In this document: piece by piece, positions 1 to 64,000 of the stretch
Layout of the letters: the number at the start of each line of letters is the position of its first letter
How positions within the stretch are numbered: position 1 is the stretch's first letter
Assembly: GCA_014686905.1 (NCBI GenBank)
Contig: GCA_014686905.1_4093.1
Direction: 5' to 3' (one strand)
Origin: a phage
Length of the DNA: 64,000 nucleotides
Made by a program: the position numbers and the translations under genes
Notes under the pieces: model-generated
Told to the model about the DNA's origin: nothing
Databases searched by the model: none
The model's input: only the letters and a program-made list of their open reading frames with translations

Positions 1-28
1 AAAAAAAAACCAGCAACAATGTGCTGGC
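1..28 (-). terminator. Hairpin CCAGCA-N6-GCTGG followed (on the minus strand) by a U-run; likely terminator for the minus-strand genes ending at 39
   Basis: Inverted repeat at 11-28 plus A9 run at 1-9 on the + strand (T-run on the minus strand). Confidence 0.45.
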
Positions 29-38
29 TATATGAAAA

Positions 39-248
39 TTAGTGCTTCTCGTTTTGTTTTTTAATTTTTTTATTAAAAGACTTAACTAATAAGTCTCTAT
101 CTATTAATGGCATATTAAGGAGTGTTCCATAGTCAATGTTATCCATATATACAGAACATTCCATTAGTGCATTTTTGATTTCTGACTTATTCAGTTCTAT
201 CTCCTTCAGTACTTCTTGTATTTCTTCAGGAGATGACTGGAGAAGCAT
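39..248 (-). CDS. hypothetical protein (69 aa)
   Basis: ORF whose start overlaps the stop of the upstream minus-strand gene; no recognisable motif. Confidence 0.4.
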   Translation of the reverse strand: MLLQSSPEEIQEVLKEIELNKSEIKNALMECSVYMDNIDYGTLLNMPLIDRDLLVKSFNKKIKKQNEKH

Positions 249-1084
249 TACTCGAAAAAATGACTAGGATCATATTTTAGTCCATCAATTTCCCATTGAT
301 GATTACATCCATCACATTCTACTTCCATACTATGTGATACTCCAATTTCAAGTACTTCATCCATTTTTTCACGAATTAGTTTAAGTACTCCCTTCGATTG
401 TTGTCCAAGCCATTCATTAATAAATTCTTTTTCAACTACTCCATCACCATCTGGTGTTATAATTTTTGCAATAACTCCACCGATCATGTCGAAGTTAAGT
501 TGAGCCATGTTTTCAAATACTTCAGAAAATATTTTTACTTTTTCATCTTTATCAATATCAGCAGTTTCAAGAAACTTAGTCTTCTGCTGCTCACTGAACA
601 TGCGTTCAGCAAACGATGAATATTCTTTCCATGTCAGTGGTCTAAATTCTAAACGGAGTCCATTATCTAAATCAATTGATGGGATTTCTTCAAATGCTTG
701 TGCAGTTTCAAGAAGATATGATAGATTACGCTCAAATCGACCTTCTTTTTCACATTCAGGACATACAACGTTAATATCATATGTTTCTTCTTTGGAAGCA
801 ACTTTAATAGCAATAAGAAGCATTTCAACGTCATTTACATACAACTCATCAGCGTCAATTACATTAGGAACACAGTTTTCAATAACACGGGATACTGCAT
901 CTCCGTTTAGTAACATATCGGGGGTATTAAGTGTCATTTCATCACGTGCACTACGTGCACAAACTCCACATTTGACACCTTTTGGACCTAGAACTCCTTC
1001 TTTATAAGGAATAACGCCGTTTGTAACTAACTTAGTACTGATCTCTTCAATTTTAGTGTACTTAGCAAGTGGATTCATAGCCAT
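248..1084 (-). CDS. hypothetical protein with CxxC zinc-ribbon-type cysteine pairs (278 aa)
   Basis: Long ORF; motifs CGVC, CPEC and CDGC; divergent from the + strand structural block. Confidence 0.5.
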   Translation of the reverse strand: MAMNPLAKYTKIEEISTKLVTNGVIPYKEGVLGPKGVKCGVCARSARDEMTLNTPDMLLNGDAVSRVIENCVPNVIDADELYVNDVEMLLIAIKVASKEETYDINVVCPECEKEGRFERNLSYLLETAQAFEEIPSIDLDNGLRLEFRPLTWKEYSSFAERMFSEQQKTKFLETADIDKDEKVKIFSEVFENMAQLNFDMIGGVIAKIITPDGDGVVEKEFINEWLGQQSKGVLKLIREKMDEVLEIGVSHSMEVECDGCNHQWEIDGLKYDPSHFFE

Positions 1085-1214
1085 TTTATTAAATCTCCAT
1101 GTAATAAATGTGTTTTAGTATTTATAAGACCAAAAAAGATTAAATTAAACTAATTTTTATATTCTCTATAGTTTCATAAATATTTCTATAATACATCTAT
1201 TAAAAGGGAATGTT

Positions 1215-3419
1215 ATGGCTGGAAATACAAGTGATTACCTACTCCAGCAGTTGGTTAATCAAACTAAAGATAACAACGATAGTTTGAGTGCTATACGTGA
1301 GTTATTGGCTGAAAATATAAAAAATGATAGAAAGAAATCCGGTTCTAAAAGTGGAAAACGTAATGGAAGTAATTCATCAAGTACTGGAAACCGTGGCTCT
1401 CGAACAAATAACAAAGCTGATGATGGTAAAGAATTTGGAAAAATATTTAAATCATTATCATCTGAAGTATCGAATGTCGGCAAAACTATGATGAGTACGT
1501 CTGCAAACGTTAGCAATGTTGTAAACTCACTAGGAATGAGTGCATCTTCATTTGCTGGTTCATTAGCAATGATCCCAGGTCCAGTTGGTGCAGCAGCATC
1601 TGCCTTCAAATTGGTTGCTGACGCTGGTTTAGCAGTTTATAATGTGTTAAATGCACAGCTTGAAGTTTATAATAGAATAAACAGTGCTGGTGTCGCTCTA
1701 TCTGAAGGTTACGGCTCCATATTAAAAGGTGCTGGTGCATCAATGATGAGTATTGATGCATTTGGTGAAGCATTACAAACTCATAGTGCCGTTGTTGCAC
1801 AATTAGATGGTGCATATGGTGATGGTGTTTCTACATTTGGTAAATTATTGGGTACTGTGCAACAAGCACAAAATCAATTAGGTTTATATGGTGTTTCACA
1901 AAAAACATTAACTGATTTAACTGCACGTAATATTAAATTCCAAAAGCAATTTGGTGGAAGAGAAATGTTACGTAGTATGGATCAAGCAAAAAGTACTGAA
2001 CAGTTTATCATGAGCATGACTAAGTTCAGTAAAAGCATGGGTGAGTCAGTTGATGCACTATTAAATAAAACACAAAACTTAGATAAATCATTAGACACAC
2101 GTTCAATGCAAATCGCATTACAAAACTATTCTGGATTATCTAGTAAAGCAGCAGTTGCAACATCAAAAGCATTTAACGAAGCGGCTGCCAGTATGGGTGA
2201 TGCTGGTGCAGATTTTCTACGTTTAATTTCACATCGTTTAACTATTGGTGGAGTACCAGATGATTTATTGACTCCAGTACTGAACCAATTTGCTGATTTA
2301 GGTGAGAACTTGGTACGTAGTGGTGTTACTGATTCACAAGAAATTCGCCGTCAACAATTGGAATTTGTTAAAAAGAACAAAGAACTAATAAAGCAAGATT
2401 TATTAAATCAGATACAATTAGGAAACACTACAGCAGCAACCTTCAACCAACAGCTACTTGATATGGAAGCTGCGATTAATGATCCTAAGAGTCAACCAGC
2501 AGATAAACTAACACAATTCACGGATAGATTCAATAGATGGATTAGTAAAGAATTTACTGAACCATTTAATAAAATGTATGCAGATACACAAAATTCTATT
2601 GCGGATTACCTTACTGATATTGCAGACCGTACTGATGGTGCATGGGAATTTATCGGAGAGTTAGCACTTGATGGTTTTGGTTTGGTTCCTATTGCGAAAG
2701 ATGCAGTTGCGTATTTGGATAGGATTGGTGGTGAGTTTGAGCAGTGGTTAGAAGGGTTAGGTACTGAAATTTTTGGTAGTGGATATAATAAAGTTTCAGA
2801 AGCATTTGATAGCTTTATGAATAACCTAATGGATCTTCCTGGTAAACTTTGGGATTCTGTTAAAGGTTGGTTTGGTGGTTCAGACGACAAAGTAAAAGTA
2901 GAAAACAATTCTGTTACCGATGGTGCAGAAAAAGTTAATAATTATTTTGAAGAAAAAATGAATTCATTTGGTGATTATATTTCTAGTTCATTTGATGGTT
3001 TTTTAAAATGGAATTCAAGTAGAAACTTTAAACAACCAAAACCCCTTGATGAATCAGTTGCTGAAAAACTTATTAGTAGTGGTCTTGAAAATAAGCCAAG
3101 AGCTACTGCGAGAATTGAAAAATCTGAACATGTTGCACCATATGTAACGATAACTCCAAAAACATTTGACAAATCAGCATGGGGACCAAATGATCTACCA
3201 ATTCAAGCTGAACCGGACGATTATGAGTCCATGAAAGCGATGATAAATAGTGGTAGTAGTATGGCAAATGCTAATAATAATGCCACAATATCAGAAGACA
3301 TGAAAGAGTTACTTAAAAAACTTGCTGATGTTAATGAGCAATCTCTATCTGCTGTGCAACAGACAAATAACTATCTAAGAACTATCTCTGAAAACACTCA
3401 AGGTGAGAGAAACAGTTAA
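1215..3419 (+). CDS. large Ser/Gly/Ala/Asn-rich putative virion protein (734 aa; tape-measure-like or internal head protein?)
   Basis: RBS AAAAGGGA before ATG; low-complexity N-terminus; sits immediately upstream of the portal gene; no sheath-like motifs. Confidence 0.55.
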   Translation: MAGNTSDYLLQQLVNQTKDNNDSLSAIRELLAENIKNDRKKSGSKSGKRNGSNSSSTGNRGSRTNNKADDGKEFGKIFKSLSSEVSNVGKTMMSTSANVSNVVNSLGMSASSFAGSLAMIPGPVGAAASAFKLVADAGLAVYNVLNAQLEVYNRINSAGVALSEGYGSILKGAGASMMSIDAFGEALQTHSAVVAQLDGAYGDGVSTFGKLLGTVQQAQNQLGLYGVSQKTLTDLTARNIKFQKQFGGREMLRSMDQAKSTEQFIMSMTKFSKSMGESVDALLNKTQNLDKSLDTRSMQIALQNYSGLSSKAAVATSKAFNEAAASMGDAGADFLRLISHRLTIGGVPDDLLTPVLNQFADLGENLVRSGVTDSQEIRRQQLEFVKKNKELIKQDLLNQIQLGNTTAATFNQQLLDMEAAINDPKSQPADKLTQFTDRFNRWISKEFTEPFNKMYADTQNSIADYLTDIADRTDGAWEFIGELALDGFGLVPIAKDAVAYLDRIGGEFEQWLEGLGTEIFGSGYNKVSEAFDSFMNNLMDLPGKLWDSVKGWFGGSDDKVKVENNSVTDGAEKVNNYFEEKMNSFGDYISSSFDGFLKWNSSRNFKQPKPLDESVAEKLISSGLENKPRATARIEKSEHVAPYVTITPKTFDKSAWGPNDLPIQAEPDDYESMKAMINSGSSMANANNNATISEDMKELLKKLADVNEQSLSAVQQTNNYLRTISENTQGERNS

Positions 3420-3430
3420 GGACGAAAATA

Positions 3431-5170
3431 ATGAGTTGGAAACGACATATGACAGTGGGAAGGTCTAAACTATCGACCATCCCAAATCAGTCCAGTAATA
3501 GCAATAAATCAACAGGAACGAAAACAAATTTCGCTTCCTATCTTCCTGTTGTATATAATGGATTGGCAAATCGTACTGAGCGTTATAGTCAGTATGAGCA
3601 AATGGACCAAGATCCTGAAATTAGAACTGCATTGAATATAATTGCTGACTTTTGTACTCAAAGTACTGAAGATTTTGGTTTACCATATAAAATCAAATAT
3701 AAAGATGATATTGGTGATACTGAAGTAACGACTATTGAAGATCGTTTAGATGCATGGACTGAACAAAATGATTTTAAAACACGAATGTATGAAATTGTGC
3801 GTGGTCTTCTGAAATATGGTGATCAATTTTTCATTCGAGATCCAGAAACATTCGATTGGTATTGGGTAAGTCCCAAAAATGTTGAGCAAGTATTTGTTAA
3901 CGAAGCCACTGGTAAAACACCAGTAATTTATTATATACGTGACGTATCATTAAATTTGAAAGATAAAGTTTTTAGTAACCTTCAAGTAGGATTTGATAAA
4001 ACCGCTTATCCAGGAGCTATTCCAACAACAATGGGTGGTGGTGGTTCAGTAGCTGCTGGTGGTGCATCTGGTTTTACAAGTCAAGGAAATACGGCTGACC
4101 CATTCAGTACTAACGGTCAATTAGACGTTATTCCTGTTGGTGCAGAACACGTAATTCATCTAACACTAAATACAGGACAAGATGGGGTATGGCCTTTTGG
4201 TACTAGTATACTTGAGGACGTATTTAAAGTCTATAAGCAAAAAGAACTTCTGGAAGATAGTATCATAATTTATCGTGTACAACGTGCACCTGAGCGTCGT
4301 GTATTTAAAATTGATGTTGGTGATATGCAAGCACACCAAGCGATGGCTTATGTTGAAAGATTTAAAAATGAAATCCACCAGCGTAGAATACCTTCAAACA
4401 AAGGTGGAAGTACTTCACTAATGGATGCAGCGTATAATCCATTAAGCATTTTAGAAGACTACTTTTTCCCACAAACTTCTGAAGGTCGTGGTTCAGATGT
4501 TCAAACATTACCAGGCGGTGATAACTTAGGACAAATTGATGACTTACGTTATTTCAATAATAAATTGATTCGTGGTCTTCAAATACCAGCTTCATATCTA
4601 CCACAAGGTCCAGATGATGGTGGTGTTTCATTATTTGGTGATGGTGCTACACAAGCTATGGCAAGTGAATTGCGATTCAATAATCAATGTATGCGTTATC
4701 AACGTTTAGTTGCAAAACATTTTGATGCTGAATTCAAAAGATTTATGGTTAAAAATGGATATAACATTAGTACTTCATCTTTTGAAGTTATTATGAATCC
4801 ACCTATTAACTTAGCTTCTTATCGTAAAGCTGAACTAGATGCTAAACTAATTAATACATATCTTCCTCTTAATGACTTGCCTTATATGGCAAAACAAACA
4901 ATTCTTGAAAAAATGGGCTTTTCTAAAGCTGATATTGTTAAGAATGAACAAATGTGGTTACAAGAGAATCCACAAGATGGTTCCCAACCTTCTGGTGGTG
5001 AAGAAGATTCCGCAGGATTGCAGTCTGTTGGCATTGATGCTCCAAATGATCCTGGAATGGATCTTGGTATTGATGGAGAAGGTAATTTGGAAAGTGCTGA
5101 TGCCGAATACCAAGAGCAACAGAGTGGAAGTGGTGGTTTCGACCCTAATAATTTAGGCAATTCTTTTTAA
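3431..5170 (+). CDS. 20: portal vertex protein (T4 gp20-like)
   Basis: Central region IIYRVQRAPERRV...TLPGGDN...DLRYF matches the T4 gp20 portal as recalled; RBS AAGGA; position ahead of prohead-core/protease/scaffold/MCP genes. Confidence 0.85.
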   Translation: MSWKRHMTVGRSKLSTIPNQSSNSNKSTGTKTNFASYLPVVYNGLANRTERYSQYEQMDQDPEIRTALNIIADFCTQSTEDFGLPYKIKYKDDIGDTEVTTIEDRLDAWTEQNDFKTRMYEIVRGLLKYGDQFFIRDPETFDWYWVSPKNVEQVFVNEATGKTPVIYYIRDVSLNLKDKVFSNLQVGFDKTAYPGAIPTTMGGGGSVAAGGASGFTSQGNTADPFSTNGQLDVIPVGAEHVIHLTLNTGQDGVWPFGTSILEDVFKVYKQKELLEDSIIIYRVQRAPERRVFKIDVGDMQAHQAMAYVERFKNEIHQRRIPSNKGGSTSLMDAAYNPLSILEDYFFPQTSEGRGSDVQTLPGGDNLGQIDDLRYFNNKLIRGLQIPASYLPQGPDDGGVSLFGDGATQAMASELRFNNQCMRYQRLVAKHFDAEFKRFMVKNGYNISTSSFEVIMNPPINLASYRKAELDAKLINTYLPLNDLPYMAKQTILEKMGFSKADIVKNEQMWLQENPQDGSQPSGGEEDSAGLQSVGIDAPNDPGMDLGIDGEGNLESADAEYQEQQSGSGGFDPNNLGNSF

Positions 5171-5192
5171 ACATAAATAACAATGTATAAGA

Positions 5193-5220
5193 ATGAGGGT
5201 TTATTTTTACCCTCATTTAT
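5193..5220 (+). terminator. hairpin ATGAGGGT-loop-ACCCTCAT after the portal gene
   Basis: Inverted repeat with a T-rich loop; weak T tail. Confidence 0.35.
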
Positions 5221-5243
5221 AATGCATATTTCAAGGAGATCAA

Positions 5244-5471
5244 ATGTTAAAGGACATCTTTGAATCTAGCAGTGATTCAATGTACGACCCTGAAGATGAT
5301 CAGAACGTATATAAAATTACTGATTCCAGAAAACCGAAACTAACATTACAAGTATTAAACAACTTAAGAAAGTACCGTGAATTTAAAGCACATGAAGAAC
5401 AACGCCGCAAAAATGTGGTTGCTGTTGTTTATGCCGCTGCACCAACAGGTGACGGTTCTGGGTTAATGTAA
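5244..5471 (+). CDS. small prohead core protein (gp67-like by position, 75 aa)
   Basis: RBS AAGGAG; position between portal and protease as in the T4 20-67-68-21-22-23 order; no sequence-level confirmation. Confidence 0.4.
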   Translation: MLKDIFESSSDSMYDPEDDQNVYKITDSRKPKLTLQVLNNLRKYREFKAHEEQRRKNVVAVVYAAAPTGDGSGLM

Positions 5472-5520
5472 ACCGAAAATCGCACTTTTTAAAGCTTTTA
5501 AAAAAGGCGATTTTATTCAG

Positions 5521-5539
5521 TACTAAATAATATCATACT
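5521..5539 (+). promoter_or_regulatory. conserved late-promoter/leader element copy A (TACTAAATAATATCATACT)
   Basis: Near-identical to the elements at 8285-8303 and 20975-20990 (minus strand); upstream of the acidic prohead-core gene. Confidence 0.5.
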
Positions 5540-5572
5540 TTATACGAATGTAATATATCTATGGAGGATATA

Positions 5573-6421
5573 ATGGCGAATTTAAAACTACTACAAGAAG
5601 CAATTGCGGCGTTTGCAAATGGCGAACAAGATATTGCTGATAAAAAAATGCGTAAGTATTTCGTTGAGCAAGCTCAAGAAATTAACAAACAACTAGAAGA
5701 AAGCATGGAAGATGAAGACGACGATGAAGATTGTGAAGTCGAAGTTAAAGTCAAAGATGAAGAAAAGCTTGACGAAGATTTTGATGTACAACCAGACGAA
5801 GGTCTAAATGCTGAAATCGAATACACCCTTGGTGAAGAAGATGAAAGTGCAGAAGAAGAAGTTGAATTCTCTGCTGATGCAGATGGTGACGGTGAAGACG
5901 ATGTTGACGTTGAAGTGAAAGCTGATGCTGATGTTCCTTCCGAAGACCAATGGGAATCAATCCAAGATGCTTTCCGTGGCCTACAACAAATGTTTGATGA
6001 AATCGGTGACGGTGAAGTTGATCTAGATTCTGAAGAAGAAGTAGAAGATAGCGAAGAAGAAGTTGGTGTTGACGGTGACGACGAATTTGCTGATGTTGAA
6101 TTCGGCGATGAAAAATTCGGTGAATCCTTCAAACTAGAAAAAGTTGCTCCAGTTGATAAGAAAGAAAAAGCTGGCACTCATTCCAAATCTCCAGTAGCAC
6201 CAGAAGCTAAATCTCCAGTAGCAGGAGCAGAGCCAGTTAAATTCGCTAAGAAAACTGACCAAGCCCCACTACTAGACCTAGATGATAAATCTGTTCTACC
6301 AAAAGATAGCCTAGATCTTGGTAAAAATGCTCGCGGTGAAATGAAAGATGTTAAAGCACCAAAAACTACTGCATCTAATTCTAAATCACCACTAAGCAAA
6401 GCACAACCTAAACTAAAATAA
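5573..6421 (+). CDS. highly acidic prohead core/scaffold-like protein (gp68-like by position); ORF could start at 5561
   Basis: GGAGG 5 nt before the ATG at 5573; long Asp/Glu-rich low-complexity region; synteny with T4 head genes. Confidence 0.5.
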   Translation: MANLKLLQEAIAAFANGEQDIADKKMRKYFVEQAQEINKQLEESMEDEDDDEDCEVEVKVKDEEKLDEDFDVQPDEGLNAEIEYTLGEEDESAEEEVEFSADADGDGEDDVDVEVKADADVPSEDQWESIQDAFRGLQQMFDEIGDGEVDLDSEEEVEDSEEEVGVDGDDEFADVEFGDEKFGESFKLEKVAPVDKKEKAGTHSKSPVAPEAKSPVAGAEPVKFAKKTDQAPLLDLDDKSVLPKDSLDLGKNARGEMKDVKAPKTTASNSKSPLSKAQPKLK

Positions 6422-6441
6422 ATATCTGAAAGGAGATCATT

Positions 6442-7065
6442 ATGAGTAGTATGATTCGTGAATGGTCTTCATTCAATGATTCTAAAGTTGTTTTGGAACA
6501 TCGTGATAATGGATTTGGTGGGCGTGACTGCTATCTTCGTGGTATTGCTATTCAAGCCGACCAACGAAATTTGAACGAGAGAATTTACCCTTTATCTGAA
6601 ATTACAAGGGCAGTAAATAACATGAACCAGCGTTTAGCTAAAGGTGAAAGCATTCTTGTTGAATGTGACCATCCAGAAACACTAACTATTAACCTAGACC
6701 GTGTAGCAGCAATGATTACTAAGGTTTGGATGGAAGGTGCTAATGGTATGGCAGAAATCAAACTACTTGATACTGCACATGGTCAGAATATCCGTAAAAT
6801 GCTAGAGGCTGGTGTAAAACTTGGTGTAAGTTCTCGCGGTTCCGGTAACGTTGATTATAATGGAATAGTTTCTGATTTTGAAATTATCACTATTGATATT
6901 GTTGCTCAACCTAGTGCTCCAGAAGCATACCCAACAGCGGTATTTGAATCTCTGATGAGTAAGTACGGATCACCTTGTAATAGTTCTAAAAAAATCACTG
7001 AATCTAAAAAAGTAAATAATTTAGATTCTGAAATATACGATTTTTTCAAGAAATTAAAAGGTTAA
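6442..7065 (+). CDS. 21: prohead protease (T4 gp21-like)
   Basis: Motifs NERIYPLSEITRAV and GVSSRGSGNV resemble T4 gp21 (NKRLYP..., GVSSRGLG); length 207 aa vs about 212 in T4; RBS AAAGGAG. Confidence 0.85.
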   Translation: MSSMIREWSSFNDSKVVLEHRDNGFGGRDCYLRGIAIQADQRNLNERIYPLSEITRAVNNMNQRLAKGESILVECDHPETLTINLDRVAAMITKVWMEGANGMAEIKLLDTAHGQNIRKMLEAGVKLGVSSRGSGNVDYNGIVSDFEIITIDIVAQPSAPEAYPTAVFESLMSKYGSPCNSSKKITESKKVNNLDSEIYDFFKKLKG

Positions 7066-7076
7066 CATTTTAAAAA

Positions 7077-7084
7077 TATAAATA
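7077..7084 (+). promoter_or_regulatory. T4-late-type promoter core TATAAATA upstream of the scaffold gene
   Basis: Exact TATAAATA 48 nt upstream of the ATG at 7132. Confidence 0.5.
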
Positions 7085-7107
7085 TCTGTATGTTGAAGTA
7101 CAGATAT
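7082..7107 (+). other. hairpin ATATCTGTA-N8-TACAGATAT in the scaffold-gene leader
   Basis: Perfect 9-bp inverted repeat overlapping the late promoter; no U-run after it. Confidence 0.4.
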
Positions 7108-7131
7108 TTCAGTACTTAAAGGAGAGAACGA

Positions 7132-8247
7132 ATGTCTAAATTAGAAAAGCTTCTAAAAGAATCATCTCTTTCTGATGAGGCAAAACAGCTAATTCAGGAA
7201 GCATGGAATGAAGAAAAGAATACACTAGCCGCAGAGATGCGTGAAGAAATGAAAGGCCGTTATCAGCAAGATTTGGCTGAACTAACCGAAGGTTTGAACA
7301 CGATGGTTACTCAAGTCATTGCCGAAGAAATGGGTGCTGTATATGAAGAGAAAAAACGTCTCGTTGAAGATCGTGTAACTCTACGTAAAACACTAAGCAA
7401 TTTCTCTGCGTTTTCAAACTCTGTTTTGGCTGAAGAAGTTAAACAAATGCGTAAAGAACGTAAGCATCTTCATGAATGCATGGGTAAATTCGTTAATTTT
7501 TCTAACGGTATCCTAGCAGAAGAGCTAAAAGAATTCCACACTGAAAAACGCCAACTAGTAGAAACTCGCGTTAAACTACTTGCTGAAGGTTCACGTCAAA
7601 TTGCTGAAGCTCGTAATAACTTCATCAAACGTACATCTGAAAGTGCTGCTAAATATATTGCAGAAACCACTCAGAAGAATCTATATGCGTTGAAACAAGA
7701 TCTAGTGGAAGCAAAACAAAATATGTTTGGTCGTAAAATCTTTGAAGCATTTGCTCAAGAGTTTAATGTCAAACAATTTAATGAAAACTCATTGCTACGT
7801 TCCCTAACTGAATCAATTAAATCTAAAGAAGATGAAATTGCTCAAGTTAAGCAAGAACTACATGAAACTGCTAATGCCGTTAAAGCTGCTAAAACCAAAC
7901 TACGTATTATGGAAGATGCACAAGCACGTAATGCGATTATGTCTGAACTAGTAAAACCACTAACTGCACAGCAAAAACAAATTATGGAATCCCTTCTAGC
8001 TACTTCACCTACTGAAAAGCTTAAAGAAGATTTCAGCAAGTACCATAAGTCAGTACTTAACGGTACTAAAGTAAATGAATCTGCTACCACTCGTCAAGCA
8101 GTTCAGTCTTCCGCTAAGAAAACTCTTGCAGAAGGTAAAGTAATCACTGGCAACCGTCAGGCTATTGTTGAAAGCGAAGAAATGACCGCTGACGATATGG
8201 CATTCCTAAAAGAACTAGATGTTCTTTCAGGTATCAATAAAAAATAA
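7132..8247 (+). CDS. 22: prohead scaffolding core protein (gp22-like)
   Basis: Coiled-coil-type E/K/Q/A-rich sequence; sits between protease and MCP; RBS AAAGGAGAG. Confidence 0.7.
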   Translation: MSKLEKLLKESSLSDEAKQLIQEAWNEEKNTLAAEMREEMKGRYQQDLAELTEGLNTMVTQVIAEEMGAVYEEKKRLVEDRVTLRKTLSNFSAFSNSVLAEEVKQMRKERKHLHECMGKFVNFSNGILAEELKEFHTEKRQLVETRVKLLAEGSRQIAEARNNFIKRTSESAAKYIAETTQKNLYALKQDLVEAKQNMFGRKIFEAFAQEFNVKQFNENSLLRSLTESIKSKEDEIAQVKQELHETANAVKAAKTKLRIMEDAQARNAIMSELVKPLTAQQKQIMESLLATSPTEKLKEDFSKYHKSVLNGTKVNESATTRQAVQSSAKKTLAEGKVITGNRQAIVESEEMTADDMAFLKELDVLSGINKK

Positions 8248-8284
8248 ACATTTTAAAGCATTTTAATAATCAAATTTTTCAGTT

Positions 8285-8303
8285 CTATAAATAATATCAT
8301 ACT
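8285..8303 (+). promoter_or_regulatory. late promoter TATAAATA (8286-8293) within conserved leader element copy B
   Basis: CTATAAATAATATCATACT about 40 nt upstream of the MCP start; same element at 5521 and 20975 (minus strand). Confidence 0.6.
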
Positions 8304-8338
8304 GAAAAACGAATATAACATCTTTAAGGAGATATATA

Positions 8339-9514
8339 ATGTCACAACTACTAAATGAATCCAAATGGGTAGCAGTAAAAGAGAAACTAGTTGAAGGTCT
8401 ACAGGGTACTCGTAAGTCTGTAATGGAAACTGTTCTTGATAACCATCGTAAAGTTATGCTAACTGAATCCGCAACTTCTGGTGCAACTACCGCTGGTAAC
8501 ATCGCTACTCTAAACAAAGTGATTCTACCAATTATGCGTCGTGTAATGCCAACCGTTATTGCTAACGAAATCATCGGTGTTCAACCTATGACTGGTCCAG
8601 TTGGTCAGATCCACACCCTACGTGTACAATATGCTGATAACGCACCTGGTGTAATCGCTGGTGAAGAAATGCTTTCTCCATACAAAATCGCTAAATCTTA
8701 CTCTGGTGATCTAAATGCGGATAATAGCAACCCACAAGCTGCTCCTACTAGCCAACTAGAAGGTACTATGGGTCGTCGCGTTAACATCCGTATTCTACGT
8801 GAAACTGTTGAAGCGAAATCTCGTCGTCTATCTGCACGTTGGACTGTTGAATCTGCACAAGATGCACAATCCCAACATGGTGTTGACGTTGAAGCAGAAC
8901 TAATGGCTGCAATCGCTCAAGAAGTTACCGTAGAAATCGACCAAGAGCTACTAAGCCGTCTACGTGCACTACCTGGTGCTGCTGCTGTAACTTATGACCA
9001 ATCTAAAGTTACTGGTGTTGCAACCTTCGTTGGTGATGAGCACGCTGCTCTAGCAACTCTAATTAACCGTCAAGCAAACGAAGTTGCTCGTCGTACTAAG
9101 CGTGGTGCTGCAAACTGGGCTGTTGTTTCCCCAACTGCACTAACCATTCTACAATCTGCTACTACTTCTAGCTTTGCACGTACCACTGAAGGTACTTTCG
9201 AAGCCCCAACTAACGTTAAGTTTGTAGGTACACTAAACAGCACTATGCGTATTTTTGTTGATACTTATGCAAGTGATGCAGAAGATATTCTAATTGGTTA
9301 TAAAGGTAATGCAGAAACTGATGCTGGTGTGTTCTATTGCCCATACATCCCACTAATGGCTTCCGGTACTGTAATGGACCCTAACACTGGGGAATTGGTC
9401 ACAACTTTCCTTACCAGGTATGGTTATGTACAATTGACTGATAGTACTTCTTCTCTTGGTAACGCTGCTGACTACTACAGCAAAATCGCTATCAAAAACG
9501 TTACTTTCATGTAA
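8339..9514 (+). CDS. 23: major capsid protein (T4 gp23 family)
   Basis: IIGVQPMTGPVGQIHTLRVQY, RETVEAKSRRLSARWTVESAQD and GYKGNAETDAGVFYCPYIPL align with T4 gp23 blocks (ICGVQPM..., VIEAKSRQLKA..., GYKGPNEMDAGIYYAPYV); 391 aa, shorter than T4 gp23. Confidence 0.9.
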   Translation: MSQLLNESKWVAVKEKLVEGLQGTRKSVMETVLDNHRKVMLTESATSGATTAGNIATLNKVILPIMRRVMPTVIANEIIGVQPMTGPVGQIHTLRVQYADNAPGVIAGEEMLSPYKIAKSYSGDLNADNSNPQAAPTSQLEGTMGRRVNIRILRETVEAKSRRLSARWTVESAQDAQSQHGVDVEAELMAAIAQEVTVEIDQELLSRLRALPGAAAVTYDQSKVTGVATFVGDEHAALATLINRQANEVARRTKRGAANWAVVSPTALTILQSATTSSFARTTEGTFEAPTNVKFVGTLNSTMRIFVDTYASDAEDILIGYKGNAETDAGVFYCPYIPLMASGTVMDPNTGELVTTFLTRYGYVQLTDSTSSLGNAADYYSKIAIKNVTFM

Positions 9515-9558
9515 TTGTAATCGATTTAAAAGATTTAATCAAGAAATTAAAAACAATA

Positions 9559-9588
9559 GGGACTCTTCGGAGTCCCTTTTCTTTTTTG
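9559..9588 (+). terminator. rho-independent terminator after the MCP gene
   Basis: GGGACTC-TTCG-GAGTCCC followed by TTTTCTTTTTT. Confidence 0.8.
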
Positions 9589-9590
9589 TG

Positions 9591-9619
9591 TTGACATGTC
9601 ACATTTTTTGTGTAATAAT
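9591..9619 (+). promoter_or_regulatory. sigma70-like promoter (TTGACA-N16/17-TAATAAT) for the inserted island
   Basis: TTGACA at 9591-9596 and a TA-rich -10 about 17 nt downstream. Confidence 0.45.
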
Positions 9620-9647
9620 ACGCGTACATTATAAATGAAGAAGAGAA

Positions 9648-10571
9648 ATGACAATGAATCCAAATGAAGAAAAATTTATTAATGCAGTGAATGAAAAGTA
9701 TGGTACTGGTGTGTATTTGTTTGATAAAATGGTATATATTAATGCTCATAAACAGGTTGAACTTTATTGTGTAGAAGGTTGTCATTATTTCAAAATCACT
9801 CCTATGCAAATAGTCCGACCTTCTGCAAAAGGATGTAACATTTGTCAAAAAAACACAGCATACACGACCGAAACGTTTATTGAAAAAGTTAAAACCATCC
9901 ATCCAACATTGTCATTTGAGAAAACTATCTACAAAAAACAAAGTGACAGTAATGGGCGAGTCATCGTTACATGTCATAATGATCCGAATGATGTGCATGA
10001 TTGGGAAGTATCAGCCGCAACATTATTAAAAGGAAAAACTAGTTGTGGAATATGTTCTGGTAAAGGTGGAAGAAGTACTGAACGTTTCATTGAACTTGTG
10101 TCGCCTATCCATAACCATAAGTATGATTATAGCTTGGTGGATTACAAGACTAGTGATGAACATGTGGATATTATTTGTCCTGAACATGGTGTCTTTAAAC
10201 AAATACCCAAATCTCATATGGCAGGAAGAGGATGTCCATCATGTGGTGAGTATGGTTATCAACCATCAAAACCTGGATATTTCTATGTTCAAAAACTAAC
10301 TAACAATGACAAGACGGTGTACAAGTATGGAATCACTGGTGATATGAAACGCCGTGTAAACGAACAAAGTCGCAATTCTGAGTTCGAGCATGAAGTACTT
10401 GTAGAACGCTACTTTGAAGATGGCAATCAACCATTACTGTTGGAAAAGTTCATAAAGAAATACATTGAAAGTGGTGTTGTAAGTACTGAAGAGTTACCGT
10501 CAGGATTTACTGAAACATTTGATGCTAAGTATCTTGAAAGTGTTTTAGAAATTGTAAATACTTTTAAGTAA
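9648..10571 (+). CDS. protein with three tandem zinc-ribbon repeats and a C-terminal T5orf172 (GIY-YIG-related) domain; homing-endonuclease-like
   Basis: Three roughly 65-aa repeats each ending C..HG.F....G.GC..C; C-terminus GYFYVQKL...VYKYGITGDMKRRVNEQ fits the T5orf172/MUG113 pattern. Confidence 0.6.
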   Translation: MTMNPNEEKFINAVNEKYGTGVYLFDKMVYINAHKQVELYCVEGCHYFKITPMQIVRPSAKGCNICQKNTAYTTETFIEKVKTIHPTLSFEKTIYKKQSDSNGRVIVTCHNDPNDVHDWEVSAATLLKGKTSCGICSGKGGRSTERFIELVSPIHNHKYDYSLVDYKTSDEHVDIICPEHGVFKQIPKSHMAGRGCPSCGEYGYQPSKPGYFYVQKLTNNDKTVYKYGITGDMKRRVNEQSRNSEFEHEVLVERYFEDGNQPLLLEKFIKKYIESGVVSTEELPSGFTETFDAKYLESVLEIVNTFK

Positions 10572-10594
10572 ACAATCTAAAGGAGTTGACACGG

Positions 10595-10945
10595 ATGTTA
10601 ACTGTATACAAATTTAACAAAGAAGAGTACTTAAAGAGTCAGTACTCAAATATAGAAATAAATGTTCCTTATGGTACGTTAGTTGGATATGATGAAGCCA
10701 CTGAAACATTGTATTATAATGATGATAGATTGGATTATAGTTTAGATTCTTTTATAGAAGATATACTAAACACACATACTGAAGATATGTTATATGAAGA
10801 ATACATAGATCATTATAGGGAACGTATGTCACAATTACACTCAGACGCTCCAGTACTAAACATTACACAAGAACCTTCTGAATTTCAGCCCCATAATCCT
10901 TTTCAACGTTTAATAGATATTGGTTTGAAATTCACTATTAGTTGA
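10595..10945 (+). CDS. hypothetical protein (116 aa; ORF opens at 10586 with TTG)
   Basis: AAGGAG 9 nt before the ATG at 10595. Confidence 0.45.
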   Translation: MLTVYKFNKEEYLKSQYSNIEINVPYGTLVGYDEATETLYYNDDRLDYSLDSFIEDILNTHTEDMLYEEYIDHYRERMSQLHSDAPVLNITQEPSEFQPHNPFQRLIDIGLKFTIS

Positions 10946-10984
10946 TAGATAAATATCTCCATATTAATGATGGAGATTGAATCT

Positions 10985-11293
10985 ATGTCACAGATATGTT
11001 ATGTTATAATAAATTCTGCATGGCCTGAGTATGTTAAAATTGGTTTTACTTCAAAATCAGAAATGACAGAACGTCTAAGAACGTATCAGACTGCTACACC
11101 ATTTCGTGACTTTGAAGTATATCATGAAGTTCATTTTGATGATGCACGTTTGGCTGAAAAAGAAATACATAAAAGGCTTAAGCAGATGAATGCAACTAGA
11201 CAACCCAATACCGAGTGGTTTAAAATGTCTAAAAAGATAGCAGCCAACATTATTGATTCCGTATGGGATGATATGGATAACGACTTGCTATAG
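10985..11293 (+). CDS. stand-alone T5orf172 (GIY-YIG-like) domain protein; ORF may start at 10967
   Basis: CYVIINSAWPEYVKIGFTSKSEMTERLRTY...EWF fits the T5orf172/MUG113 pattern; second copy of this domain within 1 kb. Confidence 0.55.
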   Translation: MSQICYVIINSAWPEYVKIGFTSKSEMTERLRTYQTATPFRDFEVYHEVHFDDARLAEKEIHKRLKQMNATRQPNTEWFKMSKKIAANIIDSVWDDMDNDLL

Positions 11294-11333
11294 GAATAAA
11301 TATAGTATATATTAATCATAAAGGGATTTATAC

Positions 11334-12944
11334 ATGAGCATAAGTTTTAATAACCCATTGGATACAATGACCAGTACTGGTGCTAATGGATCTTTAGAAC
11401 TAATAGTGCTTGGTGGTACACCAACTAACCCAAGACCTATTCGTTTTAACTCGTCATCAGTTATCATACCAGTACAAACTTTACCAACTGGTGAACAAGG
11501 TGCAATGGTCTTTGATAGAAACGAGTTAGTTTTGAAGTATCATAACGGTACTAGTTGGATTGCAGTATACGATACTGATACCATTTTAGAACCAATTAGA
11601 ATTTCACTTGATGAAGTAAATAGAAAACTAAATTTAAAAGTAGAAAGTGTAACTTATAGTAGTAGTACTGTTCCTAGTGCAAGTATTAGTGGAACAAACT
11701 TAAACATTGTATTCCCTACTGCTTCTAGTGGTGGTTCTGGTCCAACTGGTCTTTACACTTCACTTAAACCTGGTGCTATTACACAATATTCATTGACTTC
11801 TGGTCAATCTGTTGCTAGTATACGTGAACAAATGTCAGGACAATCGAATGGACAAAGTGGGAGAAACGGTTCACAAGGTGCTCCGTGGAAAACGTCTGAC
11901 GGTTGGTGTTTTGCTGATGGTATGTGGTGGCAATGGGAGGGGGAAAATGGTACAATTACCAAACAAGTACCAAACCTTAACCAAAACGCGTACTTAAAAG
12001 GGATATCCACATCAGGTGTAACTAAAACTGATAGTGTTATTGGTAGTAGCGGTAATATTAGCGGCACAGTATTAAGTGTTGCCCAATTACCATCACACTC
12101 ATTTAGTTTTAGTGGGACCACAGGGGCTGCTGGTCGTCATGGTCATAGTCAAGCACTAAAAGGTATGGACCGTAGTGGTCTAAATGCGTTAACTTCAAGT
12201 AATGATAACGGTATACCAACTGTAATCAATAACATTAACGAAGCACCAGACCACATTCACTCATTTAGTGGAAACACTAACACACTTGGTGGAAACCAAC
12301 CACACTATCATGGTATTAGTAACATTGATGTGGAACACTTTAACGTTGCATATCTATATAACATTGCTGAATCTAACGTCGCATTGAGTGAAAAAGTTGC
12401 AAACACTCGTTATGTACTAAAAACTGGTGATACAATGACTGGTTCATTGACTATTGCAAACAGTGCGTCAATTAAGTCAAATGATACATCATTAGTTCTA
12501 TATTTCCGTAACGCAAGCGGTGGTGAGCGTGCGGCAGTGTATCATAACTCTTCAAATAATACATTGAGATTACGTTCCGGTGGAGCAGAAGTTACTGTAA
12601 ACTCTTCTGGTACGTTAGCTGCTCCATCATTAACTGTTTCTAACAACTCAGCTACTGTTGGTGGTAAAAATATTGTTCGTTCAATTAACGGTACTGCTGC
12701 TGATGCTAGTGGCAACGTTACTTTGCAAATTAGTACTAATAACGTACAAAGTATTCGTTTGAGTGCACGTATTGAAACAAGTAAAATACCTGATTCTTCA
12801 TGGACATATACACCAGAAGGTGCATTTATGGATGGCGTATGGATTTCTGTTAATGGTAGTTCAGGCACTCACTTAGAACGAATTAGTTATCGCTATGTTC
12901 AAATGCAAATAAATGGTAACTGGGAAACAGTACGTCAACAATAA
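11334..12944 (+). CDS. tail fibre protein with collar-like domain and HxH motifs
   Basis: Ser/Thr/Gly/Asn-rich; LPSHSFSF collar-like motif; HGHS, HIHS and HYHG as in T4 fibre tips; followed by an assembly-chaperone-like gene. Confidence 0.75.
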   Translation: MSISFNNPLDTMTSTGANGSLELIVLGGTPTNPRPIRFNSSSVIIPVQTLPTGEQGAMVFDRNELVLKYHNGTSWIAVYDTDTILEPIRISLDEVNRKLNLKVESVTYSSSTVPSASISGTNLNIVFPTASSGGSGPTGLYTSLKPGAITQYSLTSGQSVASIREQMSGQSNGQSGRNGSQGAPWKTSDGWCFADGMWWQWEGENGTITKQVPNLNQNAYLKGISTSGVTKTDSVIGSSGNISGTVLSVAQLPSHSFSFSGTTGAAGRHGHSQALKGMDRSGLNALTSSNDNGIPTVINNINEAPDHIHSFSGNTNTLGGNQPHYHGISNIDVEHFNVAYLYNIAESNVALSEKVANTRYVLKTGDTMTGSLTIANSASIKSNDTSLVLYFRNASGGERAAVYHNSSNNTLRLRSGGAEVTVNSSGTLAAPSLTVSNNSATVGGKNIVRSINGTAADASGNVTLQISTNNVQSIRLSARIETSKIPDSSWTYTPEGAFMDGVWISVNGSSGTHLERISYRYVQMQINGNWETVRQQ

Positions 12945-12954
12945 GGAATGTGTA

Positions 12955-13470
12955 ATGCAACTAACAAATTTTAAGATGTATGAAAAAGAAGGTGGTAATC
13001 CTAATTCTTTGTATATGATGTCCGATGAAGGTATGGATTGGTATGAATCTCGTGAATTGTTTGACATTAATAAAGCAAAATTTATGTATGATACTAATGG
13101 TTTAATTGTTTCAGCATCATATAACATTTATGATCTAGTACCTTTAGGTTTTAGTGTTTCTGAAATTGAATATGATGGTGATATTAACAAACTTTATGGT
13201 ATGGTTTACGATGGAAATACTATTCATGACTATATTGAAACTAAAGAAGAAAAAATTGAACGCCTAAAAAATGAATTATCTAATTTGAAATACATTGCAA
13301 TTCAAGAACTTGGACACTTAAAAACTGCTATGGATCTTGAGTTAGCAACTGATGAAGAAGCTGTATTGTTTGTAAAATTGAAAGATTATGTAACGCAATT
13401 GAATTCAATCAAACCAGCAGACATGATCAAGAAAACATTTTCATTTCCAGTTAAACCGGAAAAAAAATGA
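12955..13470 (+). CDS. tail fibre assembly/chaperone-like protein (ORF opens at 12913)
   Basis: AAGGAA before the ATG at 12955; size and position right after the fibre gene; weak motif support only. Confidence 0.5.
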   Translation: MQLTNFKMYEKEGGNPNSLYMMSDEGMDWYESRELFDINKAKFMYDTNGLIVSASYNIYDLVPLGFSVSEIEYDGDINKLYGMVYDGNTIHDYIETKEEKIERLKNELSNLKYIAIQELGHLKTAMDLELATDEEAVLFVKLKDYVTQLNSIKPADMIKKTFSFPVKPEKK

Positions 13471-13500
13471 GACAACACGTAAAGACGTGATACAATTAAG

Positions 13501-13536
13501 TCATCTCACCGATTGTGGTGAGGTGACATTTTTTTG
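13501..13536 (+). terminator. rho-independent terminator after the tail-fibre module
   Basis: TCATCTCACC-loop-GGTGAGGTGA followed by T7. Confidence 0.7.
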
Positions 13537-13560
13537 AAAACACACATGGAGAAATACAAA

Positions 13561-13863
13561 ATGGCTAAATCTAAAAAAGAAGTTAAAGTTGAAATTCGTG
13601 ATCTAAACGATGAACAACGTAAACGTCTCGGCGATGCACTTAACAACATTGTTGTACAACTAACTTTCATTGATGATACCAAAGCATCCTTATCTGATTT
13701 TGTTTCTAGTGTTTCTGATGAACTTGGTATCGATGCATCTGATATCAAACAAGCTGCACAACGTATGTACAAAGGTGATTACTTTGACAAACAAAATAAA
13801 CTCGATAATATCGAAACTATTCTTAGTGTTACTAATAATCTTCCACAAGCAGATGATTACTAA
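13561..13863 (+). CDS. hypothetical basic protein (100 aa; ORF opens at 13534)
   Basis: GGAGA before the ATG at 13561. Confidence 0.45.
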   Translation: MAKSKKEVKVEIRDLNDEQRKRLGDALNNIVVQLTFIDDTKASLSDFVSSVSDELGIDASDIKQAAQRMYKGDYFDKQNKLDNIETILSVTNNLPQADDY

Positions 13864-13885
13864 TTAGTACTAAAATATATTAAAT

Positions 13886-13913
13886 AGCCTCCAATGACGG
13901 AGGCTTTCTTTTT
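13886..13913 (+). terminator. rho-independent terminator upstream of the DNA polymerase gene
   Basis: AGCCTCC-AATGAC-GGAGGCT followed by TTCTTTTT. Confidence 0.7.
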
Positions 13914-13942
13914 AACTTAATAAACGTAAGGGAATACAAACG

Positions 13943-16900
13943 ATGTATATCGATGCTTATATGGAACGTAAACGTACTGGTGATATTCTTCATGTAGTTG
14001 AACGTAAGAATGGTAAACGTATTCTACGCGAATTAGATCCAGTATATGAATATTATGTTGAATCCCCACAAGGAACACATAAAACTGTTTATGGTACAAT
14101 GGCTAAACATTTTGAGTTTCAAACTCAAGCTCAAATGAATAAAAGTGTAGAGCAACACAAAAGTGAAGGTCTACGTATTTTTGAAAGTGATTGTAACATT
14201 ACATTTAAAACATTAGCTAAAGAATATATGGGAAAAGGTTCACCCGATTTGAACATCGTGTTCTTCGATATCGAGACTGATTTCCATAAGAAATTTGGTT
14301 ATGCTCCACCATCAGACCCGTTTAACCGAGTAACCGCTATTTCTTTATATCAATCGTGGACTGGAAAGGATTATGTACTTACTTTACCACCTGCTGATAT
14401 GGAAATTTATGAAGCACAAGATATTGTTCGCCAACTAAATGAAGAAACAAACGATCCTAACAGTACTGTAATTTTATATACAGACGAAAAGGAAATGTTT
14501 ATGGAATTCTTTAGTTTAATTGATGATTCTGATGTTATTTCAGGATGGAATAGTGAATTCTTTGATATTCCATATATGATCAATCGAACTAAAAAAATCT
14601 TCAATGAAGCAACAACTGCTCGTTGGTGTTTATGGAATAAAAAACCAAATTCACGTGAAGCAGACAACTTTGGTAAAACTGTTCAAACATATGATCTGGT
14701 AGGTCGCGTCCATCTTGATTATTTGGCTTTGTATAAGAAACATGCTGGTCAAGTTGAACAATCTTATAAACTAGATTATATTGCTGAAAAAGTAACTAAA
14801 GAAAATAAAGTATCATATGAAGGTTCATTGGATAAACTTTACAGAGAGGATTACATTACTTTCTTGCGTTATTCTAAACAGGATAGTATTCTTCTTAAAA
14901 AGATTGATGCTAAATGTGACTATATCAACCTACACAATCGACTTGCACACAAAGAATGTGTACTTATCAGCACAACAATGGGTTCAGTAGCACTAATCGA
15001 CACTGCTATTATCAACTTAGCACATACTCGTGGTGAAGTTGTTTTTAACAAAGCACCTAAAGATGATCTTGAGTTTGATCCAGAAATGGAATATTATGGT
15101 GAAGATGGTGAAGATGAAGATGAGAAAATTAGTGCAAAAGCAGCAGGTGCATGGGTACAAGATCCAGTACTAGGACTTGTAAGTGACCTTGGGTGTACTG
15201 ACTTTAACTCTCTTTACCCTACTGTTCTACGTACTTTGGGTATGAGTACTGAATGTATTCTTGGTCAATTACGTCAAGATTACACCGATGCGTATCTTGC
15301 AGCTAAAATCCAAGAACAGAAGAACAAATCTAAATCTAAATCATTTGAACCAGATTGGACTGCGGCATGGCATGGTTTATTTGCTGCTGTTGAATTTACA
15401 ATGGTTCATGAAAAGTCAGAAGAAACATTGATTGTTGATTTAGAAGATGGGAGTTCTTTTAAAGCAACGGGCAAAGAGCTATATGATATTATTTTTGCAG
15501 AAGATAGTACTATTGTACTTAGTGCAAACGGAACACTTTTTGATAAGTCTAAGTCTGGTGTAATTCCTGACATTCTAACTCAATGGTATTCTGAACGTAA
15601 AGCACAGCAAAAAATGGTCATTGACTATAAACATATGTATACTGATGGTTGGGAGTTTAATGGCTATGAAAAAGTCGAACCACTACTATCAAACTATACC
15701 CCTGGTACAATGTTTAGAACTAATATTCATGATAATGATCCTGTATACTTACTTCGTAAAGAAATTGGTAAAGGACAATGGGATGAAGTTGCTAAGTTGA
15801 TTGTAGAAAATGGTTTAGTACTAAAAGATGGTCGTATTTTCTGTCCTAAAGAAGAAAAAGATTACTTCAAACAACGTAGTGCTTTCTGGAAACAGAACCA
15901 ACAGATTCGTAAGATTCTTCTAAACAGTCTATATGGTGCACTATTGAACAAAGGTTCTCGTTTCTTTGACAAACGTTTAGGTCAATCCGTAACATTAACT
16001 GGACGTTCTATGACCAAACATATGGCAAGTCGTATCAATGAGATTACTACTGGTGTATATAATCACCAAGGTGGTTCAGTAATTTATGGTGATACTGACT
16101 CAGTTTACTTTAGTGTAACTCATTATCTGAAAGAACAAGGTATTCCATATAATCTATCTAAAGAAGAGATTGTTGATATGTATATTAAAATTGGTGAAGA
16201 AGTTGGTGAATCTTTCCCATCATTTATGCATGAGATGTTCAACACTGGTATTGAAAAAGGTAAGATTGTTGGTGCAGACCTTGAGATGGTTGGTTCGCGT
16301 GGCCTATTCTTGAAGAAAAAACGTTATGCAATTCTGAAGTACTGGGAAGATGGGTTCCGTAAAGATATTGATGGTAAACCAGGTGAAATCAAAGCGATGG
16401 GTCTTGAAATTAAACGCTCAGACACGCCAAAATACATCCAGAACTTCCTAGAAGAGACTCTAATCGCATTACTGGTAGGTGAGAGTGAACAACAGCTAAA
16501 ACAGCGTGTACGTGAGTTTAAGGACGTATTTAAGGATATGCCTGTACATGAAAAAGGTTCACCAAAAACTGTAAAAAACTACACTAATTTAGAGGCTGAA
16601 TATCAGCTAACTGGTAAGTGTAAAGTTGGTCACGTTCTTGCTGGTATCCAATGGAACCGTCTACGTGAAGTTTATGATGATAAATCTGTACCAGAAGTAA
16701 CGGATGGAACAAAAGTAATTGTCTGTAACTTAAAAGATAATCCTATGGGAATTAAAGCTGTTGGTTATCCAATTGACTGTGTTGAGTATCTTCCAGAATG
16801 GTTCTTGGAACTACCATTTGATACTGAAAAAATGGAAGAGATTGTTCTAACTAAAAAATTAGAGAATATTTTTGGTATTTTGGATATGGATATTGGTATT

Positions 16901-16948
16901 CATGAAAAAAGTACTGCGTCAGTAAACAATGGATTCTTCACTTGGTAA
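13943..16948 (+). CDS. 43: family-B DNA polymerase (T4 gp43-like)
   Basis: Exo I FFDIETD; DFNSLYP (region II); KILLNSLYG (region III); YGDTDS (motif C); 1001 aa. Confidence 0.92.
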   Translation: MYIDAYMERKRTGDILHVVERKNGKRILRELDPVYEYYVESPQGTHKTVYGTMAKHFEFQTQAQMNKSVEQHKSEGLRIFESDCNITFKTLAKEYMGKGSPDLNIVFFDIETDFHKKFGYAPPSDPFNRVTAISLYQSWTGKDYVLTLPPADMEIYEAQDIVRQLNEETNDPNSTVILYTDEKEMFMEFFSLIDDSDVISGWNSEFFDIPYMINRTKKIFNEATTARWCLWNKKPNSREADNFGKTVQTYDLVGRVHLDYLALYKKHAGQVEQSYKLDYIAEKVTKENKVSYEGSLDKLYREDYITFLRYSKQDSILLKKIDAKCDYINLHNRLAHKECVLISTTMGSVALIDTAIINLAHTRGEVVFNKAPKDDLEFDPEMEYYGEDGEDEDEKISAKAAGAWVQDPVLGLVSDLGCTDFNSLYPTVLRTLGMSTECILGQLRQDYTDAYLAAKIQEQKNKSKSKSFEPDWTAAWHGLFAAVEFTMVHEKSEETLIVDLEDGSSFKATGKELYDIIFAEDSTIVLSANGTLFDKSKSGVIPDILTQWYSERKAQQKMVIDYKHMYTDGWEFNGYEKVEPLLSNYTPGTMFRTNIHDNDPVYLLRKEIGKGQWDEVAKLIVENGLVLKDGRIFCPKEEKDYFKQRSAFWKQNQQIRKILLNSLYGALLNKGSRFFDKRLGQSVTLTGRSMTKHMASRINEITTGVYNHQGGSVIYGDTDSVYFSVTHYLKEQGIPYNLSKEEIVDMYIKIGEEVGESFPSFMHEMFNTGIEKGKIVGADLEMVGSRGLFLKKKRYAILKYWEDGFRKDIDGKPGEIKAMGLEIKRSDTPKYIQNFLEETLIALLVGESEQQLKQRVREFKDVFKDMPVHEKGSPKTVKNYTNLEAEYQLTGKCKVGHVLAGIQWNRLREVYDDKSVPEVTDGTKVIVCNLKDNPMGIKAVGYPIDCVEYLPEWFLELPFDTEKMEEIVLTKKLENIFGILDMDIGIHEKSTASVNNGFFTW

Positions 16949-17098
16949 GGAGTAATAATATGGTTATTGTAAATGAAATTGAACTAAACTATGACGAAGT
17001 AAACGATACTTTCACTAATGAGATGTTGAATCTTACTGAAGAAAGTGTAAATGAGGCATGGGAAAAATATGTAGAATGGACTTCATTACAAGGTAAAA

Positions 17099-17398
17099 AT
17101 GATGAGTAATATATATAAGCGTATTGGTGAAGTATTAGAAGGTAATGGTATCATTAATTCTGTACTAGCATATGATAATGATGAAGAAGTAGTTCTAATT
17201 GGTGCGGGTTTTACTCGCACTGGTTCAGTGGAAGTTGACGGAGAGATTGCTGATGTTTACACTCTTGTGAAAAAGCGTAAAGTTGTTTTTGTCGATGATG
17301 TACATACATTAAAAGACTTGAAAAAATTACGCGATAAAATTGGCATGAGTTCTACAATTGATAAGCCTTATCTTCAACGTTGGAATACAAAATACTGA
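17099..17398 (+). CDS. hypothetical protein (99 aa)
   Basis: ORF only. Confidence 0.4.
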   Translation: MMSNIYKRIGEVLEGNGIINSVLAYDNDEEVVLIGAGFTRTGSVEVDGEIADVYTLVKKRKVVFVDDVHTLKDLKKLRDKIGMSSTIDKPYLQRWNTKY

Positions 17399-17407
17399 TA
17401 AAAAATT

Positions 17408-17435
17408 GAGACAAGCATCATTTTTGAGATATAAT
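17408..17435 (+). promoter_or_regulatory. early-type promoter GAGACA-N16-TATAAT
   Basis: Member of the recurring G(A/G)GACA-N16-TATAAT class; upstream of the clamp gene. Confidence 0.55.
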
Positions 17436-17499
17436 GGTGCTTGTAGTAATCTTACATAAAAACATTTTTTGATTAACAAATAAAACGGAGAATTATATA

Positions 17500-18231
17500 A
17501 TGGATCTACGCAACGTACTACGTGACCTCGTAAACACAACCAGTGGTATTGACTTCTCTTGTATTGCAGTAAGCAGTGAAGACCGTGGTGAAGGACAACG
17601 TGTATATCTAGAAGCGTACACAGATGACCGAACTCTTGTAATGCGAGCATATACTAAAGAAGATGTTCCTGAAGTTCAGGGTCGTTTTGGCTTAGGTAAT
17701 CTAGGTCTTCTTCAGGGTCTAATGTCTCTAAAAACATACAGTACCGAAGGAACCACAATCACATCAAATGTTAAAGATGGTTCAGTTAAAAGTCTGGCAT
17801 TTAAATCTGAAGATGCAAGCACTACATTTATGGTACAAGCTGAAAAACTTATTCCAGTTCAACCACGTTTTCATGAACAACCATATGACGTACAGGTTAT
17901 TCCTAGTGCAGCAAAAGTTCAGGAACTAAAGAGTTTTTCTGGTGTATTTAAATCTTTTAGTTCTCTTGTAACTCCGTATACTGAAGGTGACACCCTATAC
18001 TTTCACGTTGGTGAGAAAAACAAAAGTAACCACGTTGGTTCTCTAGCTTTTTCTAAAACTGAAGGTGAATTAGGTCTTGGTTTTGGTTATAATATTGATC
18101 GCGTACTTCAAGCATTATCTCGCGTATCTAATGCCGAATCAGTATCACTTGGTATTACTAAAACTGGTATGCTAAATGTAACACTAGATACTGGAATTGC
18201 AGTATACAAATTTTACGTAACAGGCTGCTAA
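17500..18231 (+). CDS. 45: sliding clamp (gp45-like)
   Basis: N-terminus LRDLVNTTSGIDF resembles T4 gp45 LKNFATINSGIML as recalled; size 243 aa vs 228; replication context. Confidence 0.6.
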   Translation: MDLRNVLRDLVNTTSGIDFSCIAVSSEDRGEGQRVYLEAYTDDRTLVMRAYTKEDVPEVQGRFGLGNLGLLQGLMSLKTYSTEGTTITSNVKDGSVKSLAFKSEDASTTFMVQAEKLIPVQPRFHEQPYDVQVIPSAAKVQELKSFSGVFKSFSSLVTPYTEGDTLYFHVGEKNKSNHVGSLAFSKTEGELGLGFGYNIDRVLQALSRVSNAESVSLGITKTGMLNVTLDTGIAVYKFYVTGC

Positions 18232-18239
18232 TATAAATA
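18232..18239 (+). promoter_or_regulatory. TATAAATA late-type promoter core upstream of the zinc-ribbon and GroES-like genes
   Basis: Exact TATAAATA overlapping the clamp stop codon. Confidence 0.35.
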
Positions 18240-18241
18240 AC

Positions 18242-18260
18242 GGGGAACACTATGTTCCCC
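18242..18260 (+). other. hairpin GGGGAACAC-TAT-GTTCCCC (stem nearly identical to the terminator at 61084)
   Basis: Inverted repeat without a U-run on the + strand. Confidence 0.4.
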
Positions 18261-18295
18261 AAATTAGTTTGATTTAAAAAGTAAAGGAATACAAA

Positions 18296-18502
18296 ATGCC
18301 ATTATATACATATCGTTGTGAAAAAGAAGAATGCAAACATAGCATGGAAAAAATTGTTAAAATTGCAAATCGTGATGAACCTCATGATTGTCCTAAATGT
18401 AATGGTGAAAAAACTATGAAGTTGGAAGTGTTCACTCCAGGTGATAAGGGTGCTAATCTTTATTTCCGTGGAAAATGGTTTGCAAATACTGGAGGTTACT
18501 GA
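18296..18502 (+). CDS. FmdB-like zinc-ribbon protein (68 aa)
   Basis: MPLYTYRCEKEEC...HDCPKCNG matches the FmdB-family Zn-ribbon pattern (MPxYxYxC..C....CPxCG). Confidence 0.55.
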   Translation: MPLYTYRCEKEECKHSMEKIVKIANRDEPHDCPKCNGEKTMKLEVFTPGDKGANLYFRGKWFANTGGY

Positions 18503-18503
18503 T

Positions 18504-18803
18504 ATGAAAATTAAAATGATTAATGATTACGTTCTTGTTCGACAAATTGAAGCACAGAATAAAAGTACTGGTGGTATTATTCTAGGTAATGTTGAACCAC
18601 CATGTATTGGGATGGTAATTTCCGTTGGTCCAGGTAAAATTCTTCCGAACGGACAACTTGCAGAACATAATATTAAAGAAGGTGATATGGTTGTGTTTGG
18701 TCGTTCATCTTTGAACACGCCACTGACTGAAGATCTTGGTGGCGGCGAAGATACATATTATGTAATGAAAATCGAAGAGATTTTTGGTAAGAAAAATGGC
18801 TAA
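18504..18803 (+). CDS. GroES/Cpn10 co-chaperonin homolog (ORF opens at 18441)
   Basis: DYVLVRQIEAQNKSTGGIIL and GMVISVGPGKILPNGQ...IKEGDMVVF align with E. coli GroES ([36 protein letters not shown]...VKVGDIVIF); GGAGG RBS before the ATG at 18504. Confidence 0.85.
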   Translation: MKIKMINDYVLVRQIEAQNKSTGGIILGNVEPPCIGMVISVGPGKILPNGQLAEHNIKEGDMVVFGRSSLNTPLTEDLGGGEDTYYVMKIEEIFGKKNG

Positions 18804-19521
18804 AAAGAAATTTATTCCATTTTGGATGGTCCCTGCTCACTGGGGACTTTCTGGAAAGGCAAAAGAGATAGCTAAAGCATACTACTACAATGATGATTAT
18901 GAAGCTGATATGAAAGTTGCTGAATTGACATATCTAACTCCATATGAAGTTGAAGTGGCCCAATTGGATATTAAAAAGAAATATAGCGTAATTGGAGATT
19001 TGGAATATCTAATTGCTGTACTTGATGTTGAACTAAAATATTCTAAAATTACTCGTGAACAGTATGATGTTAAAGTTCTTGATGCAAAACTAAGTATTGG
19101 AGTTATTACAGAAAAAGAATATGATATGGAAATCATTGAGTTAATGCCAGAAGGTGATGAAAAAAGGCTTAAGGCTATTGAATTTGCATATCGTTACGAT
19201 GAAATCACACAAAGTGAATATTCTAAGGAAATATACACACTTCGTAAAGAACCTTGGATTGATTTGGATGTTGTTCTTGATCCTGAAACTAATGAAGTTG
19301 AGTTTGTATTTGACTATAATGAATATTTCTGGAAAAAGTTGAAAGCTGAAGGTCATCCAGGAAATGATGAAGAAGAAATTATCGATAACTTTGTGAGAGA
19401 CTTGGGGCGTAAACTTGCTACGGATGATTTCAGTGATGATTACGACACAAAGCTGGTGAGTGCGAACGAAGGATTAGACAAGCTACCTGGTTTGCCTGAA
19501 GGATTTCGTTCATATAGATAA
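18796..19521 (+). CDS. hypothetical protein (about 241 aa; ORF opens at 18784)
   Basis: ORF overlapping the GroES stop by 8 nt. Confidence 0.45.
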   Translation: MAKKKFIPFWMVPAHWGLSGKAKEIAKAYYYNDDYEADMKVAELTYLTPYEVEVAQLDIKKKYSVIGDLEYLIAVLDVELKYSKITREQYDVKVLDAKLSIGVITEKEYDMEIIELMPEGDEKRLKAIEFAYRYDEITQSEYSKEIYTLRKEPWIDLDVVLDPETNEVEFVFDYNEYFWKKLKAEGHPGNDEEEIIDNFVRDLGRKLATDDFSDDYDTKLVSANEGLDKLPGLPEGFRSYR

Positions 19522-19524
19522 CAT

Positions 19525-19560
19525 ATAAAAAAAGGAGAGCAAATGCTCTCCTTTTCTTTT
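19525..19560. terminator. bidirectional rho-independent terminator between convergent genes
   Basis: A-run, AAGGAGAGC-AAAT-GCTCTCCTT, T-run; plus-strand gene ends at 19521, minus-strand gene ends at 19569. Confidence 0.8.
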
Positions 19561-19568
19561 GAAAAATA

Positions 19569-20258
19569 TTAAACCAATGCTGGGATGTATTGGAAAAGTT
19601 TAACACCGAAATCACCTGCTGCATCAGCAGATTGGGAACGTAGGTAAACTTCGGTAACACCATCTTTAGCAAGTAGTGGAACACCAGTTAGATCATCAAT
19701 TAGTAGACGGCCTTCTTCGGATTCAGTACTTGGTACACCTTGTGGTGATTTAAGATCTTTGTTAAAGACACCAGCACGTTCAACTAGGAAGGTAACAACA
19801 GAAGCATCAGCAATACTAACTGAACCTGCACTCAATACACCATCAGGTGCGTTGGTGAAACCAGTAACTGGAAATACTTCAAGACCATTACCTGCGATGT
19901 TAGAGGTAGCGATGATAACCGCACGTTGTTGAACAACATCGACAATACGTTTAACGTTAGTTTGTGCTGCATAAGATGCATTGTAATCAGCTTCTAGTGT
20001 GCCAAGAACAAATGCAGTTCCATCAATACGTTTGATACCTTTATCATTTAGATATGCTAGAATTTCTTCTGGAATATCAGTGTTTAGAAAACGTTGTAGA
20101 CCAGCATAAGAAGAAACTGCACCAGTAACTAGAACGTTTACGTTTCCTAGCTTACTGATAGCAATGGATGCTAGGGCGTTAGTGCCACAAAAGTAACCTA
20201 GAATACGTTCAAAGGAATAACCATTGATACGTTCAAAAGAAGTATTAGTATATGACAT
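19569..20258 (-). CDS. paralog A of a tandem pair; putative late virion structural protein
   Basis: Shares QQRAV(L/I)(V/I)(T/A)TS and F(I/L)(C/V)ER..VFNK blocks with the adjacent gene; late-type promoter elements upstream of the pair. Confidence 0.55.
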   Translation of the reverse strand: MSYTNTSFERINGYSFERILGYFCGTNALASIAISKLGNVNVLVTGAVSSYAGLQRFLNTDIPEEILAYLNDKGIKRIDGTAFVLGTLEADYNASYAAQTNVKRIVDVVQQRAVIIATSNIAGNGLEVFPVTGFTNAPDGVLSAGSVSIADASVVTFLVERAGVFNKDLKSPQGVPSTESEEGRLLIDDLTGVPLLAKDGVTEVYLRSQSADAAGDFGVKLFQYIPALV

Positions 20259-20272
20259 AATCTATCCTCCTA

Positions 20273-20872
20273 TTATAGTTGAACAGGAAGAGCAGCACGT
20301 ACTTTAATTGCTACAGCAGTAGATGCACCTGCATCACCAACACCATCAGTACCTTGACTTACGAAAGTTTTGGTACGGAAAACTTTAGCTTGAGCGATAG
20401 ACTTAGCTAGGTCAACAGTTGGATCAACTGGAGCAGGACATGCTGAACCAGGACGAACTTCTTGCTTGTTAAATACGTCTTGACGTTCACAGATGAAAGT
20501 CAATGCAACAGAATTAGCACCACCTGCTACATCAGCACCACTAGTACCGAACGCAACTACGTTTGGATTAGCATTTTTGAAATCAGCAGGAATAACAACT
20601 TCTGAATCAAGAGCTAGTAGAGAGGTAGTAACTAGAACTGCACGTTGTTGTAGTAGTTGGGTAACCATGAATAGGTTATATTGAGCATTACTTAGAGCAG
20701 TTTGATACGCTTCAGCTTGAACATCAGAACCGTCAGAAGTAACTTTGGTAGTACCTAGTTCAACATCAGTTGGTAGATCGATTACGATGGTAACGAAACC
20801 GTTATTACCACCCCACCATTCGCGAGCAACGCTAGACATACCATAGTTACGGTTAAAAGAATTAAGACTCAT
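20273..20872 (-). CDS. paralog B of a tandem pair; putative late virion structural protein
   Basis: Paralogous to 19569-20258; GGAGA RBS on the minus strand; ATAAATAA elements upstream. Confidence 0.55.
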   Translation of the reverse strand: MSLNSFNRNYGMSSVAREWWGGNNGFVTIVIDLPTDVELGTTKVTSDGSDVQAEAYQTALSNAQYNLFMVTQLLQQRAVLVTTSLLALDSEVVIPADFKNANPNVVAFGTSGADVAGGANSVALTFICERQDVFNKQEVRPGSACPAPVDPTVDLAKSIAQAKVFRTKTFVSQGTDGVGDAGASTAVAIKVRAALPVQL

Positions 20873-20974
20873 GAAAATCTCCTTGTCAAATTTTGTGCAG
20901 GTATATCCTGCTTAAAGTTATTTATCAAAAAATATCACTAGCATTTAAATTTACTGAGATATTTAATGAATTTC

Positions 20975-20990
20975 TATGATATTATTTATC
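20975..20990 (-). promoter_or_regulatory. conserved late-promoter/leader element copy C (GATAAATAATATCATA on the minus strand)
   Basis: Same 15-nt core as at 8287 and 5523; a second ATAAATAA lies about 50 nt upstream of the minus-strand start. Confidence 0.5.
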
Positions 20991-20995
20991 AAATC

Positions 20996-21024
20996 TGGGA
21001 AAGTGATTCAAGATGTGCTATAAT
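20996..21024 (+). promoter_or_regulatory. extended -10 promoter TGTGCTATAAT for the FEN gene
   Basis: TGnTATAAT at 21016-21024; weak -35. Confidence 0.5.
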
Positions 21025-21033
21025 TATCAATGA

Positions 21034-26291
<5,258 letters not shown>

Positions 26292-26303
26292 TTAAAAAAA
26301 TAT

Positions 26304-26331
26304 GGGACAGTATAAAAACCTGTGCTATAAT
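26304..26331 (+). promoter_or_regulatory. promoter GGGACA-N16-TGcTATAAT (proximal gene-32 promoter)
   Basis: Same architecture as at 36334, 42723 and 48420. Confidence 0.55.
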
Positions 26332-26418
26332 GTAAAACGTTGAAGGAACAATGAAGTTTCTGAAACATTGAAGCCAATTAACAAATAACAAAGAAACCCA
26401 AAATCAAGGAAGATATAT

Positions 26419-27471
26419 ATGAAATCTCTAGCTGAAATTCGTGCACACCTAAAAGCAGAACAAGAAAAAGCAGAAGCTCAAAAGAATGGTACATTTACTG
26501 GCGAGCGTAAAGCTGATTCGTTCTTAGCTTTCTGGAACGTACCTTATAACGAACCACTAAACCTACGTTTTCTACCAGATGCAGATGAGTCTAACCCATT
26601 CTTCTGGCGTGAACGTGACATGATTAACCTAACTTTCAATGGTGTAGTCGGTATGCACACTGATAAAGTTACCGTTCAAGTACCTTGTAACGAAATGTGG
26701 GTTCCTAAATCCTGTCCGATTCTGAAAGAAGTACGTCAATGGTTCCAAAGTGCGAATGAAACAGGGAACGAAGAACTAAAAGCAATGGCTGGTCGTTACT
26801 GGAAGAAGAAAACCTATCTAATGCAATGTTTTATTGCTCCTGATAGCGTTGCAGTAAAAGACGACATTGCACCAGAAAATCCAATTCGTCGTATTCTGGC
26901 TAACAAAGATATCTTTGATAAAGTTAAATCCATCCTGCTAAACCCAGGCATCAAAGAGTCTCCAACTCACTACGTTCAAGGTCGTGATTTTGGTATTGTT
27001 AAAACTAAGAATGGTGGTGGTTATAATAGCTACGACATGTCTCAATTCTCCATGTCTGAGCGTCCACTAAACGAAGAAGAACTAGCAGCAATTGAAAAAT
27101 ATGGCCTATACAATCTAAATGATTTTATGCCAAAACAACCAACTCCAGAAGAGTTGAAAGCAATTGAAGAAATGTTCGAAGCATCAGTAAATGGTGAAGC
27201 ATATGATCCAGCACGTTGGGCATTTGCATATCGTCCAGCAGGTGTACCAAAACCTAACTCTGGAACTGTTACTGAATCAAAACCAACTCCTGCTCCAGTA
27301 CAACAAGAGTCAGCACCTGCACCAGTAGCACCTACTGCTCCAGTTACACCAGCCCCACAAGCTGCTCCAGTAACTCCAGTCGCTACCCCAGCAGCAACCA
27401 CTCCTGAAGCACCAAAAGAACAACTATCTGCATCTGCACTAGTTGCTCGTTTGAAACAACAAGGTAAGTAA
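26419..27471 (+). CDS. 32: single-stranded DNA-binding protein (gp32-like) with Pro/Ala-rich C-terminal tail
   Basis: LRFLPDADESNPF resembles T4 gp32 IRFLPSKNDEQAPF; sits next to uvsX; RBS AAGGAAG. Confidence 0.75.
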   Translation: MKSLAEIRAHLKAEQEKAEAQKNGTFTGERKADSFLAFWNVPYNEPLNLRFLPDADESNPFFWRERDMINLTFNGVVGMHTDKVTVQVPCNEMWVPKSCPILKEVRQWFQSANETGNEELKAMAGRYWKKKTYLMQCFIAPDSVAVKDDIAPENPIRRILANKDIFDKVKSILLNPGIKESPTHYVQGRDFGIVKTKNGGGYNSYDMSQFSMSERPLNEEELAAIEKYGLYNLNDFMPKQPTPEELKAIEEMFEASVNGEAYDPARWAFAYRPAGVPKPNSGTVTESKPTPAPVQQESAPAPVAPTAPVTPAPQAAPVTPVATPAATTPEAPKEQLSASALVARLKQQGK

Positions 27472-27489
27472 TAGTTTTTGAAAAGTTAA

Positions 27490-27519
27490 GGGGCAACGGA
27501 GTTTGCCCCGTTTTATTTC
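27490..27519 (+). terminator. rho-independent terminator after gene 32
   Basis: GGGGCAA-CGGAGT-TTGCCCC followed by GTTTTATTT. Confidence 0.75.
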
Positions 27520-27540
27520 ATAAAATTCAAGGAGCGAATT

Positions 27541-28659
27541 ATGAAAATGACAAGTGGTTTTGCGAACATTCTTAAAAACAGTACTGGTAGTGTTAAAAAG
27601 AATACTGGTGTTAGTGTTGGTTTTCATGATCCAGATACATGGGTTAGTACTGGTAACTATGCACTAAATTATCGCATCAGTGGCTATTTTGACCGTGGTA
27701 TCCCACTAGGCAAAGTAACGATGTTTGCTGGTGAATCAGGTAGTGGTAAATCTTTTATCGTATCTGGTAATATTGCACGTGAAGCTCAAAAACAAGGCAT
27801 CTTTGTTGTTATGATTGACTCAGAGAACGCATTGGATTCAGATTGGCTTCAAGCACTTGGTGTTGACACTTCTGAAGAAAAACTTTTGAAAGTCAATATG
27901 GGTATGATTGGTGACGTTGCAAAATTCACCTATGAGTTCATTGAAGGATATCGTAAAGAATACGAAAATACACCTAAAGATGAACGTCAAAAAGTATTGT
28001 TTATTATTGATTCAATTGGTATGCTAAACACTGAAGTAGCCAATGATCAAATGAAAGCGGGTAACCTTAAAGGTGACATGGGTCATAAACCCAAACAGCT
28101 TAAAGCATATATCACAAACTGTGTAAACTCTATTGGTTCATTGAACATTGGTATGGTTTGCGTTAACCACAGTTATGAATCTCAGGACATGTTTAACCCA
28201 GATCCTAAAGTTTCAGGTGGTAGTGGCTTGATTTATGCTTCATCTATGGTTATCGCAATGGGTAAATTAAAACTTAAAGAAGATGAAGACGGAAATAAAA
28301 CTTCCGAAGTAAATGGTATTCGTGCTAAATGTAAAGTCATGAAGACTCGTTACAACAAGCCGTTCGAAGATGTAGAAATTAAAATTCCTTGGGATAAAGG
28401 TATGGACCCACGTAGTGGTCTACTAGATATGTTTGAAAAATACGGTCTAATCACTAAATCAGGTAACCGTCTATTGTATGTTGATATTGTAACTGGCGAA
28501 CAGATTCTAAAATATCGCAAAGAGTGGATGCGTAATGAAGATTCATGTCTTGATTTGGTAATGCATCAATTTAAAAATCATCCTTTGATTGAAGAAGTTA
28601 AAGAAGAAGAAAAAGGTGATGAAACTTTTGGTACTGATGTGGATATTAGTGAGGAATAA
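27541..28659 (+). CDS. uvsX: RecA-like recombinase UvsX
   Basis: Walker A GESGSGKS; RecA-fold length (372 aa); RBS AAGGAG. Confidence 0.88.
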   Translation: MKMTSGFANILKNSTGSVKKNTGVSVGFHDPDTWVSTGNYALNYRISGYFDRGIPLGKVTMFAGESGSGKSFIVSGNIAREAQKQGIFVVMIDSENALDSDWLQALGVDTSEEKLLKVNMGMIGDVAKFTYEFIEGYRKEYENTPKDERQKVLFIIDSIGMLNTEVANDQMKAGNLKGDMGHKPKQLKAYITNCVNSIGSLNIGMVCVNHSYESQDMFNPDPKVSGGSGLIYASSMVIAMGKLKLKEDEDGNKTSEVNGIRAKCKVMKTRYNKPFEDVEIKIPWDKGMDPRSGLLDMFEKYGLITKSGNRLLYVDIVTGEQILKYRKEWMRNEDSCLDLVMHQFKNHPLIEEVKEEEKGDETFGTDVDISEE

Positions 28660-29120
28660 TGAAACCTTGGCATTGGATTATCAAAGATGATAAATCTAAA
28701 ATTATTGAAATGATTGAGTTCTTTAACAACGAAGTTGAAGAAGCTCGTCGTGAAGTAAAGAAGATTGGCATCATTGAAAAAATTGCTCAAGAGATTCCTG
28801 GCTGGCATGAGACGCGTCTAAGCCAGCTTCAAGAACTTGAAGCAGTATTGGAAATGTTAGAAATTGAAATGCGTCAGGTACAAGCCGAGAAGTTCAAATA
28901 CTTTCTCGAAGGATACCGCCGTGCACTATCTTCATCTGACTGTAAAAAGTATGTTGAAGGTGATAAAGATGTTTGTGAGTTAGCAGAACTTATAAACGAG
29001 GTATCTTATATAAGAAATACATATTCAAGTATTGTTAAATCCTTAGAGATGAAAGCTTTTCAGTTAAACAATATTGTGAGACTACGTGCCGCTGGTATTG
29101 AGGATGCACGTTTAGAATAA
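28659..29120 (+). CDS. possible UvsY-like recombination mediator (153 aa)
   Basis: ATGA overlap with uvsX; helical; weak C-terminal resemblance to T4 UvsY; mainly positional. Confidence 0.35.
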   Translation: MKPWHWIIKDDKSKIIEMIEFFNNEVEEARREVKKIGIIEKIAQEIPGWHETRLSQLQELEAVLEMLEIEMRQVQAEKFKYFLEGYRRALSSSDCKKYVEGDKDVCELAELINEVSYIRNTYSSIVKSLEMKAFQLNNIVRLRAAGIEDARLE

Positions 29121-29129
29121 TTATCATTA

Positions 29130-29156
29130 AGGACGCATATCGCGTCCTTTTTCTAT
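29130..29156 (+). terminator. rho-independent terminator
   Basis: AGGACGC-ATAT-CGCGTCCT followed by TTTTCT. Confidence 0.75.
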
Positions 29157-29167
29157 GCGAGAATAAA

Positions 29168-29986
29168 ATGACAAAATTAAATGAGTTTTTATCAAATGTA
29201 GCAGTTCTAGATACTGAAACTACTGGGGTTGAGAGTGAAGATGATATTATTGAATTTAGTATCTCGTATCCACATACTTCACATGAAAACATTGATACTA
29301 TTGATAACTATACATTGAGATACAAACCCTTGAAAGATATTCCACCAGAGGCATCTGCTGTGCACTTTATCAGTACTGAGGATGTAGCTAATTGTGTTGG
29401 GTATAAAGATGATTTAGATAACATTGATGCACTTATGGGATGCCGTAAGTATTTTGTTGGTCATAATGTACAATTTGACCGTAGAATGATGGTAGATAAC
29501 GAATATAAATATCGTAACTCAATTTCACAGTACTTACTTGATGAAAATAAATGGATTTGTACCCTTCGTCTTGCTAAGAAAATGTTCGCAGAAGATATTG
29601 AATTTAAAAACTTAACTCTAAGTTATTTGTGGTATAAGTTTGGATGTTATCGTGATGTTCATCGACCTGTTAATGCACACGCAGCAAAAGACGATGTGTT
29701 TATGTGTTATCAGGTTCTAATCAAATTAGTTGAAATTGCAATCGAACGTGGACATATCGAACCTAATGGTGATATTGGTGAGCAAATTGTAACTTTCTGC
29801 AACACACCAATGCGTTATCAATTCATGCCATTTGGTAAACACAAAGGTGAGCCAATGAGTACAGTTCCATTGAATTACATTGAATGGATGATTACTAATA
29901 GTGACATTTTAGATGCAAGTAACCCTAACTGTGATAAAGATTTAGTATATACATTTGAGTACGAATATAATACTCGAACTAATTAA
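29168..29986 (+). CDS. DEDDh 3'-5' exonuclease (DnaQ/RNase T-like) with a C-terminal FGKHKG (DUF3820-like) extension
   Basis: Exo I VLDTETTG; Exo II HNVQFD; Exo III H..AAKDD; C-terminal FGKHKGEPMSTVPLNYIEWM. Confidence 0.75.
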   Translation: MTKLNEFLSNVAVLDTETTGVESEDDIIEFSISYPHTSHENIDTIDNYTLRYKPLKDIPPEASAVHFISTEDVANCVGYKDDLDNIDALMGCRKYFVGHNVQFDRRMMVDNEYKYRNSISQYLLDENKWICTLRLAKKMFAEDIEFKNLTLSYLWYKFGCYRDVHRPVNAHAAKDDVFMCYQVLIKLVEIAIERGHIEPNGDIGEQIVTFCNTPMRYQFMPFGKHKGEPMSTVPLNYIEWMITNSDILDASNPNCDKDLVYTFEYEYNTRTN

Positions 29987-30001
29987 TAAAGGTAATCATG
30001 G

Positions 30002-31486
30002 ATGAAAACTTGTAAGTTAACCTTATTGGATGAGGTGAATTGTAAATTTGAGGGACTTGATCCCTCAATTAGACAAAAGATGATTCGTGCAACTGAATAT
30101 GTGTTACCATATGCAAAGTTCACACCAGCAGGACGTATTGGACGTTGGGATGGTAAAGTTCAGTTTATGAATTTAGGCGGAACAACTTATTATCATATGT
30201 TAGATAAGTTATTGCCTATTCTTGATGAAGCTAAGATTGACATTGAATTAGTAGATCATAGGGTAGATTATGGATTTAAATTTGACCCCATTGATGAAGA
30301 TATTTTTAGTGATGTTGTATTCGGTGCAGGACACCACATGGAAGGTAAATCCATAAAACTACGTGAACATCAAGTTAATGCGGTTAATGCATGTTTGGCT
30401 AATCCACACGGACTGCTATTGGCAGCTACTGGTGCAGGTAAAACTCTCATTACTGCTGCATTGTCAAAGAAAGTGCAAGAGTATGGACGTTCTGTTATAA
30501 TAGTACCAAGTACTGACTTAGTACAACAAACATATGATGACTACATTATGTGTGGGTTGGATACTGGCATGTTCTATGGTTCACAAAAAGATTTTGGTCA
30601 CCAACATACTATTACGACTTGGCAATCATTTAACTCTCTATGGAAGAAAACCAAGAAAGGTGAAATTGAATTAACTGAACAAGACGTGAATGATTTTATC
30701 GATGGAGTAGTTTGTGTTATCGTTGATGAGTGTCAAGGTGCAGGCGGTGACGCATTAGTTCAAGTACTTTCTAAAGTTATGAATAACGTACCATTACGTT
30801 GGGGTCTTACTGGAACAATTCCTAAAGATCCGGTAGTTGCCGCGAAAATCAAATGTAATGTTGGTGATGTTATATTTAAAATAACTGCAAAGGAATTACA
30901 AGATAAACAAATACTAAGTACATGTAATGTGAATTGCATCAAACTAAAAAGTAGTATGAAGTTTGCATCATATGCTGAAGAGTTGAAATACTTAGTAACT
31001 GACAGAGATAGGATGGCATATGTAGCGTCATTGATATCTGCGTTATCTGAATCAGGAAACACTTTAGTTTTAGTAGATAGACTTGAAGCAGGTGAGTTGC
31101 TATGTGAATTTTTAGGCATTCCCAAATCAGAATTCGTTCGTGGAGAAACTAAAAAGAAAGATCGAGAATCATCTTATGGTGAAATTCGTTGGGCTGATAA
31201 TAAAATACTTATTGCGACATACGGCGTTGCCAGTACTGGTATTAGTATTTCAAGGTTATATAATGTAGTATTGATTGAGCCAGGAAAAAGTTTTGTAAGA
31301 ACTATACAGTCAATTGGACGTGGATTACGCCGAGCAGAAGATAAAGACCACGTAGAAATATATGATATTAGTGGTTCTAATAAGTATAGTGCTAAGCATT
31401 TACGAGAACGTTTAGCTTACTATAAGGAAGCACAATATCCTCATAGTATAATAGATGTTAAAGATTGGGAAAACACAGCGGGATAA
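30002..31486 (+). CDS. uvsW: UvsW-type SF2 helicase
   Basis: N-terminus RIGRWDGKVQF resembles T4 UvsW RYGNWDGRIRL; Walker A ATGAGKT; DExx VIVDECQ; C-terminal helicase motifs. Confidence 0.82.
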   Translation: MKTCKLTLLDEVNCKFEGLDPSIRQKMIRATEYVLPYAKFTPAGRIGRWDGKVQFMNLGGTTYYHMLDKLLPILDEAKIDIELVDHRVDYGFKFDPIDEDIFSDVVFGAGHHMEGKSIKLREHQVNAVNACLANPHGLLLAATGAGKTLITAALSKKVQEYGRSVIIVPSTDLVQQTYDDYIMCGLDTGMFYGSQKDFGHQHTITTWQSFNSLWKKTKKGEIELTEQDVNDFIDGVVCVIVDECQGAGGDALVQVLSKVMNNVPLRWGLTGTIPKDPVVAAKIKCNVGDVIFKITAKELQDKQILSTCNVNCIKLKSSMKFASYAEELKYLVTDRDRMAYVASLISALSESGNTLVLVDRLEAGELLCEFLGIPKSEFVRGETKKKDRESSYGEIRWADNKILIATYGVASTGISISRLYNVVLIEPGKSFVRTIQSIGRGLRRAEDKDHVEIYDISGSNKYSAKHLRERLAYYKEAQYPHSIIDVKDWENTAG

Positions 31487-31498
31487 ACCCGCTGTTTG
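31476..31498 (+). terminator. rho-independent terminator after uvsW
   Basis: CAGCGGG-ATAAA-CCCGCTG followed by TTTG. Confidence 0.65.
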
Positions 31499-31507
31499 TG
31501 ATATAAT
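31480..31507 (+). promoter_or_regulatory. promoter GGGATA-N16-TGaTATAAT overlapping the terminator stem
   Basis: Extended -10 at 31499-31507; -35-like element lies inside the hairpin. Confidence 0.45.
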
Positions 31508-31541
31508 GTGTCATATGACAACAACAAGGATGTAAAATAAA

Positions 31542-31970
31542 ATGGAATTGAGATCTAGTATTGCTTTTATTTGTGACCAAGAAACTTTAGAAGTTATGGA
31601 TGTATTGTTGAACGATGATGGTATTATGGATGACATGGTATCTTCTCTTGACTATATACCTGAGCTAGAAACGGATGATACTAACGTATGGAGATGTAAT
31701 ATTGATAGTGATTCTTGGATTAATATCTATGAATTACAGACACGAATTGATTCTAAAGTAGAATCATTGAAATATGATATCATCTATGCAAGTACTGACA
31801 CGAAAACTTTTATTGATGTAGTAAGTCTAAGTGGTAATTTTGATTCATATCTGGATACTGATGTAGATAAAATTCAAGAGATGTGTGAAACTTATGGACT
31901 TGAATTTTATGGGGTAGAAGACCAAGATGATGAAGAATATTATGATGACGAAGAAGATTCGCAGTACTAA
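31542..31970 (+). CDS. hypothetical acidic protein (142 aa)
   Basis: ORF with RBS; D/E-rich C-terminus. Confidence 0.5.
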   Translation: MELRSSIAFICDQETLEVMDVLLNDDGIMDDMVSSLDYIPELETDDTNVWRCNIDSDSWINIYELQTRIDSKVESLKYDIIYASTDTKTFIDVVSLSGNFDSYLDTDVDKIQEMCETYGLEFYGVEDQDDEEYYDDEEDSQY

Positions 31971-31979
31971 GGAGATGAC

Positions 31980-32477
31980 ATGAACGTATTAACACCTGAA
32001 AATAATTCTTTTGACATGGATTTAGTAACAGAACATATCCCTGAAGAAATGTATTGTGTTTTGGATCTAAGCCCAAATGGTGAATCTGATTTTTATTTTA
32101 GACATATTCTAAACACCGTATCATTTAATAGTATTAGTGCTGATCTTCAAATTGGTGAAAAGATTATTCAAGTGCCTCTAGGATGGCAAATTATGTTAGG
32201 TGATGAAGAAACTGGTATGGTTGAGATGTGTACAATTGAAAACATTCTTAACATGAAAGAACCAAAAGCTTTTGTTTACAATCCTATCCGTTCAATGTAT
32301 CCTAAGTTTGAACCAGTCAAAGTACTACGTGTATTTGCATTAACTACAAAGTGGCAGATACCAATGTTACCTAAAAAGAATTTACTATGCGTCCCACTAC
32401 ATAGTGGTGAAAATCCACCATGTGTGTACTTTGCAGATGAAAACGAAAAAATTCAAGATTTGTATCTAGGAGTATAA
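31980..32477 (+). CDS. hypothetical protein (165 aa)
   Basis: ORF; GGAGATGA context before the ATG. Confidence 0.5.
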   Translation: MNVLTPENNSFDMDLVTEHIPEEMYCVLDLSPNGESDFYFRHILNTVSFNSISADLQIGEKIIQVPLGWQIMLGDEETGMVEMCTIENILNMKEPKAFVYNPIRSMYPKFEPVKVLRVFALTTKWQIPMLPKKNLLCVPLHSGENPPCVYFADENEKIQDLYLGV

Positions 32478-32481
32478 AATA

Positions 32482-33327
32482 GTGTTTGATTTCAGTGATA
32501 TTAAAAATAAGTCGGTCGATGATGATGAAAAACCAACACAGCATTCTTTTTCTATTGCTGAATTTCTAAAACACATTGACCGTGCTGATTATAAGTACTA
32601 TAATGACATGACCGAAAAAGAACGAAAAGAGTTTACTCCATATACTGTTTTGCGATGGGTAAGCTCTTTAGATGATTCGTTACAAGTAACCTACCCTAGT
32701 AGTAAAGTTGAAAGTGTATTTGGAAAATGGAAATCTGGTGGTAAAGAAGCACTGACTGAACTAGTTACTGAATTAAAGTCTTCAGGGACAAATGTTTCAT
32801 CAGTAACTAAGTACTGTCATAGTGATTATGATTGGCGTATTAAATTTGCAGTCCAATCAAAAGATGACGCACAAAAATTAATATCCTCAATGGTCGAATT
32901 TGGCGTATCAGGTTCAGAAATTGTTTCATTAGTAGATACTGAAGTTGTCAAATACCAACTTATTATGCTAAATGATATGGTTAATGATGGATTTTGGGAT
33001 ATGAAAGAACATCCAGAATTAGTATATCAGCTTATGTGTTCAGTCCATGATATGATTGGTGGACAAGAAATGCCACGTAACTGGTTAAACTTTTCTAAGA
33101 ATTTCAAAAAGGCAAATAACGAATTATTTGAGTTAATTAAAAGCTCACAACCTGATACTATATCTACTCAAATGAATGAAGATGAGTACAAAATTGTTCT
33201 ATTGCAGTATGATAAAAAAACATTTGAGACATTTCTTGACAATAATGGTTTTCAAGATAATGAAAAGAAATCTATGATGAAATTGTTTAAAGAAGAATGT
33301 AAAAAATATGGCAAAGAAATCAAGTAA
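32482..33327 (+). CDS. hypothetical protein (281 aa, apparent GTG start)
   Basis: AGGAG 9 nt before the GTG at 32482. Confidence 0.45.
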   Translation: MFDFSDIKNKSVDDDEKPTQHSFSIAEFLKHIDRADYKYYNDMTEKERKEFTPYTVLRWVSSLDDSLQVTYPSSKVESVFGKWKSGGKEALTELVTELKSSGTNVSSVTKYCHSDYDWRIKFAVQSKDDAQKLISSMVEFGVSGSEIVSLVDTEVVKYQLIMLNDMVNDGFWDMKEHPELVYQLMCSVHDMIGGQEMPRNWLNFSKNFKKANNELFELIKSSQPDTISTQMNEDEYKIVLLQYDKKTFETFLDNNGFQDNEKKSMMKLFKEECKKYGKEIK

Positions 33328-34018
33328 TAAAGTATATACCTGTAGATTTTGTGATCGTGAATTTAAACGTGAAGAAACTGTAAACACACATAAATGTATA
33401 AAACGTGACCGATACGAAGACCGCCAAAGCCGCCAGATGATGGAGGCTTTTCGTATATATATGCAATTTATGGAATTGAATAAGTTCCCATTTAAAAAAG
33501 GCGTAGAGCCTTTTATTGCTTTTATAAAGTCAAAGTACTTTAATGATTTTTATAGTTTTGCCGAATACTATTTGAATAATAGAGATATTATTAATGTGGA
33601 CGAGTTTGTAAAGTACTTGATTATCAATAACAAACCAATCACGGAATGGAGTACATATAAAGCAAAAGATGAATGGATATTAAAAACAATTCGTGCCGAG
33701 CACCCAAAAGAAGCAATTGCAAGAAGTGTTATCTCACTGGTTGAATGGGCTGAAAATTTGAATGTACAATGGAATACTTTCTTTGAAAATGTAAGTTCTG
33801 CCCGTGCAATTGCATGGATTGAGAGTGGTAAAATTTCACCTTGGATTATCTGGCTTGCTCCTAAAAAAAGTACTAATAAGTTTTTTAAAAAACTATCAAA
33901 CTCAGAAATTGAATATATACTTAAATACATCGATCCAAGTTATTTTGAAATCAAAACTATAAAATACAAAAAGGATTGTGATGAAATTAAGATTATGCTA
34001 TGTGAGGCAGGATTATGA
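33308..34018 (+). CDS. hypothetical protein with N-terminal C2H2-type zinc finger
   Basis: YTCRFCDREFKREETVNTHKC is a classical C-x2-C...H-x1-C/H finger. Confidence 0.5.
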   Translation: MAKKSSNKVYTCRFCDREFKREETVNTHKCIKRDRYEDRQSRQMMEAFRIYMQFMELNKFPFKKGVEPFIAFIKSKYFNDFYSFAEYYLNNRDIINVDEFVKYLIINNKPITEWSTYKAKDEWILKTIRAEHPKEAIARSVISLVEWAENLNVQWNTFFENVSSARAIAWIESGKISPWIIWLAPKKSTNKFFKKLSNSEIEYILKYIDPSYFEIKTIKYKKDCDEIKIMLCEAGL

Positions 34019-34344
34019 ATGGAAAAAGTATATATAATAAAATACCAGAAGGGTATGTACCTGTACCTAAAGAACAAAAATCAAAACAAATATCTCTACT
34101 TAGACAAGGATCTATTACTGAAATAACTTTAGATGGTAAAACATTTCAAGTTCATGATCCTGCTCGTATTGAAAAAATTATTTCTTTGGTAGAAAGACAC
34201 GAAGAACGCTTTTTCAGTTTAAGTCAAGAATTGGCAAAGACAAAACAAAATTGTAGATTATTAGAGAATCAAATATCAACTTTGACTAATACAGTTAAAC
34301 AGTTACAGGAGCAAATAAAAAATGCAGGATTCGACCGATTCTAA
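34015..34344 (+). CDS. hypothetical coiled-coil protein (109 aa)
   Basis: ATGA overlap with the upstream gene. Confidence 0.45.
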   Translation: MNGKSIYNKIPEGYVPVPKEQKSKQISLLRQGSITEITLDGKTFQVHDPARIEKIISLVERHEERFFSLSQELAKTKQNCRLLENQISTLTNTVKQLQEQIKNAGFDRF

Positions 34345-34960
34345 ACATTATAGAAAAGCCCGAACTGATATTGACATTGACTTCAAGGATAGTAAAAGCG
34401 TAATCGCTAAACTTCCATGTGTGCGAAGTACTGAAAAAATTACGGAGGATGGTTTAATCCCCCATAATAGTGGTGTTCATTTTGATAATATACCTATTGA
34501 TCCAATCACTGGATTGGCAAGTATACAATATAAAGAAGCTGAAAGGTTAGGGTATCAAAAAGTTGATATTCTTTCACAGTCAGCTTACATGTATGTTCGT
34601 GATAGAGAGCATTTAAAAGAACTAATGAATCAGGAACCAAATTGGGATCTATTGTTAGAACCCGAAATTGTAGAACATCTATCGCAAATTAAAAAACATG
34701 TAACTTTATTAAATGTATGGAAGCCTAAATCTATAGACGAACTAGCAATGTTTATTGCAATGATTCGCCCAGGAAAAAGGCAGTGCCAAAGTATGAACAC
34801 ATGGGACGAAGTTAAAGCTACCATATGGGATTATAGTACTATAGGCACTGACCAAGCAGGAAATAAATTACGATATTTCAAAAAGCCACATGCTTACGCA
34901 TATAGCTTAATGATTGTTGTACAACTAAATGCTTTAGTTGAACATCTTACTTCTTCTTAA
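34322..34960 (+). CDS. hypothetical protein with DnaE (Pol III alpha) finger-like motifs
   Basis: KVDILSQ, LAMFIAMIRPG and KKPHAYAYSL resemble DnaE motifs KMDFLGL, ALVALFRPGP and NKSHSAAYAL (from memory) in the same order. Confidence 0.4.
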   Translation: MQDSTDSKHYRKARTDIDIDFKDSKSVIAKLPCVRSTEKITEDGLIPHNSGVHFDNIPIDPITGLASIQYKEAERLGYQKVDILSQSAYMYVRDREHLKELMNQEPNWDLLLEPEIVEHLSQIKKHVTLLNVWKPKSIDELAMFIAMIRPGKRQCQSMNTWDEVKATIWDYSTIGTDQAGNKLRYFKKPHAYAYSLMIVVQLNALVEHLTSS

Positions 34961-35300
34961 GAGCCACATTACGACGCTTGATGCGTTTCTGTGGCAAATT
35001 GCTTAAAGAAACTACTGGACCACATACGAAATTCACCGACGGTGTATCGAATCTCTGTGTGTACGGTTCAAATTTCTCCATCTCTTCTTGAAAGAATAGA
35101 CAAACTGGAATGGTTCTATTACTTTGCCACCACCAATCGTGTGCTATACCTAACAATTCGTCTTGCATTGAATCATCCATATCATCGAAACAGTAAAGAG
35201 TTGTATACTGTTTGCTTTTGATTTTGATGATACCAACAAACGTTTTACCATCATACTGGATTACAGTAATGAATGGTGGAATAGTGTTATATTGATTCAT
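34947..35300 (-). CDS. hypothetical protein (117 aa) - lone minus-strand ORF inside a + strand block
   Basis: ORF only; Trp-rich; basic C-terminus. Confidence 0.35.
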   Translation of the reverse strand: MNQYNTIPPFITVIQYDGKTFVGIIKIKSKQYTTLYCFDDMDDSMQDELLGIAHDWWWQSNRTIPVCLFFQEEMEKFEPYTQRFDTPSVNFVCGPVVSLSNLPQKRIKRRNVALKKK

Positions 35301-35357
35301 ATTAGTTCCATAAATATTAGTATAAATTTATACCTATTATTTATGGAAGGAAAAACT

Positions 35358-36335
35358 ATGGCTCATCACGGCGTGTTTATGTACCCTTATAATCAGGAAG
35401 TATCATTGGGCAATTTTAATATGCCATATAGCAATGAAAAACTAACTATATATAGAGGGGCAAATAATAATTTATCTTTTACTGTTCACAACGCTGATGG
35501 AAAATATACTTTATTGAAAGATAATGAATATCTTACATTTATGATTTTTGATGCACGAAATAATACTAAACTATTTGATGTTGTATTAGAAAAACAAGAA
35601 CCCAGTTGGTTATCAGAAAGTGGACAAGCAAGACAAACATTAGGAAATAAAAAGAAAGTATATTATGGATGTATTGTTCCAGCAGGAGTTATTCAAGATA
35701 CCAGTCCTGGTTCAAAATATAGATGGAGCATTACTAAAGTAACAATGGATGGTTCACTTATAGAACCAACACAATATCTATACACAGGGATGAACTTTGA
35801 GGCATCAGCAGAGCTAATAATTTCAGACCAAGCAGCACCTGTATTTGTCCCCAGTACTGAAATATCAGTTAATAAAAATCCAGCATGGACAACTATAAAG
35901 CGTTTATATCATGAACCAATTGGAAATGGTATGATTGGTGAATATGATATTCTCGCATCAACTCCACTACCAGCACAAATGCAGTTTGGATTAGTAGATG
36001 GATTAAGTAGTATTGCAATCTATTTTGATAAATTTATTGGTAGAATACAGCTACAAGGGTGCTTGTGTAACAACGTACCTAATGATAATGAAAACTATAA
36101 ATGGTTTATTATTAAATTAGATGGAAAGGATTATATTGAAAATGGAATTGATTCAGAAGGTTTTCCAAAAGAACTTGACGGAATACAAGCATTTAATTTT
36201 AAAGGAAATTATATGTGGTTACGTTTGGTGGTTGCTATTCATCCCAAAATTGTTCCAGTACCATATGACTATGCTGCTGTCCGAAAAGTGTATGACCCTT
36301 TCCTAACAGTACCTAAAATTTTGATACGTAGATGA
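35358..36335 (+). CDS. hypothetical protein (about 325 aa; ORF opens at 35292)
   Basis: GGAAGGA RBS before the ATG at 35358. Confidence 0.5.
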   Translation: MAHHGVFMYPYNQEVSLGNFNMPYSNEKLTIYRGANNNLSFTVHNADGKYTLLKDNEYLTFMIFDARNNTKLFDVVLEKQEPSWLSESGQARQTLGNKKKVYYGCIVPAGVIQDTSPGSKYRWSITKVTMDGSLIEPTQYLYTGMNFEASAELIISDQAAPVFVPSTEISVNKNPAWTTIKRLYHEPIGNGMIGEYDILASTPLPAQMQFGLVDGLSSIAIYFDKFIGRIQLQGCLCNNVPNDNENYKWFIIKLDGKDYIENGIDSEGFPKELDGIQAFNFKGNYMWLRLVVAIHPKIVPVPYDYAAVRKVYDPFLTVPKILIRR

Positions 36336-36361
36336 GACAAAACTAGAAGGTGTGCTATAAT
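36334..36361 (+). promoter_or_regulatory. early-type promoter GAGACA-N16-TGcTATAAT (primase/helicase operon)
   Basis: About 35 nt nearly identical to the promoter at 48420-48447. Confidence 0.6.
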
Positions 36362-36390
36362 CATTTGTAAGAAAAGACAAGGATTAACTT

Positions 36391-37446
36391 ATGAACGCTG
36401 TACAAAACATAATGGCACAAATTATGAATGATCCAGTACCTGCGATTGGTACATGGTCACAACACAACTGTCCAGCTTGTGTGTTCAGAGGACATTCAAG
36501 GCCGGATACAAAGCACCGTGGTAATCATATGTTCAATGCAGATGGTTCCGTTTCATATAACTGCTTTAACTGTAGTTTAAAAACTGGTTGGCAACCAGGA
36601 AAATATATGAGCAAAGATATGGAGTCTTTGCTCATTTCTTTTGGTGCACAAGATAAAGAAATAGAATTAGTTAAGTTTTATATTAAAGAAATGGTTGACA
36701 GCGGTGATTTTGCTGCACAAGAAACTGTTGCATCAAAATTGTATGACCGAGTAACAGTACGTGATTTGCCATCAAATGCAAAAACATTTTGGGAATGGGC
36801 TTCTTTACCTGAAGATAAAATTCCACAAGAATTTATAAGTGTTTTGCATAATGTCAATGAAAGAAACCCATATCTGTTAGACTTAGAATTATATTGGTCA
36901 CCTAATAAAGAACATAAAATGTATGACAGATTTATTATTCCATATTTCATGAATGGTAAAATTATTGGTTATACTGCACGACATAAATTAAAAGATCCTG
37001 GAAGTACATACAGGTTCATAAATCAAGTAAGTACTAATATACTATATAACTATGATTTATTAAAAGATGAACGAATAAAAACAATTTTAGTATGTGAGGG
37101 TCCGTTAGACGCAGCATTAATGGGTGGTGTATCTGCTAATAACTTTAAATTATCAAACGTACAGATTGATGTATTAAAAGATGCACAGCAAAAAGGTAAA
37201 AAAATAGTTATTGTTCCAGATAGAGATAAAGATGGATTAATAACTATAGACCAAGCACTTGAAAATGGATTCAGTGTTTCCTTCCCAGACTTTGGTGCTG
37301 TAAGAGAAGGTAGTACAATACGTCATATCAAAGACTTTGAAGAAGCTTGTGCACGATTTGGTAGGTTATTTTGTTTACAATTAATACATGATAGTATAGT
37401 AGATGAGCCATTTTATATTAAAGCTCAAACGGATAAATGGATGTAA
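36391..37446 (+). CDS. 61: DNA primase (gp61-like; zinc-binding domain plus TOPRIM)
   Basis: N-terminal CPAC...CFNC zinc motif; TOPRIM VCEGPLDA and DRD; 351 aa vs about 342 in T4. Confidence 0.8.
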   Translation: MNAVQNIMAQIMNDPVPAIGTWSQHNCPACVFRGHSRPDTKHRGNHMFNADGSVSYNCFNCSLKTGWQPGKYMSKDMESLLISFGAQDKEIELVKFYIKEMVDSGDFAAQETVASKLYDRVTVRDLPSNAKTFWEWASLPEDKIPQEFISVLHNVNERNPYLLDLELYWSPNKEHKMYDRFIIPYFMNGKIIGYTARHKLKDPGSTYRFINQVSTNILYNYDLLKDERIKTILVCEGPLDAALMGGVSANNFKLSNVQIDVLKDAQQKGKKIVIVPDRDKDGLITIDQALENGFSVSFPDFGAVREGSTIRHIKDFEEACARFGRLFCLQLIHDSIVDEPFYIKAQTDKWM

Positions 37447-37468
37447 TACATATAATGAGGGAACATAG

Positions 37469-38989
37469 ATGATTCAAAGCACAGTGGATGTGAAACAATA
37501 TGGGATTAATGCACAACAATACTTATTATCTCAGATTTTCAGTAATCCTGATTTATATGTACGTTGTAAAAATATCCTTAAACCAGAATATTTTGATAAA
37601 ACATTTCATGAAAGTATTCAATACGTGCATGATTATGCTGCAAAATATAGTTCATCACCTACTTTGAAAGATATTGAAGTTAAAGGTGGTTATCAATACG
37701 ATCAATATGAAGTTCAAGAATTACATAAACAATCAGTACTTGATACCTGTGGTGAATTTTGTCGCCATAAAGCATTAGCTTTAGCCGTTGAAAAAGGAAT
37801 GGAACTTGTCCATCAGAAAAAATATGGTGGAATCGAAGAACTAATCCGAGAAGCAATGTTGGTAACGGTACAGAATGAGTTAGGTTTGGATATTTTTGAA
37901 AACCCTGAAGATACAATCCGCTCACTCAGTACAATGCAAGGATCATTTAAGAGTGGTTGGGAAACTCTTGATTACAAACTTTTCGGTGGATTTGGGCGTA
38001 GAGAGTTAGAGATCTTTGCTGCTGCATCAGGTGGTGGTAAATCAGTAGTACTGCAAAATTTAGCAGTTAACTTTGCGAAAGCTGGAATGAATGGTGCATA
38101 CATTTCACTTGAACTAGCTGAAGAGTTGGTTGCTGTTCGTATCTATGGTATGATGACTGAATCAAAACTCAGTAACGTAAAAAATGAAGCTGAAAAGATT
38201 GGATTTGCTGTTAAAGTTGAAGGTAAAAACAGTGGTATGTTGCGTATTAAACGCTTACCTGAATCTGTAACAACCACAGACGATATTGAAAGTTATCTAC
38301 GTGAATTACAAATTAAGATGGAAATCAAACTTGATTATGTATGCGTGGACTATTTGGATCTATTAACTTCTAATCGTCTTGGACCAAATGATAAATCCAA
38401 TACATTTACTAAAGATAAATTTGTATCAGAAGAATTACGTGCTCTTGCATCCAAAATGGATTTGACTGTTTTCACTGCATCTCAGTTTAACCGTAGTGGT
38501 ATGGACGAAGATAAGAAAAGTCAAAGTCAGATTGCTGGTGGTATTTCAAAAATTTATACTGCTGATAACGTAATTTATATTGAAGCAAAAAAAGAAACTG
38601 GCGAACTATGGTTTGATTTCCAAAAAACACGTAACAGTAGTGCAGTAGGTTCCCGTTTGCGTATGTCATATGATATTGATTCATTGAGAGTTCTTGACCA
38701 CGCAACTACAGTACAACAAATGGAAACCGAAGGTAATGGATTCCGTCACAGCGGTGTTTCTAAGATTGGTGGAGGGAACATGGCGTTACCACCCAGCACT
38801 ATGCAAACATTACGTCATTCGCTTTCTGGTGCAGCTAAATCACCATCTGTGCAACCTGACAATACAGTAACACTAAATACTGATAGTGCTCCTAACTCTA
38901 CGACACAAAACGAAATACAGAATCCACAGACACATGCTGGTACTGATCGTGTTCATGCAATGAAGCAATGGTTAAATCAAAGGAAATGA
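37469..38989 (+). CDS. 41: DnaB-family replicative helicase (gp41-like)
   Basis: Walker A AAASGGGKS; RecA-type core; N-terminal helical domain; C-terminal extension. Confidence 0.85.
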   Translation: MIQSTVDVKQYGINAQQYLLSQIFSNPDLYVRCKNILKPEYFDKTFHESIQYVHDYAAKYSSSPTLKDIEVKGGYQYDQYEVQELHKQSVLDTCGEFCRHKALALAVEKGMELVHQKKYGGIEELIREAMLVTVQNELGLDIFENPEDTIRSLSTMQGSFKSGWETLDYKLFGGFGRRELEIFAAASGGGKSVVLQNLAVNFAKAGMNGAYISLELAEELVAVRIYGMMTESKLSNVKNEAEKIGFAVKVEGKNSGMLRIKRLPESVTTTDDIESYLRELQIKMEIKLDYVCVDYLDLLTSNRLGPNDKSNTFTKDKFVSEELRALASKMDLTVFTASQFNRSGMDEDKKSQSQIAGGISKIYTADNVIYIEAKKETGELWFDFQKTRNSSAVGSRLRMSYDIDSLRVLDHATTVQQMETEGNGFRHSGVSKIGGGNMALPPSTMQTLRHSLSGAAKSPSVQPDNTVTLNTDSAPNSTTQNEIQNPQTHAGTDRVHAMKQWLNQRK

Positions 38990-38992
38990 TAA

Positions 38993-39265
38993 ATGTCTAG
39001 TAAATCCAATAAAAAGAATCTACTTGATAGTATAGTTGACTATACGCCAGAGAAAGATACATTACAGAGTTTTAGTAATCGTGCCGACCACGCAATAAAC
39101 TCTGTGATTCATTTATTGGAGAGCATTGAAGATGAGTTTAACCAAACTGATGCTGAAGATTTAAAAAAACGCTTATTTCTAAGTATAAAAAACCGAGATT
39201 ATAAAAAGTTTCAAAAAGGGTTAGAGAATATAGCACTTGATGAAAAACGTAATAAAGGAAATTAA
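38993..39265 (+). CDS. hypothetical protein (90 aa)
   Basis: AAAGGAAATGA context; ORF. Confidence 0.4.
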   Translation: MSSKSNKKNLLDSIVDYTPEKDTLQSFSNRADHAINSVIHLLESIEDEFNQTDAEDLKKRLFLSIKNRDYKKFQKGLENIALDEKRNKGN

Positions 39266-39266
39266 T

Positions 39267-39431
39267 ATGAAGAAAAAGAATATCAAAGAAAATGCATCTT
39301 CTGGAGCTACTTCAGCAGGTGCTATTGCATCAGTCAGTACTGGTTTACATTATCCATTACATCGTAGATTGCCTCCTACTAACTTCTTTGGATACAAAGT
39401 CGTAGAGAAAAAAGATAAGGACAAAGAATGA
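39267..39431 (+). CDS. hypothetical small basic protein (54 aa; ORF opens at 39237)
   Basis: AAAGGAA RBS before the ATG at 39267. Confidence 0.3.
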   Translation: MKKKNIKENASSGATSAGAIASVSTGLHYPLHRRLPPTNFFGYKVVEKKDKDKE

Positions 39432-39820
39432 AACCATATACATTCTACACAATTCACACTGTAGTAGATATTGGTGATGGTAAAACCCCAACAATCATAG
39501 ATTCTAAGTTCACTGGTGCTATGAACTTGTCTAGGTTGTTGGAAGCTATTATGGTATATGACTATCCAATGATGGTAAGCGTTGTTAAAAATGAAGTCGA
39601 TTTATATAAAGATAATAATTCATCTTTTTATAACATGCCAATTTCTTGGGGAAAATGTACCATAAGCACATTCAAATTCGCATTACCAATGGATGTCGAA
39701 CTTCGTTTGAATGGTATACCATTGGTTCTACCAACCGAATTAAATGGAAAACGAATAACAAAATTTATCACATCTGGTGATGATATTAACATTAGCATCA
39801 GCAAACAGACCTTTTCTTAA
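39428..39820 (+). CDS. hypothetical protein (130 aa)
   Basis: ATGA overlap with the upstream ORF. Confidence 0.45.
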   Translation: MKPYTFYTIHTVVDIGDGKTPTIIDSKFTGAMNLSRLLEAIMVYDYPMMVSVVKNEVDLYKDNNSSFYNMPISWGKCTISTFKFALPMDVELRLNGIPLVLPTELNGKRITKFITSGDDINISISKQTFS

Positions 39821-39876
39821 TTGTGATAAATATCATAAAGCAAGACAGAGGTCTTTTTATTTTATATGGAGAAATT

Positions 39877-40821
39877 ATGGATATAAACCAAACAGCAACT
39901 GAACTTCAAAAGTTCGCAGATGCACATAATTTGAATGTTGATGTTTCTGTTATTCTTGATAATATGGATGCAGGTGATTTTATCACTTTAAATTCTGCGA
40001 TTGATAATTCTGACAATCGTGAAATATTCCAAATTTTACAAAAATACAAAGCACAGATGAGTGAATGTTATAATTATTTTAGTACTAAAAATGTTAACAA
40101 ACATATTAATGAAAGCACTGAACTTCATAGTATTGTTGATTCAATGTCACTAAAGCAATTAGCAGAAGAGTATCATAAAAATTATACATATTCAGATATA
40201 ACAAAACTAACCACACAAGAATTAAAAGCAATTGTATTTGAAGATTTACAAAATCAAGCCACACAAATGCAAGCAAAACAAATTGCTAAAATGAATGTTT
40301 CTCAGGGTCAACAACAAGTCAATCCACAAACTCAAGCTAAAATGAAACAAGCTGAGTTGCAAAGAAATGCTAATAATATGAAAGTTAGTGTTCCTGGTAC
40401 ACAAAGCGGGACAGATTCGGTTGAACCTGTAGTTGGTGTTGACCCAGGACAAACACCGGAGCAATCATTAGTTATTACTAAAAGTGGGACTAAGCCAAAT
40501 GAGTTGAACGTTTTTCCTTTGAGTGATGTTAATCCTATTGATAATCAAAATAATCCAATTCGTGAAGAAAAATCTCCACAAGAAATTAACAGTGAACTTA
40601 TGGCTAATTCCAGTTTAGAGCCTGATAGTAATCCTGATACACCATCACCATTGTCACATCACGCACCTGGTATGGGCGAAATGATACATGCAATTTCTGA
40701 TATTGAAAAAGAAGATGATATCTATGGTGATGAAAGTGTTATGGCAAACACATCACAATCTGATAATGATGACATGGTAGACCAAATTATCGATTTCTGT
40801 CATCGTATGCGAGGTCGTTAA
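39877..40821 (+). CDS. hypothetical protein, Q/N/S-rich (ORF opens at 39823)
   Basis: TGGAG RBS before the ATG at 39877. Confidence 0.45.
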   Translation: MDINQTATELQKFADAHNLNVDVSVILDNMDAGDFITLNSAIDNSDNREIFQILQKYKAQMSECYNYFSTKNVNKHINESTELHSIVDSMSLKQLAEEYHKNYTYSDITKLTTQELKAIVFEDLQNQATQMQAKQIAKMNVSQGQQQVNPQTQAKMKQAELQRNANNMKVSVPGTQSGTDSVEPVVGVDPGQTPEQSLVITKSGTKPNELNVFPLSDVNPIDNQNNPIREEKSPQEINSELMANSSLEPDSNPDTPSPLSHHAPGMGEMIHAISDIEKEDDIYGDESVMANTSQSDNDDMVDQIIDFCHRMRGR

Positions 40822-41039
40822 TGAGAACAGTACTAAATGTGCATGGTCACAATACAATGGTTTCTAATGAAGAATATAAACTATTACAAAAGATAAAAGC
40901 ACGCGGTACTGTTCCAGTTGAAAAGGTAAATGAATATTATCAGGAATTAGCTGATAAGATGGTATCACGTGGTGTTCTAAATAAAATAGAAAATGATGAC
41001 GGTACTGAATCTTACCAAACAGTTAGGAGTAGTAAATGA
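40821..41039 (+). CDS. hypothetical protein (72 aa)
   Basis: ATGA-type overlap. Confidence 0.4.
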   Translation: MRTVLNVHGHNTMVSNEEYKLLQKIKARGTVPVEKVNEYYQELADKMVSRGVLNKIENDDGTESYQTVRSSK

Positions 41040-41707
41040 ATTACGAATATGATCAACAATCAGTTAATCAGATGGCTGATTTGTTAAGTGGATTGAATGA
41101 CATTGAAGCTGGTGAAACACATAACGCATCGGGGGTTCCATATAAAACTGGTGGTGATATCGGTGCTATGGCTTCTATTTTAACTTCATTAAATGAAGCA
41201 GGTATGGATTATGGTGAACCACAACATCCACATATGGTTCAATACAATTCTCCGTATAATGAACATTTATCAGGGAATTCACCAGTACCTTCGCCACGAC
41301 CATCACAAGCACCTCTTAAACCAAAAACTAATTGGAGTTTAGTGGAAGAAAAAGTACAAGGTACTAAATCTACTAAAGTTTATAGCATTAAGTGTAATCA
41401 TAGTTCACAAATTATCATGAATAATATTATGATGTATGAAGCAGCACTTACATTAGTTAATCTTCTTAATGAAGGAAGAATGTTGACAGATGCAAAAGTA
41501 CTTGGTATAATCAGTTCGGGTCTTCAATACACGAATGTGATTAGTGAAGCATTGAAAGCAGCCCAGAAACGTCAACGCGTACTTAATGAATCGAAGTATG
41601 ATGAAGCAAAAGATTTAGATATAATTATTGCAGAAAAGAAAGCTGAAGCGTATAAATTAAAAGAGCGTGTATTAAACTTTCTAAAAGGCGAAGGTTATAT
41701 AAAGTAA
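41036..41707 (+). CDS. hypothetical protein (223 aa)
   Basis: ATGA overlap; ORF. Confidence 0.45.
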   Translation: MNYEYDQQSVNQMADLLSGLNDIEAGETHNASGVPYKTGGDIGAMASILTSLNEAGMDYGEPQHPHMVQYNSPYNEHLSGNSPVPSPRPSQAPLKPKTNWSLVEEKVQGTKSTKVYSIKCNHSSQIIMNNIMMYEAALTLVNLLNEGRMLTDAKVLGIISSGLQYTNVISEALKAAQKRQRVLNESKYDEAKDLDIIIAEKKAEAYKLKERVLNFLKGEGYIK

Positions 41708-41739
41708 ATAAATGAGTGATATTTTATAAGGAAATACAA

Positions 41740-42372
41740 ATGTCAAAATATAAAAAACTAATGGAAGCAGCTTCTCGTGCAGAAGCTATGAAGTTTATTC
41801 AACTAAATGAATCTAATATTGAAAAAGCAGAAATTGTTCTTTCAGTAAAAGGTGAGATTGTGGATAAACTCCAACGTCAATCTGAGGTTATTAACAACAT
41901 GGGTGTTGACGTACTAGGCCCATTACTTGACCGTATTAAAGCCGAGCAAGGTCTAGATGCTGCACAAAATTTTAGTGATAATGTTCGCCATCTACTACAA
42001 CATGCAGTTACTACCTTAATGGATGTAAAAGACAAAATCAGTACTGAAACACTTAAACTAACTGGTGATATCACTGACGGTCCAGATGTTTCTGATATTG
42101 GAAGTGAAGATGTTGATATTGATATTGCAGCAGATACCCCAACTTTTGATATGGATGCAGACGCAGACTTTGAAGAAGACATTATCTCTGAGCCAGTACC
42201 AACTGAACGTGAAATGAAAGAATCTGTTAAACCAAGTAAAGTTGGTGTAAAAATGGAAAGTATTCGCGGAACTGTGGGTACTAAATACTTTAGTTCAAAA
42301 GAAGAAATGAAAACATGGCTTTCTGAGAATGAAAAGAAAGTTAAACGTGTTCTAGGATACGTTAAAAAATAA
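41740..42372 (+). CDS. hypothetical acidic protein (ORF opens at 41716 with GTG)
   Basis: AAGGAA RBS before the ATG at 41740. Confidence 0.45.
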   Translation: MSKYKKLMEAASRAEAMKFIQLNESNIEKAEIVLSVKGEIVDKLQRQSEVINNMGVDVLGPLLDRIKAEQGLDAAQNFSDNVRHLLQHAVTTLMDVKDKISTETLKLTGDITDGPDVSDIGSEDVDIDIAADTPTFDMDADADFEEDIISEPVPTEREMKESVKPSKVGVKMESIRGTVGTKYFSSKEEMKTWLSENEKKVKRVLGYVKK

Positions 42373-42388
42373 TTAAGGACAATTCTAC

Positions 42389-42724
42389 ATGAGATTTCGT
42401 GATCTTACTGAAGAGGCTCCTGGTAAAGATATACGCAATATGATTACTACTATTGCGTTGTCTTTAGTGTCCACGGGTCGAGAAGAAGTAAATGTTCAAT
42501 CTTTGATTTCTGAAATTAAAAAGAGAACCAACATCGATGTTCCATACAATGTAATGATGGACATTTTGAATTCCCTTCCTTTTGTACAGGATGCTAATTC
42601 TGATGTTGTAACTTTTGCAGGAAATTCAGCAGAAGGTTCAGAAGAAGTCGAGCAAGATTCTGAAGAGCAAGTTGAAGATTGGGCCACAAAAGCTGCTGTG
42701 ACAGCAAATAAACAAAAAAACTGA
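42389..42724 (+). CDS. hypothetical protein (111 aa), acidic C-terminus
   Basis: ORF. Confidence 0.45.
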   Translation: MRFRDLTEEAPGKDIRNMITTIALSLVSTGREEVNVQSLISEIKKRTNIDVPYNVMMDILNSLPFVQDANSDVVTFAGNSAEGSEEVEQDSEEQVEDWATKAAVTANKQKN

Positions 42725-42750
42725 GACAAATTAAAATATAATGCTATAAT
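42723..42750 (+). promoter_or_regulatory. early-type promoter GAGACA-N16-TGcTATAAT
   Basis: Same architecture as at 36334; short leader before 42764. Confidence 0.55.
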
Positions 42751-42763
42751 TAGGAGTACACGG

Positions 42764-43483
42764 ATGTACACACCACCAATTGTTAGCAGATATACATATG
42801 TTGGTTACAATAGAATTGAAGGCGGCCCAGAAGGTCGCCTTTATTCAACTCCAACAGGTAATCTGCCGTCAGTAACAACAATTCTAAGTGCGACCTCGAA
42901 TGACGAAGGTTTAAAGAAATGGAGAGAATTTGTTGGTGAAGAAAAGGCTAATGAGATTACATTAGAAGCATGTACAGTTGGTACTTTTATGCATGAGAAC
43001 TTGGAATTTAGATTGGAAGGAAAGCCAGACCATGAAGGCGGTATGCCAATTCGAGTTCTTGCACGTAGAATGGCTGACAAAATTCAGCAAGAAGCATGGC
43101 CTAGAATTAATGAAGTATGGGGACAGGAAGTCCCATTGTACTATGAAGGTTTATGGGCCGGAACAACTGATTTAGTAGGTGTTCATGATGGAATCCCAAC
43201 CATTATGGATTATAAAAATTCCCGTAAAGTTAAGAAGTGGGGACAAATCGAAAATTATCGTATGCAAATTGCAGCATATGCATTAGCCCATAATCAAATG
43301 TTTGGTACTAATATAGAACGTGGTGTGATTTTCATCTGTGTAAGAAAAGATCCTAACAATCTACAATATCAAGAGTTTGTCATAGAAGGTCAAGACTTCA
43401 AAGATGCAGTCAATATGTGGATTGAACGTGTAGAACAATACTATATTTTACGTGGAGAAATTGAATCAAATGGAGCAGCATAA
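42764..43483 (+). CDS. putative PD-(D/E)xK family nuclease
   Basis: N-terminal PSVTTIL; later D...D.K-type cluster (TDLVGVHDGIPTIMDYKNSRK); tentative. Confidence 0.45.
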   Translation: MYTPPIVSRYTYVGYNRIEGGPEGRLYSTPTGNLPSVTTILSATSNDEGLKKWREFVGEEKANEITLEACTVGTFMHENLEFRLEGKPDHEGGMPIRVLARRMADKIQQEAWPRINEVWGQEVPLYYEGLWAGTTDLVGVHDGIPTIMDYKNSRKVKKWGQIENYRMQIAAYALAHNQMFGTNIERGVIFICVRKDPNNLQYQEFVIEGQDFKDAVNMWIERVEQYYILRGEIESNGAA

Positions 43484-44024
43484 AAAAATGAAACAAGATC
43501 TATATACAATTCGTGCACTAGTAAGTAAAGGTTATGATTTAGAAGAAGTAATTAAACTTAGTGAAGAAGAGATTGATAAACTTGATTTATCAAATAAGCT
43601 AATTCTAAATATCAAAGATTATAAACAACGTGGTGCTAAACCTGTTGAAGAAATTAAAGAACAAATTGCACAAGATATTAGTGTTGATGAAGTATCACGC
43701 AATGTACCACCAGAAGTTATCCAAGAGTATGTTGTTGATAGTGAAGAACAAGTTAAAGTTTCTGAAGAAGTTGAAATTATTGCAGAAGAACTTGCTCCTG
43801 AATTGGAAGAAGATGAAGTCGTTATTGAGCGTGTTGTTTCATCTAAAGAAGATTTGGACATTATCAAAGAAGCATTACAGACTAAAGAATTTAAAAGTGT
43901 TTCCAACTATGTTAAACATTTAAAATCTTTAGTACCAGAACAAATTTTATCTTCTGTAGATAGCTCAGTTGTATCTCAACTAATTAATGAGCGTATTGCG
44001 GAAGTTAAAGAAAAAGCTAAATAA
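43470..44024 (+). CDS. hypothetical acidic protein (ORF opens at 43452 with GTG)
   Basis: ORF; E/K-rich. Confidence 0.45.
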   Translation: MEQHKKMKQDLYTIRALVSKGYDLEEVIKLSEEEIDKLDLSNKLILNIKDYKQRGAKPVEEIKEQIAQDISVDEVSRNVPPEVIQEYVVDSEEQVKVSEEVEIIAEELAPELEEDEVVIERVVSSKEDLDIIKEALQTKEFKSVSNYVKHLKSLVPEQILSSVDSSVVSQLINERIAEVKEKAK

Positions 44025-44052
44025 TCCTATAATACTATAGGAGATAGTTTTT

Positions 44053-44634
44053 ATGGCACAACAACAAATTGCTTTACAACAAGTAAGAACTGGTAAACAG
44101 AGAGACTTACCTGATGCATTAGAAAAAGGTCAGATAGGATTCAGTACTGATGTGGGTCGTGTTTTTATTGGCCTTCCATCATCATCTGACCCCGCCAGCT
44201 TAGTTGCAGGTAGAACTTGGACTACTGATCCAAATTCAGGTAAAGAAAACGTAGAAATAATTACAGAATTTTCACCGTGGAGAACGGTATCAAAAATAAT
44301 TAACAGACCGTTTAAAGTTGATCTTCCACAAAATCAAGAAAGTATAGAAGTTATTCTTGAAAGTGAAAGTAGAGTATTCATCGATTATATTGCATATGAT
44401 GATACCGAAACGGTTTTGGAATCAGGAACTATTCAAATTGTAGCTGCTGGTACAAACACGATGATTGCACAGTCAAATAATACAAATAGAACTGACGCAA
44501 TTATTTCTATCTCATTTGAAGATCCTGCATATGATTCTACAACTGGAAATATGCAATTTAACATAGTTAACTCGGATTATTTAAATTCAGGATATCATAT
44601 AGAATTTGTATATCGTGGGTGGGACAAACCTTAA
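44053..44634 (+). CDS. hypothetical protein (193 aa)
   Basis: AGGAG RBS; terminator follows. Confidence 0.5.
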   Translation: MAQQQIALQQVRTGKQRDLPDALEKGQIGFSTDVGRVFIGLPSSSDPASLVAGRTWTTDPNSGKENVEIITEFSPWRTVSKIINRPFKVDLPQNQESIEVILESESRVFIDYIAYDDTETVLESGTIQIVAAGTNTMIAQSNNTNRTDAIISISFEDPAYDSTTGNMQFNIVNSDYLNSGYHIEFVYRGWDKP

Positions 44635-44653
44635 AAGGCGTCCCGCCTTTTTC
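44633..44653 (+). terminator. rho-independent terminator
   Basis: AAAAGGCG-TCC-CGCCTTTT followed by TCTT. Confidence 0.7.
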
Positions 44654-44697
44654 TTCCACTAAAAAAAGAAATTTACATCAAAAAACAAGGATGACAC

Positions 44698-47016
44698 ATG
44701 ATTAACGTAACCAAGCGTAATGGAATGAAAGAGCCGTTATCATTGGATAAGATCCATCAAATTTTATTTTTCGCTGCTGAAGGTTTAAGTGGTATTTCAG
44801 TTTCTGAAATTGAAATCCGAGCACAGCTTCAGTTTTATGAAGGTATTGAAACTAGTACTATTCATGATATTCTTATTAAAGCAGCAGCAGAACTTATTTC
44901 AGAAGATACACCTAATTACCAATATGTTGCTGGAAGACTATTAAACTATAGTATTCGTAAGCAAGTATATGGGCAGTATGACCCAATTAAATATACTGCT
45001 CATCTTCAAGAAATGGTTGATACCAAAATATATGATCCTGAAATTCTTGAGAAATATACTCTTCAAGAAATAGAAGAGCTTGGACGTTATATCAAACATA
45101 AACGTGACGATAAATTTACTTATGTTGCAATGCGTCAATGGGAAGGAAAATACCTTTACAAAAATCGCGTTACTAAGAAAATTTATGAAACTCCACAAAT
45201 GGCATATATGACTATTGCAGCAATCATCTTTATGGAGTATGATCGTTCTGTTCGTATGTCATATGTTAAAAAGTTTTATGATGCAGTAAGTAACTTTGAC
45301 ATTAGTCTTCCTACGCCTATTATGGCTGGTCTACGTACAAATACACGTCAGTTTAGCTCTTGTGTAGTACTAAACGTTGGTGACAGCTTGGATAGTATTG
45401 GTTCCTCTAACCACGCTATTCTACGTTATATTTCACGTAAAGCTGGTCTTGGTATTAATATGGGCCGCATTCGTGCTCTGGACTCCGAGATTCGTTCAGG
45501 TGATGCAGTACACACTGGGCTGATTCCGTTCATTGCAGCTACTGCTAAGACTGTTAAAAGCTGTTCACAAGGTGGTGTTCGTGGTGGTGCAGCAACTGTT
45601 CACTTCCCATTGTGGCATTTGGAATTTGATAACTTGGTAGTCCTTAAAAATAACAAAGGTACTGAGTTTAACCGTGTGCGTCAACTGGACTATTGTTTCC
45701 AAGTAAACAAAACTTTGTATCAACGTTTGGTTGATGGAAAGAATATTACATTCTTTAGTCCTAATGAAGTCCCTGGGCTATATGAAGCATTCTGCTCTGA
45801 TCAAAAAGAATTTGAAAAGTTATATAAAAAATACGAAGCTGACCAAAGCATCCGTAAAAAATCCGTACCTGCTGTTGAAGTATTCAGTACTTTAATGACT
45901 GAGCGTGCTGAAACTGGGCGTATCTATATTCAAAATATTGACCATGCAAACACTCATTCAACATTTATTGAATCTATTGCACCTATTGAACAATCCAACT
46001 TGTGTCAAGAAATCGCACTACCATCTGTGCCATTTGATGACATTAATACTGGGGAAGGTTTGATTAGTTTATGTACATTGAGTGCAATCAACTGGGGTAA
46101 CTTTGACCGTCCAGAAGATATGGAAACGGCATGTGATCTTTCTGTTCGTGCTCTTGATTCTCTATTAGACTATCAAGACTACCCAGTAGTTCATGCTGAC
46201 CGTGCTACAAAAATGTATCGTCCACTAGGTGTTGGTATTATTAACTTTGCATACTTCCTTGCTAAACGTGGTTTACGTTATAATGAAGCAGCACTAGAAA
46301 CAGTTAACGAGTGGGCCGAGGCATGGTCTTACTATCTAATTAAATCTTCTGTACAGCTTGCTAAAGAGAAAGGTAAGTGTGAAGGATTTGATAATCTAAA
46401 ATATGCCAAAGGTATCCTTCCAATCGATACTTATAAATCGGACATTGATGAATTAGTAACTAAAGAACTAAAACAAGATTGGGAATCCTTACGTGCCGAT
46501 ATCAAAGAATATGGTATTCGTAACGCAACAACAATGGCATTAATGCCAGCAGAAACAAGTGCACAAATCAGTAACAGTACTAACGGTATTGAAAAGCCAC
46601 GTTCTCTTGTAACGAAGAAACTATCTAAGGATGGTATTCTTAAACAAGTAGTTCCAGAAATCAATAAGTTGAAAAACAAATATGATTTACTATGGGATCA
46701 GAAAGATAACATTGGTTATCTACAAATCTGTGGTGTTCTACAAAAATACATTGACCAAAGTATCAGTGTTAATACTAGTTATAACCCAATACACTTCCCT
46801 GATGGTAAGTTGCCAATGTCAACTCTTCTAACTGAACTTATGTATGCATATAAAGTTGGTTTGAAAAATCTTTATTATCATAATACAAATGATGGTTCAG
46901 ATGAAGTAGACGTTGAAAAAGTACTGAAAGAAGCTGCCAAACCAGAATCTGGACAATTTGTATTACCATCACTTCCTGATTTGGATGAAGGTGATTGTGA
47001 TAGTTGTAAAATCTAA
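44698..47016 (+). CDS. nrdA: ribonucleotide reductase class Ia large subunit
   Basis: N-terminal ATP-cone-like VTKRNG; active-site SNLCQEIALP; C-terminal CDSC cysteine pair; 772 aa. Confidence 0.9.
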   Translation: MINVTKRNGMKEPLSLDKIHQILFFAAEGLSGISVSEIEIRAQLQFYEGIETSTIHDILIKAAAELISEDTPNYQYVAGRLLNYSIRKQVYGQYDPIKYTAHLQEMVDTKIYDPEILEKYTLQEIEELGRYIKHKRDDKFTYVAMRQWEGKYLYKNRVTKKIYETPQMAYMTIAAIIFMEYDRSVRMSYVKKFYDAVSNFDISLPTPIMAGLRTNTRQFSSCVVLNVGDSLDSIGSSNHAILRYISRKAGLGINMGRIRALDSEIRSGDAVHTGLIPFIAATAKTVKSCSQGGVRGGAATVHFPLWHLEFDNLVVLKNNKGTEFNRVRQLDYCFQVNKTLYQRLVDGKNITFFSPNEVPGLYEAFCSDQKEFEKLYKKYEADQSIRKKSVPAVEVFSTLMTERAETGRIYIQNIDHANTHSTFIESIAPIEQSNLCQEIALPSVPFDDINTGEGLISLCTLSAINWGNFDRPEDMETACDLSVRALDSLLDYQDYPVVHADRATKMYRPLGVGIINFAYFLAKRGLRYNEAALETVNEWAEAWSYYLIKSSVQLAKEKGKCEGFDNLKYAKGILPIDTYKSDIDELVTKELKQDWESLRADIKEYGIRNATTMALMPAETSAQISNSTNGIEKPRSLVTKKLSKDGILKQVVPEINKLKNKYDLLWDQKDNIGYLQICGVLQKYIDQSISVNTSYNPIHFPDGKLPMSTLLTELMYAYKVGLKNLYYHNTNDGSDEVDVEKVLKEAAKPESGQFVLPSLPDLDEGDCDSCKI

Positions 47017-47022
47017 TTTAAG

Positions 47023-47048
47023 ATCCCGCTTCGGCGGGATTATTATTT
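47023..47048 (+). terminator. rho-independent terminator between nrdA and nrdB
   Basis: ATCCCGC-TTCG-GCGGGAT followed by TATTATTT. Confidence 0.75.
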
Positions 47049-47070
47049 CAAAATATATAAAGGAATATAT

Positions 47071-48195
47071 ATGTCAGTTTTCAAAATTAACGAGAAGTCT
47101 CACCTAGAAAAAAATATGTTTTTTGATGAAAGTGTTGATATCCAACGCTTTGAAAGTAACAAATACTCTACACTTGAAAAACTAACAGAGCAACAGAAAA
47201 GTTTCTTCTGGACTCCTGGTGAAGTTGACGTATCTAAAGATAAAATTGATTTTGCCAACCTTAATGATTCCGAGAAGCACATTTTTACCTCTAACTTGAA
47301 ACGTCAAATTCTTCTTGATTCCGTACAAGGTCGTGGTCCAAACCTAATGTTACTTCCATATGCATCTCTACCTGAACTAGAGAACTTTATAGAGACATGG
47401 GCATTCTTTGAAGGTGCGATTCATAGCAAATCATACACTCACATTATTCGTAACATTTATCCTAATCCATCTGAAGTATTTGATACTATGTTGGACATTC
47501 CAGAAATCACAGATTGTGCGGCTGATGTTTCCAAATACTACGATGAACTTGATGTATTAGGAACTTTATACCGTGCATTGGGCGTTGGGACACATACAAT
47601 CAATGGTGAAACAGTTGAAATTAGTTTGTACGAACTAAAGAAAAAACTTTGGTTGTGTCTGAATAGTATTAACATTCTTGAAGGTGTTCGTTTTTATGCA
47701 AGCTTTGCGTGTTCTTGGGCGTTTGCTGAAAACAATCTAATGGAAGGTAATGCTAAGATTATCCGTCTAATCTGTCGTGATGAAAACCTACACCTAGCAG
47801 CAACCCAAATGATTCTACGTCTTCTGAAAAAAGAAGATCCAGATATGGTAAAAATAGCAGAAGAGTGTTATGATGAAGTACTGGAAATGTTTATGTCTGC
47901 TATCCGTCAAGAAGAAGCTTGGGCAGACTTCCTCTTTAAAGATGGTTCAATCATTGGGCTGAATGCAGAAATCCTAAAACAATATGTTCGTTGGATTGGT
48001 TCTAAGCGTATGACTGCACTAGGAATTAAATGTCCATATACCGTATCTAAGAGTAACCCACTACCTTGGACTGAGCATTGGGTTAGTGGTGGTTCAGTAC
48101 AAGTTGCACCACAAGAAACTGAAATAAGTTCTTATATCATTGGTGGTATTGTGAATGATATCCAAGTAGATACATTCACACCATTCAAACTATAA
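47071..48195 (+). CDS. nrdB: ribonucleotide reductase class Ia small subunit
   Basis: Di-iron ligand motifs (including DENLH); size 374 aa; immediately after nrdA. Confidence 0.88.
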   Translation: MSVFKINEKSHLEKNMFFDESVDIQRFESNKYSTLEKLTEQQKSFFWTPGEVDVSKDKIDFANLNDSEKHIFTSNLKRQILLDSVQGRGPNLMLLPYASLPELENFIETWAFFEGAIHSKSYTHIIRNIYPNPSEVFDTMLDIPEITDCAADVSKYYDELDVLGTLYRALGVGTHTINGETVEISLYELKKKLWLCLNSINILEGVRFYASFACSWAFAENNLMEGNAKIIRLICRDENLHLAATQMILRLLKKEDPDMVKIAEECYDEVLEMFMSAIRQEEAWADFLFKDGSIIGLNAEILKQYVRWIGSKRMTALGIKCPYTVSKSNPLPWTEHWVSGGSVQVAPQETEISSYIIGGIVNDIQVDTFTPFKL

Positions 48196-48207
48196 ATTCA
48201 AACTAAC

Positions 48208-48233
48208 AGGGATTCTATGAATCCCTTTTCTTA
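48208..48233 (+). terminator. rho-independent terminator after nrdB
   Basis: GGGATTC-TATG-AATCCC followed by TTTTCTT. Confidence 0.75.
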
Positions 48234-48245
48234 TGGGTATAATAT

Positions 48246-51284
<3,039 letters not shown>

Positions 51285-51369
51285 TGTTAATCTCCAATCT
51301 TATTGTTATTTTTATAAAGTATTTACCCAATTTTACGTTTTACATAGTTTATATGGAGAAAGAAGTAAT

Positions 51370-52672
<1,303 letters not shown>

Positions 52673-52699
52673 CTTGAAATGTAAAAATCAGTCGAGGGA

Positions 52700-54043
52700 A
52701 TGATGAGTAAAATTAAGCTTACGGATAAGCAACAAGAAATCTTTGATGATTTTATAGATCGTGTTTACAACTATGCAGGTAAGACCATTTCGGTTTTGTC
52801 TGCCCCAGCAGGAACTGGAAAAACATTCACTACTGCTGAGATTGTAAAAGCACTATGTAAAAACTATAATATTGCAGTAACTTCACCTACACATAAAGCC
52901 AATGCTGTTATTCGTAATATGCTAATCAATAATGCTGGTCTTACTAAGGAAGATGCACAAGTTAGTACAATACACTCTTTTTTAGGACTAAAATTAGTAT
53001 ATGAAAAGAATCGTCAAGTACTGAAACATGATCCCCAAAGTAAAGTTAGTAATACTAACGTTGACATTCTTATTGTTGATGAGTGTAGTATGATTTCAGA
53101 AGAATTATTCCAACATATTCAGGATCAATTGTGGCGTGTCCGTCGAGCAGTTTTATTCATTGGTGATCGTTGTCAATTGCCCCCAGTTGAGTCCGAAGGT
53201 ACAATGGGAGAGACTAAATTGTCTCCTACGTTTGATGTACCTGTTCAATATGAGTTAACTGAGGTTTTACGTCAAGCATTGGATAATCCGATTTTGGCAG
53301 TTGCAACTGCTATTCGAGAGTGTATTGGAACTAGTAAAAATCCATTTGATATTATGCATCAGACATATGGTTTAAGCACTATTACACCTATTGATGATGA
53401 AGATTTATTTTTAGATGTTTATCGTGAATTTATTATGGAAAACAAGGGTTCATCTAAAAAAATATTTGATTTCGTAAATGAAAATAAAATCTTAGCATAT
53501 ACTAACTATCGAGTTAATTTGGCTAATATTTACATTAGAAGTCAACTATTTGAAGTACCAGATGAATTTACTAAAGGTGAACCAATTGTTTTTGAAAGCA
53601 TAACTGAGAATAGTCCATATGTAGTACAACAAATTATACAATGTCCTGAAGTGAAACGTGAAAGTTTTATGGGGATTGATTGTTGGCAATTCCGTTTACC
53701 TAATGGTAGTTATATTTTAGGCGTAGGACCAGAAACAAGAATTGCAATGGACGAAAAACTAGATAAACTTGTTAAGGATATTGAGAAAAAAGAAATAAAT
53801 CCATTGACAAAGAAACCATATATGTGGCAGGATTACTATGTAATAAAGAATAAATTGCATATTATCAATTATCCTTACGCAACAACTGTTCATAAATCGC
53901 AAGGAAGTACTTTTGATAACATTTGGTTTGATACTGATTTTATTGAACGTATTGGTACAAATGATACTAAGTGTAGAATTTTATACACTGCCATGACACG
54001 TCCACGATATAGTGTTATGTTGAGACAAAATGCACGATTCTAA
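52700..54043 (+). CDS. dda: Dda-type SF1B DNA helicase
   Basis: Walker A APAGTGKT; AVTSPTHKAN; VDECSM; C-terminal TVHKSQGSTF; 447 aa vs 439 in T4 Dda. Confidence 0.82.
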   Translation: MMSKIKLTDKQQEIFDDFIDRVYNYAGKTISVLSAPAGTGKTFTTAEIVKALCKNYNIAVTSPTHKANAVIRNMLINNAGLTKEDAQVSTIHSFLGLKLVYEKNRQVLKHDPQSKVSNTNVDILIVDECSMISEELFQHIQDQLWRVRRAVLFIGDRCQLPPVESEGTMGETKLSPTFDVPVQYELTEVLRQALDNPILAVATAIRECIGTSKNPFDIMHQTYGLSTITPIDDEDLFLDVYREFIMENKGSSKKIFDFVNENKILAYTNYRVNLANIYIRSQLFEVPDEFTKGEPIVFESITENSPYVVQQIIQCPEVKRESFMGIDCWQFRLPNGSYILGVGPETRIAMDEKLDKLVKDIEKKEINPLTKKPYMWQDYYVIKNKLHIINYPYATTVHKSQGSTFDNIWFDTDFIERIGTNDTKCRILYTAMTRPRYSVMLRQNARF

Positions 54044-54126
54044 AAAACTAAATGTTATACGTAAATATTTTTGATTTTTAATAATAAATAATCAAAAGTG
54101 TTTTGTATTATGGAGAAGAATATACA

Positions 54127-54693
54127 ATGAACAATTTACTACAAGTATTTAAAATTGAAGTTTCAGGGACGAACCTAGATAATATCCCATATTATATGTA
54201 TGGTGATTATGATTCATCTTCCCCAACAACCGCACCTACTGACCAGCAAACTATTGATAAGTCAATCGCACTTTTGCGTTATCTACAACTTTCACGTTTG
54301 CTCTCAACGTATTCAGTACCAGTTTATAGTAAAGTTGAATTTTCTACACCTGGGACTGCAAAAACTATCCCAACTGGTGCAACAATTACAGTTGGTTATA
54401 TTAGTTATCAACCGTTTATTAACACACTAAGTGTTGCTGACCAAGCTGCACTAACTACTGAAGATATGAAAACTGCAAAAGCTGCTGAAATAATTCAAAA
54501 ACTAATCAATGATTCATTGAAAGGTGACGGTACTAATGCTATCGTAAATGAAGAAATAACTGTACAAAAAACCATTCAGAGAATCAAGAACGCACTTACT
54601 ACAAGTACTGTTGATTTTATTGAATATGAGAACGTGTATCTTAATGTTCCTTCAGTTACTGATGCATCAGTAGTATCTTACGTTAAATTATAA
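54127..54693 (+). CDS. hypothetical protein (188 aa; ORF opens at 54103 with TTG)
   Basis: GGAGAAG RBS before the ATG at 54127; AATAAATAATCA element upstream. Confidence 0.45.
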   Translation: MNNLLQVFKIEVSGTNLDNIPYYMYGDYDSSSPTTAPTDQQTIDKSIALLRYLQLSRLLSTYSVPVYSKVEFSTPGTAKTIPTGATITVGYISYQPFINTLSVADQAALTTEDMKTAKAAEIIQKLINDSLKGDGTNAIVNEEITVQKTIQRIKNALTTSTVDFIEYENVYLNVPSVTDASVVSYVKL

Positions 54694-54716
54694 TTTTATA
54701 ACATGGAGTTCTTGAC

Positions 54717-54911
54717 ATGACTGACAAAACATTTTATGATCGTATTATTGAAGACAAGGGAGTTTTTGATAAGGTAGTTTATGACCTAGAACTTATGATC
54801 AAAGACGCACCAAACCCACGTGTGCGAACCCAAGCAGAATTTGCAAAAACTTATCTTGTTCAAGTTCAAGCAATCTGTGAAGCAATTAAAAAACACAATG
54901 ATAGTGCTTGA
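54717..54911 (+). CDS. hypothetical protein (64 aa)
   Basis: ORF; its stop overlaps the -35 of the downstream promoter. Confidence 0.4.
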   Translation: MTDKTFYDRIIEDKGVFDKVVYDLELMIKDAPNPRVRTQAEFAKTYLVQVQAICEAIKKHNDSA

Positions 54912-54936
54912 CAGAACTAATGTTCTATCCTATAAT
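54908..54936 (+). promoter_or_regulatory. perfect consensus sigma70 promoter TTGACA-N17-TATAAT
   Basis: TTGACA at 54908-54913, 17-nt spacer, TATAAT at 54931-54936; 45 nt upstream of the IF3-like gene. Confidence 0.75.
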
Positions 54937-54980
54937 TACTATCGAACAAAACATTAAAATCATATTGGAGCTTTTATTAC

Positions 54981-56043
<1,063 letters not shown>

Positions 56044-56077
56044 AATATAGACTTAAAAACTCCAAGATTAGATATAT

Positions 56078-58220
<2,143 letters not shown>

Positions 58221-58221
<1 letters not shown>

Positions 58222-59012
58222 TGCCAAGTAAAAGTAAAAGTCAGGCGAAGTTTTTCGCTGCCGCTGCTCATAATCCAGAATTTGCTAAAAAAGCGGGCAT
58301 TTCACAAAGTGCAGCAAAAGAGTGGAACGCTGCTGATGAGAAGGAAGGAAATCTTAAAAAAGGATCAAAACTCCCTGATAAAGTTAAAGAATCTAGTATG
58401 CGTAGTTTGGTTGATATTGTACAAGATGCAGAACTAGCTGATACAGATGACAGAACTTGTGATATAATGGATTCATGTGACGATGAAAAAGATAAGCTGG
58501 ATGAAATGCCACAACGCTTCGATAGTTTTCAAGGTCAAGACAGAGATGAGTTTGTTGATAAAACTGCTGAAATGACTGGTAAGAAAAATATGGTAAAATT
58601 CGCGGAACATAAAGAATATGATGTTTACATGAATAAGCATGGCACAGGTTTTATTGCTTATGATAAGGCGGGTAAACAGCTTGCTATCGTTAGTGGACAT
58701 TTATCCAATGATGCAGTCCTCGGTGTTCCTAATGTGTTTCAGATTGCTGCCACAGCTTCTAAAACCGGAACTAAGGGCATCATCTATAATATTTTTATGG
58801 ATATGGTAGCTAATGGTGTAAAAGTACTGAGCGACAGTCTTCATACCGATGATGCAATTAAATTTTGGACACGTCTAATTGGCTCACATCAAGTCTACAT
58901 AGTAGGTGGTGGTGAAGTTCTTGCAAAGGCAAGTTTAGATAAAGTTCATAAGTACTGGAGTGATGATGAATCAAGTCCAAGTGCTGAACTTAAACTTATG
59001 TTAGTAAAATAA
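58221..59012 (+). CDS. hypothetical protein with DUF3008-like N-terminal motif
   Basis: N-terminal SKSQAKFFAAAAHNPEFAKKAGISQSAAKEW resembles the phage DUF3008 signature; ATGA-type overlap. Confidence 0.45.
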
Positions 59013-59016
59013 TATA

Positions 59017-59049
59017 TCGGGACTAGATGTCCCGATATTTTTTTTGAGA
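59017..59049 (+). terminator. rho-independent terminator
   Basis: ATATCGGGAC-TAGA-TGTCCCGATAT followed by T8. Confidence 0.85.
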
Positions 59050-59073
59050 CAAAAATGACATTGATGATACAAT
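59046..59073 (+). promoter_or_regulatory. early-type promoter GAGACA-N16-TGaTACAAT for the topoisomerase genes
   Basis: Same architecture as the other G(A/G)GACA promoters. Confidence 0.5.
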
Positions 59074-59107
59074 GTTTTAGGACAAAGAGACACGATAAGG
59101 AAATCAA

Positions 59108-61072
59108 ATGGCTAAGAAAGAAAGTGCTGTTCTACAGGAACATGATGTTCAACGACTTAACGATTATCAACATGCTCGTTTACGTACCGAGATGTATCTT
59201 GGTTCACGTTCAGTTCATGAAAGTCAAGTACTAATATTTGGTGAATCTGGATATGAAGTTAAGAACGTAGAATGGGTTCCTGCAATTCTTACTGCTACAC
59301 GTGAAATTATTGATAACAGCTTAGATGAATTTAAAAAAGCGGGAACCAAAGAACCTGTTTTAAAAGTTGATTTCAATGAAGAAGAATTATCATTTGAAAT
59401 TAGTGATAACGGACGTGGTATTCCAATTGATTATGTACCTGAGTATCAGAAAAACCTTTGTACTATGGTAATGACTGAAACTAAAACAGGTCGTAACTTT
59501 GATGATTCTAAGCGTGACGAAACGATTGGTCAGAATGGTCTGGGTGGTTCAGTTGCGATGATTGTGAGTTCTAAGGCTGAACTAGAAATTCATCGTCAGG
59601 GCCGTCCTTATAAAACACAAAGTAGTAATGATGGTTATGATGGTTTTTATAAGTTCAATCAGAAGTTTGAAGAAGGGACAATTATGTTTCCAGAACTTCA
59701 TGTACACGAACCTACTATTCGTAAAGTACAAACTGATAAAACAGGAACCACTATTCGTTTCACATTGAGTAAAGAAGTTTTCCCAAATAGAAAACTACCT
59801 ACAGAATTACTTTATAGTATTCTGAAAGAAATGGCAGCAGCCAACCCAACTTACAAAATATTCTTGAATGGTAAACGTATTATTATTAAAGGTAATACTG
59901 AAAAGGCATTATTCAATGCACCAAAACTAATGCAGTTGAATGTTAAAGATGACTCATTCAACTTCAACAGTACGTTTTATATCGTACCAAATGCCGTATC
60001 CAATATGAATACTAATTTCCATATGCATGGTCTAGTGAATAACGCACCTGCTTTTGATGGTGGTACACATTTGGATACATTTAAAAAGTTCTTCTCACTA
60101 GGAGTTAGTACTGCATTAGAAAGAGAAGCAAAAAAACGTCGCATGAAACCCAACCGTTCTGATATTGAAGAAGGATTGTTGATTTACAACGTGACGACAA
60201 TGAAAGCTCCATCTTTCAACTCACAAATTAAATCTAAACTAACTAATGAAAATGTCATTCGTCCTATTCAGCAAGCGATGAGTTCTGAATGGTTCGACGA
60301 TTTAGTTAAGAAAAACAAAGAATGGGTTGATGAAATCTTTGAACGTTGTGCAGCACGAACTAACAAGAAAGATGCAGAAGAAGATCGTCGCCTTGCAAAA
60401 AAACTACTGAAAGGTAAAGTAGCAAAACTACTAGACAGTACTGGTACAGATCGTTCACAGTGTATTCTATTGATTGCAGAAGGTGACTCTGCTATTTCCA
60501 ACATGGCAAGTGCTCGTATTCCAAGCATTCATGGTATTCTACCATTACGTGGTAAAATTATGAACGTTAGTGGTTCTGAGAAAACAAAAGAACTAATGGA
60601 TTCGATGGCATTGCATGATATAATGGCTAGTATCAACTTAGTTCCAGGTGTTAAAGCTGAACGTGCAGATCTCAACTACGGTAAGCTTTATATTTGTGCA
60701 GATGAAGATGAGGACGGGAAGAACATTGGTGCACTAGTGTGTAACTTCTTATTCAAATTCTGGCCTGAGTTGTTTCAAGATCCTGAAAATCCATTTGTGT
60801 ATATTTTCAAAACCCCGTTTATCATTCTTGAGAAAGGTAAAGAAACACAATACTTTTATGGTCATAACGTACATGAATATAATCCAGATGATTGGAAAGG
60901 TTGGAAAGCAACCCGTGCAAAAGGATTGGGTACGTTGGAAAAAGCAAACTTCCGTGATGCATTCACTAATAGTGTTGCAGTAGCGATCACTGATGACGGA
61001 CGACTTGGTGAAACTCTTGATTTGATTTTCAACAAGAAGCGTGCTGATGATCGCAAGAACTGGATGGAATAA
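59108..61072 (+). CDS. 39: type II DNA topoisomerase large subunit (gp39/gp60-like, ATPase plus TOPRIM, fused)
   Basis: GHKL ATPase motifs (IIDNSLDE, GLGGS); TOPRIM ILLIAEGDSA; PLRGKIMNV; 654 aa. Confidence 0.88.
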   Translation: MAKKESAVLQEHDVQRLNDYQHARLRTEMYLGSRSVHESQVLIFGESGYEVKNVEWVPAILTATREIIDNSLDEFKKAGTKEPVLKVDFNEEELSFEISDNGRGIPIDYVPEYQKNLCTMVMTETKTGRNFDDSKRDETIGQNGLGGSVAMIVSSKAELEIHRQGRPYKTQSSNDGYDGFYKFNQKFEEGTIMFPELHVHEPTIRKVQTDKTGTTIRFTLSKEVFPNRKLPTELLYSILKEMAAANPTYKIFLNGKRIIIKGNTEKALFNAPKLMQLNVKDDSFNFNSTFYIVPNAVSNMNTNFHMHGLVNNAPAFDGGTHLDTFKKFFSLGVSTALEREAKKRRMKPNRSDIEEGLLIYNVTTMKAPSFNSQIKSKLTNENVIRPIQQAMSSEWFDDLVKKNKEWVDEIFERCAARTNKKDAEEDRRLAKKLLKGKVAKLLDSTGTDRSQCILLIAEGDSAISNMASARIPSIHGILPLRGKIMNVSGSEKTKELMDSMALHDIMASINLVPGVKAERADLNYGKLYICADEDEDGKNIGALVCNFLFKFWPELFQDPENPFVYIFKTPFIILEKGKETQYFYGHNVHEYNPDDWKGWKATRAKGLGTLEKANFRDAFTNSVAVAITDDGRLGETLDLIFNKKRADDRKNWME

Positions 61073-61083
61073 TATAGATTAAT

Positions 61084-61106
61084 GGGGAACATGGTGTTCC
61101 CCTTTT
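61084..61106 (+). terminator. rho-independent terminator between the topoisomerase subunit genes
   Basis: GGGGAACA-TGG-TGTTCCCC followed by TTTT. Confidence 0.7.
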
Positions 61107-61122
61107 ACAAAGAGACAATGGA

Positions 61123-62535
61123 ATGGCTAAAAGTAAAAAAACAGAAAATCAAAATATCGATAACCAAACAATAACTCTACTAGATTATAACAGTTCTGAT
61201 TATGTGAATACCACATCACTAGAATATTCAATGTATACACTAGACCGTGCTATTCCTGGAATTGATGGACTAAAGAGTTCACAACGAAAAGCAATTTTTA
61301 CACTATCTAAAATTAGTGGAGAAATTAAAACTGTATCATGTGCAGGTAAAATGATTAGTGATGGTATCTATCTTCATGGTGATACCTCGGCATCAGGAAC
61401 GCTTCAGAACCTAGCATCTCCTGTTGCAAACAACTATCCTCTTATTGGCAAGCGTGGTGGATTTGGTACACAAGTAAACAGTACTCCCGCATCTGCTCGT
61501 TATACTTATGTCAAAAAGAATAAAAGTACTGAAATGTTAGTTTTGCGTGATAGTGATATTATTCCAATGAAAGAAAACTATGATGGTACAACATATGAAC
61601 CAGTACACTTCTTGCCTATTATCCCATTGTCATTATTTGGTAATGACAGTATGTCTGTTGGGTATAAAAGTACAATTCTACCACATAAAATTGAAGATAT
61701 TATTGATAACTGTATTCGTGCTATTGATAAAAAACCACTAAAAGAAATGACCCCATATTATGTTTCATGTGGTGCAAGTGATGTTGTGACTAAGCTTGAT
61801 GAAAATAAGTATGAATTTTATGGTAAAGCTGAGGTTATTGATGCAAGCACAGTTAAAGTAACAGGATTACCACCTAATTACAGTATTGAGAAATTCATTG
61901 AAAAACTAATCAAAATGAGTGATGATGGTGAGATTCGTGATTATGACAATGATAGTACTGATGTAATTGATATCACCATTAAACTTCCTCGTGGTACATC
62001 AGCTAAATGGTCAGAAATGGATGTTATTGAGTATTTTGGTATTAACAAAAAAATGACTCAACATTTAACGGTTCTTGGAGAAAATGGTAAAGTAAAAGTT
62101 TACGATACAACAATGGATTTGATTAAAGACTTCGTTGATTTTCGTTTCAAGTATTACATCAAGCGTTATGAAAAGAAACTTGATGATTGTGCGGCTGAGG
62201 TTCGATACAAAATTCTAATTAAGGAATGCTTTGATAATGATATGATTGCTAAGGTGAAAGGGTTTGCAAACCGTGCAGAAATGGTGGAATTTGTTAAATC
62301 ATTAAATGCAGAAATTGAAGCAACTGACGAGAATATTCAAAGCATTGTAAACTTCCCATCATATCGCTGGACACAAGATAATTATCAATCAGTACTACAA
62401 GATATTAAAGATAATCTTGATTTGATGGATAAGTATAATGAACTATTATCTAATCATGACCTAATTTGGGACATTTATAAATCTGAACTTAAAGAACTAA
62501 GAAAGATTGATTTTACTCCTAAATCAGACAATTGA
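61123..62535 (+). CDS. 52: type II DNA topoisomerase medium subunit (gp52-like, GyrA-type breakage-reunion domain)
   Basis: YSMYTLDRAIPGIDGLKSSQRKAIF matches the GyrA/ParC N-terminal signature around the active-site region. Confidence 0.85.
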   Translation: MAKSKKTENQNIDNQTITLLDYNSSDYVNTTSLEYSMYTLDRAIPGIDGLKSSQRKAIFTLSKISGEIKTVSCAGKMISDGIYLHGDTSASGTLQNLASPVANNYPLIGKRGGFGTQVNSTPASARYTYVKKNKSTEMLVLRDSDIIPMKENYDGTTYEPVHFLPIIPLSLFGNDSMSVGYKSTILPHKIEDIIDNCIRAIDKKPLKEMTPYYVSCGASDVVTKLDENKYEFYGKAEVIDASTVKVTGLPPNYSIEKFIEKLIKMSDDGEIRDYDNDSTDVIDITIKLPRGTSAKWSEMDVIEYFGINKKMTQHLTVLGENGKVKVYDTTMDLIKDFVDFRFKYYIKRYEKKLDDCAAEVRYKILIKECFDNDMIAKVKGFANRAEMVEFVKSLNAEIEATDENIQSIVNFPSYRWTQDNYQSVLQDIKDNLDLMDKYNELLSNHDLIWDIYKSELKELRKIDFTPKSDN

Positions 62536-62546
62536 TATATTTTATG

Positions 62547-62576
62547 GAAGACCTTACTGGGTCTTCCTTGTCCTTT
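62547..62576 (+). terminator. rho-independent terminator
   Basis: GGAAGACC-TTACTG-GGTCTTCC followed by TTGTCCTTT. Confidence 0.7.
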
Positions 62577-62577
62577 A

Positions 62578-62585
62578 TATAAATA
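62578..62585 (+). promoter_or_regulatory. T4-late-type promoter TATAAATA
   Basis: Exact TATAAATA 39 nt upstream of the ATG at 62624. Confidence 0.55.
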
Positions 62586-62623
62586 ATCTATAGATAATGG
62601 CAGCTTGGCTATGGAGAATTATA

Positions 62624-64000
62624 ATGACAACTTTTACCCCACGTTGGGATATAAAAGCCGATGCTCGATATATACAAGAAGGACAAGACATTCTTGTGCG
62701 TTTGAGTATCAATAAAGAAAGCACAACGGATGATAGCTATGTATTAAACGAAGATGAATACTTAGAGATGATTCTTAATATACAATGCTTGGATAGTTCA
62801 GGTGCTGTATTTGATCCAGAACCACATTATACTTTTTATGTTGGTAATGACGAAAATAGTTTTATTCCTATTTCAGATGGAACAACTGGTAATAAACTAG
62901 TAAATGGTAAGCATAAGTGTAAGATTAGCAAAACAGAATTTAACTTATCATCAAGTACTAATACTGAAGATGTTTATTTTATAAAAATTCATTGTAAAAA
63001 TGACGGAACATATAATAATACTGAAAATATAAATTTTTATTTACAAGCAGTAAATGTTATGTATTTTGGGAATATTTCACCAAGTGGAGTTTTAGGATTA
63101 ACAGATACTTCAATAACATATGATAGTCAGGAAGTTTGGGTTACACCTGGAGTTGAGATTGGTGATGACAAAAAACTTTATTGTATTGGTGATGTTGAGT
63201 ATGGTTCAAACAGTACATTGTTTGTTCAAGGGTTTGGGAGAAGAAGACCTTTTATACTCGGTACTGACATGACTACCGATATTACCCCTCGTGTATTCTT
63301 TCCTGCATATCGTTTGATTGACATGGATATATCTGAAGTTCCAGATAAACATATTACTAATGATTATGCCGTATTTAAACCAGCACAACCAACATGGCCT
63401 ATTTCTGGCATAAACAAAGAAGTAAAAGTTAATATTCAAAATAGAAATGGTAATTTAATTGATTCAGGTATGGTTTTTAACCCTAATGGACAATTACTAC
63501 AAACATTTTTATATGATTCAGATGCGTGTGATGCATATTTCAAAGTTGAAATTGTTGATATATTAAGTACATACACAGAAGAAAGCGAAAGGTTTGCTAT
63601 CAATCAAAGATATAAGGCATATCAAATGTGGGTTTGTCCTGAAGATATTGACACTATATATTCTATAGCTGACAAACCACTACCGAATCATTTATATCAA
63701 TTAAAAGATAACGTTGTATATCCCTATGTGATTAGTGGTGAGTACGACAATGGGTCAATTAAACCAGTTTATGATAGTAGTGATTGGATTGATTTGGGAT
63801 ATTATGACTCTACTCTTGGTGATAATATCATTGGTATGCAGAAAATGTTCAGGGTTTTGATTAACGCTGAAGAAGGTAATAATATAAACTTTGTTACTGA
63901 TAGTGATTTGGGAACTATACATGTTGGTGAATATTTTGGAGACAGTACCTATCCTAGAATAGAAACTGATAGTTCAAATCAGGTTTCGTATGTTTTGGAT
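62624..64000 (+). CDS. late structural protein, 3'-truncated by the window edge (at least 459 aa)
   Basis: GGAGAA RBS; frame stays open to the last base of the window (not in the ORF track because it has no stop); late promoter upstream; N/S/T/G-rich. Confidence 0.55.
   Translation, partial: MTTFTPRWDIKADARYIQEGQDILVRLSINKESTTDDSYVLNEDEYLEMILNIQCLDSSGAVFDPEPHYTFYVGNDENSFIPISDGTTGNKLVNGKHKCKISKTEFNLSSSTNTEDVYFIKIHCKNDGTYNNTENINFYLQAVNVMYFGNISPSGVLGLTDTSITYDSQEVWVTPGVEIGDDKKLYCIGDVEYGSNSTLFVQGFGRRRPFILGTDMTTDITPRVFFPAYRLIDMDISEVPDKHITNDYAVFKPAQPTWPISGINKEVKVNIQNRNGNLIDSGMVFNPNGQLLQTFLYDSDACDAYFKVEIVDILSTYTEESERFAINQRYKAYQMWVCPEDIDTIYSIADKPLPNHLYQLKDNVVYPYVISGEYDNGSIKPVYDSSDWIDLGYYDSTLGDNIIGMQKMFRVLINAEEGNNINFVTDSDLGTIHVGEYFGDSTYPRIETDSSNQVSYVLD

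Follow-up and report, generated by a model that had tools for sequence, protein, structure and literature searches.

Candidate T4-type late promoters with a common start-site extension in an Asteriusvirus jumbo phage

The element that recurs upstream of head and other virion genes in the DNA analysed here, a stretch of 64,000 nucleotides (the window) from an Asteriusvirus (RaK2-like) jumbo coliphage with 99.9% identity to slurp01 and G17, is probably the recognition box, together with the start-site region, of T4-type late promoters. The late promoters of T4 (TATAAATA) are recognised by gp55 in concert with gp33 and the sliding clamp gp45; they have no -35 element and carry an AT-rich downstream segment, as do the sites described here (Geiduschek & Kassavetis 2010, PMC2988020). 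By analogy with T4, the host RNA polymerase core with a phage gp55-like sigma would read (A/C/G)TAAATA without a -35 element; the recognised box would lie at about -13 to -6, with TATAAATA as its best copies, the five AT-rich bases after it, ATATC, would be the melting segment, and transcription would start at the A of CATA. When the starts are placed by T4 geometry (PMC2988020), they are predicted at A5535 (site A), A8299 (site B) and A20977 (the distal promoter P1 of site C), so that the extra bases common to these sites (ATATC|ATAC) would span -5 to +5 of the start rather than form a separate RNA element. The resulting leaders would be short, unstructured and AU-rich, with a strong Shine-Dalgarno sequence at the end.

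The late motif ATAAATA/CTAAATA has been published before for two relatives, CBB and GAP32, RaK2-like jumbo phages in which late promoters were predicted with MEME 5' of structural genes (Buttimer et al. 2017, PMC5259590, Table S7). The present phage, which belongs to a different genus, Asteriusvirus, shares with them the ATAAATA family with its CTAAATA and GTAAATA variants and the A/T-rich bases 3' of it, and with CBB the orthologous listed sites 5' of the scaffold, tail-fibre, baseplate and pair (P2) genes. Unlike these, the promoters of the major capsid protein (MCP) gene, of CBB_254 and of the distal P1 are missing from the published table, and neither the common start-site octamer nor the A-B cassette is described there (PMC5259590).

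Placement and conservation of the core

The raw count of TATAAATA shows no enrichment, with seven copies in the window versus about ten in shuffles. The preliminary description had listed plus-strand copies at 7077, 8286, 18232 and 62578, all of which were found at those positions; the others are at 1126-1119 (-), 29504 (+) and 51035 (-). Five of the seven are intergenic, although intergenic DNA makes up 5.4% of the window, and each of these five lies 34-56 nt 5' of a same-strand gene. Genome-wide, 14 copies are observed versus 68 expected, ten of them intergenic, and TAAATA occurs at 0.31 of the Markov-1 expectation, as compared with 0.84-1.07 for five composition-matched control hexamers, with an intergenic share of 31%. 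Among the intergenic VTAAATA sites, 50 of 51 are directed at a same-strand gene start no more than 210 nt away. TAAATA is retained at orthologous positions 5' of the core, scaffold, MCP, 75-aa, tail-fibre and pair genes in phages with diverged flanks. Thus, TAAATA behaves as a selected signal in this genome, and its depletion, intergenic placement and orientation toward gene starts bear out the earlier view of a T4-type late-promoter core.

Table 1. Features of the window discussed in the text.
Feature	Position	Strand	Basis or remark
TATAAATA, 5' of baseplate-hub gene 248-1084 (-)	1119..1126	-	sequence search
CATAAATA, 5' of 734-aa virion protein gene	1175-1182	+	back to back with 1119..1126 (-)
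CATAAATA, 5' of 75-aa gene 5244-5471	5172..5179	+	conserved in relatives
Terminator-like A/U-rich hairpin, then UUUUAUU	5476..5514	+	fold dG -12.5 kcal/mol, z -3.3
Site A core ACTAAATA	5522..5529	+	5' of acidic head-core protein gene 5573-6421
16-nt block TAAATAATATCATACT, site A	5524..5539	+	identical to 8288-8303
Acidic virion/core protein gene	5573..6421	+	PHROG 15696, virion structural protein
TATAAATA, 5' of scaffold gene 7132-8247	7077..7084	+	sequence search
Site B core TATAAATA	8286..8293	+	5' of MCP gene
16-nt block TAAATAATATCATACT, site B	8288..8303	+	identical to site A block
MCP gene (gp23-like)	8339..9514	+	PHROG 138; relatives' annotation
AATAAATA, 5' of tail-fibre gene 11334-12944	11295..11302	+	conserved in 6/6 phages compared
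TATAAATA, doubtful as promoter; overlaps stop codon of ORF 17500-18231	18232..18239	+	abuts terminator hairpin
Paralogous virion structural gene pair (20273-20872, 19569-20258)	19569..20872	-	BLASTP, PHROG 9326
Site C proximal promoter P2 (candidate): GATAAATA (20926-20919), then hairpin GCAGGATATACCTGC	20896..20926	-	sequence, fold
Site C distal promoter P1 (candidate): GATAAATAATATCATA	20975..20990	-	sequence search
Extended -10 of divergent RNase H promoter, TGTGCTATAAT	21014..21024	+	sequence
TATAAATA inside ORF	29504	+	sequence search
TATAAATA inside ORF	51035	-	sequence search
TATAAATA, 5' of gene running past window end	62578..62585	+	PHROG 13911

As in T4, the box is an 8-bp, TATA-like sequence with an AT-rich segment immediately 3'; the positions 5' of it carry at most 0.34 bits each across all candidate sites, hence there is no -35 element. 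The boxes stand before genes for virion proteins and lysis on both strands, and the head genes follow the T4 order (portal, small protein, core protein, protease, scaffold, MCP). Unlike in T4, the first two box positions are looser, ATAAATA, CTAAATA and GTAAATA all being present. Site A departs from TATAAATA at the same two bases as the late promoters of Aeromonas phage Aeh1, which have a/gC at -13/-12 (cited in PMC2988020); the variant is, however, the genome-wide consensus in Aeh1 and a minority here (14 CTAAATA versus 27 ATAAATA, intergenic). In more distant relatives site A reads ATAAATA, and CTAAATA variants are included in the published CBB late promoters (PMC5259590).

Several other candidates have listed counterparts in CBB: the scaffold-gene site, where TAAATA is conserved in every relative checked and an inverted repeat ATATCTGTA...TACAGATAT follows immediately, corresponds to Porf_256, the divergent pair at the left end of the window to Porf_250 and Porf_251, and the tail-fibre site to Porf_260 (PMC5259590). 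The site ahead of the 75-aa gene is followed by a strong stem-loop (dG -18.4, z -4.0), and the gene cut by the right end of the window encodes, in the full genome, an 806-aa virion structural protein. The copy at 18232, earlier counted among the late promoters, is doubtful as a promoter because it is conserved in the closest relative, Ec-M-J, only (being absent from A4, RaK2, CBB and Serratia phage BF) and runs directly into a terminator hairpin.

The extended element at four sites

At sites A and B a 16-nt block is identical, and within it AAATAATATCATACT recurs without mismatch at 5525 and 8289; a 15-mer, ATAAATAATATCATA, is common to site B and site C (8287-8301 on the plus strand and 20989-20975 on the minus strand), so that the 15-of-15 identity reported earlier holds. 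The variant core at site A was likewise confirmed, its start shifted from 5521 by one base. The complete genome of the near-identical phage EC22.5-2 (351,992 bp) has the 14-mer TAAATAATATCATA at sites A, B and C and nowhere else; the search for further copies of the element yielded one shorter copy, CTAAATAATATCATC, outside the window and 27 nt 5' of an Rz-like spanin gene. The genes with the extended element are all of late type (MCP, virion proteins, spanin).

Although positions 3' of TAAATA carry low information across all candidate sites, which indicates that ATATCATA is dispensable for promoter function, ATATCAT follows TAAATA directly at 4 of 68 candidate late sites, a count reached by 0.04% of column shuffles; the common ATATCAT is non-random. 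The likeness of sites A and B extends over a cassette of about 90 nt: with TAAATA excluded, their flanks score 36 (mean 14.1, sd 3.05), 7 sd over the mean and the best non-trivial value among 2,278 pairs. Short intergenic units of a stem-loop and a promoter that recur between genes recall the PeSLs (promoter-early stem-loops), reportedly described by Arbiol, Comeau and Krisch in 2010 as mobile regulatory cassettes of T4-type phages, and A and B resemble two copies of one such unit. PeSLs, however, carry early sigma-70 promoters in many copies, whereas the candidate promoter here is a late one, with two full copies only and no sign of mobility.

Just upstream of site A, between it and the 75-aa gene, the terminator-like hairpin has a stem that is preserved in 13 relatives, where 5 of the 16 pairs have changed on both sides; its loop contains a TTTTTAAAGC box similar to sequence 5' of site B. 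The predicted site A leader (38 nt, fold z -0.2 to -0.3, unstructured) ends in a Shine-Dalgarno sequence GGAGG (5563-5567) and the ATG at 5573 of a 282-aa protein with a pI of 4.06 and 87 Asp+Glu. Its orthologue CBB_254 was detected in CBB virions with an MS coverage of only 15%, so it fits poorly with a simple rule of "most abundant proteins"; nor is the spanin an abundant product. At site B, TAAATA is conserved in L010-L022 and five GenBank relatives, and the predicted leader (40 nt, A-rich, unstructured; AAGGAG at 8326-8331, ATG at 8339) follows a clade-wide pattern, TAAATA-A-NNN-(C/T)ATAC-N-GAAAA...ATCTTTTAAGGAGAT.

Site C comprises two candidate promoters. The predicted start of P1 lies 105 nt from the ATG at 20872; its TAAATA is conserved in six phages, and the following bases drift (ATAGCATA, ATTGCACA, TTTGCATA, TTATTATG). 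P2, with a predicted start at A20913, is Porf_271 of the CBB list (PMC5259590), and relatives retain its hairpin, in RaK2 through a compensatory change (GTAAG/CTTAC). The TTATAGCACA box 5' of site C is the reverse complement of the -10 region of the divergent RNase H promoter, which explains the apparent upstream likeness of C to A and B. The minus-strand genes are paralogs, as had been proposed (BLASTP E 8e-9; both match PHROG 9326), with a predicted generic ferredoxin-like sandwich fold and no informative structural match. Of the further proposal that they are late virion genes, the structural part is upheld by their orthologues CBB_270 and CBB_271, abundant proteins of CBB virions by ESI-MS/MS (coverage 91% and 56%); the late timing of the pair and of these promoters in general, the high strength of the element-bearing sites and the dependence on the gp55-like protein we infer by analogy.

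The gp55-like sigma factor

Transcription of the gp55/gp33 type had been anticipated, and its first half is borne out: a gp55-like gene lies about 5.5 kb left of the window, in the order sigma, SbcD, SbcC, which resembles T4 genes 55, 47 and 46. Its product matches PHROG 12791 and PHROG 234, as T4 gp55 also does; a profile of 17 homologues has T4 gp55 (7d7c_F) as its sole match in PDB (E 3e-7), and hhalign against T4 gp55 gives a probability of 91%. For the second half nothing was found, T4 gp33 and T4 gp45 queries retrieving no homologue among all genome ORFs. Unlike T4 gp55, the 279-aa protein carries an insert of about 125 aa and is without the T4-type hydrophobic C-terminal clamp-binding tail; given these differences and the missing gp33 and gp45 homologues, the T4 activation mechanism may not apply here. 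Tethering of the sigma to a clamp was considered and is unsupported because that tail is missing.

Alternative readings of the extra identity

We consider it unlikely that the extra identity is functionless in itself, A and B being paralogous cassette copies homogenised by recombination or gene conversion, and the C and spanin sites convergent substitutions on a similar background. The A-B flank scores of 36-40 in the window and Ec-M-J, versus 19-23 in RaK2, CBB, Serratia phage BF, L010 and L013, would fit such a history, as would the decayed-looking copy of the site A hairpin upstream of site B, which does not fold (dG 0), and phage A4, where ATAACATA at B and ATAGCATA at C are each one substitution away from the window identity. 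Moreover, site A of RaK2 scores 30 against site B of the window, more than against RaK2's own site B. Nevertheless, most relatives, including those with diverged flanks, have CATA(C) at a constant spacing from TAAATA at both A and B, ATATCAT at four sites is not to be expected from drift alone, and A-B scores within a genome are not generally higher than those across genomes, so that a clade-wide signature of gene conversion is missing.

The extra conserved bases are a possible regulatory site. That they bind an accessory late factor and define a separately regulated subclass appears rather improbable, even though the motif is on four promoters only and the insertion in the gp55-like sigma offers an extra domain as one candidate. 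The other is a DsbA-like protein: in T4, DsbA sites overlap late promoters (Gansz et al. 1991, cited in PMC2988020), A/T-rich sequence likewise overlaps a few late promoters here, and the 100-aa ORF 13561-13863 of the window matches PHROG 639 (E 1.3e-7), which includes T4 DsbA (E 2e-40). This ORF is, however, a weak, putative relative of unconfirmed homology, with no Pfam Phage_DsbA match, an hhalign probability of 1.3% for its profile (14 sequences) against T4 DsbA and no relevant match in PDB; furthermore, T4 DsbA binds weakly and has no in vitro effect (PMC2988020), and the site C motif is unstable across relatives. We regard as highly improbable a common 5' leader acting in RNA so that the late mRNAs in greatest demand are translated better or last longer, despite the likeness of the A and B leaders over their full length (including ACGAATRTAAYAT, ATCT and the GGAG-ATATAATG start region), a similar resemblance in CBB, and their unstructured, AU-rich character, which favours ribosome loading. 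The earlier suggestion of a leader RNA is unsupported: half of the extra bases lie 5' of the start by T4 geometry, four leaders showed no structure beyond shuffles and no covariation, and no Rfam family was matched; about 5/8 of the extra common bases would be transcribed, past +3 to +5 neither site C nor the spanin site has anything in common with A and B, and the 105-nt P1 leader is unrelated in sequence.

With the element read as box plus start-site region, sites A and B would be copies of a single cassette that combines the remains of a terminator with a promoter and a leader, a likeness that would predate this phage genus and be sharpest in this lineage, and the promoters with the extended element would form a small, probably high-output late-promoter subclass that serves the genes of the capsid and acidic core proteins, of the abundant virion pair and of the spanin.

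The late box and the genes that it serves

Over positions 5200-9600, the window shows 99.9% identity to the E. coli jumbo phages vB_Eco_slurp01, vB_EcoM_G17 and Sharanji, and ~99% identity to PBECO4 and 121Q; its closest phages belong to the genus Asteriusvirus, within the RaK2-like group. The head module is T4-like (see the table) and is followed downstream by homing-endonuclease-like genes, tail-fibre genes and a DNA polymerase gene. Directly 3' of the gene for the major capsid protein (MCP) lie an HNH endonuclease gene and a T5orf172-type homing-endonuclease-like gene (9648-10571 and 10985-11293), a stretch that varies among relatives: in CBB and Serratia phage BF, a shorter, different ORF replaces the HNH gene.

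Coordinates of the head-module genes, the paired virion-protein genes and the promoters of the second type
Feature	Position	Strand
Portal	3431-5170	
75-aa protein	5244-5471	
Acidic 282-aa virion (core) protein, pI 4.06	5573-6421	
Prohead protease	6442-7065	
Scaffold	7132-8247	
Major capsid protein (MCP)	8339-9514	
Virion protein of the pair	19569-20258	minus
Virion protein of the pair	20273-20872	minus
Second-type promoter	17399-17499	
Second-type promoter	20995-21039	
Second-type promoter	26227-26418	
Second-type promoter	31487-31541	
Second-type promoter	36336-36390	
Second-type promoter	59013-59107	

The preliminary description had mapped the T4 late-promoter core, TATAAATA, and a longer conserved element around it to several places in the window, and on re-checking all positions of the element proved correct. 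An enrichment of TATAAATA as such is ruled out, with 7 copies in the window vs ~10 in shuffles: the signal lies in the placement of the copies and in their genome-wide avoidance. Intergenic DNA makes up 5.4% of the window, yet it holds five of the seven copies, all of them preceding a same-strand gene; ORFs contain the other two, at 29504 and 51035(-). The segment around the latter, 50001-52000, has the lowest G+C content of the window (0.297), with GC and AT skew reversed, and carries minus-strand ORFs with weak ribosome-binding sites and long gaps.

Genome-wide counts were obtained from the assembled complete genome of the near-identical phage EC22.5-2 (351,992 bp), where the intergenic fraction is 7.4%. 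There, TATAAATA is observed 14 times vs 68 expected (10 of the 14 intergenic) and ATAAATA 52 times vs 236 expected (27 of the 52 intergenic). The hexamer TAAATA, the box proper, stands at 0.31 of expectation, and 31% of its copies fall in intergenic DNA; for five control hexamers matched in composition the ratio is 0.84-1.07. Among intergenic copies of (A/C/G)TAAATA, 50 of 51 aim at the start of a same-strand gene within 210 nt. Late boxes sit 11-110 nt upstream of start codons, which would fit late transcripts starting one helical turn or so after the box, and serve virion and lysis genes, namely those for MCP, scaffold, core protein, baseplate hub, tail fibre, virion proteins and spanin; mass spectrometry of CBB virions supports the virion assignments.

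In T4 late promoters, an 8-bp box precedes the start by about one helical turn; an AT-rich melting segment follows the box, and there is no -35 element (PMC2988020). The same features recur here, that is, a selected TATAAATA-like box, no -35, AT-rich DNA downstream, a sigma factor of the gp55 family, and virion and lysis genes. Specifically, upstream positions of the candidate sites carry at most 0.34 bits, with a weak T-rich bias only and no conserved -35 element, and positions immediately after the box form an A/T-dominated segment. At the sequence level, the reading of the element as a T4-type late promoter is well supported; the mechanism beyond box recognition is one that we infer. A consensus scan gave no sigma-70-like match at 5521 or 8286. 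No 5'-end or time-course transcript data for the RaK2-like group were found in the literature searched.

The element belongs to a known promoter kind that has already been predicted for sister genera. Buttimer et al. 2017 (PMC5259590) predicted the late motif ATAAATA, similar to T4 TATAAATA, at 35 sites in CBB and noted it also in GAP32; their Table S7 also has boxes of the CTAAATA and GTAAATA forms, and several window sites have orthologues in it. The MCP, core-protein and distal pair promoters are not in that table (PMC5259590), and the octamer shared among them (see below) is not described. The ACTAAATA form found here matches the Aeh1 late-promoter variant noted in the T4 review (PMC2988020).

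The pair of minus-strand genes, which had been marked as late virion genes by their promoter, probably do encode virion proteins: the two products are paralogues that belong to PHROG 9326 ('virion structural protein'), and purified CBB virions were found to contain both orthologues, CBB_270 (91% coverage) and CBB_271 (56%), values among the highest of that study. A structure model of the pair protein (pLDDT 79) yields generic ferredoxin-like matches only. The pair has two tandem late boxes, distal P1, which is the site known from the preliminary description, and proximal P2; directly 3' of P2 there is a hairpin that is kept in RaK2 via a compensatory change. This hairpin, at 20896-20912(-), is one of several stem-loops within a few bases of a late box, the others being at 5191-5218, 7084-7110, 18241-18261 and 10956-10976, so these late mRNAs would begin with a 5' hairpin; the fold z is below -2 at 7 of 47 late sites.

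Upstream of replication and recombination genes lies a second promoter type, with an extended -10 (TGNTATAAT) and G(A/G)GACA ~12-13 nt upstream, which resembles the 'TGAAACG + TATAAT' class of CBB and GAP32 (PMC5259590).

An octamer at the predicted start site and a probably duplicated cassette

Three late boxes share more than the hexamer: site A before the core-protein gene, site B before the MCP gene, and site C (P1) before the pair. The stretch TAAATAATATCATACT is identical at 5524-5539 (site A) and 8288-8303 (site B), and the '15 of 15' identity reported between sites B and C is correct, ATAAATAATATCATA being present at 8287-8301 and at 20989-20975(-). Across the EC22.5-2 genome, the 14-mer TAAATAATATCATA is found at these three sites only; a fourth site, CTAAATAATATCATC, lies outside the window, 27 nt before an Rz-like spanin gene. 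ATATCAT directly 3' of the box is common to four of the 68 candidate sites, a number reached by 0.04% of column shuffles, and the promoters that bear it are without the 5' hairpins seen next to other late boxes. Since the post-box positions are nearly uninformative across the candidate sites, the octamer is not a general feature and marks a small promoter subclass.

Placed according to the T4 geometry, the box at about -13 to -6 would put ATATC at -5 to -1, and the A of CATA would be the +1 nucleotide (5535, 8299 and 20977). The suggestion that the extra bases might be a leader RNA is not supported by folding: the leaders of sites A, B, C-P1 and the spanin gene are no better than shuffles (z -0.3 to +1.0), and an Rfam scan of the whole window gave nothing at the gathering threshold and nothing relevant at E up to 1, which rules out a structured leader or a riboswitch. 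Thus, the extra bases straddle the predicted start and are no structured leader.

The comparison with relatives included MCP loci from IMG/VR (80 loci) and the GenBank records of Ec-M-J, A4, RaK2, CBB and Serratia phage BF; GenBank was used because an IMG/VR search with the pair protein matched only 121Q and RaK2. In all closer relatives, TAAATA is retained before the 75-aa, core, scaffold, MCP, tail-fibre and pair genes, and the flanks diverge. At sites A and B, relatives retain TAAATA-A-N(2-3)-CATAC; at site C, the post-box bases drift (ATAGCATA, ATTGCACA, TTTGCATA, TTATTATG), so that the perfect identity of the three sites is lineage-specific. Judged from these loci, the three-way identity rests on an older, looser resemblance. 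The box at 18232 is doubtful as it is limited to the window and Ec-M-J and runs straight into a terminator hairpin.

The likeness of sites A and B spans ~90 nt in all and includes both sides of the box, and they are the only sites with shared flanks on both sides; when TAAATA is left out, the A-B flanks score higher than any other non-trivial pair of the 2,278, at 7 sd above the mean. A conserved A/U-rich hairpin followed by a U-run (dG -12.5, z -3.3) lies at 5476-5514, between the 75-aa gene and site A, with compensatory changes at 5 of 16 pairs among 13 relatives; its probable role is that of a weak terminator or of a 3'-end stabiliser. Its counterpart at site B no longer has the G-C clamp and fails to fold. 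The likeness is old because site A of RaK2 is closer to site B of the window than to RaK2's own site B. The A-B score is 36-40 in the window and Ec-M-J vs 19-23 in the other phages compared. Clade-wide concerted evolution of the two sites is not supported. The evidence for homogenisation is mixed; in our reading, A and B are two copies of a single terminator-promoter-leader cassette, which may have been re-homogenised in this lineage. PeSL-type elements are early regulatory cassettes of T4-type phages; a PeSL-like mobile cassette would recur in several near-identical copies between genes, each a stem-loop with a promoter, and here flanks are shared by two sites, of which site A alone keeps a foldable hairpin. 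Cassettes resembling the PeSL type do occur outside the window: in the minus strand of EC22.5-2, at ~6.7-22 kb, at least seven near-identical ones precede small genes, each with a terminator hairpin (GCCAGTAC...GTACTGGC), TATTAAATATAGTATAATG and an RBS.

Two further motifs near the box had to be weighed as promoter parts. At each of the three sites TTAAAGC precedes TAAATA by 28 nt, as a -35-like box might, and is ruled out as a fixed element: in the MCP promoters of relatives the spacing is 15-16 nt, at site A the motif is the loop of the hairpin, and the copy at site C is the extended -10 of the divergent RNase H promoter, TGTGCTATAAT, in reverse complement, which separately explains the upstream likeness of site C to A and B. 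CAGTAC immediately before TAAATA is discarded as a promoter part, since AGTACT occurs in very large numbers throughout the genome. This palindrome is the commonest palindromic hexamer of EC22.5-2 and is 8-9x over-represented, with 919 sites in 352 kb vs ~100-120 expected and 99 in the window (for example, at 5518-5523 and 7112-7117); copies lie in each of the three reading frames as well as between genes, and tend to be preceded by C and followed by G. The excess extends to ~19-kb loci of RaK2, CBB, Serratia phage BF, A4 and Ec-M-J (28-46 copies each), and no mention of it was found in the literature searched. At least 15 G+C-containing palindromic hexamers, including GCTAGC, GAGCTC, CTGCAG, CTCGAG, CCATGG, AGGCCT, AGCGCT and CGTACG, are absent from the 352-kb genome, which looks like strong restriction-site avoidance.

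What is new here, then, is a small subclass of late promoters that share the start-site octamer ATATCATA, together with a ~90-nt cassette that is present in duplicate, upstream of the core-protein gene and of the capsid gene.

The transcription machinery

Late transcription of the gp55/gp33 type had been expected from the box; the gp55 part is supported by family matches, and for the gp33 part phmmer gave no match to T4 gp33. The gp55-like sigma, G17_00333, is annotated as a sigma factor in G17 and is encoded ~5.5 kb left of the window (L001 3481-4320, 279 aa). It matches PHROG 12791 and PHROG 234, as does T4 gp55, and the sole PDB match of a family profile built from 17 homologues is T4 gp55 (7d7c_F, E 3e-7; hhalign probability 91%); single-sequence phmmer and Pfam searches gave no match. 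Compared to T4 gp55, the protein has a ~125-aa insertion after the N-terminal helix, and its C-terminus (...MIERKNEDGSV) has no LDFLY-type motif and is without a T4-type clamp-binding tail. Its gene adjoins SbcD-like and SbcC-like genes, which recalls T4 genes 55, 47 and 46.

A phmmer search with T4 gp33 against 3,008 ORFs of at least 40 aa, a weak method for such a fast-evolving protein, gave no match. No gp33 or gp45 was found in CBB either, for which a gp55-like sigma was reported (PMC5259590); contrary to that statement, gp33 orthologues have been reported for 'group 2' jumbo phages. A gp44 clamp loader is present, though phmmer with T4 gp45 matched none of the ORFs; there may be a divergent clamp or a different tether. 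No sliding-clamp candidate was found, and neither did a hunt for C-terminal clamp motifs return any. With no gp45 match and no tail motif, the T4 style of activation, via the gp45 clamp and the hydrophobic C-terminal tails of gp55 and gp33, may not apply as such. The DNA polymerase ends in ...NNGFFTW (16910-16948) and a small ORF of the 'DNA polymerase' family (EC22.5-2 289128-289646) in ...NEFLKW; these may be the clamp-binding tails of this clade. Between the tail-fibre assembly and DNA polymerase genes, the acidic 100-aa ORF 13561-13863 matches PHROG 639 (E 1.3e-7), which includes T4 DsbA; it has no Pfam Phage_DsbA match, and hhalign to T4 DsbA gives 1.3% probability.

One could imagine that TAAATAATATCATA and the upstream box shared by A and B define a distinct, separately controlled late class of head, abundant virion and lysis genes, read via contacts absent from T4 gp55 and made by the ~125-aa insertion of the sigma or by a small DsbA-like DNA-binding protein, in place of the missing gp33/gp45 clamp activation. 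We consider this scenario quite improbable.

The extended octamer is a small detail, of use mainly for strong late-expression cassettes or reporters in therapeutic-candidate phages. The analysis also yields a usable, statistically supported late-promoter map for Asteriusvirus, with predicted starts for the capsid, core and abundant virion genes. The T4-like late box survives in a lineage where gp55 has been remodelled and gp33 and gp45 are not detectable; therefore, a biochemist could ask here how late genes are switched on with no sliding-clamp tether.

Follow-up and report, generated by a model that had tools for sequence, protein, structure and literature searches.

The window, a 64,000-nucleotide stretch, derives from an Asteriusvirus jumbo coliphage and matches G17, Sharanji, and slurp01 with 100% identity throughout the 5.2 kb that were searched. 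Three plus-strand ORFs (genes 1, 2, and 3) lie 3' of a promoter-like site, between the major capsid gene and the tail-fibre gene (Table 1). The elements described in a sequence-only reading of this DNA (a terminator behind the capsid gene, a promoter, three genes, zinc-ribbon repeats, and T5orf172 domains) are all present at the coordinates listed. Its description of the surroundings as a contiguous virion block was generous, as the DNA polymerase gene follows downstream after just two genes, those for the fibre and its assembly.

Table 1. Features of the capsid-fibre junction (window coordinates)
Feature	Position	Strand	Details
Major capsid gene, gp23-like	8339-9514		Pfam Gp23, E 1.3e-89
Cluster of mainly synonymous variation, 3' end of capsid gene	9265..9470	+	just upstream of the insertion point
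Intrinsic terminator of the capsid gene	9558..9590	+	hairpin 9558-9577 plus T-run; left border of the variable segment
Presence/absence segment (putative mobile cassette)	9588..10594	+	promoter, gene 1, and 23-nt tail with the gene 2 ribosome-binding site; alignment gaps versus empty-site PBECO4
Sigma-70-type promoter-like site	9591..9619	+	TTGACA(9591)-17 nt-AATAAT(9619), upstream TG
Gene 1, probable free-standing T5orf172-type homing endonuclease gene	9648..10571	+	307 aa; phrog_681 'endonuclease', E 7.6e-63; patchy in close relatives
Zinc-ribbon (treble-clef) repeat 1, aa 5-73	9660..9866	+	putative ligands C41, C45 or H46, C63, C66; Pfam DUF4379 at residues 29-68
Zinc-ribbon repeat 2, aa 74-143	9867..10076	+	putative ligands C109, H110 or H117, C133, C136; F77, C109, C133, C136 invariant
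Zinc-ribbon repeat 3, aa 144-205	10077..10262	+	putative ligands C177, H180, C196, C199; Pfam DUF723 at residues 160-200; invariant cysteines
Gene 1 C-terminal T5orf172/GIY-YIG-like nuclease domain, aa 206-307	10263..10568	+	
Gene 2, resident small acidic protein	10595..10945	+	116 aa, pI 4.4; phrog_15724 (function unknown)
Divergent recombination patch	10753..11663	+	about 7% nucleotide divergence in genomes otherwise about 99-100% identical; begins 180 bp downstream of gene 1
Gene 3, resident stand-alone T5orf172/GIY-YIG-like domain protein	10967..11293	+	108 aa

Signals and proteins of the junction

A terminator scan resolved the capsid-gene terminator as an 8-bp, GC-rich hairpin followed by a T-run. 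The hairpin is unchanged in five Asteriusvirus genomes, and the similarity between occupied and empty sites stops directly 3' of the T-run. The adjoining promoter-like site agrees with the sigma-70 consensus at 11 of 12 positions, the best match in 8200-13600. Such matches are not enriched overall (24 found, 22 expected), and we treat the site as a predicted, near-consensus promoter on the strength of its consensus match. All occupied Asteriusvirus alleles have equivalent sites scoring 11-12 of 12 and empty sites reach 8 of 12 at most; within Asteriusvirus, gene 1 and a near-consensus promoter move together. In other genera, the terminator itself contains a promoter-like site, whether the junction is occupied or empty. 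No terminator-like site occurs on the plus strand between genes 1, 2, and 3. The T4-type late promoter motif TATAAATA was also considered and set aside, as it is not enriched in the window (seven found, about ten expected). Its only suggestive positions are upstream of the scaffold and capsid genes.

The gene 1 protein contains three repeats with a period of 63-70 aa. The same residues recur, invariant, in each of them (F10/F77/F147; C41/C109/C177; C63-x2-C66, C133-x2-C136, and C196-x2-C199), and an AlphaFold model (pLDDT 86.8) displays a unit of helix, beta-hairpin, and short helix three times: H5-18, E37-41, E46-50, and H52-56 in repeat 1; H74-84, E104-109, E117-122, and H123-128 in repeat 2; and H144-154, E173-177, and E181-185 in repeat 3. 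Aligned in pairs, the repeat sequences resemble each other weakly (z 1.7-4.2), which suggests that they are ancient, and we therefore base their recognition on the recurring invariant residues and the model instead of on pairwise alignment. Pfam matches gene 1 with DUF4379 (E 2.8e-5, just over the cut-off) and DUF723, and its CapR family is matched by ten of 29 gene 1 homologues as well as by the Turkey5 and SE_PL alleles. The profiles and the three structural repeats together identify zinc-finger modules of the CapR/DUF723/DUF4379 type.

The best structural matches of the C-terminal domain are GIY-YIG nucleases, and the nuclease fold expected by the sequence-only reading is thus borne out for gene 1. 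Pfam T5orf172 matches the protein with E 0.009 and 16.9 bits, under the curated cut-off of 20. Among the 29 homologues, 18 match T5orf172 and 17 match MUG113, and the phrog_681 profile recognizes gene 3 as well as gene 1. The assignment to the T5orf172/GIY-YIG superfamily accordingly holds at the level of fold and profile, not at Pfam's curated threshold. Residues Y213, K226, G228, R235, R236, E266, and E289 are invariant in the 29 homologues and occupy the expected secondary-structure positions in the model; R235/R236 and E289 are putative catalytic residues, judged by their apparent equivalence to the GIY-YIG active site. Across 963 phage records, the gene 1 family turns up at 1483 places, and a single genome may hold as many as 12 copies.

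The start codon of gene 2 is most likely ATG 10595 and not TTG 10586, a choice that gives the product the same length as in relatives. The protein has no Pfam, NCBIfam, or PADLOC match, and a homologue search returned close Asteriusvirus relatives only, with no domains; syntenic counterparts outside Asteriusvirus are 26-34% identical. A 32-nt conserved patch within the gene (10619-10650) was considered as a candidate target site; other 15-nt bins are equally invariant, and we regard it as a lead only.

The gene 3 protein has a GIY-YIG fold with the motif residues and appears from its sequence to be a minimal GIY-YIG-like domain without a DNA-binding module. In most homologues the start codon corresponds to ATG 10985, which is possibly the start in the window too. 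PADLOC matched it to the N-terminal, approximately 93-residue nuclease domain of the 212-aa PDC-S57 (E 1e-16) and weakly to PD-Lambda-1; we rejected assignment to these anti-phage defence systems, as the match reflects a shared domain and is not full-length. NCBIfam gave no match for any of proteins 1-3, and a PDB sequence search with the gene 1 and gene 3 family profiles gave chance matches or nothing. A profile-profile comparison of these two families was not significant (probability 1.9%) and, both alignments being shallow, neither backs nor excludes homology. None of the three genes has a paralogue elsewhere in the window.

Occupancy and recombination in related phages

We compared 26 related loci in which the sequence continues beyond the capsid gene. 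Distant IMG/VR relatives, whose capsid proteins are at most 72% identical, lack nearby homologues of gene 2, gene 3, and the fibre gene and are uninformative on the locus. A gene-1-like occupant is present in 11 of the 26, and one more, UE-S1, carries an unrelated nuclease-like DUF7487/MTES_1575 gene at the same site. The site is empty in PBECO4, fEgEco12, PHA46, Hallingskeid, and nine metagenomic loci. The spacing from the capsid gene to gene 2 is 114-182 nt at empty sites, 411 nt in GAP32, and 1080-1967 nt at the other ten sites with a gene-1-like occupant. Insert-less junctions, which the sequence-only reading had suggested looking for, hence exist for gene 1, which shows presence/absence polymorphism among close relatives at a single site adjoining a conserved gene. 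In GenBank, about 25 of 63 related records carry a gene 1 allele of at least 60% identity.

The occupants are diverse. Resident alleles are 33-100% identical to gene 1 of the window, those that replace it at the site being 33-93% identical, and alleles of 33%, 69%, and 100% identity sit next to capsid genes whose proteins are 98-100% identical. The E9.1 allele shares repeats 1-2 and the nuclease domain with the window and has a different repeat 3, a swapped module, its differences falling mainly at 10005-10260. The 121Q allele has one extra repeat and different repeats 1-2, with repeat 3 and the nuclease domain similar to those of the window. GAP32 retains a 77-aa remnant that matches residues 255-306.

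The borders of the presence/absence segment are identical across the surveyed loci. Its right-end sequence, TAAACAATCTAAAGGAGTTGACACGG, is common to all T5orf172-type occupants and stops at the gene 2 ATG. The ends at 9588 and 10594 have no terminal repeats, direct or inverted, and no target-site duplication, and a Pfam search found no transposase domain. We therefore rejected a transposon or insertion-sequence-like cassette.

All 26 loci contain gene 3, which in every case immediately precedes the fibre gene, with or without gene 1, and gene 2 is syntenic in 25. Their synteny spans phages of Escherichia, Salmonella, Klebsiella, Erwinia, Yersinia, and Cronobacter, and a gene 3 of at least 60% identity is found in 63 GenBank records. 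Purifying selection on gene 3 is strong (dN/dS 0.012-0.05), which together with its presence at every locus marks the gene as a resident core gene; it shows no presence/absence polymorphism across the 26 loci of the kind expected of a mobile homing endonuclease gene. By their distribution, genes 2 and 3 are core genes of this phage clade and lie outside the element. The sequence-only reading had itself named universal, syntenic presence in relatives as evidence against mobility, and for genes 2 and 3 this is what we found.

The flanks carry signs of recombination. ECO103 4-12-1 is nearly identical to the window over 5100-10752, with two mismatches in 8000-10752, and about 7% divergent from 10753, with 66 mismatches in 10753-11663. 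Gene 3 has a dS of 0.58-0.62, versus 0.086 for the capsid and fibre genes. This sharp downstream breakpoint lies past gene 1 and not at its edge, and gene 3 or ordinary recombination could equally be the cause. Upstream, 22 of 29 capsid-gene mismatches between the window and PBECO4 fall in 9265-9451, and differences over the whole capsid gene are 24 synonymous versus four non-synonymous. The carriers of a 365-aa allele, 121Q and vB_Ec-M-J, which represent two lineages, share one haplotype at 9395-9470. For the 307-aa allele, the upstream flank 9317-9587 is identical between the window and the empty-site fEgEco12, so the argument from co-conversion fails for this allele on the upstream side.

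Readings of the locus

We consider it likely that gene 1, with its promoter and short tail (9588-10594), is a free-standing T5orf172-type homing endonuclease gene in an intergenic hot spot that extends from the capsid terminator to the gene 2 start codon. By analogy with its relatives, gene 1 would encode a cleaving enzyme and would home. During co-infection with a cassette-less relative, the three zinc-ribbon modules would bind a long, asymmetric site at or near the empty junction, and the tethered C-terminal GIY-YIG-like domain would cut near the bound site. Repair of the break by recombination with the cassette-bearing genome would copy the cassette together with flanking stretches of the capsid gene and of gene 2/gene 3. 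An occupied genome, in which the flanks are approximately 1 kb apart, would be protected from self-cleavage, and the enzyme would acquire new targets when alleles exchange zinc-ribbon modules.

The sequence-only reading had instead taken the promoter and all three genes as a single mobile island that had entered between the capsid and fibre genes. The genes are indeed adjacent and on the same strand with no terminator-like site between them, two of the three encode T5orf172-type domains, and in the record of Klebsiella phage fENko-Kae01 the capsid and fibre proteins are marked 'identified with LC-MS/MS' and the homologues of genes 1-3 are not. Yet genes 2 and 3 are retained independently of gene 1, the indel borders at 9588 and 10594 leave both of them out, and gene 3, with a dN/dS as low as 0.012, is conserved across dozens of records. 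A three-gene island is therefore highly improbable. The homing-endonuclease-like character proposed for the island stands for gene 1 but not for the three genes as a unit, of which genes 2 and 3 are syntenic residents, and the mobile unit measures approximately 1 kb and not 1.7 kb. The interpretation given in the sequence-only reading is partly supported: gene 1 is probably a mobile, 'selfish' nuclease gene and the only one of the three, with genes 2 and 3 as fixed residents.

Patchiness could also arise if gene 1 were an ancestral resident, subject to repeated deletion and ordinary recombination without nuclease-driven mobility. The GAP32 remnant shows that loss happens, occupied sites are found in several genera, and the empty sites of PBECO4 and fEgEco12 keep a short stretch, AAATACACATA, that resembles the 5' leader of the occupied alleles; repeated loss could indeed be a large contributor to the patchy distribution. 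Such a history would have to accommodate dissimilar alleles in nearly identical capsid backgrounds, an unrelated gene in UE-S1, one 365-aa allele with its flanking haplotype in two lineages that differ elsewhere, and a multi-copy family scattered over unrelated phages, and we hold it to be very unlikely as the full explanation. Co-option of gene 1, which would no longer home and would serve as a DNA-binding regulator of the neighbouring late genes (in the manner of CapR or of I-TevI autorepression) or as an Odn-like nuclease against satellites or co-infecting phages, also strikes us as unlikely. As CapR and Odn illustrate, co-option of this domain set has happened on more than one occasion, and gene 1 is under purifying selection (dN/dS 0.07 versus the WPEC5 allele). 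Genes 2 and 3, and possibly the fibre gene, are probably transcribed from its strong predicted promoter too, because the gap to gene 2 is only 23 nt and the ribosome-binding site is shared. However, gene 1 is dispensable, being absent from close relatives; one site combines allele turnover with a decayed remnant, in keeping with the cycle of invasion and decay that a selfish gene goes through; and a free-standing homing endonuclease excludes the markers of a co-infecting phage in any case.

A role for gene 3 in the variability of the site is a rather doubtful addition: it may be a domesticated, universally kept minimal GIY-YIG nuclease that makes the capsid-fibre junction a programmed recombination hot spot, with the acidic, fast-evolving gene 2 product possibly acting as its specificity or inhibitor partner. 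If so, this would account for the approximately 7-fold excess of synonymous divergence in genes 2/3 over the flanks, for the repeated capture of different homing endonuclease genes here, and for easy exchange of the adjoining host-range (tail-fibre) module.

Known systems and implications

Gene 1 belongs to a family that has been described before; the finding is real, though an ordinary one. The T5orf172 homing endonuclease genes of ICP1 and other phages combine zinc-finger modules with a C-terminal T5orf172 domain, and a capsid gene was present in 31% of their neighbourhoods (Barth, Dunham & Seed 2023, PMC10448857). Like them, gene 1 has repeated CapR/DUF723/DUF4379-type modules followed by a C-terminal T5orf172 domain, is free-standing, and adjoins an essential gene (capsid genes are among theirs); it also shows domain shuffling between alleles and a position at boundaries of genetic exchange. 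Unlike the members of that survey, gene 1 resides in Asteriusvirus and related jumbo phages, has a divergent T5orf172 domain under the Pfam cut-off, and is known from sequence alone. In the accessible part of the supplementary files of PMC10448857, the names 121Q, PBECO4, slurp01, and G17 do not occur; GAP32 alone does, for a different locus.

Odn (ICP1 Gp88), an origin-directed T5orf172 nuclease with conserved catalytic-type Arg and Glu, has been shown to cleave double-stranded DNA (PMC8263062). It likewise joins a C-terminal T5orf172 domain to a DNA-binding domain, sequence-specific in Odn, but this is a RepA_N domain in an anti-satellite weapon, versus three zinc-ribbon repeats in gene 1. 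The zinc finger of CapR, from the Vibrio cholerae satellite PLE, binds DNA, as shown by gel-shift of the wild type versus a quadruple cysteine-to-serine mutant (PMC8096241). Its module (PF21817) is the Pfam family that gene 1 homologues have in common with it, and CapR is functionally linked to a capsid locus; in contrast to CapR, gene 1 retains an apparently intact nuclease domain. The closest solved folds to that domain are the eukaryotic structure-specific repair nucleases SLX1 and HIGLE, at 13-18% identity, a likeness of fold only. The GIY-YIG homing endonucleases of T4-like phages include I-TevI, whose nuclease domain is N-terminal, and the free-standing Seg proteins. Compared with these, gene 1 has the reverse order, with a C-terminal nuclease, other DNA-binding modules, and undetectable sequence similarity.

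These results leave the current understanding of the T5orf172 family unchanged and correct the size of the 'island' to about 1 kb of mobile DNA, not three genes. Where G17, Sharanji, and slurp01 are annotated with 'hypothetical protein', gene 1 can now be labelled 'T5orf172-type homing endonuclease' and gene 3 'GIY-YIG/T5orf172 domain protein'. A recombination hot spot adjoining a tail-fibre gene is of some practical interest, as these phages are therapy candidates. The Asteriusvirus series is a compact natural experiment, in which an empty site, at least five distinct occupant alleles, a module-swapped allele, another nuclease family, and a decayed remnant are found in backgrounds that are 97-100% identical. 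It lends itself to tracing how exchanges of zinc-ribbon modules redirect a T5orf172 endonuclease to new targets and how far co-conversion reaches into the capsid gene and towards the host-range gene.

Layout and variable segment of the capsid–fibre junction

Over the 5.2 kb around the locus, the window shows 100% identity with the Escherichia phages vB_EcoM_G17, Sharanji, and slurp01 and 96–98% with other Asteriusvirus jumbo phages, e.g., 121Q and PBECO4. Genes 1 to 3, which encode a zinc-ribbon and T5orf172-type protein, an acidic protein, and a second T5orf172 protein, lie between the capsid and tail fibre genes (see table). The gene 2 start chosen here yields 116 aa, the length found in all relatives. 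Upstream of the prohead protease gene, a 286-aa ORF (5561–6421) is extremely Asp/Glu-rich, and its homologues in relatives are annotated as virion structural proteins.

Features of the capsid–fibre region in the window, and occupants of the same site in related phages
Sequence	Feature	Coordinates	Strand	Remarks
Window	Prohead protease gene	6442–7065	+	
Window	Scaffold-like gene	7132–8247	+	
Window	Major capsid gene	8339–9514	+	gp23-like; directly before genes 1–3
Window	Capsid-gene terminator	9558–9590	+	8-bp GC-rich hairpin and T-run
Window	Gene 1	9648–10571	+	307 aa
Window	Gene 2	most likely from ATG 10595	+	AAGGAG ribosome-binding site ahead
Window	Gene 3	10967–11293	+	108 aa; start at equivalent of 10985 in most homologues
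Window	Tail fibre gene	11334–12944	+	
Window	Fibre assembly protein gene, then small ORF		+	between tail fibre and DNA polymerase genes
Window	DNA polymerase gene	13943–16948	+	
Turkey5	Occupant			406-aa CapR/DUF723/MUG113 protein, 35% identical to gene 1
SE_PL	Occupant			373-aa CapR protein and extra ORF
fENko-Kae01	Occupant			304-aa allele
UE-S1 (Escherichia phage)	Occupant	L008 1607–3265		552-aa protein, DUF7487 and weak REase_MTES_1575 match; no T5orf172 gene
GAP32 (Cronobacter phage)	Occupant GAP32_251	L010 3256–3489		77-aa ORF matching gene 1 residues 255–306 only, 40% identity

The features described in the sequence-only reading (terminator, promoter-like site, three genes, repeats, and domains) are real, as judged by terminator and promoter scanning, Pfam, homologue alignment, and structural modelling. 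Its proposal that the three genes form one mobile island did not survive comparison with relatives. PBECO4 and fEgEco12 are without gene 1 and have ~115–120 nt between the capsid-gene terminator and gene 2; the indel relative to PBECO4 comprises window positions 9588–10594 only, and genes 2 and 3 remain at such empty sites. In these alignments, the putative island is divided in two: a variable gene 1 and resident genes 2 and 3. The variable segment (the cassette) comprises a putative promoter, gene 1, and a short tail with the gene 2 ribosome-binding site. Its right end, TAAACAATCTAAAGGAGTTGACACGG, is common to all T5orf172-type occupants and terminates exactly at the gene 2 ATG. We looked for terminal repeats or duplications flanking 9588–10594 and found none.

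By consensus match, TTGACA-17-(TG)AATAAT at 9591–9619 ranks first among sigma-70-like sites in the region; promoter-like matches as a class are not enriched there. Within Asteriusvirus, this site matches the consensus at 11–12 of 12 positions in all occupied sites and at only 8 of 12 in the two empty sites, so the near-consensus putative promoter appears to travel with gene 1. Six other loci (Kae01, PHA46, Hallingskeid, SE_PL, Turkey5, and the metagenomic contig L017) have TTGACG, or TTGATG in Hallingskeid, in the terminator loop and TATAAT 17 nt on, past the T-run, which by consensus match places a promoter-like site inside the terminator. This arrangement, found in phages of other genera and in Escherichia phage Turkey5, is independent of occupancy. 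The T4 late-promoter-like motif TATAAATA precedes the starts of the scaffold-like and capsid genes by ~50 nt (7077–7084 and 8286–8293), and a one-off variant, TATAAATG, lies 11 nt upstream of gene 1 (9630–9637); TATAAATA is not enriched across the window.

Genes 2 and 3 as residents

We surveyed 26 loci that extend downstream of a capsid gene whose product is at least 85% identical, drawn from GenBank phages of Escherichia, Salmonella, Klebsiella, Erwinia, and Cronobacter and from IMG/VR contigs. All 26 carry gene 3 (66–100% aa identity) and 25 carry gene 2, and both are residents on this comparison; gene 1 has insert-less alleles (PBECO4 and fEgEco12), and 11 of the 26 loci carry a gene-1-like occupant. 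At 60% identity or more, gene 1 is found in ~25 GenBank records and gene 3 in 63; megablast of the region also returned 63, the overlap of the two sets not being established record by record.

Across genera, gene 3 is 66–80% identical, compared with ~30% for gene 2 (26–34% outside Asteriusvirus) and 47–60% for the fibre protein. With a dN/dS of 0.012–0.05, gene 3 is treated here as a resident core gene. It has no DNA-binding module, and it has a low probability of itself promoting recombination at the capsid–fibre junction. The candidate defence protein PDC-S57 has an N-terminal domain of ~93 residues that gene 3 matches (E 1e-16), and there is a weak match to PD-Lambda-1 as well; what they have in common is the nuclease domain and no more.

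The gene 2 product is small and acidic (pI 4.4), and no family was detected for it by Pfam, NCBIfam, PADLOC, or homologue search. Salmonella phage PHA46 has two short annotated ORFs (96 and 168 nt) in place of gene 2 (L006 7347–7602), and no gene 2 homologue was detected there. Its gene 3 is intact, and gene 2 may be disrupted. At the 5' end of gene 2, 32 nt (10619–10650) with the inverted repeat GAGTACT-N9-AGTACTC hardly vary among lineages of Asteriusvirus that have a gene 2 dS above 1. This stretch may serve as a recognition site or form an RNA structure; its conservation is not significant, as other 15-nt bins are equally invariant. The record of Klebsiella phage fENko-Kae01 carries the note "identified with LC-MS/MS" on the capsid and fibre proteins and not on homologues of genes 1–3, whose products are probably not virion proteins.

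Signs of genetic exchange around the cassette

ECO103 4-12-1 differs from the window by 2 mismatches in 8000–10752 and 66 in 10753–11663, then returns to ~99% identity. Its alternative 10753–11663 haplotype also occurs in PBECO4, E9.1, and UE-S1, and 121Q carries the window's haplotype only to ~11130. Comparison of the window with PBECO4 or ECO103 gives a dS of 0.58–0.62 for gene 3 and 0.36 for gene 2, against 0.086 for the capsid and fibre genes. Upstream of the cassette, 22 of the 29 capsid-gene mismatches with PBECO4 fall within 9265–9451. 121Q and vB_Ec-M-J, which carry a 365-aa gene 1 allele (69–70% identical to the window's, with one zinc-ribbon repeat more), share one haplotype at 9395–9470 yet differ elsewhere in the capsid gene, a pattern resembling co-conversion with the cassette. 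For the 307-aa allele the case is less strong, as the window's upstream flank is also that of fEgEco12, a phage with an empty site.

In the fibre region of WPEC5, Turkey5, and Hallingskeid (compared with window 12600–13470), the fibre gene is longer (1710–1722 nt) and no fibre-assembly gene is annotated separately. Similarity between WPEC5 and the window collapses from ~12,600 on, which suggests that the host-range module is also exchanged just downstream.

Gene 1 architecture, turnover, and the T5orf172 family

Invariant residues recur in gene 1 with a period of 63–70 aa (29 homologues; F10/F77/F147, C41/C109/C177, and three CxxC pairs). The AlphaFold model (pLDDT 86.8) has three units of helix, beta-hairpin, and short helix, followed by a beta-beta-alpha-beta-alpha-alpha domain (residues 210–305). 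Pfam assigns the family's repeats to DUF4379, DUF723, and CapR; the C-terminal domain matches T5orf172 below threshold in gene 1, and 18 of the 29 homologues match this family. The whole protein is covered by phrog_681 "endonuclease", and RefSeq annotates the homologues in 121Q as "endonuclease" and "GIY-YIG nuclease family protein".

Alleles differ by module. In repeats 1–2 and the nuclease domain, the E9.1 allele is the same as the window's; its repeat 3 is unrelated, with mismatches clustering at 10005–10260. The allele of 121Q has an additional repeat and different repeats 1–2, and its repeat 3 and nuclease domain are similar to the window's. Many distant metagenomic homologues share the zinc-ribbon part alone (58–65% query coverage) and have other C-terminal domains, some being named very-short-patch-repair endonuclease by JGI, which suggests that the DNA-binding array combines with several nuclease types.

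The T5orf172 homing endonuclease genes (HEGs) defined by Barth, Dunham & Seed 2023 (PMC10448857) have zinc fingers of the CapR, DUF723, or DUF4379 type in 87% of cases, often in several copies. They are free-standing, near essential genes (capsid genes in 31% of neighbourhoods), undergo domain swapping, and are located at boundaries of genetic exchange (PMC10448857). 121Q, PBECO4, slurp01, and G17 were not found in the supplementary files of that study, which include GAP32 at a different locus. Double-stranded DNA cleavage has been demonstrated for the T5orf172 protein Odn (Gp88) (PMC8263062), and DNA binding by the CapR zinc finger in gel-shift assays of the wild type beside a quadruple Cys-to-Ser mutant (PMC8096241).

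The occupant of UE-S1 belongs to a DUF7487/REase_MTES_1575 type, so a different nuclease family appears to exploit the same hot spot, and GAP32_251 is apparently the decayed remnant of an earlier occupant. The HEG life cycle predicts the states seen at the site: empty, occupied, replaced, and decaying. The homing-endonuclease interpretation of the island thus fails for genes 2 and 3, as residents, and holds for gene 1 on its architecture, presence/absence, and turnover; from this likeness we infer cleavage and homing. With exactly the architecture of the T5orf172 HEGs (PMC10448857), gene 1 adds a member to this published family.

Follow-up and report, generated by a model that had tools for sequence, protein, structure and literature searches.

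Which part of the virion does the fibre gene downstream of the major capsid gene of this jumbo coliphage build, and does this gene decide which bacteria are infected? An earlier note, made from the letters of the same 64,000-nucleotide stretch of phage DNA (contig GCA_014686905.1_4093.1; hereafter the window), had described a single tail-fibre gene directly after the capsid module and had regarded its product as the main host-range determinant in the window. On comparative grounds, we propose that the gene product is a secondary-receptor-binding fibre of the baseplate, with a Tfa-type chaperone folding its swappable tip. We give this reading a probability of about 0.7.

Source phage and gene context

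The window belongs to an Asteriusvirus jumbo coliphage, with slurp01 as the nearest match (99.8% over 25 kb). The fibre and chaperone genes were 100% identical in G17, CRJP21 and Sharanji. The fibre protein was 100% identical in 121Q, phAPEC6, CRJP21 and others, and at least 99% identical in 22 phage records. The pair is already known and was previously annotated, in a published giant E. coli phage: in 121Q, gp607 is named tail fiber protein and gp608 tail fiber assembly protein. In the phAPEC6 record, the fibre gene was left unannotated.

The earlier note placed the gene directly after the capsid module, which holds only roughly, as three small genes lie between the major capsid gene and the fibre (Table 1). 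It is single within the window, because the remainder encodes replication and nucleotide-metabolism genes, but not phage-wide: Gp248, Gp256 and Gp314 are further fibre proteins in phAPEC6 (PMC7247149). Other, larger fibre proteins are encoded elsewhere in the Asteriusvirus genome, outside the window. The window had no tRNA genes, and a DNA repeat scan of 11200-13600 gave short chance matches only. Two antisense open reading frames (11804-12121 and 12542-12868, minus strand) lie opposite the strongly supported fibre frame and had no support of their own.

Table 1. Features of the fibre-chaperone locus and its surroundings, in window coordinates
Feature	Position	Strand	Remarks
Baseplate hub gene	248-1084		upstream of fibre, separate gene
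Three small genes, endonuclease-like or of no known function	9648-11293		between major capsid gene and fibre
Fibre gene, 536 aa	11334..12944	+	ORF; PHROG 13229; 121Q gp607, orthologue of RaK2 gp098
Conserved N-terminal region, aa 1-100	11334..11633	+	mean identity 0.48-0.69 (120 homologues)
Collar-like subdomain, aa 188-235 (GWCFADG...VPNLNQNAYLKG)	11895..12038	+	hhalign against P0259; pLDDT 83-95
His-rich block, aa 247-337	12072..12344	+	two-copy internal repeat, unit about 38 aa
LPSHSFSF, aa 252-259	12087-12110	+	
HxH 1 (HGH), aa 269-271	12138-12146	+	
HxH 2 (HIH), aa 307-309	12252-12260	+	
HxH 3 (HYH), aa 324-326	12303-12311	+	
Conserved shaft, aa 346-442, with widespread fibre motif RYVLKTGDTMTGSL	12369..12659	+	identity 0.63-0.79 (homologues); pLDDT about 90
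Junction motif, aa 443-464 (GGKNIVRSINGTAADASGNVTL)	12660..12725	+	left boundary of exchangeable cassette
Variable tip, aa 465-536	12726..12941	+	putative receptor-binding part
Tail fibre assembly chaperone, Tfa type, 171 aa	12955..13470	+	Caudo_TAP, PHROG 136, Mu gpU
Terminator-like hairpin	13500..13527	+	12-bp stem, 6 G-C pairs, then T run; consensus match only

Family and domain map of the fibre protein

Along its full length (aa 1-536), the protein matched PHROG 13229, "tail fiber protein", at 1e-273 (profile positions 1-544). No Pfam or NCBIfam model matched the fibre, and phmmer and the full-length family profile gave only chance matches to PDB sequences. The monomer model had a pLDDT of 74 overall and of 46-77 in the His block, with parts below 50. 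Searched at full length against the PDB with Foldseek, it had no match at E <= 1e-3; the top match was 9nxk (Pa223 fibre). The model of the C-terminal part best matched fibre tips. Taken together, profile and structure searches gave fibre-like matches only and assigned the protein to no non-fibre family, which bears out the earlier reading of a receptor-binding protein of tail-fibre type followed by a chaperone.

These searches also bear on whether the protein could sit on the tail axis as a central baseplate fibre or spike-tip, one trimer per virion, instead of as six peripheral fibres. Matches to spikes were seen, but they were weak and no better than those to fibres. A Tfa chaperone and an exchangeable tip are traits of fibres, and the baseplate hub gene is a separate upstream gene. 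We therefore regard an axial position as quite improbable.

In the N-terminal region, a fibre-type hairpin motif at about aa 46-77 precedes a predicted helix at aa 81-99. The hairpin motif recurs in unrelated fibre proteins (profile positions 35-90), and two homologues had weak matches to Mtd_N. This region is probably the part that attaches to the baseplate. The shaft motif is widespread: in a search of 1.84 billion proteins, outgroup matches fell mostly in profile positions 345-400, often with many in one giant fibre protein.

An internal collar-like and HxH domain

The three HxH motifs, the block LPSHSFSF and the downstream chaperone gene of the earlier note are all present in the sequence. 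Eight of the 11 histidines of the fibre lie within aa 255-335. The His-rich block contains a repeat (aa 247-284 and 299-337; z = 6.1, with none of 2000 shuffles scoring as high), whose unit is P-x-H-x-(H/F)-S-F-S-G-x-T...G...H-x-H. We interpret LPSHSFSF as a decayed HxH half-site of the internal repeat. At position 257, 43 of the 121 homologues have His and hence a fourth HxH. Only HxH 3 is universal (H324 and H326 were invariant in 121/121), while HxH 1 and HxH 2 were found in 78/121 homologues and were missing from 42 of 121. Both were invariant in the outgroup alignment.

The earlier note had also called the block collar-like. Neither the protein, the aa 175-345 fragment (E up to 10) nor 33 homologues (E up to 1) matched the Pfam Collar model (PF07484), and direct comparison of the fibre with T4 gp12, gp10 and gp11 showed no detectable similarity. 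Nevertheless, in hhalign the family profile aligned at 98% probability (E 1.8e-13, 130 columns) with residues 422-551 of P0259, a Collar-containing protein. LPSHSFSF falls in the aligned region, which in P0259 comprises the Collar domain and the LPxHxH segment after it. The alignment begins with GWCFADG opposite GWALCDG, inside the Pfam Collar match of P0259 (residues 409-451; 24.6 bits, cut-off 24). The likeness to a collar was thus recovered through P0259 but not through the Pfam model or gp12.

The comparison of the HxH motifs with T4 fibre tips likewise stood in part. With the family-only profile, residues 913-978 of T4 gp37 were aligned by hhalign at 86% probability (E 5e-6, 66 columns) with the HxH in register, rising to 94% for the gp37 HxH region when outgroups were added to the profile. 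PDB entry 2xgf was matched (2.7e-3) only by the profile including outgroups. The motifs lie, however, in a conserved central part of the protein and not at its tip.

One could argue that the HxH motifs and LPSHSFSF are chance features of a fibre rich in Gly, Ser, Thr and His, unrelated to metal binding or to a collar, as might be suggested by the failure of the Pfam Collar model, the dissimilarity of gp12 and the homologues that lack HxH 1 and HxH 2. Yet three or more HxH motifs were rare among 100,000 composition-preserving shuffles (P = 7e-4), and the internal repeat, the invariant H324 and H326, the conservation of HxH 1 and HxH 2 in outgroups and the two hhalign alignments all argue against chance, which we consider very improbable indeed. 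We interpret aa 188-345 as a remote, internal collar and HxH head domain, a detail new to this analysis. From homology and conservation, its paired histidines probably coordinate metal ions on the trimer axis, like those of gp12 and of the gp37 tip in T4.

An exchangeable cassette of tip and chaperone

Comparison with related fibre genes, which the earlier note had suggested as a search for mosaicism, revealed a mosaic segment comprising the tip and the chaperone in WPEC3 and WPEC5. Compared with WPEC3, the flanks were 82-88% identical, but the sequence from about 12700 to 13480 was only 55-64% identical. In WPEC5, DNA identity drops just past the junction motif, and a Gp53-like_C tip takes the place of the segment, with no chaperone gene. 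The alignment with RaK2 gp098 also stops at the junction motif, which is present as well in the 4MG gp044 fibre. Three types of tip are found, in combination with either variant of the central block. The sequence past the junction motif, together with the chaperone gene, appears from these alignments to be a single exchangeable recombination cassette, which is a new detail.

A homing-endonuclease origin of the cassette, by way of the T5orf172-type genes upstream, was considered and not adopted because one boundary falls within the fibre gene and the other past the chaperone, and neither is beside those genes.

The chaperone identified in the earlier note is of the Tfa type. It matched Pfam Caudo_TAP (PF02413; E 1.7e-9, 38.3 bits, cut-off 22.1), PHROG 136 (1.6e-37) and Mu gpU (PDB 5yvq_B; 1.9e-8, with aa 15-147 of 171 aligned). 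Its start is most likely at 12955 and not at 12913: the ATG at 12955 is preceded by AAGGA at a distance of 8 nt, serves as the start in the 121Q annotation and coincides with the beginning of the PHROG 136 match. With this start the fibre and chaperone genes do not overlap, and the gap between them is 10 nt. The downstream hairpin would end a transcription unit of the two genes.

The chaperone diverges along with the fibre tip. WPEC3 and GAP32 have a Tfa gene with the matching tip type, and the gene is absent with the Gp53-like_C tip (WPEC5, RaK2). In related phages the cassette gives way to one of two other tips, either Gp53-like_C, which is self-sufficient, or one whose Peptidase_S74 chaperone domain cleaves itself off, and in those cases there is no Tfa gene. 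Tfa proteins have been described as modular in mechanism (PMC9608196). In this mechanism, the chaperone would bind the tip through a variable N-terminal domain and drive trimerisation through a conserved helical C-terminal one. The phAPEC6 Tfa was undetected in virions (PMC7247149), and the chaperone is probably not retained in the virion.

A baseplate fibre or a long tail fibre

RaK2 gp098 is the syntenic orthologue of the fibre (49% identity over aa 1-464). The order major capsid gene, fibre gene, Tfa gene where present, 98-aa gene and DNA polymerase gene was the same in the window, 121Q, RaK2, GAP32, Serratia BF, WPEC3 and WPEC5, and the 98-aa gene of RaK2 was 73% identical to that of the window. 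Unlike the window fibre, gp098 has a Gp53-like_C tip with no Tfa gene next to it. It also has variant B of the central block, in which PxHYHG is joined by one HxH, and its host is encapsulated Klebsiella.

In RaK2, antibodies against a C-terminal fragment of gp098 (gp098C) marked the baseplate of contracted particles, and the serum reduced plating efficiency (PMC10253068). The fragment itself failed to block adsorption (PMC10253068). The long fibres of RaK2 are without gp098, which was described as a secondary receptor binder at the baseplate (PMC10253068). For the window fibre, the baseplate location and secondary-receptor role are transferred from this orthologue, at 49% identity and with a different tip.

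The pair would thus encode a homotrimeric fibre and a separate Tfa-type chaperone for folding of its tip. The fibre may be laid out as an N-terminal anchor (aa 1-100), a collar and HxH head (188-345), a beta-shaft (346-442), the junction (443-464) and a receptor-binding tip (465-536). It would act after the primary fibres, long or branched, by binding a secondary receptor and leading to irreversible adsorption.

Tfa chaperones classically accompany long side fibres, as in P2, Mu and lambda. This link counts against a baseplate position and fits a long fibre.

The gene could instead encode a primary tail fibre, of the long or side type, or the distal half of such a fibre, and its product would then be the main host-range determinant, in line with the earlier note. 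A mosaic, fast-evolving tip inherited together with a Tfa gene resembles the side fibres of P2, Mu and lambda, and the GenBank name is "tail fiber protein", with one homologue named "Long tail fiber protein p37". Against this, gp098 is absent from the RaK2 long fibres and was accessible to antibodies mainly after contraction (PMC10253068), and conservation of the N-terminal 460 aa is about 50% over phage genera of different hosts. The larger fibre proteins elsewhere in the genome also speak against it, as does the host distribution described below. A primary long fibre is thus unlikely, and we retain the baseplate fibre.

Host range

The isolation hosts of phages with an identical fibre protein include K-12, O157, O103, APEC and Salmonella. 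G17 does not infect BW25113 and Sharanji was isolated on MG1655, so that the two differ on K-12 despite identical fibre and chaperone. The same fibre thus occurs in phages of differing hosts and differing K-12 susceptibility, and it is unlikely to be the main determinant of host range. A literature search on the receptor of Asteriusvirus turned up none assigned to G17. SHEFM2K may use flagella, according to a second-hand mention.

Implications

The practical value of these results is small, and the understanding of adsorption is unchanged. They correct the annotation by giving a new chaperone start and a domain map and by pointing out the gene missed in the phAPEC6 record. They also caution that this fibre gene should not be taken as the host-range determinant of Asteriusvirus. 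For engineering, the cassette would extend from the junction motif through the whole chaperone gene. The remote collar and HxH assignment also suggests how the portion of RaK2 gp098 that defied modelling by its authors may be built.

Comparison with known systems

121Q, G17, slurp01, Sharanji and PBECO4 all share the fibre protein of the window without a change; the DNA of the two genes was 98-100% identical to the window with unchanged gene order, and there was no substantive difference from the window pair.

The best-known Tfa systems are those of Mu (gpS and gpU; PDB 5YVQ, 8JU3), P2 and lambda. The window fibre had no detectable similarity to gpS. A further difference is the lack of an invertible segment, and the window fibre is probably bound to the baseplate.

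The T4 gp37 tip (PDB 2XGF), in which HxH repeats form putative iron sites (PMC6563267), and the window fibre have in common the repeating unit H-x-H-x-x-S-G-x-T...G-x-H-x-H. The window fibre has three HxH motifs (four ancestrally) and gp37 has eight. The HxH block is in mid-protein in the former and at the tip in the latter, and the chaperones are Tfa and gp38/gp57A, respectively.

Heads with Collar (PF07484) and LPxHxH are known from T4 gp12, MdpB-like proteins, 9qgo and 9nxk, and aa 188-345 aligned with such a head at 98% hhalign probability as described above. With outgroups included, the profile also matched 9qgo (PVC tail fibre; 1.2e-3) and 9nxk (0.015) in the PDB. By analogy with gp12, this likeness fits the role of a short baseplate fibre. 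In the known proteins the domain terminates the chain, whereas 190 residues follow it in the window fibre, where the first His pair is decayed to H-S-F.

Seunavirus 4MG, an rV5-like, non-jumbo phage (Vequintavirinae), has a similar tip: aa 421-536, junction motif included, were 37% identical to its gp044. This 370-aa fibre is followed by a 171-aa Tfa (gp043; 23% identity to the window chaperone) and lacks the N-terminal 420 aa, the collar/HxH domain among them.

More tentatively, and with the odds against it, gp098/gp607 may be the jumbo-phage equivalent of T4 gp12, in which a metal-binding collar and HxH head, ordinarily the receptor-binding C-terminus, was turned into an internal knot and distal tips were repeatedly grafted. 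If so, the tips would have three folding strategies, a separate Tfa, a self-sufficient Gp53-like_C and an autocleaving S74 chaperone, and secondary-receptor specificity would be exchanged as a cassette, even between jumbo and rV5-like phages.

Tail-fibre gene and chaperone gene

The locus carries a tail-fibre gene followed by a gene for a Tfa-type tail-fibre assembly chaperone, as the earlier note had correctly read it. PHROG 13229 ('tail fiber protein') covers the fibre at full length (1e-273). The ORF 3′ of it matches Pfam Caudo_TAP above the curated cut-off (1.7e-9), PHROG 136 (1.6e-37) and Mu gpU (PDB 5yvq_B, 1.9e-8). The likely start codon of the chaperone gene is the ATG at 12955: AAGGA stands 8 nt upstream, the annotation of phage 121Q starts there, and so does the PHROG match, which makes the ATG at 12913 an unlikely start.

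Over its 2137 bases (11334-13470), the locus matched Escherichia phages G17, CRJP21 and Sharanji at 100% identity and 121Q, phAPEC6, PBECO4 and others at 98-99%. The window's initial 25 kb matched slurp01 at 99.8%. These Asteriusvirus phages are jumbo myoviruses of about 350-370 kb. The fibre gene is already annotated: the pair in 121Q is gp607 'tail fiber protein' and gp608 'tail fiber assembly protein'. In the phAPEC6 record (MK817115.1), the 536-aa ORF at 5001-6611 is not annotated despite 99.1% DNA identity, and the sole ORF listed within it is the 49-aa gp221c. The published mass-spectrometry study of that virion, therefore, could not have found the fibre protein.

The monomer AlphaFold model of the fibre was moderate (pLDDT 74 overall): aa 140-235 and 380-430 were modelled well, the His block (aa 247-337) poorly. 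A model of the C-terminal part (aa 340-536) was better, with pLDDT 83.8. Structure searches gave weak matches only, all of fibre or spike type (best Foldseek match, Pa223 tail fibre, E 0.023), and none placed the protein in a non-fibre family, the outcome that the earlier note had named as refuting it.

Features of the fibre region and conservation along the fibre protein (identity to the window protein over 120 homologues)
Feature	Position	Strand	Remarks
Hairpin, terminator-like, G+C-rich	9558-9577		3′ of capsid gene; scores as terminator on both strands
Three small genes	9648-11293		Between capsid gene and fibre gene
Fibre gene	11334-12944	+	ORF, 536 aa
Hairpin, terminator-like, strong	13500-13527		3′ of chaperone gene
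Small conserved gene	13534-13863		Between chaperone and DNA polymerase genes; 73% identity to RaK2 gp099; matches PHROG 12534
Hairpin, terminator-like, G+C-rich	13886-13905		5′ of DNA polymerase gene; scores as terminator on both strands
LPSHSFSF	aa 252-259
HxH motifs	aa 269-271, 307-309, 324-326		HGH, HIH, HYH
Fibre region	aa 1-240		Identity high
Fibre region	aa 241-320		Identity lower
Fibre region	aa 321-460		Identity high
Fibre region	aa 461-536		Identity lowest, 0.15-0.34

Genes around the pair

The fibre gene had been described as lying directly after the capsid module, which holds only approximately, since three small genes intervene. The first encodes a 307-aa protein with a treble-clef zinc finger and a T5orf172 domain (PHROG 681 'endonuclease'; 365 aa in 121Q and phAPEC6), the second 119 aa, and the third a T5orf172/GIY-YIG-like protein of 108 aa. 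Identity to the E. coli jumbo phage WPEC3 is only 48-62% at 9584-10034, and the region is mostly missing from GAP32. This variation among relatives suggests homing-endonuclease-like mobile genes. The small gene 3′ of the chaperone gene also weakly matches a 'transcriptional regulator' PHROG (2e-7).

Portal, protease, scaffold and capsid genes lie 5′ of the fibre gene, and replication and nucleotide-metabolism genes 3′ of it, so that it is the only fibre gene of the window. It is not the single one of the phage, as phAPEC6 encodes other fibre proteins elsewhere: Gp248, Gp256 (180 kDa) and Gp314 (PMC7247149). By the Sharanji annotation, cell-like genes at 17000-64000 include GroES, translation initiation factor IF-3, a ClpS-like adaptor, gyrase A and B, RNR alpha and beta, DHFR, RNase H, a RecD-like protein and RecA.

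A putative internal collar and HxH domain

The three HxH motifs and the LPSHSFSF block reported earlier are present in the ORF. Most histidines (8 of 11) lie within aa 255-335, and only 0.07% of composition-preserving shuffles had at least three HxH motifs.

The Pfam Collar model gave no match to the whole fibre, to fragments of it or to the 33 homologues searched, and neither hhalign nor a Smith-Waterman comparison against shuffles showed similarity of the fibre to T4 gp12. An exhaustive profile search with the fibre family over 1.84 billion proteins found four unrelated proteins matching profile positions about 231-329 only, all with sub-threshold Gp10_C matches across the aligned stretch. 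In P0259, one of the four, an above-cut-off Pfam Collar domain (409-451) directly precedes the stretch that matches the fibre profile. When P0259 was compared by hhalign with a family-only profile (aa 178-348), the probability was 98% (E 1.8e-13, 130 columns); the alignment opens at GWCFADG against GWALCDG inside the Collar domain and continues through LPxHxH...HxH...HxH. The profile with outgroups matched three solved structures, tail fibre 9qgo_A (1.2e-3), the T4 gp37 tip 2xgf (2.7e-3) and Pa223 fibre 9nxk (0.015). Residues 913-978 of T4 gp37 matched the family-only profile with 86% probability and the His pairs in register.

Fibre aa 247-284 and 299-337 are two copies of one unit (z = 6.1). 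LPSHSFSF is thus the first half-site of the unit, in which Phe stands in place of the second His; 43 of 121 homologues have His at this position. The central block has two variants: A, that of the window, with three HxH (78/121), and B, as in RaK2 and GAP32, with PxHYHG and one HxH (42/121). H324 and H326 are invariant (121/121).

From these profile comparisons, we read aa 188-345 as a putative remote, internal form of the collar and HxH head domain, and its HxH block may bind metal. This domain forms the chain end in T4 gp12-like, MdpB-like and PVC-type fibres. The earlier collar and HxH remarks are thus supported as remote homology only, and not as a tip feature, since the domain is internal and conserved. 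A 1039-aa metagenomic protein from the same search, P0206, has three tandem collar-like plus LPxHxH...HxH...HENRPPY domains with conserved spacers, an architecture unusual for a domain normally found at a fibre end.

An exchangeable tip and chaperone cassette

Among homologues, the C-termini were of three kinds: that of the window, without a Pfam domain and with a final G-x-W-x-x-V; Gp53-like_C (PF21882), in RaK2 and WPEC5; and Peptidase_S74, an intramolecular chaperone, in Serratia phage BF and in Erwinia and Yersinia phages. Each kind was found with both central variants, which implies that tips were swapped repeatedly. In BF, the fibre gene is directly followed by an ORF of 188 aa (4177-4743) that matches no Pfam family and occupies the position of the Tfa gene of the window.

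Two related E. coli jumbo phages, WPEC3 and WPEC5, show the extent of the exchange. WPEC3 DNA is 82-88% identical to the window in the flanks and up to nt 1300 of the fibre gene; between about 12700 and 13480 identity falls to 55-64%, after which it recovers to 83%. WPEC5 has a Gp53-like_C tip in this interval instead and lacks the chaperone gene. On its left, the interval is bounded by the motif GGKNIVRSINGTAADASGNVTL (aa 443-464). Together, the variable tip and its chaperone make up a standard recombination cassette. The 370-aa fibre gp044 of the rV5-like Seunavirus 4MG has a C-terminus 37% identical to the window tip and is likewise followed by a Tfa, of 171 aa.

Host range

The fibre had been proposed as the main host-range determinant. 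Phages with an identical fibre were isolated on E. coli K-12, O157:H7, O103, APEC and ATCC 25922, as well as on Salmonella Typhimurium. Sharanji (OR545507.1), isolated on K-12 MG1655, and G17 (MK327931.1) have 100% identical fibre and chaperone, yet G17 is listed as not infecting E. coli BW25113 (supplement of 10.64898/2026.04.02.716166). These observations argue against the fibre gene as the main host-range discriminator; host defence systems could also underlie the difference between G17 and Sharanji. No receptor assignment for any Asteriusvirus was found in the literature examined.

Comparison with RaK2 gp098

[quoted passage not shown] Its product is 49% identical to the window fibre over aa 1-464, and the alignment likewise stops at GGKNIVRSINGTAADASGNVTL. 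Its full length could not be modelled by the authors, who obtained structural matches for residues 370-585 only (PMC10253068). This orthologue is already characterised as a baseplate secondary receptor binder: gp098 is a virion protein, antiserum to its C-terminal fragment gp098C reduces plating efficiency, and the antibody labels mainly particles with contracted tails. Its authors concluded that gp098 is a baseplate protein and secondary receptor binder, outside the long, branched fibres (PMC10253068).

Follow-up and report, generated by a model that had tools for sequence, protein, structure and literature searches.

A gene in the 64,000-nucleotide stretch of phage DNA analysed here (the window) encodes a protein that truly belongs to the T4 gp32 family but has diverged within it, a replication and recombination SSB whose C-terminal tail joins a disordered, near-neutral linker to a short, conserved and basic terminal peptide. 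We propose that the disordered spacer tethers a partner-recruiting tip and that it does so without the acidic flap of T4 gp32, a reading that we consider probable. Among phage SSBs gp32 is the textbook example, and the module for protein recruitment and autoregulation in the family is usually equated with its acidic C-terminal domain. The new part is the anatomy of the tail, which by sequence comparison consists of a hypervariable linker and a conserved terminal peptide, and this finding leaves the identity of the gene unchanged. No description of tail architecture or of a conserved tip in jumbo-phage SSBs was found in a literature search that covered subscription journals thinly.

Placement in the gp32 family

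The 6-kb stretch around the SSB gene (Table 1) is 100% identical to coliphage G17, and the encoded protein is 99.7% identical to 121Q gp6 and to phAPEC6 Gp204, 70% to the RaK2 ortholog and 42% to the PA5oct ortholog. Since relatives already annotate the gene as an SSB (121Q gp6, PBECO4 gp498, phAPEC6 Gp204, RaK2, GAP32, CBB and PA5oct), the identity of the gene is not new, and phAPEC6 Gp204 has been described as the counterpart of T4 Gp32 (PMC7247149). Identity to T4 and RB69 gp32 is ~15–23%, and a PDB search with the single sequence was nearly uninformative (1gpc, E 0.03), so that profile and fold searches were required for the placement. Residues 49–248 matched Pfam PF08804 (profile positions 7–200 of 208) at E 4.8e-7 and 30.4 bits, the gathering cutoff being 26.8, and hhalign aligned the clade profile with eight classical gp32 proteins over 216 columns (97.9% probability, E 3.2e-13). 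The clade profile also matched the gp32 entries of the PDB (E 1.6e-6 to 6.8e-6), and the match to the SSB family phrog_1192 spans the full length of the query (E 1.7e-101); PF00436, the bacterial SSB family, gave no match to the query at E ≤1. The AF2 model has a mean pLDDT of 84, exceeding 90 across residues 41–275, and its core retrieved gp32 structures as the six best Foldseek matches against the PDB (2a1k, 1gpc, 8gme, 2atq; E 1.9e-9 to 1.1e-6, target-normalised TM 0.59–0.70), the next match having E 0.12. The first-pass annotation had cautioned that the assignment as gp32 might need checking and had made it depend on a profile search placing the N-terminal 250 residues in the family; this placement succeeded and the assignment holds, with PF08804 above its cutoff and hhalign and Foldseek in agreement. 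From family membership, the protein is predicted to bind ssDNA cooperatively and to destabilise helices.

The core retains a W-K-K-K-[ST]-Y motif (residues 128–133; KRKTSY in T4), an internal LAST-like element conserved in the clade, and Y205, the conserved equivalent of T4 Y186. It carries a conserved clade-specific extension at residues ~250–275 (...DPARWAFAYRPAG), which ends in YRPAG. The structural zinc ligands of T4 gp32 are His64, Cys77, Cys87 and Cys90. In an alignment of 65 sequences, C90 (T4 C77) and C99 (T4 C87) are invariant, the column of T4 C90 is occupied by L102 in the query (Leu in 50 of the 65, His in six), and that of T4 H64 by an invariant F73 with no conserved His near it. 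Judged from this alignment, the zinc site, which the first-pass annotation had listed for comparison, is not conserved but degenerate, with two of the four T4 ligands left, both Cys. Zinc ligands are also missing in the classical Syn33, CP30A and Matapan gp32 proteins, and the site therefore defines the T4 subgroup rather than membership of the Pfam family. At the other end of the fold, AF2 places a helix at residues 4–22 (pLDDT ~66–73), and hhalign pairs residues 9–24 with T4 residues 8–22. By alignment and model, this helix probably corresponds to the B (cooperativity) domain of T4, without its KRK cluster: the query begins M-K-S-L-A-E-I-R, and the cluster is absent from N-termini throughout the clade.

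Table 1 Features of the SSB gene, its product and its flanks (positions in the window).
Feature	Positions	Strand	Basis and remarks
Promoter-like site 1, GGGACA-N16-TATAAT with upstream TG	26228..26255	+	Consensus scan, 10/12; pattern match only
Promoter-like site 2, GGGACA-N16-TATAAT	26304..26331	+	Consensus scan, 10/12; pattern match only
Shine-Dalgarno-like AAGGAAG	26406..26412	+	Read from sequence; 6 nt before ATG
gp32-type SSB CDS, complete	26419..27471	+	ATG to stop, 350 aa plus stop
N-terminal helix, aa 4-22, consensus [ST]-L-A-E-I-R-A-x-L-K-A	26428..26484	+	AF2, hhalign
gp32 OB-fold core, aa 41-275	26539..27243	+	AF2, Foldseek, hhalign, column conservation
Pro/Ala/Thr/Val linker, disordered, near-neutral, aa 276-334	27244..27420	+	Composition, charge, AF2
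Conserved basic tip, aa 335-350, EQLSASALVARLKQQGK	27421..27468	+	Motif counts, PSSM consensus, AF2
Intrinsic-terminator-like hairpin GGGGCAA-CGGAGT-TTGCCCC, then T-rich run	27490..27519	+	Between SSB and uvsX-like genes
UvsX-like recombinase	27541-28659	+	Pfam RecA 9.7e-15; phrog_97 5e-71
UvsY-like mediator	28659-29120	+	Pfam UvsY 2e-5; phrog_231 2e-25

A variable linker and a conserved tip

The conserved '...AFAYRPAG' ends at residue 275 and is followed by the last 75 residues, VPKPNSGTVTESKPTPAPVQQESAPAPVAPTAPVTPAPQAAPVTPVATPAATTPEAPKE + QLSASALVARLKQQGK, for which the model and the composition fit disorder in the linker and a short helix at the terminus. The 59-residue linker is rich in Pro (27%), Ala (20%), Thr (15%) and Val (12%), lacks any aromatic residue, Leu, Ile, Asp or Arg, and has a net charge of −1. 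AF2 gives it a pLDDT of 43–59, below 55 at about residues 282–333. The terminal 16 residues, EQLSASALVARLKQQGK, carry a net charge of +3 and are modelled with a helix at residues 338–348. The whole tail thus has a net charge of +2 and a pI of 9.4, against 5.5 for the core, and the acidic C-terminal (A) domain is absent. The first-pass annotation had described the last ~70 residues as a Pro/Ala-rich low-complexity linker that ends in a short basic segment and, set against T4 gp32, is not acidic; composition and charge bear out each of these points, and the disorder prediction that it had proposed agrees. Low complexity describes the linker well but not the last ~15 residues, which form a conserved motif.

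At the DNA level the linker is a GC-rich, C-skewed island (GC 0.50–0.53, GC skew −0.36 to −0.40) between flanks with GC of 0.33–0.43. Tandem Repeats Finder reported one weak repeat in it (27320–27380, period 27 bp, 2.3 copies, 73% matches), and an origin of the linker by tandem repetition was rejected, the sequence being of low complexity and not a clean array. Conservation falls from the core to the tip and is lowest in the linker (fraction of the commonest residue 0.71, 0.50 and 0.32, respectively), and between strains that are 97–99% identical, indels are confined to the linker. Across the clade, linkers range from 23 to 149 residues (median 60–73), from 0.15 to 0.72 in their Pro/Ala/Thr/Val fraction and from −22 to +9 in net charge, and 41% of those in the wider clade are acidic (charge −5 or lower). 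By sequence, the linker of the 121Q/Rak2 subgroup appears neutralised beyond that of any other relative examined. In classical gp32 proteins the last 60 residues have net charges of −10 to −12 in four Straboviridae members (T4-type, −10; RB69, −12; 44RR2; KVP40-like) and of −2 to −10 in the remaining four.

The tip motif S-A-x-(D/A)-(L/I)-L-A-(R/K)-(L/I)-(R/K) forms the extreme C-terminus in 118 of 120 close homologs and in at least 92 of 112 distant representatives (35–62% identity), whereas shuffled tails average 1.6 and never exceed 6; 90% of the tips in the wider clade are net positive. Extra internal copies, a common trait of functional linear motifs, are present in several lineages. Within the tip, L341-V342-A-R-L345 forms a Phi-Phi-x-x-L peptide, a feature noticed in the present analysis and not a textbook criterion of gp32, which is also found in the last 14 residues of six of the eight classical gp32 proteins, T4 included (DLLNDL); over 5000 shuffling trials the average was 0.26 and the highest count 3. 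On these counts the terminal tip looks like a family-wide gp32 element, of which the basic version arose in the clade of the query. With a hydrophobic moment of 0.38, the tip does not exceed shuffles of the same residues, 55% of which reach this value, and we dropped the argument for a strongly amphipathic helix. Among the 151 ORFs of the window, ~18% of the genome, no second protein ends in the tip peptide (next score 7.6 vs 23.6), and there is therefore no sign of a shared hub motif.

Gene neighbourhood

A gap of 192 bp precedes the SSB gene and contains promoter-like site 1, and an A-rich leader (AT skew 0.43 over 26325–26474) ends at the Shine-Dalgarno-like sequence. Terminators are annotated in the corresponding region of G17. 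An Rfam search with the gene and its flanks, including this leader, gave nothing relevant (one sub-threshold mir-17 match, E 0.6) and therefore no support for a known gene-32-type regulatory RNA. Downstream lie adjacent UvsX-like and UvsY-like proteins (27541..29120), which by analogy with T4 we infer to be candidate partners of the SSB, and the same module holds an exonuclease, a helicase, a primase, a family B polymerase and an RNase H.

Proposed mechanism

We envisage an SSB of four parts, namely an N-terminal helix, a gp32 OB-fold core, a 59-residue spacer and a 15-residue conserved basic C-terminal peptide. The core would coat ssDNA, while the Pro/Ala/Thr/Val spacer, presumably stiff and non-sticky, would hold the tip away from the filament. 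The tip would probably fold into a helix upon binding and dock on at least one phage replication or recombination protein, drawing this partner to SSB-coated DNA; UvsX, UvsY, helicases, primase, polymerase and RNase H, all encoded nearby, are candidates. In its logic this scheme recalls the C-terminal helix with which T4 gp32 binds Dda, and also the linker and tip of E. coli SSB. A neutral linker with a basic tip is unlikely to serve as an acidic, DNA-mimicking flap in the DNA-binding cleft, as is proposed for T4, and electrostatic autoinhibition would then be lost. In T4, helix destabilisation is released once the C-terminal domain is removed. It is plausible that the tail alters partner interactions relative to T4. 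In Rak2-type phages the gp59 loader, gp45 and gp62 are not detectable (PMC3622015), and the partner set therefore differs from that of T4.

The first-pass annotation had taken the acidic tail of T4 gp32 to be its element for protein contacts. This premise is too simple, since the contact with Dda is a mainly hydrophobic helix at residues 248–270, whereas the acidic 273–301 segment has a proposed role in ssDNA-binding functions (PMC11551737). The extreme C-terminal residues 271–301 bound Dda weakly (PMC11551737), which leaves the classical terminal Phi-Phi-x-x-L with no demonstrated partner and counts against the docking-tip reading.

Alternative explanations

The tip could instead act on the SSB itself, as a self-interaction element, imitating the N-terminal cooperativity helix and binding the core at the equivalent of T4 helix 141–152, here residues 163–173. 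In trans, adjacent monomers on ssDNA would gain a second cooperative contact; competition of the tip with the N-terminal helix in cis would tune cooperativity. The weak likeness of the tip to the protein's own N-terminal helix points to such a role and counts against partner docking. In 101 of 119 clade members the tip PSSM matches the ~275-residue core best at the N-terminal helix, and its best match lies in the N-terminal B domain in the gp32 proteins of T4, RB69, 44RR2, phiM12, CP30A and Matapan, where the T4 score was reached by just 5 of 300 whole-protein shuffles. By eye, the N-terminal S-L-A-E-I-R-A-x-L-K-A resembles S-A-A-D-L-L-A-R-L-K-A of the tip; the N-terminus of the clade lacks the KRK cluster of T4 whereas the tip is basic; and in T4 the N-terminal helix binds helix 141–152 of the neighbouring molecule (PMC11551737). 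However, N-termini score around 0 with this PSSM (−3.5 in the query), whereas the tip of the query itself reaches 32.7. Relative to shuffled N-termini, z averages ~2 and exceeds 2 in just 39% of sequences, and the relatedness of the clade members brings the 101 of 119 close to a single observation. Both peptides are helices rich in Ala, Leu and Lys, a shared composition that accounts for much of the similarity, and their hydrophobic registers differ (L-x-x-I-x-x-x-L vs Phi-Phi-x-x-Phi). We therefore regard self-interaction as unlikely. A bolder version would make the tip a tethered, copy-like mimic of the N-terminal helix, with the basic character of the LAST motif moved to the C-terminus and both ends contacting the same surface of the neighbouring core, in a two-handed or self-competing control of cooperativity; its chances seem slimmer still. 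If it were true, the terminal Phi-Phi-x-x-L of T4 (DLLNDL) might have a related self-regulatory role.

Three further readings were weighed. The linker itself might be functional, through condensates, the spacing of SSBs on ssDNA or PxxP sites, and the tip secondary. Its 16 Pro among 59 residues form five overlapping PxxP patterns, its sequence varies freely within a moderately constrained length, and for the disordered linker of E. coli SSB, on which there is literature (PMC12143593, PMC10164576), a role in condensates or SSB spacing is proposed. We find this improbable for the present protein, since the variation in composition, charge and length across the clade argues against a required linker chemistry or motif, and the query linker is devoid of aromatic, Arg or Gln/Asn-rich stickers. 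A tail that serves virion association, with the SSB packaged and the tip plus spacer used for incorporation or for binding packaged DNA, is very improbable. ESI-MS/MS of purified virions identified phAPEC6 Gp204 (4 peptides, 17% coverage), as well as the neighbouring RecA-like Gp203 and Gp205 (PMC7247149), and the ortholog goes by the label 'structural protein' in several records, those of 121Q, UB, 7t3 and PA5oct among them; searching the text of the PA5oct paper for SSB terms returned nothing on the basis of this label. The low peptide counts are, however, consistent with carry-over of abundant DNA-bound proteins, and a general replication role fits better than a packaging signal because hundreds of metagenomic relatives keep the tip and the Phi-Phi-x-x-L end recurs in classical gp32. 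Hardly credible, finally, is a non-gp32 protein or a Pro/Ala tail created by misannotation or a frameshift. The E of 0.03 for 1gpc in the single-sequence search, a Pfam score just 3.6 bits over the cutoff, the scarcity of precomputed Pfam hits among the homologs, most of which have none, and a 119-residue antisense ORF overlapping the linker could be cited for it, but profile and fold evidence agree on gp32, and the antisense ORF is rich in Gly, Ala, Thr and Val and is apparently the Pro/Ala/Thr/Val codon run read on the opposite strand. Genuine translation of the tail follows from relatives with dissimilar linkers of many lengths, which regain the same terminal peptide in frame (118 of 120); together with hhalign and Foldseek, this refutes the artefact.

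Implications

The gp32 family data separate two traits, a terminal Phi-Phi-x-x-Phi peptide, kept in much of the family from T4 to jumbo phages, and a tail charge that varies freely and reaches full neutrality in the 121Q/Rak2 subgroup. If the tip is a docking motif, its 15 residues would offer a handle for finding the replication and recombination partners of Rak2-like phages, whose replisome is without recognisable gp59, gp45 and gp62. If the tethered-tip reading is true, the SSB is predicted to lack T4-type electrostatic autoinhibition, which could matter for the use of such proteins as reagents, for example in recombinase-based amplification, and for recognition by SSB-sensing defence systems.

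Comparison with known SSBs

With the gp32 proteins of T4 (PF08804; 1GPC, 8GME) and RB69 (2A1K), the query shares the OB-fold core and the N-terminal helix. As in T4, the protein contains an internal K-K-K-[ST]-Y and a Tyr at the position of Y186, the domains run from N-terminal helix through core to a flexible C-terminal region with a Phi-Phi-x-x-L peptide at the extreme C-terminus, uvsX and uvsY lie in the gene neighbourhood, and the SSB gene has promoter-like sites and a terminator-like hairpin of its own. Unlike T4 gp32, the query has a zinc site reduced to two Cys, no N-terminal KRK (LAST) cluster, an additional conserved core extension and a tail of net +2 over 75 residues, compared with −10 in T4 over its last 60; an equivalent of the Dda-binding helix of T4 was not recognisable in the query.

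The C-terminal tail of E. coli SSB consists of an intrinsically disordered linker and the acidic tip MDFDDDIPF. The query resembles it in joining a DNA-binding core to a Pro-rich, sequence-free linker of ~56–60 residues and a short conserved terminal peptide, and by this analogy the two presumably share the logic of a terminal docking site. The core folds are unrelated, however, and the bacterial SSB is tetrameric whereas gp32 is monomeric and cooperative; the query tip is basic and helical rather than acidic with a terminal Phe carboxylate, and the protein has no acidic-aromatic motif, its tail lacking P-F and P-W. Some distant relatives carry DD-x-P-F-[DE] motifs in the linker, and one ends in DEDSIPY. 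Closest to the query are the orthologs of the Rak2-like jumbo phages 121Q, PBECO4, phAPEC6, RaK2, GAP32, CBB and PA5oct, which represent the same protein.

Identity and fold of the SSB

The ORF is an ordinary, already annotated gp32-type SSB of a Rak2-like jumbo coliphage, and its tail is a real, cleanly defined variant in which a neutral Pro/Ala/Thr/Val spacer ends in a basic Phi-Phi-x-x-Phi tip (Phi, hydrophobic). The 6 kb around the gene share 100% identity with Escherichia phages vB_EcoM_G17, IA-38 and Sharanji, and 99.8-99.9% with PBECO4, phAPEC6 and JP4; all belong to Asteriusvirus, jumbo myoviruses of the Rak2-like kind with genomes of ~350 kb. At the protein level, 121Q gp6 and phAPEC6 Gp204 are 99.7% identical, the RaK2 homolog ~70% and that of PA5oct 42%. 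Since RefSeq and several GenBank records already label the gene as single-strand DNA-binding protein, and phAPEC6 Gp204 has been named the T4 Gp32 counterpart (PMC7247149), the gene identity is not new.

The first-pass annotation had flagged the gp32 assignment for checking, by profile placement of the N-terminal 250 residues, and Pfam, PHROG, profile-profile, PDB profile and fold matches uphold it. PF08804 matches aa 49-248 (model positions 7-200 of 208; 30.4 bits, gathering score 26.8), and PHROG 1192 (SSB) covers the full length (E 1.7e-101). A profile of 65 homologs retrieves the gp32 entries 2a1k, 2atq, 1gpc and 8gme from the PDB (E 1.6e-6 to 6.8e-6), the next match beyond these being insignificant (E 0.95), and aligns over 216 columns with a second profile, made from eight classical gp32 sequences translated from public gene records (97.9% probability, E 3.2e-13). 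The AF2 model built from the 65-homolog alignment exceeds pLDDT 90 across aa 41-275, and its six top Foldseek matches in the PDB are all gp32 cores (E 1.9e-9 to 1.1e-6; target-normalised TM up to 0.70; seventh match E 0.12). W-K-K-K-[ST]-Y at aa 128-133 is conserved (KRKTSY in T4) and Y205 (T4 Y186) is invariant. The methods agree that the ORF is a genuine gp32 family member.

The zinc site, about which the first-pass annotation had also asked, is degenerate. T4 gp32 binds zinc through His64, Cys77, Cys87 and Cys90, and two of these four ligands are kept in an unambiguous alignment (T4 S-C-P-V-C versus S-C-P-I-L here). With the other two replaced and no conserved His nearby, the protein has not kept a His/Cys3 site of the T4 type. 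Most ligands are also missing from gp32 of Syn33 (cyanophage), CP30A (Campylobacter phage) and Matapan (Ackermannviridae), so that zinc binding is not family-wide and the loss is not exceptional. C90 and C99 may share a metal with further ligands, be linked by a disulfide or persist as a structural remnant.

Features in and around the SSB gene
Feature	Coordinates	Strand	Description
Promoter-like site 1	26228-26255		GGGACA-N16-TATAAT, TG before TATAAT
Promoter-like site 2	26304-26331		Identical form, 76 bp from site 1
Shine-Dalgarno			AAGGAAG, 6 nt before SSB ATG
SSB ORF	26419 (ATG)-27471 (stop codon end)	+	350 aa
F73 (T4 His64)	26635-26637		Invariant Phe in 65 homologs
C90 (T4 Cys77)	within 26686-26724 (aa 90-102, with C99 and L102)		Invariant in 65 homologs
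C99 (T4 Cys87)			Invariant in 65 homologs
L102 (T4 Cys90)			Leu in 50, His in 6 of 65 homologs
Antisense ORF	27042-27401	-	119 aa, Gly/Ala/Thr/Val-rich, overlaps linker
Tandem repeat	27320-27380		Weak, 27 bp (9 codons), 2.3 copies, 73% matches, inside linker
Terminator-like hairpin	27490-27509		
UvsX-like recombinase	27541-28659		Replication/recombination module
UvsY-like mediator	28659-29120		Replication/recombination module
Exonuclease	29168-29986		Replication/recombination module

Genomic context

Helicase, primase, family B polymerase and RNase H genes also lie near the SSB gene. Within 28656-28661, the UvsY-like ATG at 28659 overlaps the final base of the UvsX-like stop codon, which suggests translational coupling of recombinase and mediator. 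Judged by its sequence signals, the SSB gene looks like its own expression unit, and the paired promoter-like sites may represent a phage-specific promoter class. The leader (26340-26418) has a strong excess of A and little G/C (AT skew 0.43), recalling the unstructured leader of gp32 translational self-repression in T4; Rfam gave no match in or around the gene.

A neutral linker and a basic tip

The last folded residues are '...AFAYRPAG' (up to aa 275), and 75 more follow; within the library searched, no paper was found to describe such a tail in a jumbo-phage SSB. The first 59 residues, VPKPNSGTVTESKPTPAPVQQESAPAPVAPTAPVTPAPQAAPVTPVATPAATTPEAPKE, form a linker of 27% Pro, 20% Ala, 15% Thr and 12% Val that has a net charge of -1 and is devoid of Asp, Arg, Leu, Ile and aromatics, and the last 16, QLSASALVARLKQQGK, form a tip of net charge +3. 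The tail had thus been described accurately as Pro/Ala-rich, non-acidic and ending in a short basic segment. The linker is disordered (pLDDT 43-59 in the AF2 model), and a helix is predicted at aa 338-348 of the tip (pLDDT ~72), the hydrophobic moment of which (0.38) is no higher than that of shuffles. No other ORF in the 64-kb window ends in the tip peptide. The linker DNA is an island of GC 0.50-0.53 and GC skew -0.36 to -0.40 (flanks, GC 0.33-0.43) because of its run of CCN/GCN/ACN codons, and the antisense ORF appears to be a shadow of this C-rich run, not a gene. Between strains 97-99% identical, in-frame indels fall only within the linker (+2 aa in one strain, -9 aa in another), which together with the weak 27-bp repeat is consistent with slippage-driven length variation.

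Among 120 close homologs (44-99% identity), the sequence following YRPAG is hypervariable (27-112 aa, P/A/T/V/Q-rich), and 118 nonetheless retain the terminal motif in frame at the extreme C-terminus, as in LSASALVARLKQQGK, SAADLIARLKQQQK (RaK2-type), STSALLAKLKAKG, SPADLVAKLKAKSGN, SAMDLLAKLNANKGQ, SVDDLLSMIRNRK and SAQDILAAIRNR. This retention, with the profile and fold matches, refutes the readings that the protein is not gp32 or that the tail is an artefact. Conservation, measured as the fraction of the commonest residue, is 0.71 in the core, 0.61 in the N-terminal helix, 0.50 in the tip and 0.32 in the linker.

Querying 1.84 billion cluster representatives exhaustively with HMMER, using only the core, extended the comparison to 661 relatives at E <=1e-3 (161 at E <=1e-30). 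Of 112 usable tails among the best 150 of these 661 (35-62% identity), 92 end in the terminal peptide by a strict regex (shuffled tails: mean 1.6, maximum 6); the 20 that fail are mostly recognisable variants (e.g. AILDIIRQR and DALARLRQE), and 90% of the tips are net positive. The consensus of 183 unique tips is [S/D]-[A/T/P]-x-[D/A/E]-[L/I]-L-A-[R/K/M]-[L/I]-[R/K]-[A/N]-[R/K]. Linker chemistry is unconstrained across the clade: P/A/T/V content spans 0.15-0.72, net charge -22 to +9 and length 23-149 aa in the 112 representatives, 41% of which have clearly acidic linkers, and the 0.75 P/A/T/V of our linker lies beyond them all. The basic tip is therefore clade-wide, and the neutral Pro/Ala spacer a derived 121Q/Rak2 extreme.

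Several lineages carry a second, internal tip copy mid-linker (e.g. RaK2-type '...GAADLLNRLKT...SAADLIARLKQQQK'; homologs P0021, P0023, P0025 (RaK2/KP13-7 type), P0084, P0093, P0103, P0108, P0185, P0216, P0231 and P0238), and their tails are therefore bivalent. A D-D-x-P-[FW]-[DE] motif, resembling the bacterial SSB tip DDDIPF, occurs in the linkers of 16 of the 112 representatives (shuffles: mean 1.0, maximum 4). It was noted in the tails of homologs P0109, P0110, P0118, P0127, P0129, P0135, P0137, P0139, P0179, P0187, P0190, P0192 and P0229, the last of which ends in ...DDLDEDSIPY. This acidic-aromatic motif may be host SSB mimicry that recruits host SSB-interacting proteins. Our protein has neither the internal copy nor this motif.

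Relation to T4-type tails

The last 60 residues are strongly acidic in four of the classical gp32 proteins (net charge: T4-type -10, RB69 -12, Aeromonas 44RR2 -10, KVP40-like -10). Six of the eight classical proteins carry Phi-Phi-x-x-L within their last 14 residues (last 40 residues shuffled: mean 0.26, never >3 in 5000 trials). C-termini among the eight read ...DLDDLLNDL (T4-type), ...DLDDLLAGL (RB69), ...ELDALLADLELGDD (KVP40-like), ...LSYFAKLAEED (Syn33), ...LAFFKKLASD (phiM12) and ...DDDWLNNL (CP30A). The jumbo-phage tip shares this hydrophobic register (D-L-L-A-R-L-K versus T4 D-L-L-N-D-L), and we therefore read it as a probable family-wide terminal element with its charge context inverted in the jumbo clade, by pattern and position in peptides too short for homology proof.

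The first-pass premise that T4 gp32 makes protein contacts through its acidic tail is oversimplified even for T4: Dda helicase docks on alpha-helix 248-270, mainly by hydrophobic contacts, and the acidic segment 273-301 lacks order in the complex, shows only weak Dda binding and has been proposed to serve in ssDNA-binding functions (PMC11551737).

Proposed function of the tail

We consider it probable that the tail tethers a partner-recruiting tip: the core would coat ssDNA, the Pro-rich, uncharged, sticker-free spacer would act as an extended tether, and the terminal peptide would act as a short linear motif, bringing partners to DNA coated with the SSB. In RaK2, distant homologs of gp43, gp44, gp41, gp61 and gp32 were found and the helicase loader (gp59), gp45 and gp62 were not detectable (PMC3622015), so that the partner set must differ from that of T4. 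As linker and tip are both non-acidic, proteins of the 121Q/Rak2 subgroup are unlikely to cover their DNA-binding cleft with a T4-like electrostatic flap, from which we infer that autoinhibition is absent.

The tip might instead mimic the N-terminal cooperativity helix and dock on the SSB core, a self-interaction we regard as unlikely. The T4 N-terminal helix does bind helix 141-152 of its neighbour (PMC11551737), and a tip PSSM finds its best core match in the N-terminal helix of 101 of 119 clade members and in the N-terminal B domain of 6/8 classical gp32 (the T4 score being reached by 5/300 shuffles); however, these scores are near zero (mean z ~2), tip and N-terminal segment are each an Ala/Leu/Lys helix, and the 119 sequences are interrelated. 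That the linker is itself active, through condensation or PxxP docking, is more doubtful still and is contradicted by its chemistry, which is conserved nowhere across the clade.

A virion-related role is very improbable. MS of purified phAPEC6 virions detected the SSB ortholog Gp204 (4 peptides) along with the products of both adjoining genes (Gp203 and Gp205; a RecA/UvsX-like protein and a 428-aa protein encoded upstream) (PMC7247149); this region corresponds to 24940-28659, the 428-aa protein belongs to phrog_13484 ('virion structural protein'), and in several records the SSB ortholog is annotated as 'structural protein'. The detection may reflect real packaging of recombination proteins or carry-over, and a virion role leaves the family-wide tip without explanation.

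Recognising the terminal peptide, which hundreds of relatives conserve and T4 itself echoes, is a useful by-product: under the tether-and-tip reading it offers a way to test how partners are recruited in a replisome still uncharacterised.

The proposed arrangement resembles the linker and tip logic of E. coli SSB and, in its recruitment logic, the 248-270 helix of T4 gp32. Both the zinc site and the acidic domain of the T4 protein have been lost.

Follow-up and report, generated by a model that had tools for sequence, protein, structure and literature searches.

We assign the gene at positions 42764 to 43483 of the analyzed phage DNA (a stretch of 64,000 nt, referred to as the window) to the metal-dependent RecB-type PD-(D/E)XK nucleases of the MGME1/Ddk1-like family, with the trimming of flaps and tails as its probable job. 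The open reading frame and its downstream neighbor are:

42764 to 43483, + strand: nuclease coding sequence with ATG start, 239 amino acids and TAA stop; MGME1-like PD-(D/E)XK (RecB-type) exonuclease
43470 to 44024, + strand: downstream gene for an acidic protein, start as in the slurp01 annotation; 14-nt overlap with the 3' end of the nuclease gene

Over 3 kb (positions 42000 to 45000), the window is 100% identical to Asteriusvirus jumbo coliphages (PBECO4, 121Q, slurp01, SHEFM2K and others). Substitutions at codon positions 1, 2 and 3 of the nuclease gene number 36, 15 and 98 relative to the RaK2 ortholog and 34, 22 and 109 relative to the CBB ortholog. They are thus found mostly at third codon positions, which indicates that the frame is under purifying selection. 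The minus-strand ORFs that overlap the nuclease gene lack comparable codon-position support in these two comparisons. An Rfam scan of positions 40000 to 46000 matched no family.

The identical protein is present in GenBank as “exonuclease”, “putative exonuclease” or “PD-(D/E)XK nuclease superfamily protein”. Because the gene is already annotated, the family is abundant and the relation to MGME1 has been published, the gene call itself adds nothing. Naming is also inconsistent, with identical or orthologous proteins recorded as “CRISPR-associated protein”, “type II restriction endonuclease” or “hypothetical protein” (e.g., in MK327931 G17, OP292654 XbC2, MK268344 Munch, KU574722 CBB and OQ708376 CRJP21). 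The first two of these names are unsupported by the tests reported below.

Family, fold and active site

A PD-(D/E)xK nuclease had tentatively been proposed for this gene in the preliminary description, and this assignment is borne out. The Pfam domain PDDEXK_1 (PF12705) is matched with 24.2 bits (gathering cut-off 22 bits, E 3.7e-5) and is precomputed on many homologs. PHROG 298 (“exonuclease”) matches over the full length of the nuclease (2e-64). With the single sequence as query, human MGME1 is the sole sequence match in the PDB (E 0.0045). When a profile of 37 homologs is used, the MGME1 match improves to E 4.6e-16 (positions 32-232), and other nucleases in the PDB remain unmatched. The phage protein and human MGME1 share 22% identity. 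Metagenomic relatives have been named “genome maintenance exonuclease 1” by JGI.

An AlphaFold2 model computed from the 37-homolog alignment (pLDDT 95.2, pTM 0.90) has the RecB-type nuclease fold. The best nine Foldseek matches against the PDB are all MGME1 (E 5e-11, TM 0.68-0.81), followed by a putative exonuclease from Eubacterium rectale, RecE, Cas4 and EXO5, all with E 1e-5 or weaker. The model includes a two-helix arch over the active site (helices 48-57 and 59-84), which corresponds to the helical arch of MGME1.

The active site was analyzed in an alignment of the window protein with its relatives from RaK2, CBB, a PA5oct-like Pseudomonas phage, Kuttervirus, a cyanophage and a Vibrio phage, together with the core of human MGME1. 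Invariant in this alignment are S36, T38, W53, G58, T66, G73, H77, E81, E122, G133, D136, D149, K151, Q168 and Y172. Eleven of these (S36, T38, W53, H77, E81, E122, D136, D149, K151, Q168 and Y172) correspond one-to-one to S132, T134, W152, H180, E184, E223, D238, D251, K253, Q271 and Y275 of MGME1. The catalytic D...DxK residues and the accessory His, Glu and QhxxY are also invariant in the 37 homologs. Thus, the D...D.K-like cluster noted in the preliminary description is a true motif II/III (D136 ... D149-Y150-K151), and the conservation of the catalytic residues goes along with the match to a nuclease fold. None of the motif residues in the alignment shows signs of an inactivated enzyme. 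The motifs are located as follows:

42869 to 42877, + strand: S36-V37-T38, DNA-backbone-binding motif (MGME1 Ser132/Thr134); invariant, function taken from PMC6237815
42992 to 43006, + strand: H77...E81 on the long arch helix (MGME1 motif Ia with the metal ligand His180, and Glu184), based on invariance and on the model
43127 to 43129, + strand: E122, motif I (MGME1 Glu223); invariant
43169 to 43171, + strand: D136, motif II (MGME1 Asp238, ligand of both metals); invariant
43208 to 43216, + strand: D149-Y150-K151, motif III, (D/E)xK (MGME1 Asp251-Trp252-Lys253); D149 and K151 invariant
43265 to 43279, + strand: Q168-I-A-A-Y172, motif IV, QhxxY, a hallmark of the RecB type (MGME1 Gln271/Tyr275); invariant

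The roles of the corresponding MGME1 residues are known from structures and mutants (PMC6237815). H180, D238 and D251 coordinate metal, E223 gives water-mediated support to the second metal, and K253 orients the nucleophile. Q271, Y275, S132 and T134 contact DNA phosphates. W152 is part of the helical arch, beneath which single-stranded DNA is threaded (PMC6237815). The motif names, including the motif I Glu and the Ia (V) His, are also used in PMC3597694. By homology, a free single-stranded end would thread under the arch of the phage enzyme, H77, D136 and D149 would bind the metal ions, and E122 would assist via water. K151 would place the attacking water, with Q168, Y172, S36 and T38 holding the phosphates. 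We therefore predict an exonuclease specific for single strands that depends on a free end and trims away overhangs and flaps, not a sequence-specific endonuclease.

There are, however, differences to human MGME1 (Ddk1, C20orf72; PDB 5ZYT-5ZYW, 8XA9). The phage protein lacks the mitochondrial targeting sequence and the disordered N-terminal region. It is viral and has a phage promoter, and its MGME1-type activity is a prediction. The duplex-unwinding pin of MGME1, F147 (PMC11040146), lies in a region (Q145-V146-F147) that is opposite a three-residue gap in all aligned phage sequences. The pin is a feature of the human enzyme and does not define the wider family. The C-terminal metal ligand Glu344 also has no counterpart in the phage proteins. 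Given the deleted pin and the missing Glu344, substrate handling may differ in detail.

The family is widespread. A profile search of metagenomes (1.84 billion representatives, clustered at 50% identity) resulted in 8,601 clusters with E<=1e-3, 802 of them with E<=1e-30. By tblastn, 982 phage records carry the family, mainly cyanomyoviruses, Ackermannviridae, Rak2-like and PA5oct-like jumbo phages, and Vibrio and Rhizobium phages. When 185,579 species genomes were scanned with a strict pattern, seven loci were obtained, all on metagenome-assembled contigs. Judged by this one pattern, the close clade looks viral. The window protein is a member of PHROG 298, which includes RaK2 gp398 (“recB”), S-PM2 p196 and the exonucleases of Kuttervirus/Vi01-like phages and of T4-like cyanophages, and it differs from these in nothing essential. 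Ddk1/MGME1 has been reported to cluster with exonucleases from Caudovirales whose hosts are cyanobacteria and proteobacteria, and a phage origin was proposed for it, as for POLRMT, POLG and Twinkle (Szczesny et al. 2013, PMC3597694). A literature search found no biochemical or genetic work on a phage member of the MGME1-like family.

Gene neighborhood and candidate roles

Genes for virion proteins, then the exonuclease, then one or two unknowns and finally nrdA is the order common to Asteriusvirus, RaK2, CBB and PA5oct-like phages. The proteome-based annotation of RaK2 marks the neighbors as virion proteins and leaves the exonuclease unmarked. Among 80 environmental viral contigs with exonucleases of 43-54% identity, a relative of the virion-protein family is encoded upstream in 62, and nrdA is found within three genes downstream in 37. 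The recurring environmental order is virion-protein gene, small ORF, exonuclease, and, further downstream, nrdA. This synteny, in which recombination genes are absent from the immediate vicinity, reflects the shared ancestry of one viral lineage (the Rak2/PA5oct clade) and is therefore uninformative on function. Independent, more distant lineages of the family tell more about function and have other neighbors. In Kuttervirus, the exonuclease gene is positioned between those for a UvsY-like mediator and a UvsW-type helicase and adjoins clamp and clamp-loader genes. In a Vibrio phage, it is followed by genes for a DNA helicase and for clamp and clamp loader. In a cyanophage, the order is PhoH, exonuclease and gp33, with thyX nearby. 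The contexts within PHROG 298 thus vary (UvsY-exonuclease-helicase, PhoH-exonuclease-gp33, and virion genes-exonuclease-nrdA in the window). The window also codes for a DnaB-like helicase, NrdAB, RNase HI, a Dda/RecD-like helicase and topoisomerase II subunits. The nuclease gene is part of a region of replication, recombination and nucleotide metabolism, and its product is not reported as a virion protein.

The downstream gene is probably in the same transcription unit as the nuclease gene. It has no match in Pfam, NCBIfam or PADLOC, and its 30 homologs are confined to close relatives, so that it appears as a fast-evolving orphan. In the environmental relatives, the gene 3' of the exonuclease is a different one, coding for a pectate-lyase-like protein. 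The analysis thus gave no evidence of the downstream gene being a nuclease partner, and this idea was set aside. Its start codon is ambiguous (GTG 43452, ATG 43470 as in slurp01, or ATG 43488). The first two candidates overlap the nuclease gene, and the PHROG match of the protein starts near ATG 43488.

Two side observations concern the surroundings. RaK2 has a gene for a Hef-like homing endonuclease (RaK2 locus L002:213-1946) three genes 5' of the exonuclease, which is absent at the equivalent position of the window. The gap between nrdA (ending at 47016) and nrdB (starting at 47071) contains a GC-rich, terminator-like hairpin, GATCCCGCTTCGGCGGGATT, with a T-rich tail (47022-47041).

Human MGME1 is an end-dependent, single-strand-specific and bidirectional exonuclease that trims flaps arising from strand-displacement synthesis (PMC11040146). 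On account of this activity, flap and tail trimming in phage replication and recombination is the most likely role of the phage enzyme. Substrate, direction of digestion and role are predicted here by analogy, from homology to one human enzyme with 22% identity. The nuclease would trim single-stranded flaps and tails that arise from T4-style recombination-dependent replication and would act in lagging-strand completion and strand joining. The gene set of Rak2-like phages also includes a T4 rnh-type flap nuclease, RNase HI, a ligase and gp46/47 (PMC5259590). Given the T4 rnh-type nuclease, RNase HI and gp46/47, the trimming role would be redundant or auxiliary. The same enzymes, together with the ligase, weaken the idea that the nuclease replaces a missing flap endonuclease, as in a mitochondria-like combination of RNase H and MGME1 (PMC5259590). 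The preliminary description had offered recombination or anti-restriction as possible functions. Recombination is plausible, considering the distant homologs encoded between uvsY and a UvsW-type helicase gene; for anti-restriction, no support was obtained.

The main rival is nucleotide scavenging, in which single-stranded or unwound fragments of host DNA would be degraded to mononucleotides for the dNTP supply of the phage. We regard this as unlikely, even though nrdA is close by (within three genes) in Asteriusvirus, RaK2, CBB, PA5oct-like phages and the 37 environmental loci mentioned above, the cyanophage exonuclease gene adjoins phoH and is near thyX, and human MGME1 contributes to the degradation of linear mtDNA (PMC11040146). 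The nrdA linkage, being the synteny of one lineage, is not independent evidence, and scavenging is at odds with the other lineages, in which the gene neighbors those for UvsY, a UvsW-type helicase and the clamp (Kuttervirus) or those for a DNA helicase and the clamp (Vibrio phage). Furthermore, an enzyme acting on single-stranded ends needs a helicase or endonuclease partner to attack a duplex chromosome, and none is encoded adjacently. A function of the RecE/lambda-Exo type, i.e., 5'-to-3' resection of double-stranded ends for an annealing protein as part of a two-component recombinase, is improbable. MGME1 is clearly closer in sequence and fold, and there is no significant sequence match to E. 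coli RecE or lambda exonuclease, nor any sign of their toroidal oligomer. The flanking proteins have no match in Pfam, and none of them matches an annealase in PHROG; the gene that overlaps the nuclease gene at its 3' end lacks an annotation and has a narrow distribution. Rak2-like phages use instead the T4-type UvsX/UvsY/gp46-47 pathway (PMC5259590).

Two further readings originate from database names. In G17 and XbC2, the protein is annotated as CRISPR-associated, which would imply a Cas4-like or anti-defense nuclease that interferes with host CRISPR adaptation or attacks defense nucleic acid. The phage nuclease shares the RecB-type catalytic core with Cas4, and there are weak matches to TIGR00372 (27.1 bits) and to Cas4 from PADLOC (8e-7), restricted to the catalytic core (residues 122-204), as well as to PHROG 1706 (3e-8). 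The TIGR00372 score is, however, far below the curated cut-off of 65. Only two cysteines are present (C70 and C192), neither of which is conserved in the 37-homolog alignment, so that the four-cysteine Fe-S cluster is lacking. Membership in the Cas4 family was rejected on the basis of the score and the missing cysteines. As the neighbors are virion proteins, unknowns and NrdAB, with no cas genes nearby and no other PADLOC hits, a Cas4-like function is also very improbable. The annotation as a type II restriction endonuclease (CBB, Erwinia pEa_SNUABM phages, Munch and Vibrio 2.275.O) has in its favor only that the PD-(D/E)XK fold is shared and that GenBank records carry such product names. The motif Ia His and QhxxY are marks of RecB-type exonucleases, and on these motifs the restriction enzyme was rejected. 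The arch of MGME1 admits single strands only (PMC11040146), and no methyltransferase is encoded adjacently. We consider this reading extremely unlikely.

The promoter class upstream of the nuclease gene

The gene was described previously as following a GAGACA promoter, which is confirmed. The upstream elements are:

42722 to 42729, + strand: box TGAGACAA at the -35 position; its first three bases, TGA, double as the stop codon of the virion-protein gene located 5' of it (42389-42724)
42742 to 42750, + strand: extended -10 element TGcTATAAT, with TG preceding the hexamer TATAAT (42745-42750)
42752 to 42756, + strand: Shine-Dalgarno sequence AGGAG, located 3' of the -10 box and 5' of the predicted start site, with 7 nt up to the ATG

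GAGACA (42723-42728) is separated from TATAAT (42745-42750) by 16 nt. There are three instances of the pattern GAGACA-N16-TATAAT in the window (0.11 expected). For TGAGACAA-N15-TAYAAT, there are five occurrences (13468, 17407, 36333, 42722 and 59045), compared to 0.02 expected, and none of 100 shuffles reaches five. A looser pattern (GARACR-N15-17-TAnnnT) is not enriched in the window (10 observed, 10.6 expected). All five TGAGACAA promoters are intergenic and on the + strand, which is the coding strand. An A/T tract precedes most of them, and four of the five have the extended -10 TGn. In three cases (13468, 36333 and 42722), the upstream gene terminates with the TGA of the box, so that the coding end overlaps the box. 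The genes located 3' of these promoters include one that precedes the gene for the DnaB-like helicase, the exonuclease gene and that for the large subunit of topoisomerase II.

“Divergent RpoD-like” promoters, with TGAAACG at -35 and a normal -10 box, have been described for CBB and GAP32, where they precede genes of DNA synthesis (PMC5259590). The TGAGACAA class agrees with them in its architecture and in being associated with such genes. The box differs, however (TGAAACG versus TGAGACAA), and the window class usually has the extended -10 TGn; the start sites of both classes are predicted positions. The CBB ortholog of the nuclease gene has TGAAACA-N16-TATAAT at the equivalent position, and the promoter site is kept before the orthologs from CBB, RaK2 and the locus L008.

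Two other sites were noticed. At the TGAGACAA promoter at 13468 (-10 box at 13491-13496), a strong terminator-like hairpin follows after 4 nt, with a 12-bp stem (13500-13527) and then a run of seven T (all within 13468-13535). The predicted start would be inside the 5' arm of the hairpin, which might represent an attenuator, a tiny RNA or a terminator of the upstream gene. At 41483-41511, there is a sigma-70 promoter that fits the consensus perfectly (TTGACA-17-TATAAT with TG, 12/12 matches), inside the coding ORF 41036-41707 and about 200 nt 5' of the next gene, which starts at 41716.

Leader geometry and predicted leaderless expression

The leader had been called unusually short, and at the sequence level it is. 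From the end of the -10 box (42750) to the ATG (42764) there are 13 nt, the shortest distance among the five promoters (the others range from 29 to 65 nt). If the sigma-70 spacing is as usual, transcription would start at about 42756-42758. The leader would then comprise 6-8 nt and be devoid of AGGAG, which would serve read-through transcripts only. Read-through is plausible, as there is no terminator between the upstream gene and the nuclease gene. The geometry of -10 box, AGGAG and ATG is also found in CBB and L008 (13 nt), and the gap is 17 nt in RaK2. On the coding strand of the window, no other gene has a -10 box abutting its ATG.

In the PA5oct-like phage, the promoter (TTGACA-N17-TATAAT) ends 7 nt before the ATG, and there is no possible start codon upstream. 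The GenBank record of PA5oct contains CDS features only, with no annotated promoters; the PA5oct paper mentions promoters around start sites. This arrangement was analyzed in 78 scorable environmental loci (L009-L087), using the other ORFs of the same loci for comparison. A TAYAAT that ends 5-9 nt before the ATG (mode 6) is found for 45 of the 78 exonuclease genes (58%) but for only 8 of 854 other ORFs (0.9%), counts that overstate independence because the loci are related. The same applies to the full -35/-10 promoter at that position (33/78 versus 7/828) and to Shine-Dalgarno-like motifs upstream, which are rare for exonuclease genes (5/78) and common for the other ORFs (322/828). The start codons of the exonuclease genes are confirmed by a conserved MY.P N-terminus. 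A promoter-abutting arrangement was also observed at L004:2950-2997.

We predict from these patterns that in the wider clade the exonuclease gene, and almost only this gene, has a leaderless mRNA. The 13-nt arrangement of the coliphages appears to be derived from this by insertion of a ribosome-binding site. Initiation factor IF3 disfavors leaderless initiation. The window codes for an IF3 homolog (54981-55484, with domains IF3_N and IF3_C), and a homolog of a ClpS-like adaptor is encoded next (55498-56043). IF3 homologs have been noted previously in Rak2-like phages (PMC5259590). A link between the phage IF3 and the exonuclease leader is speculative.

A broader scenario is possible, although we put it forward only tentatively. 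In the clade of jumbo-phage relatives, the start-abutting promoter would result in a leaderless mRNA specific to the exonuclease, and the 13-nt gap would be derived from it by insertion of a Shine-Dalgarno sequence. This could keep a potentially harmful nuclease at a low level or gate it temporally, maybe via the phage IF3. The viral family may also have been the source of mitochondrial MGME1 in animals and their relatives.

The precise assignment as MGME1-like, and not as Cas4 or a restriction enzyme, corrects several database product names, and the residue-level catalytic map makes the phage enzyme easy to test. The one point worth following up is the start-abutting promoter, which is found on the exonuclease gene, and on almost no other gene, across many diverged relatives. 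If the leaderless arrangement is confirmed, phages of Gram-negative hosts would offer a clean natural case in which one specific gene is expressed without a leader.
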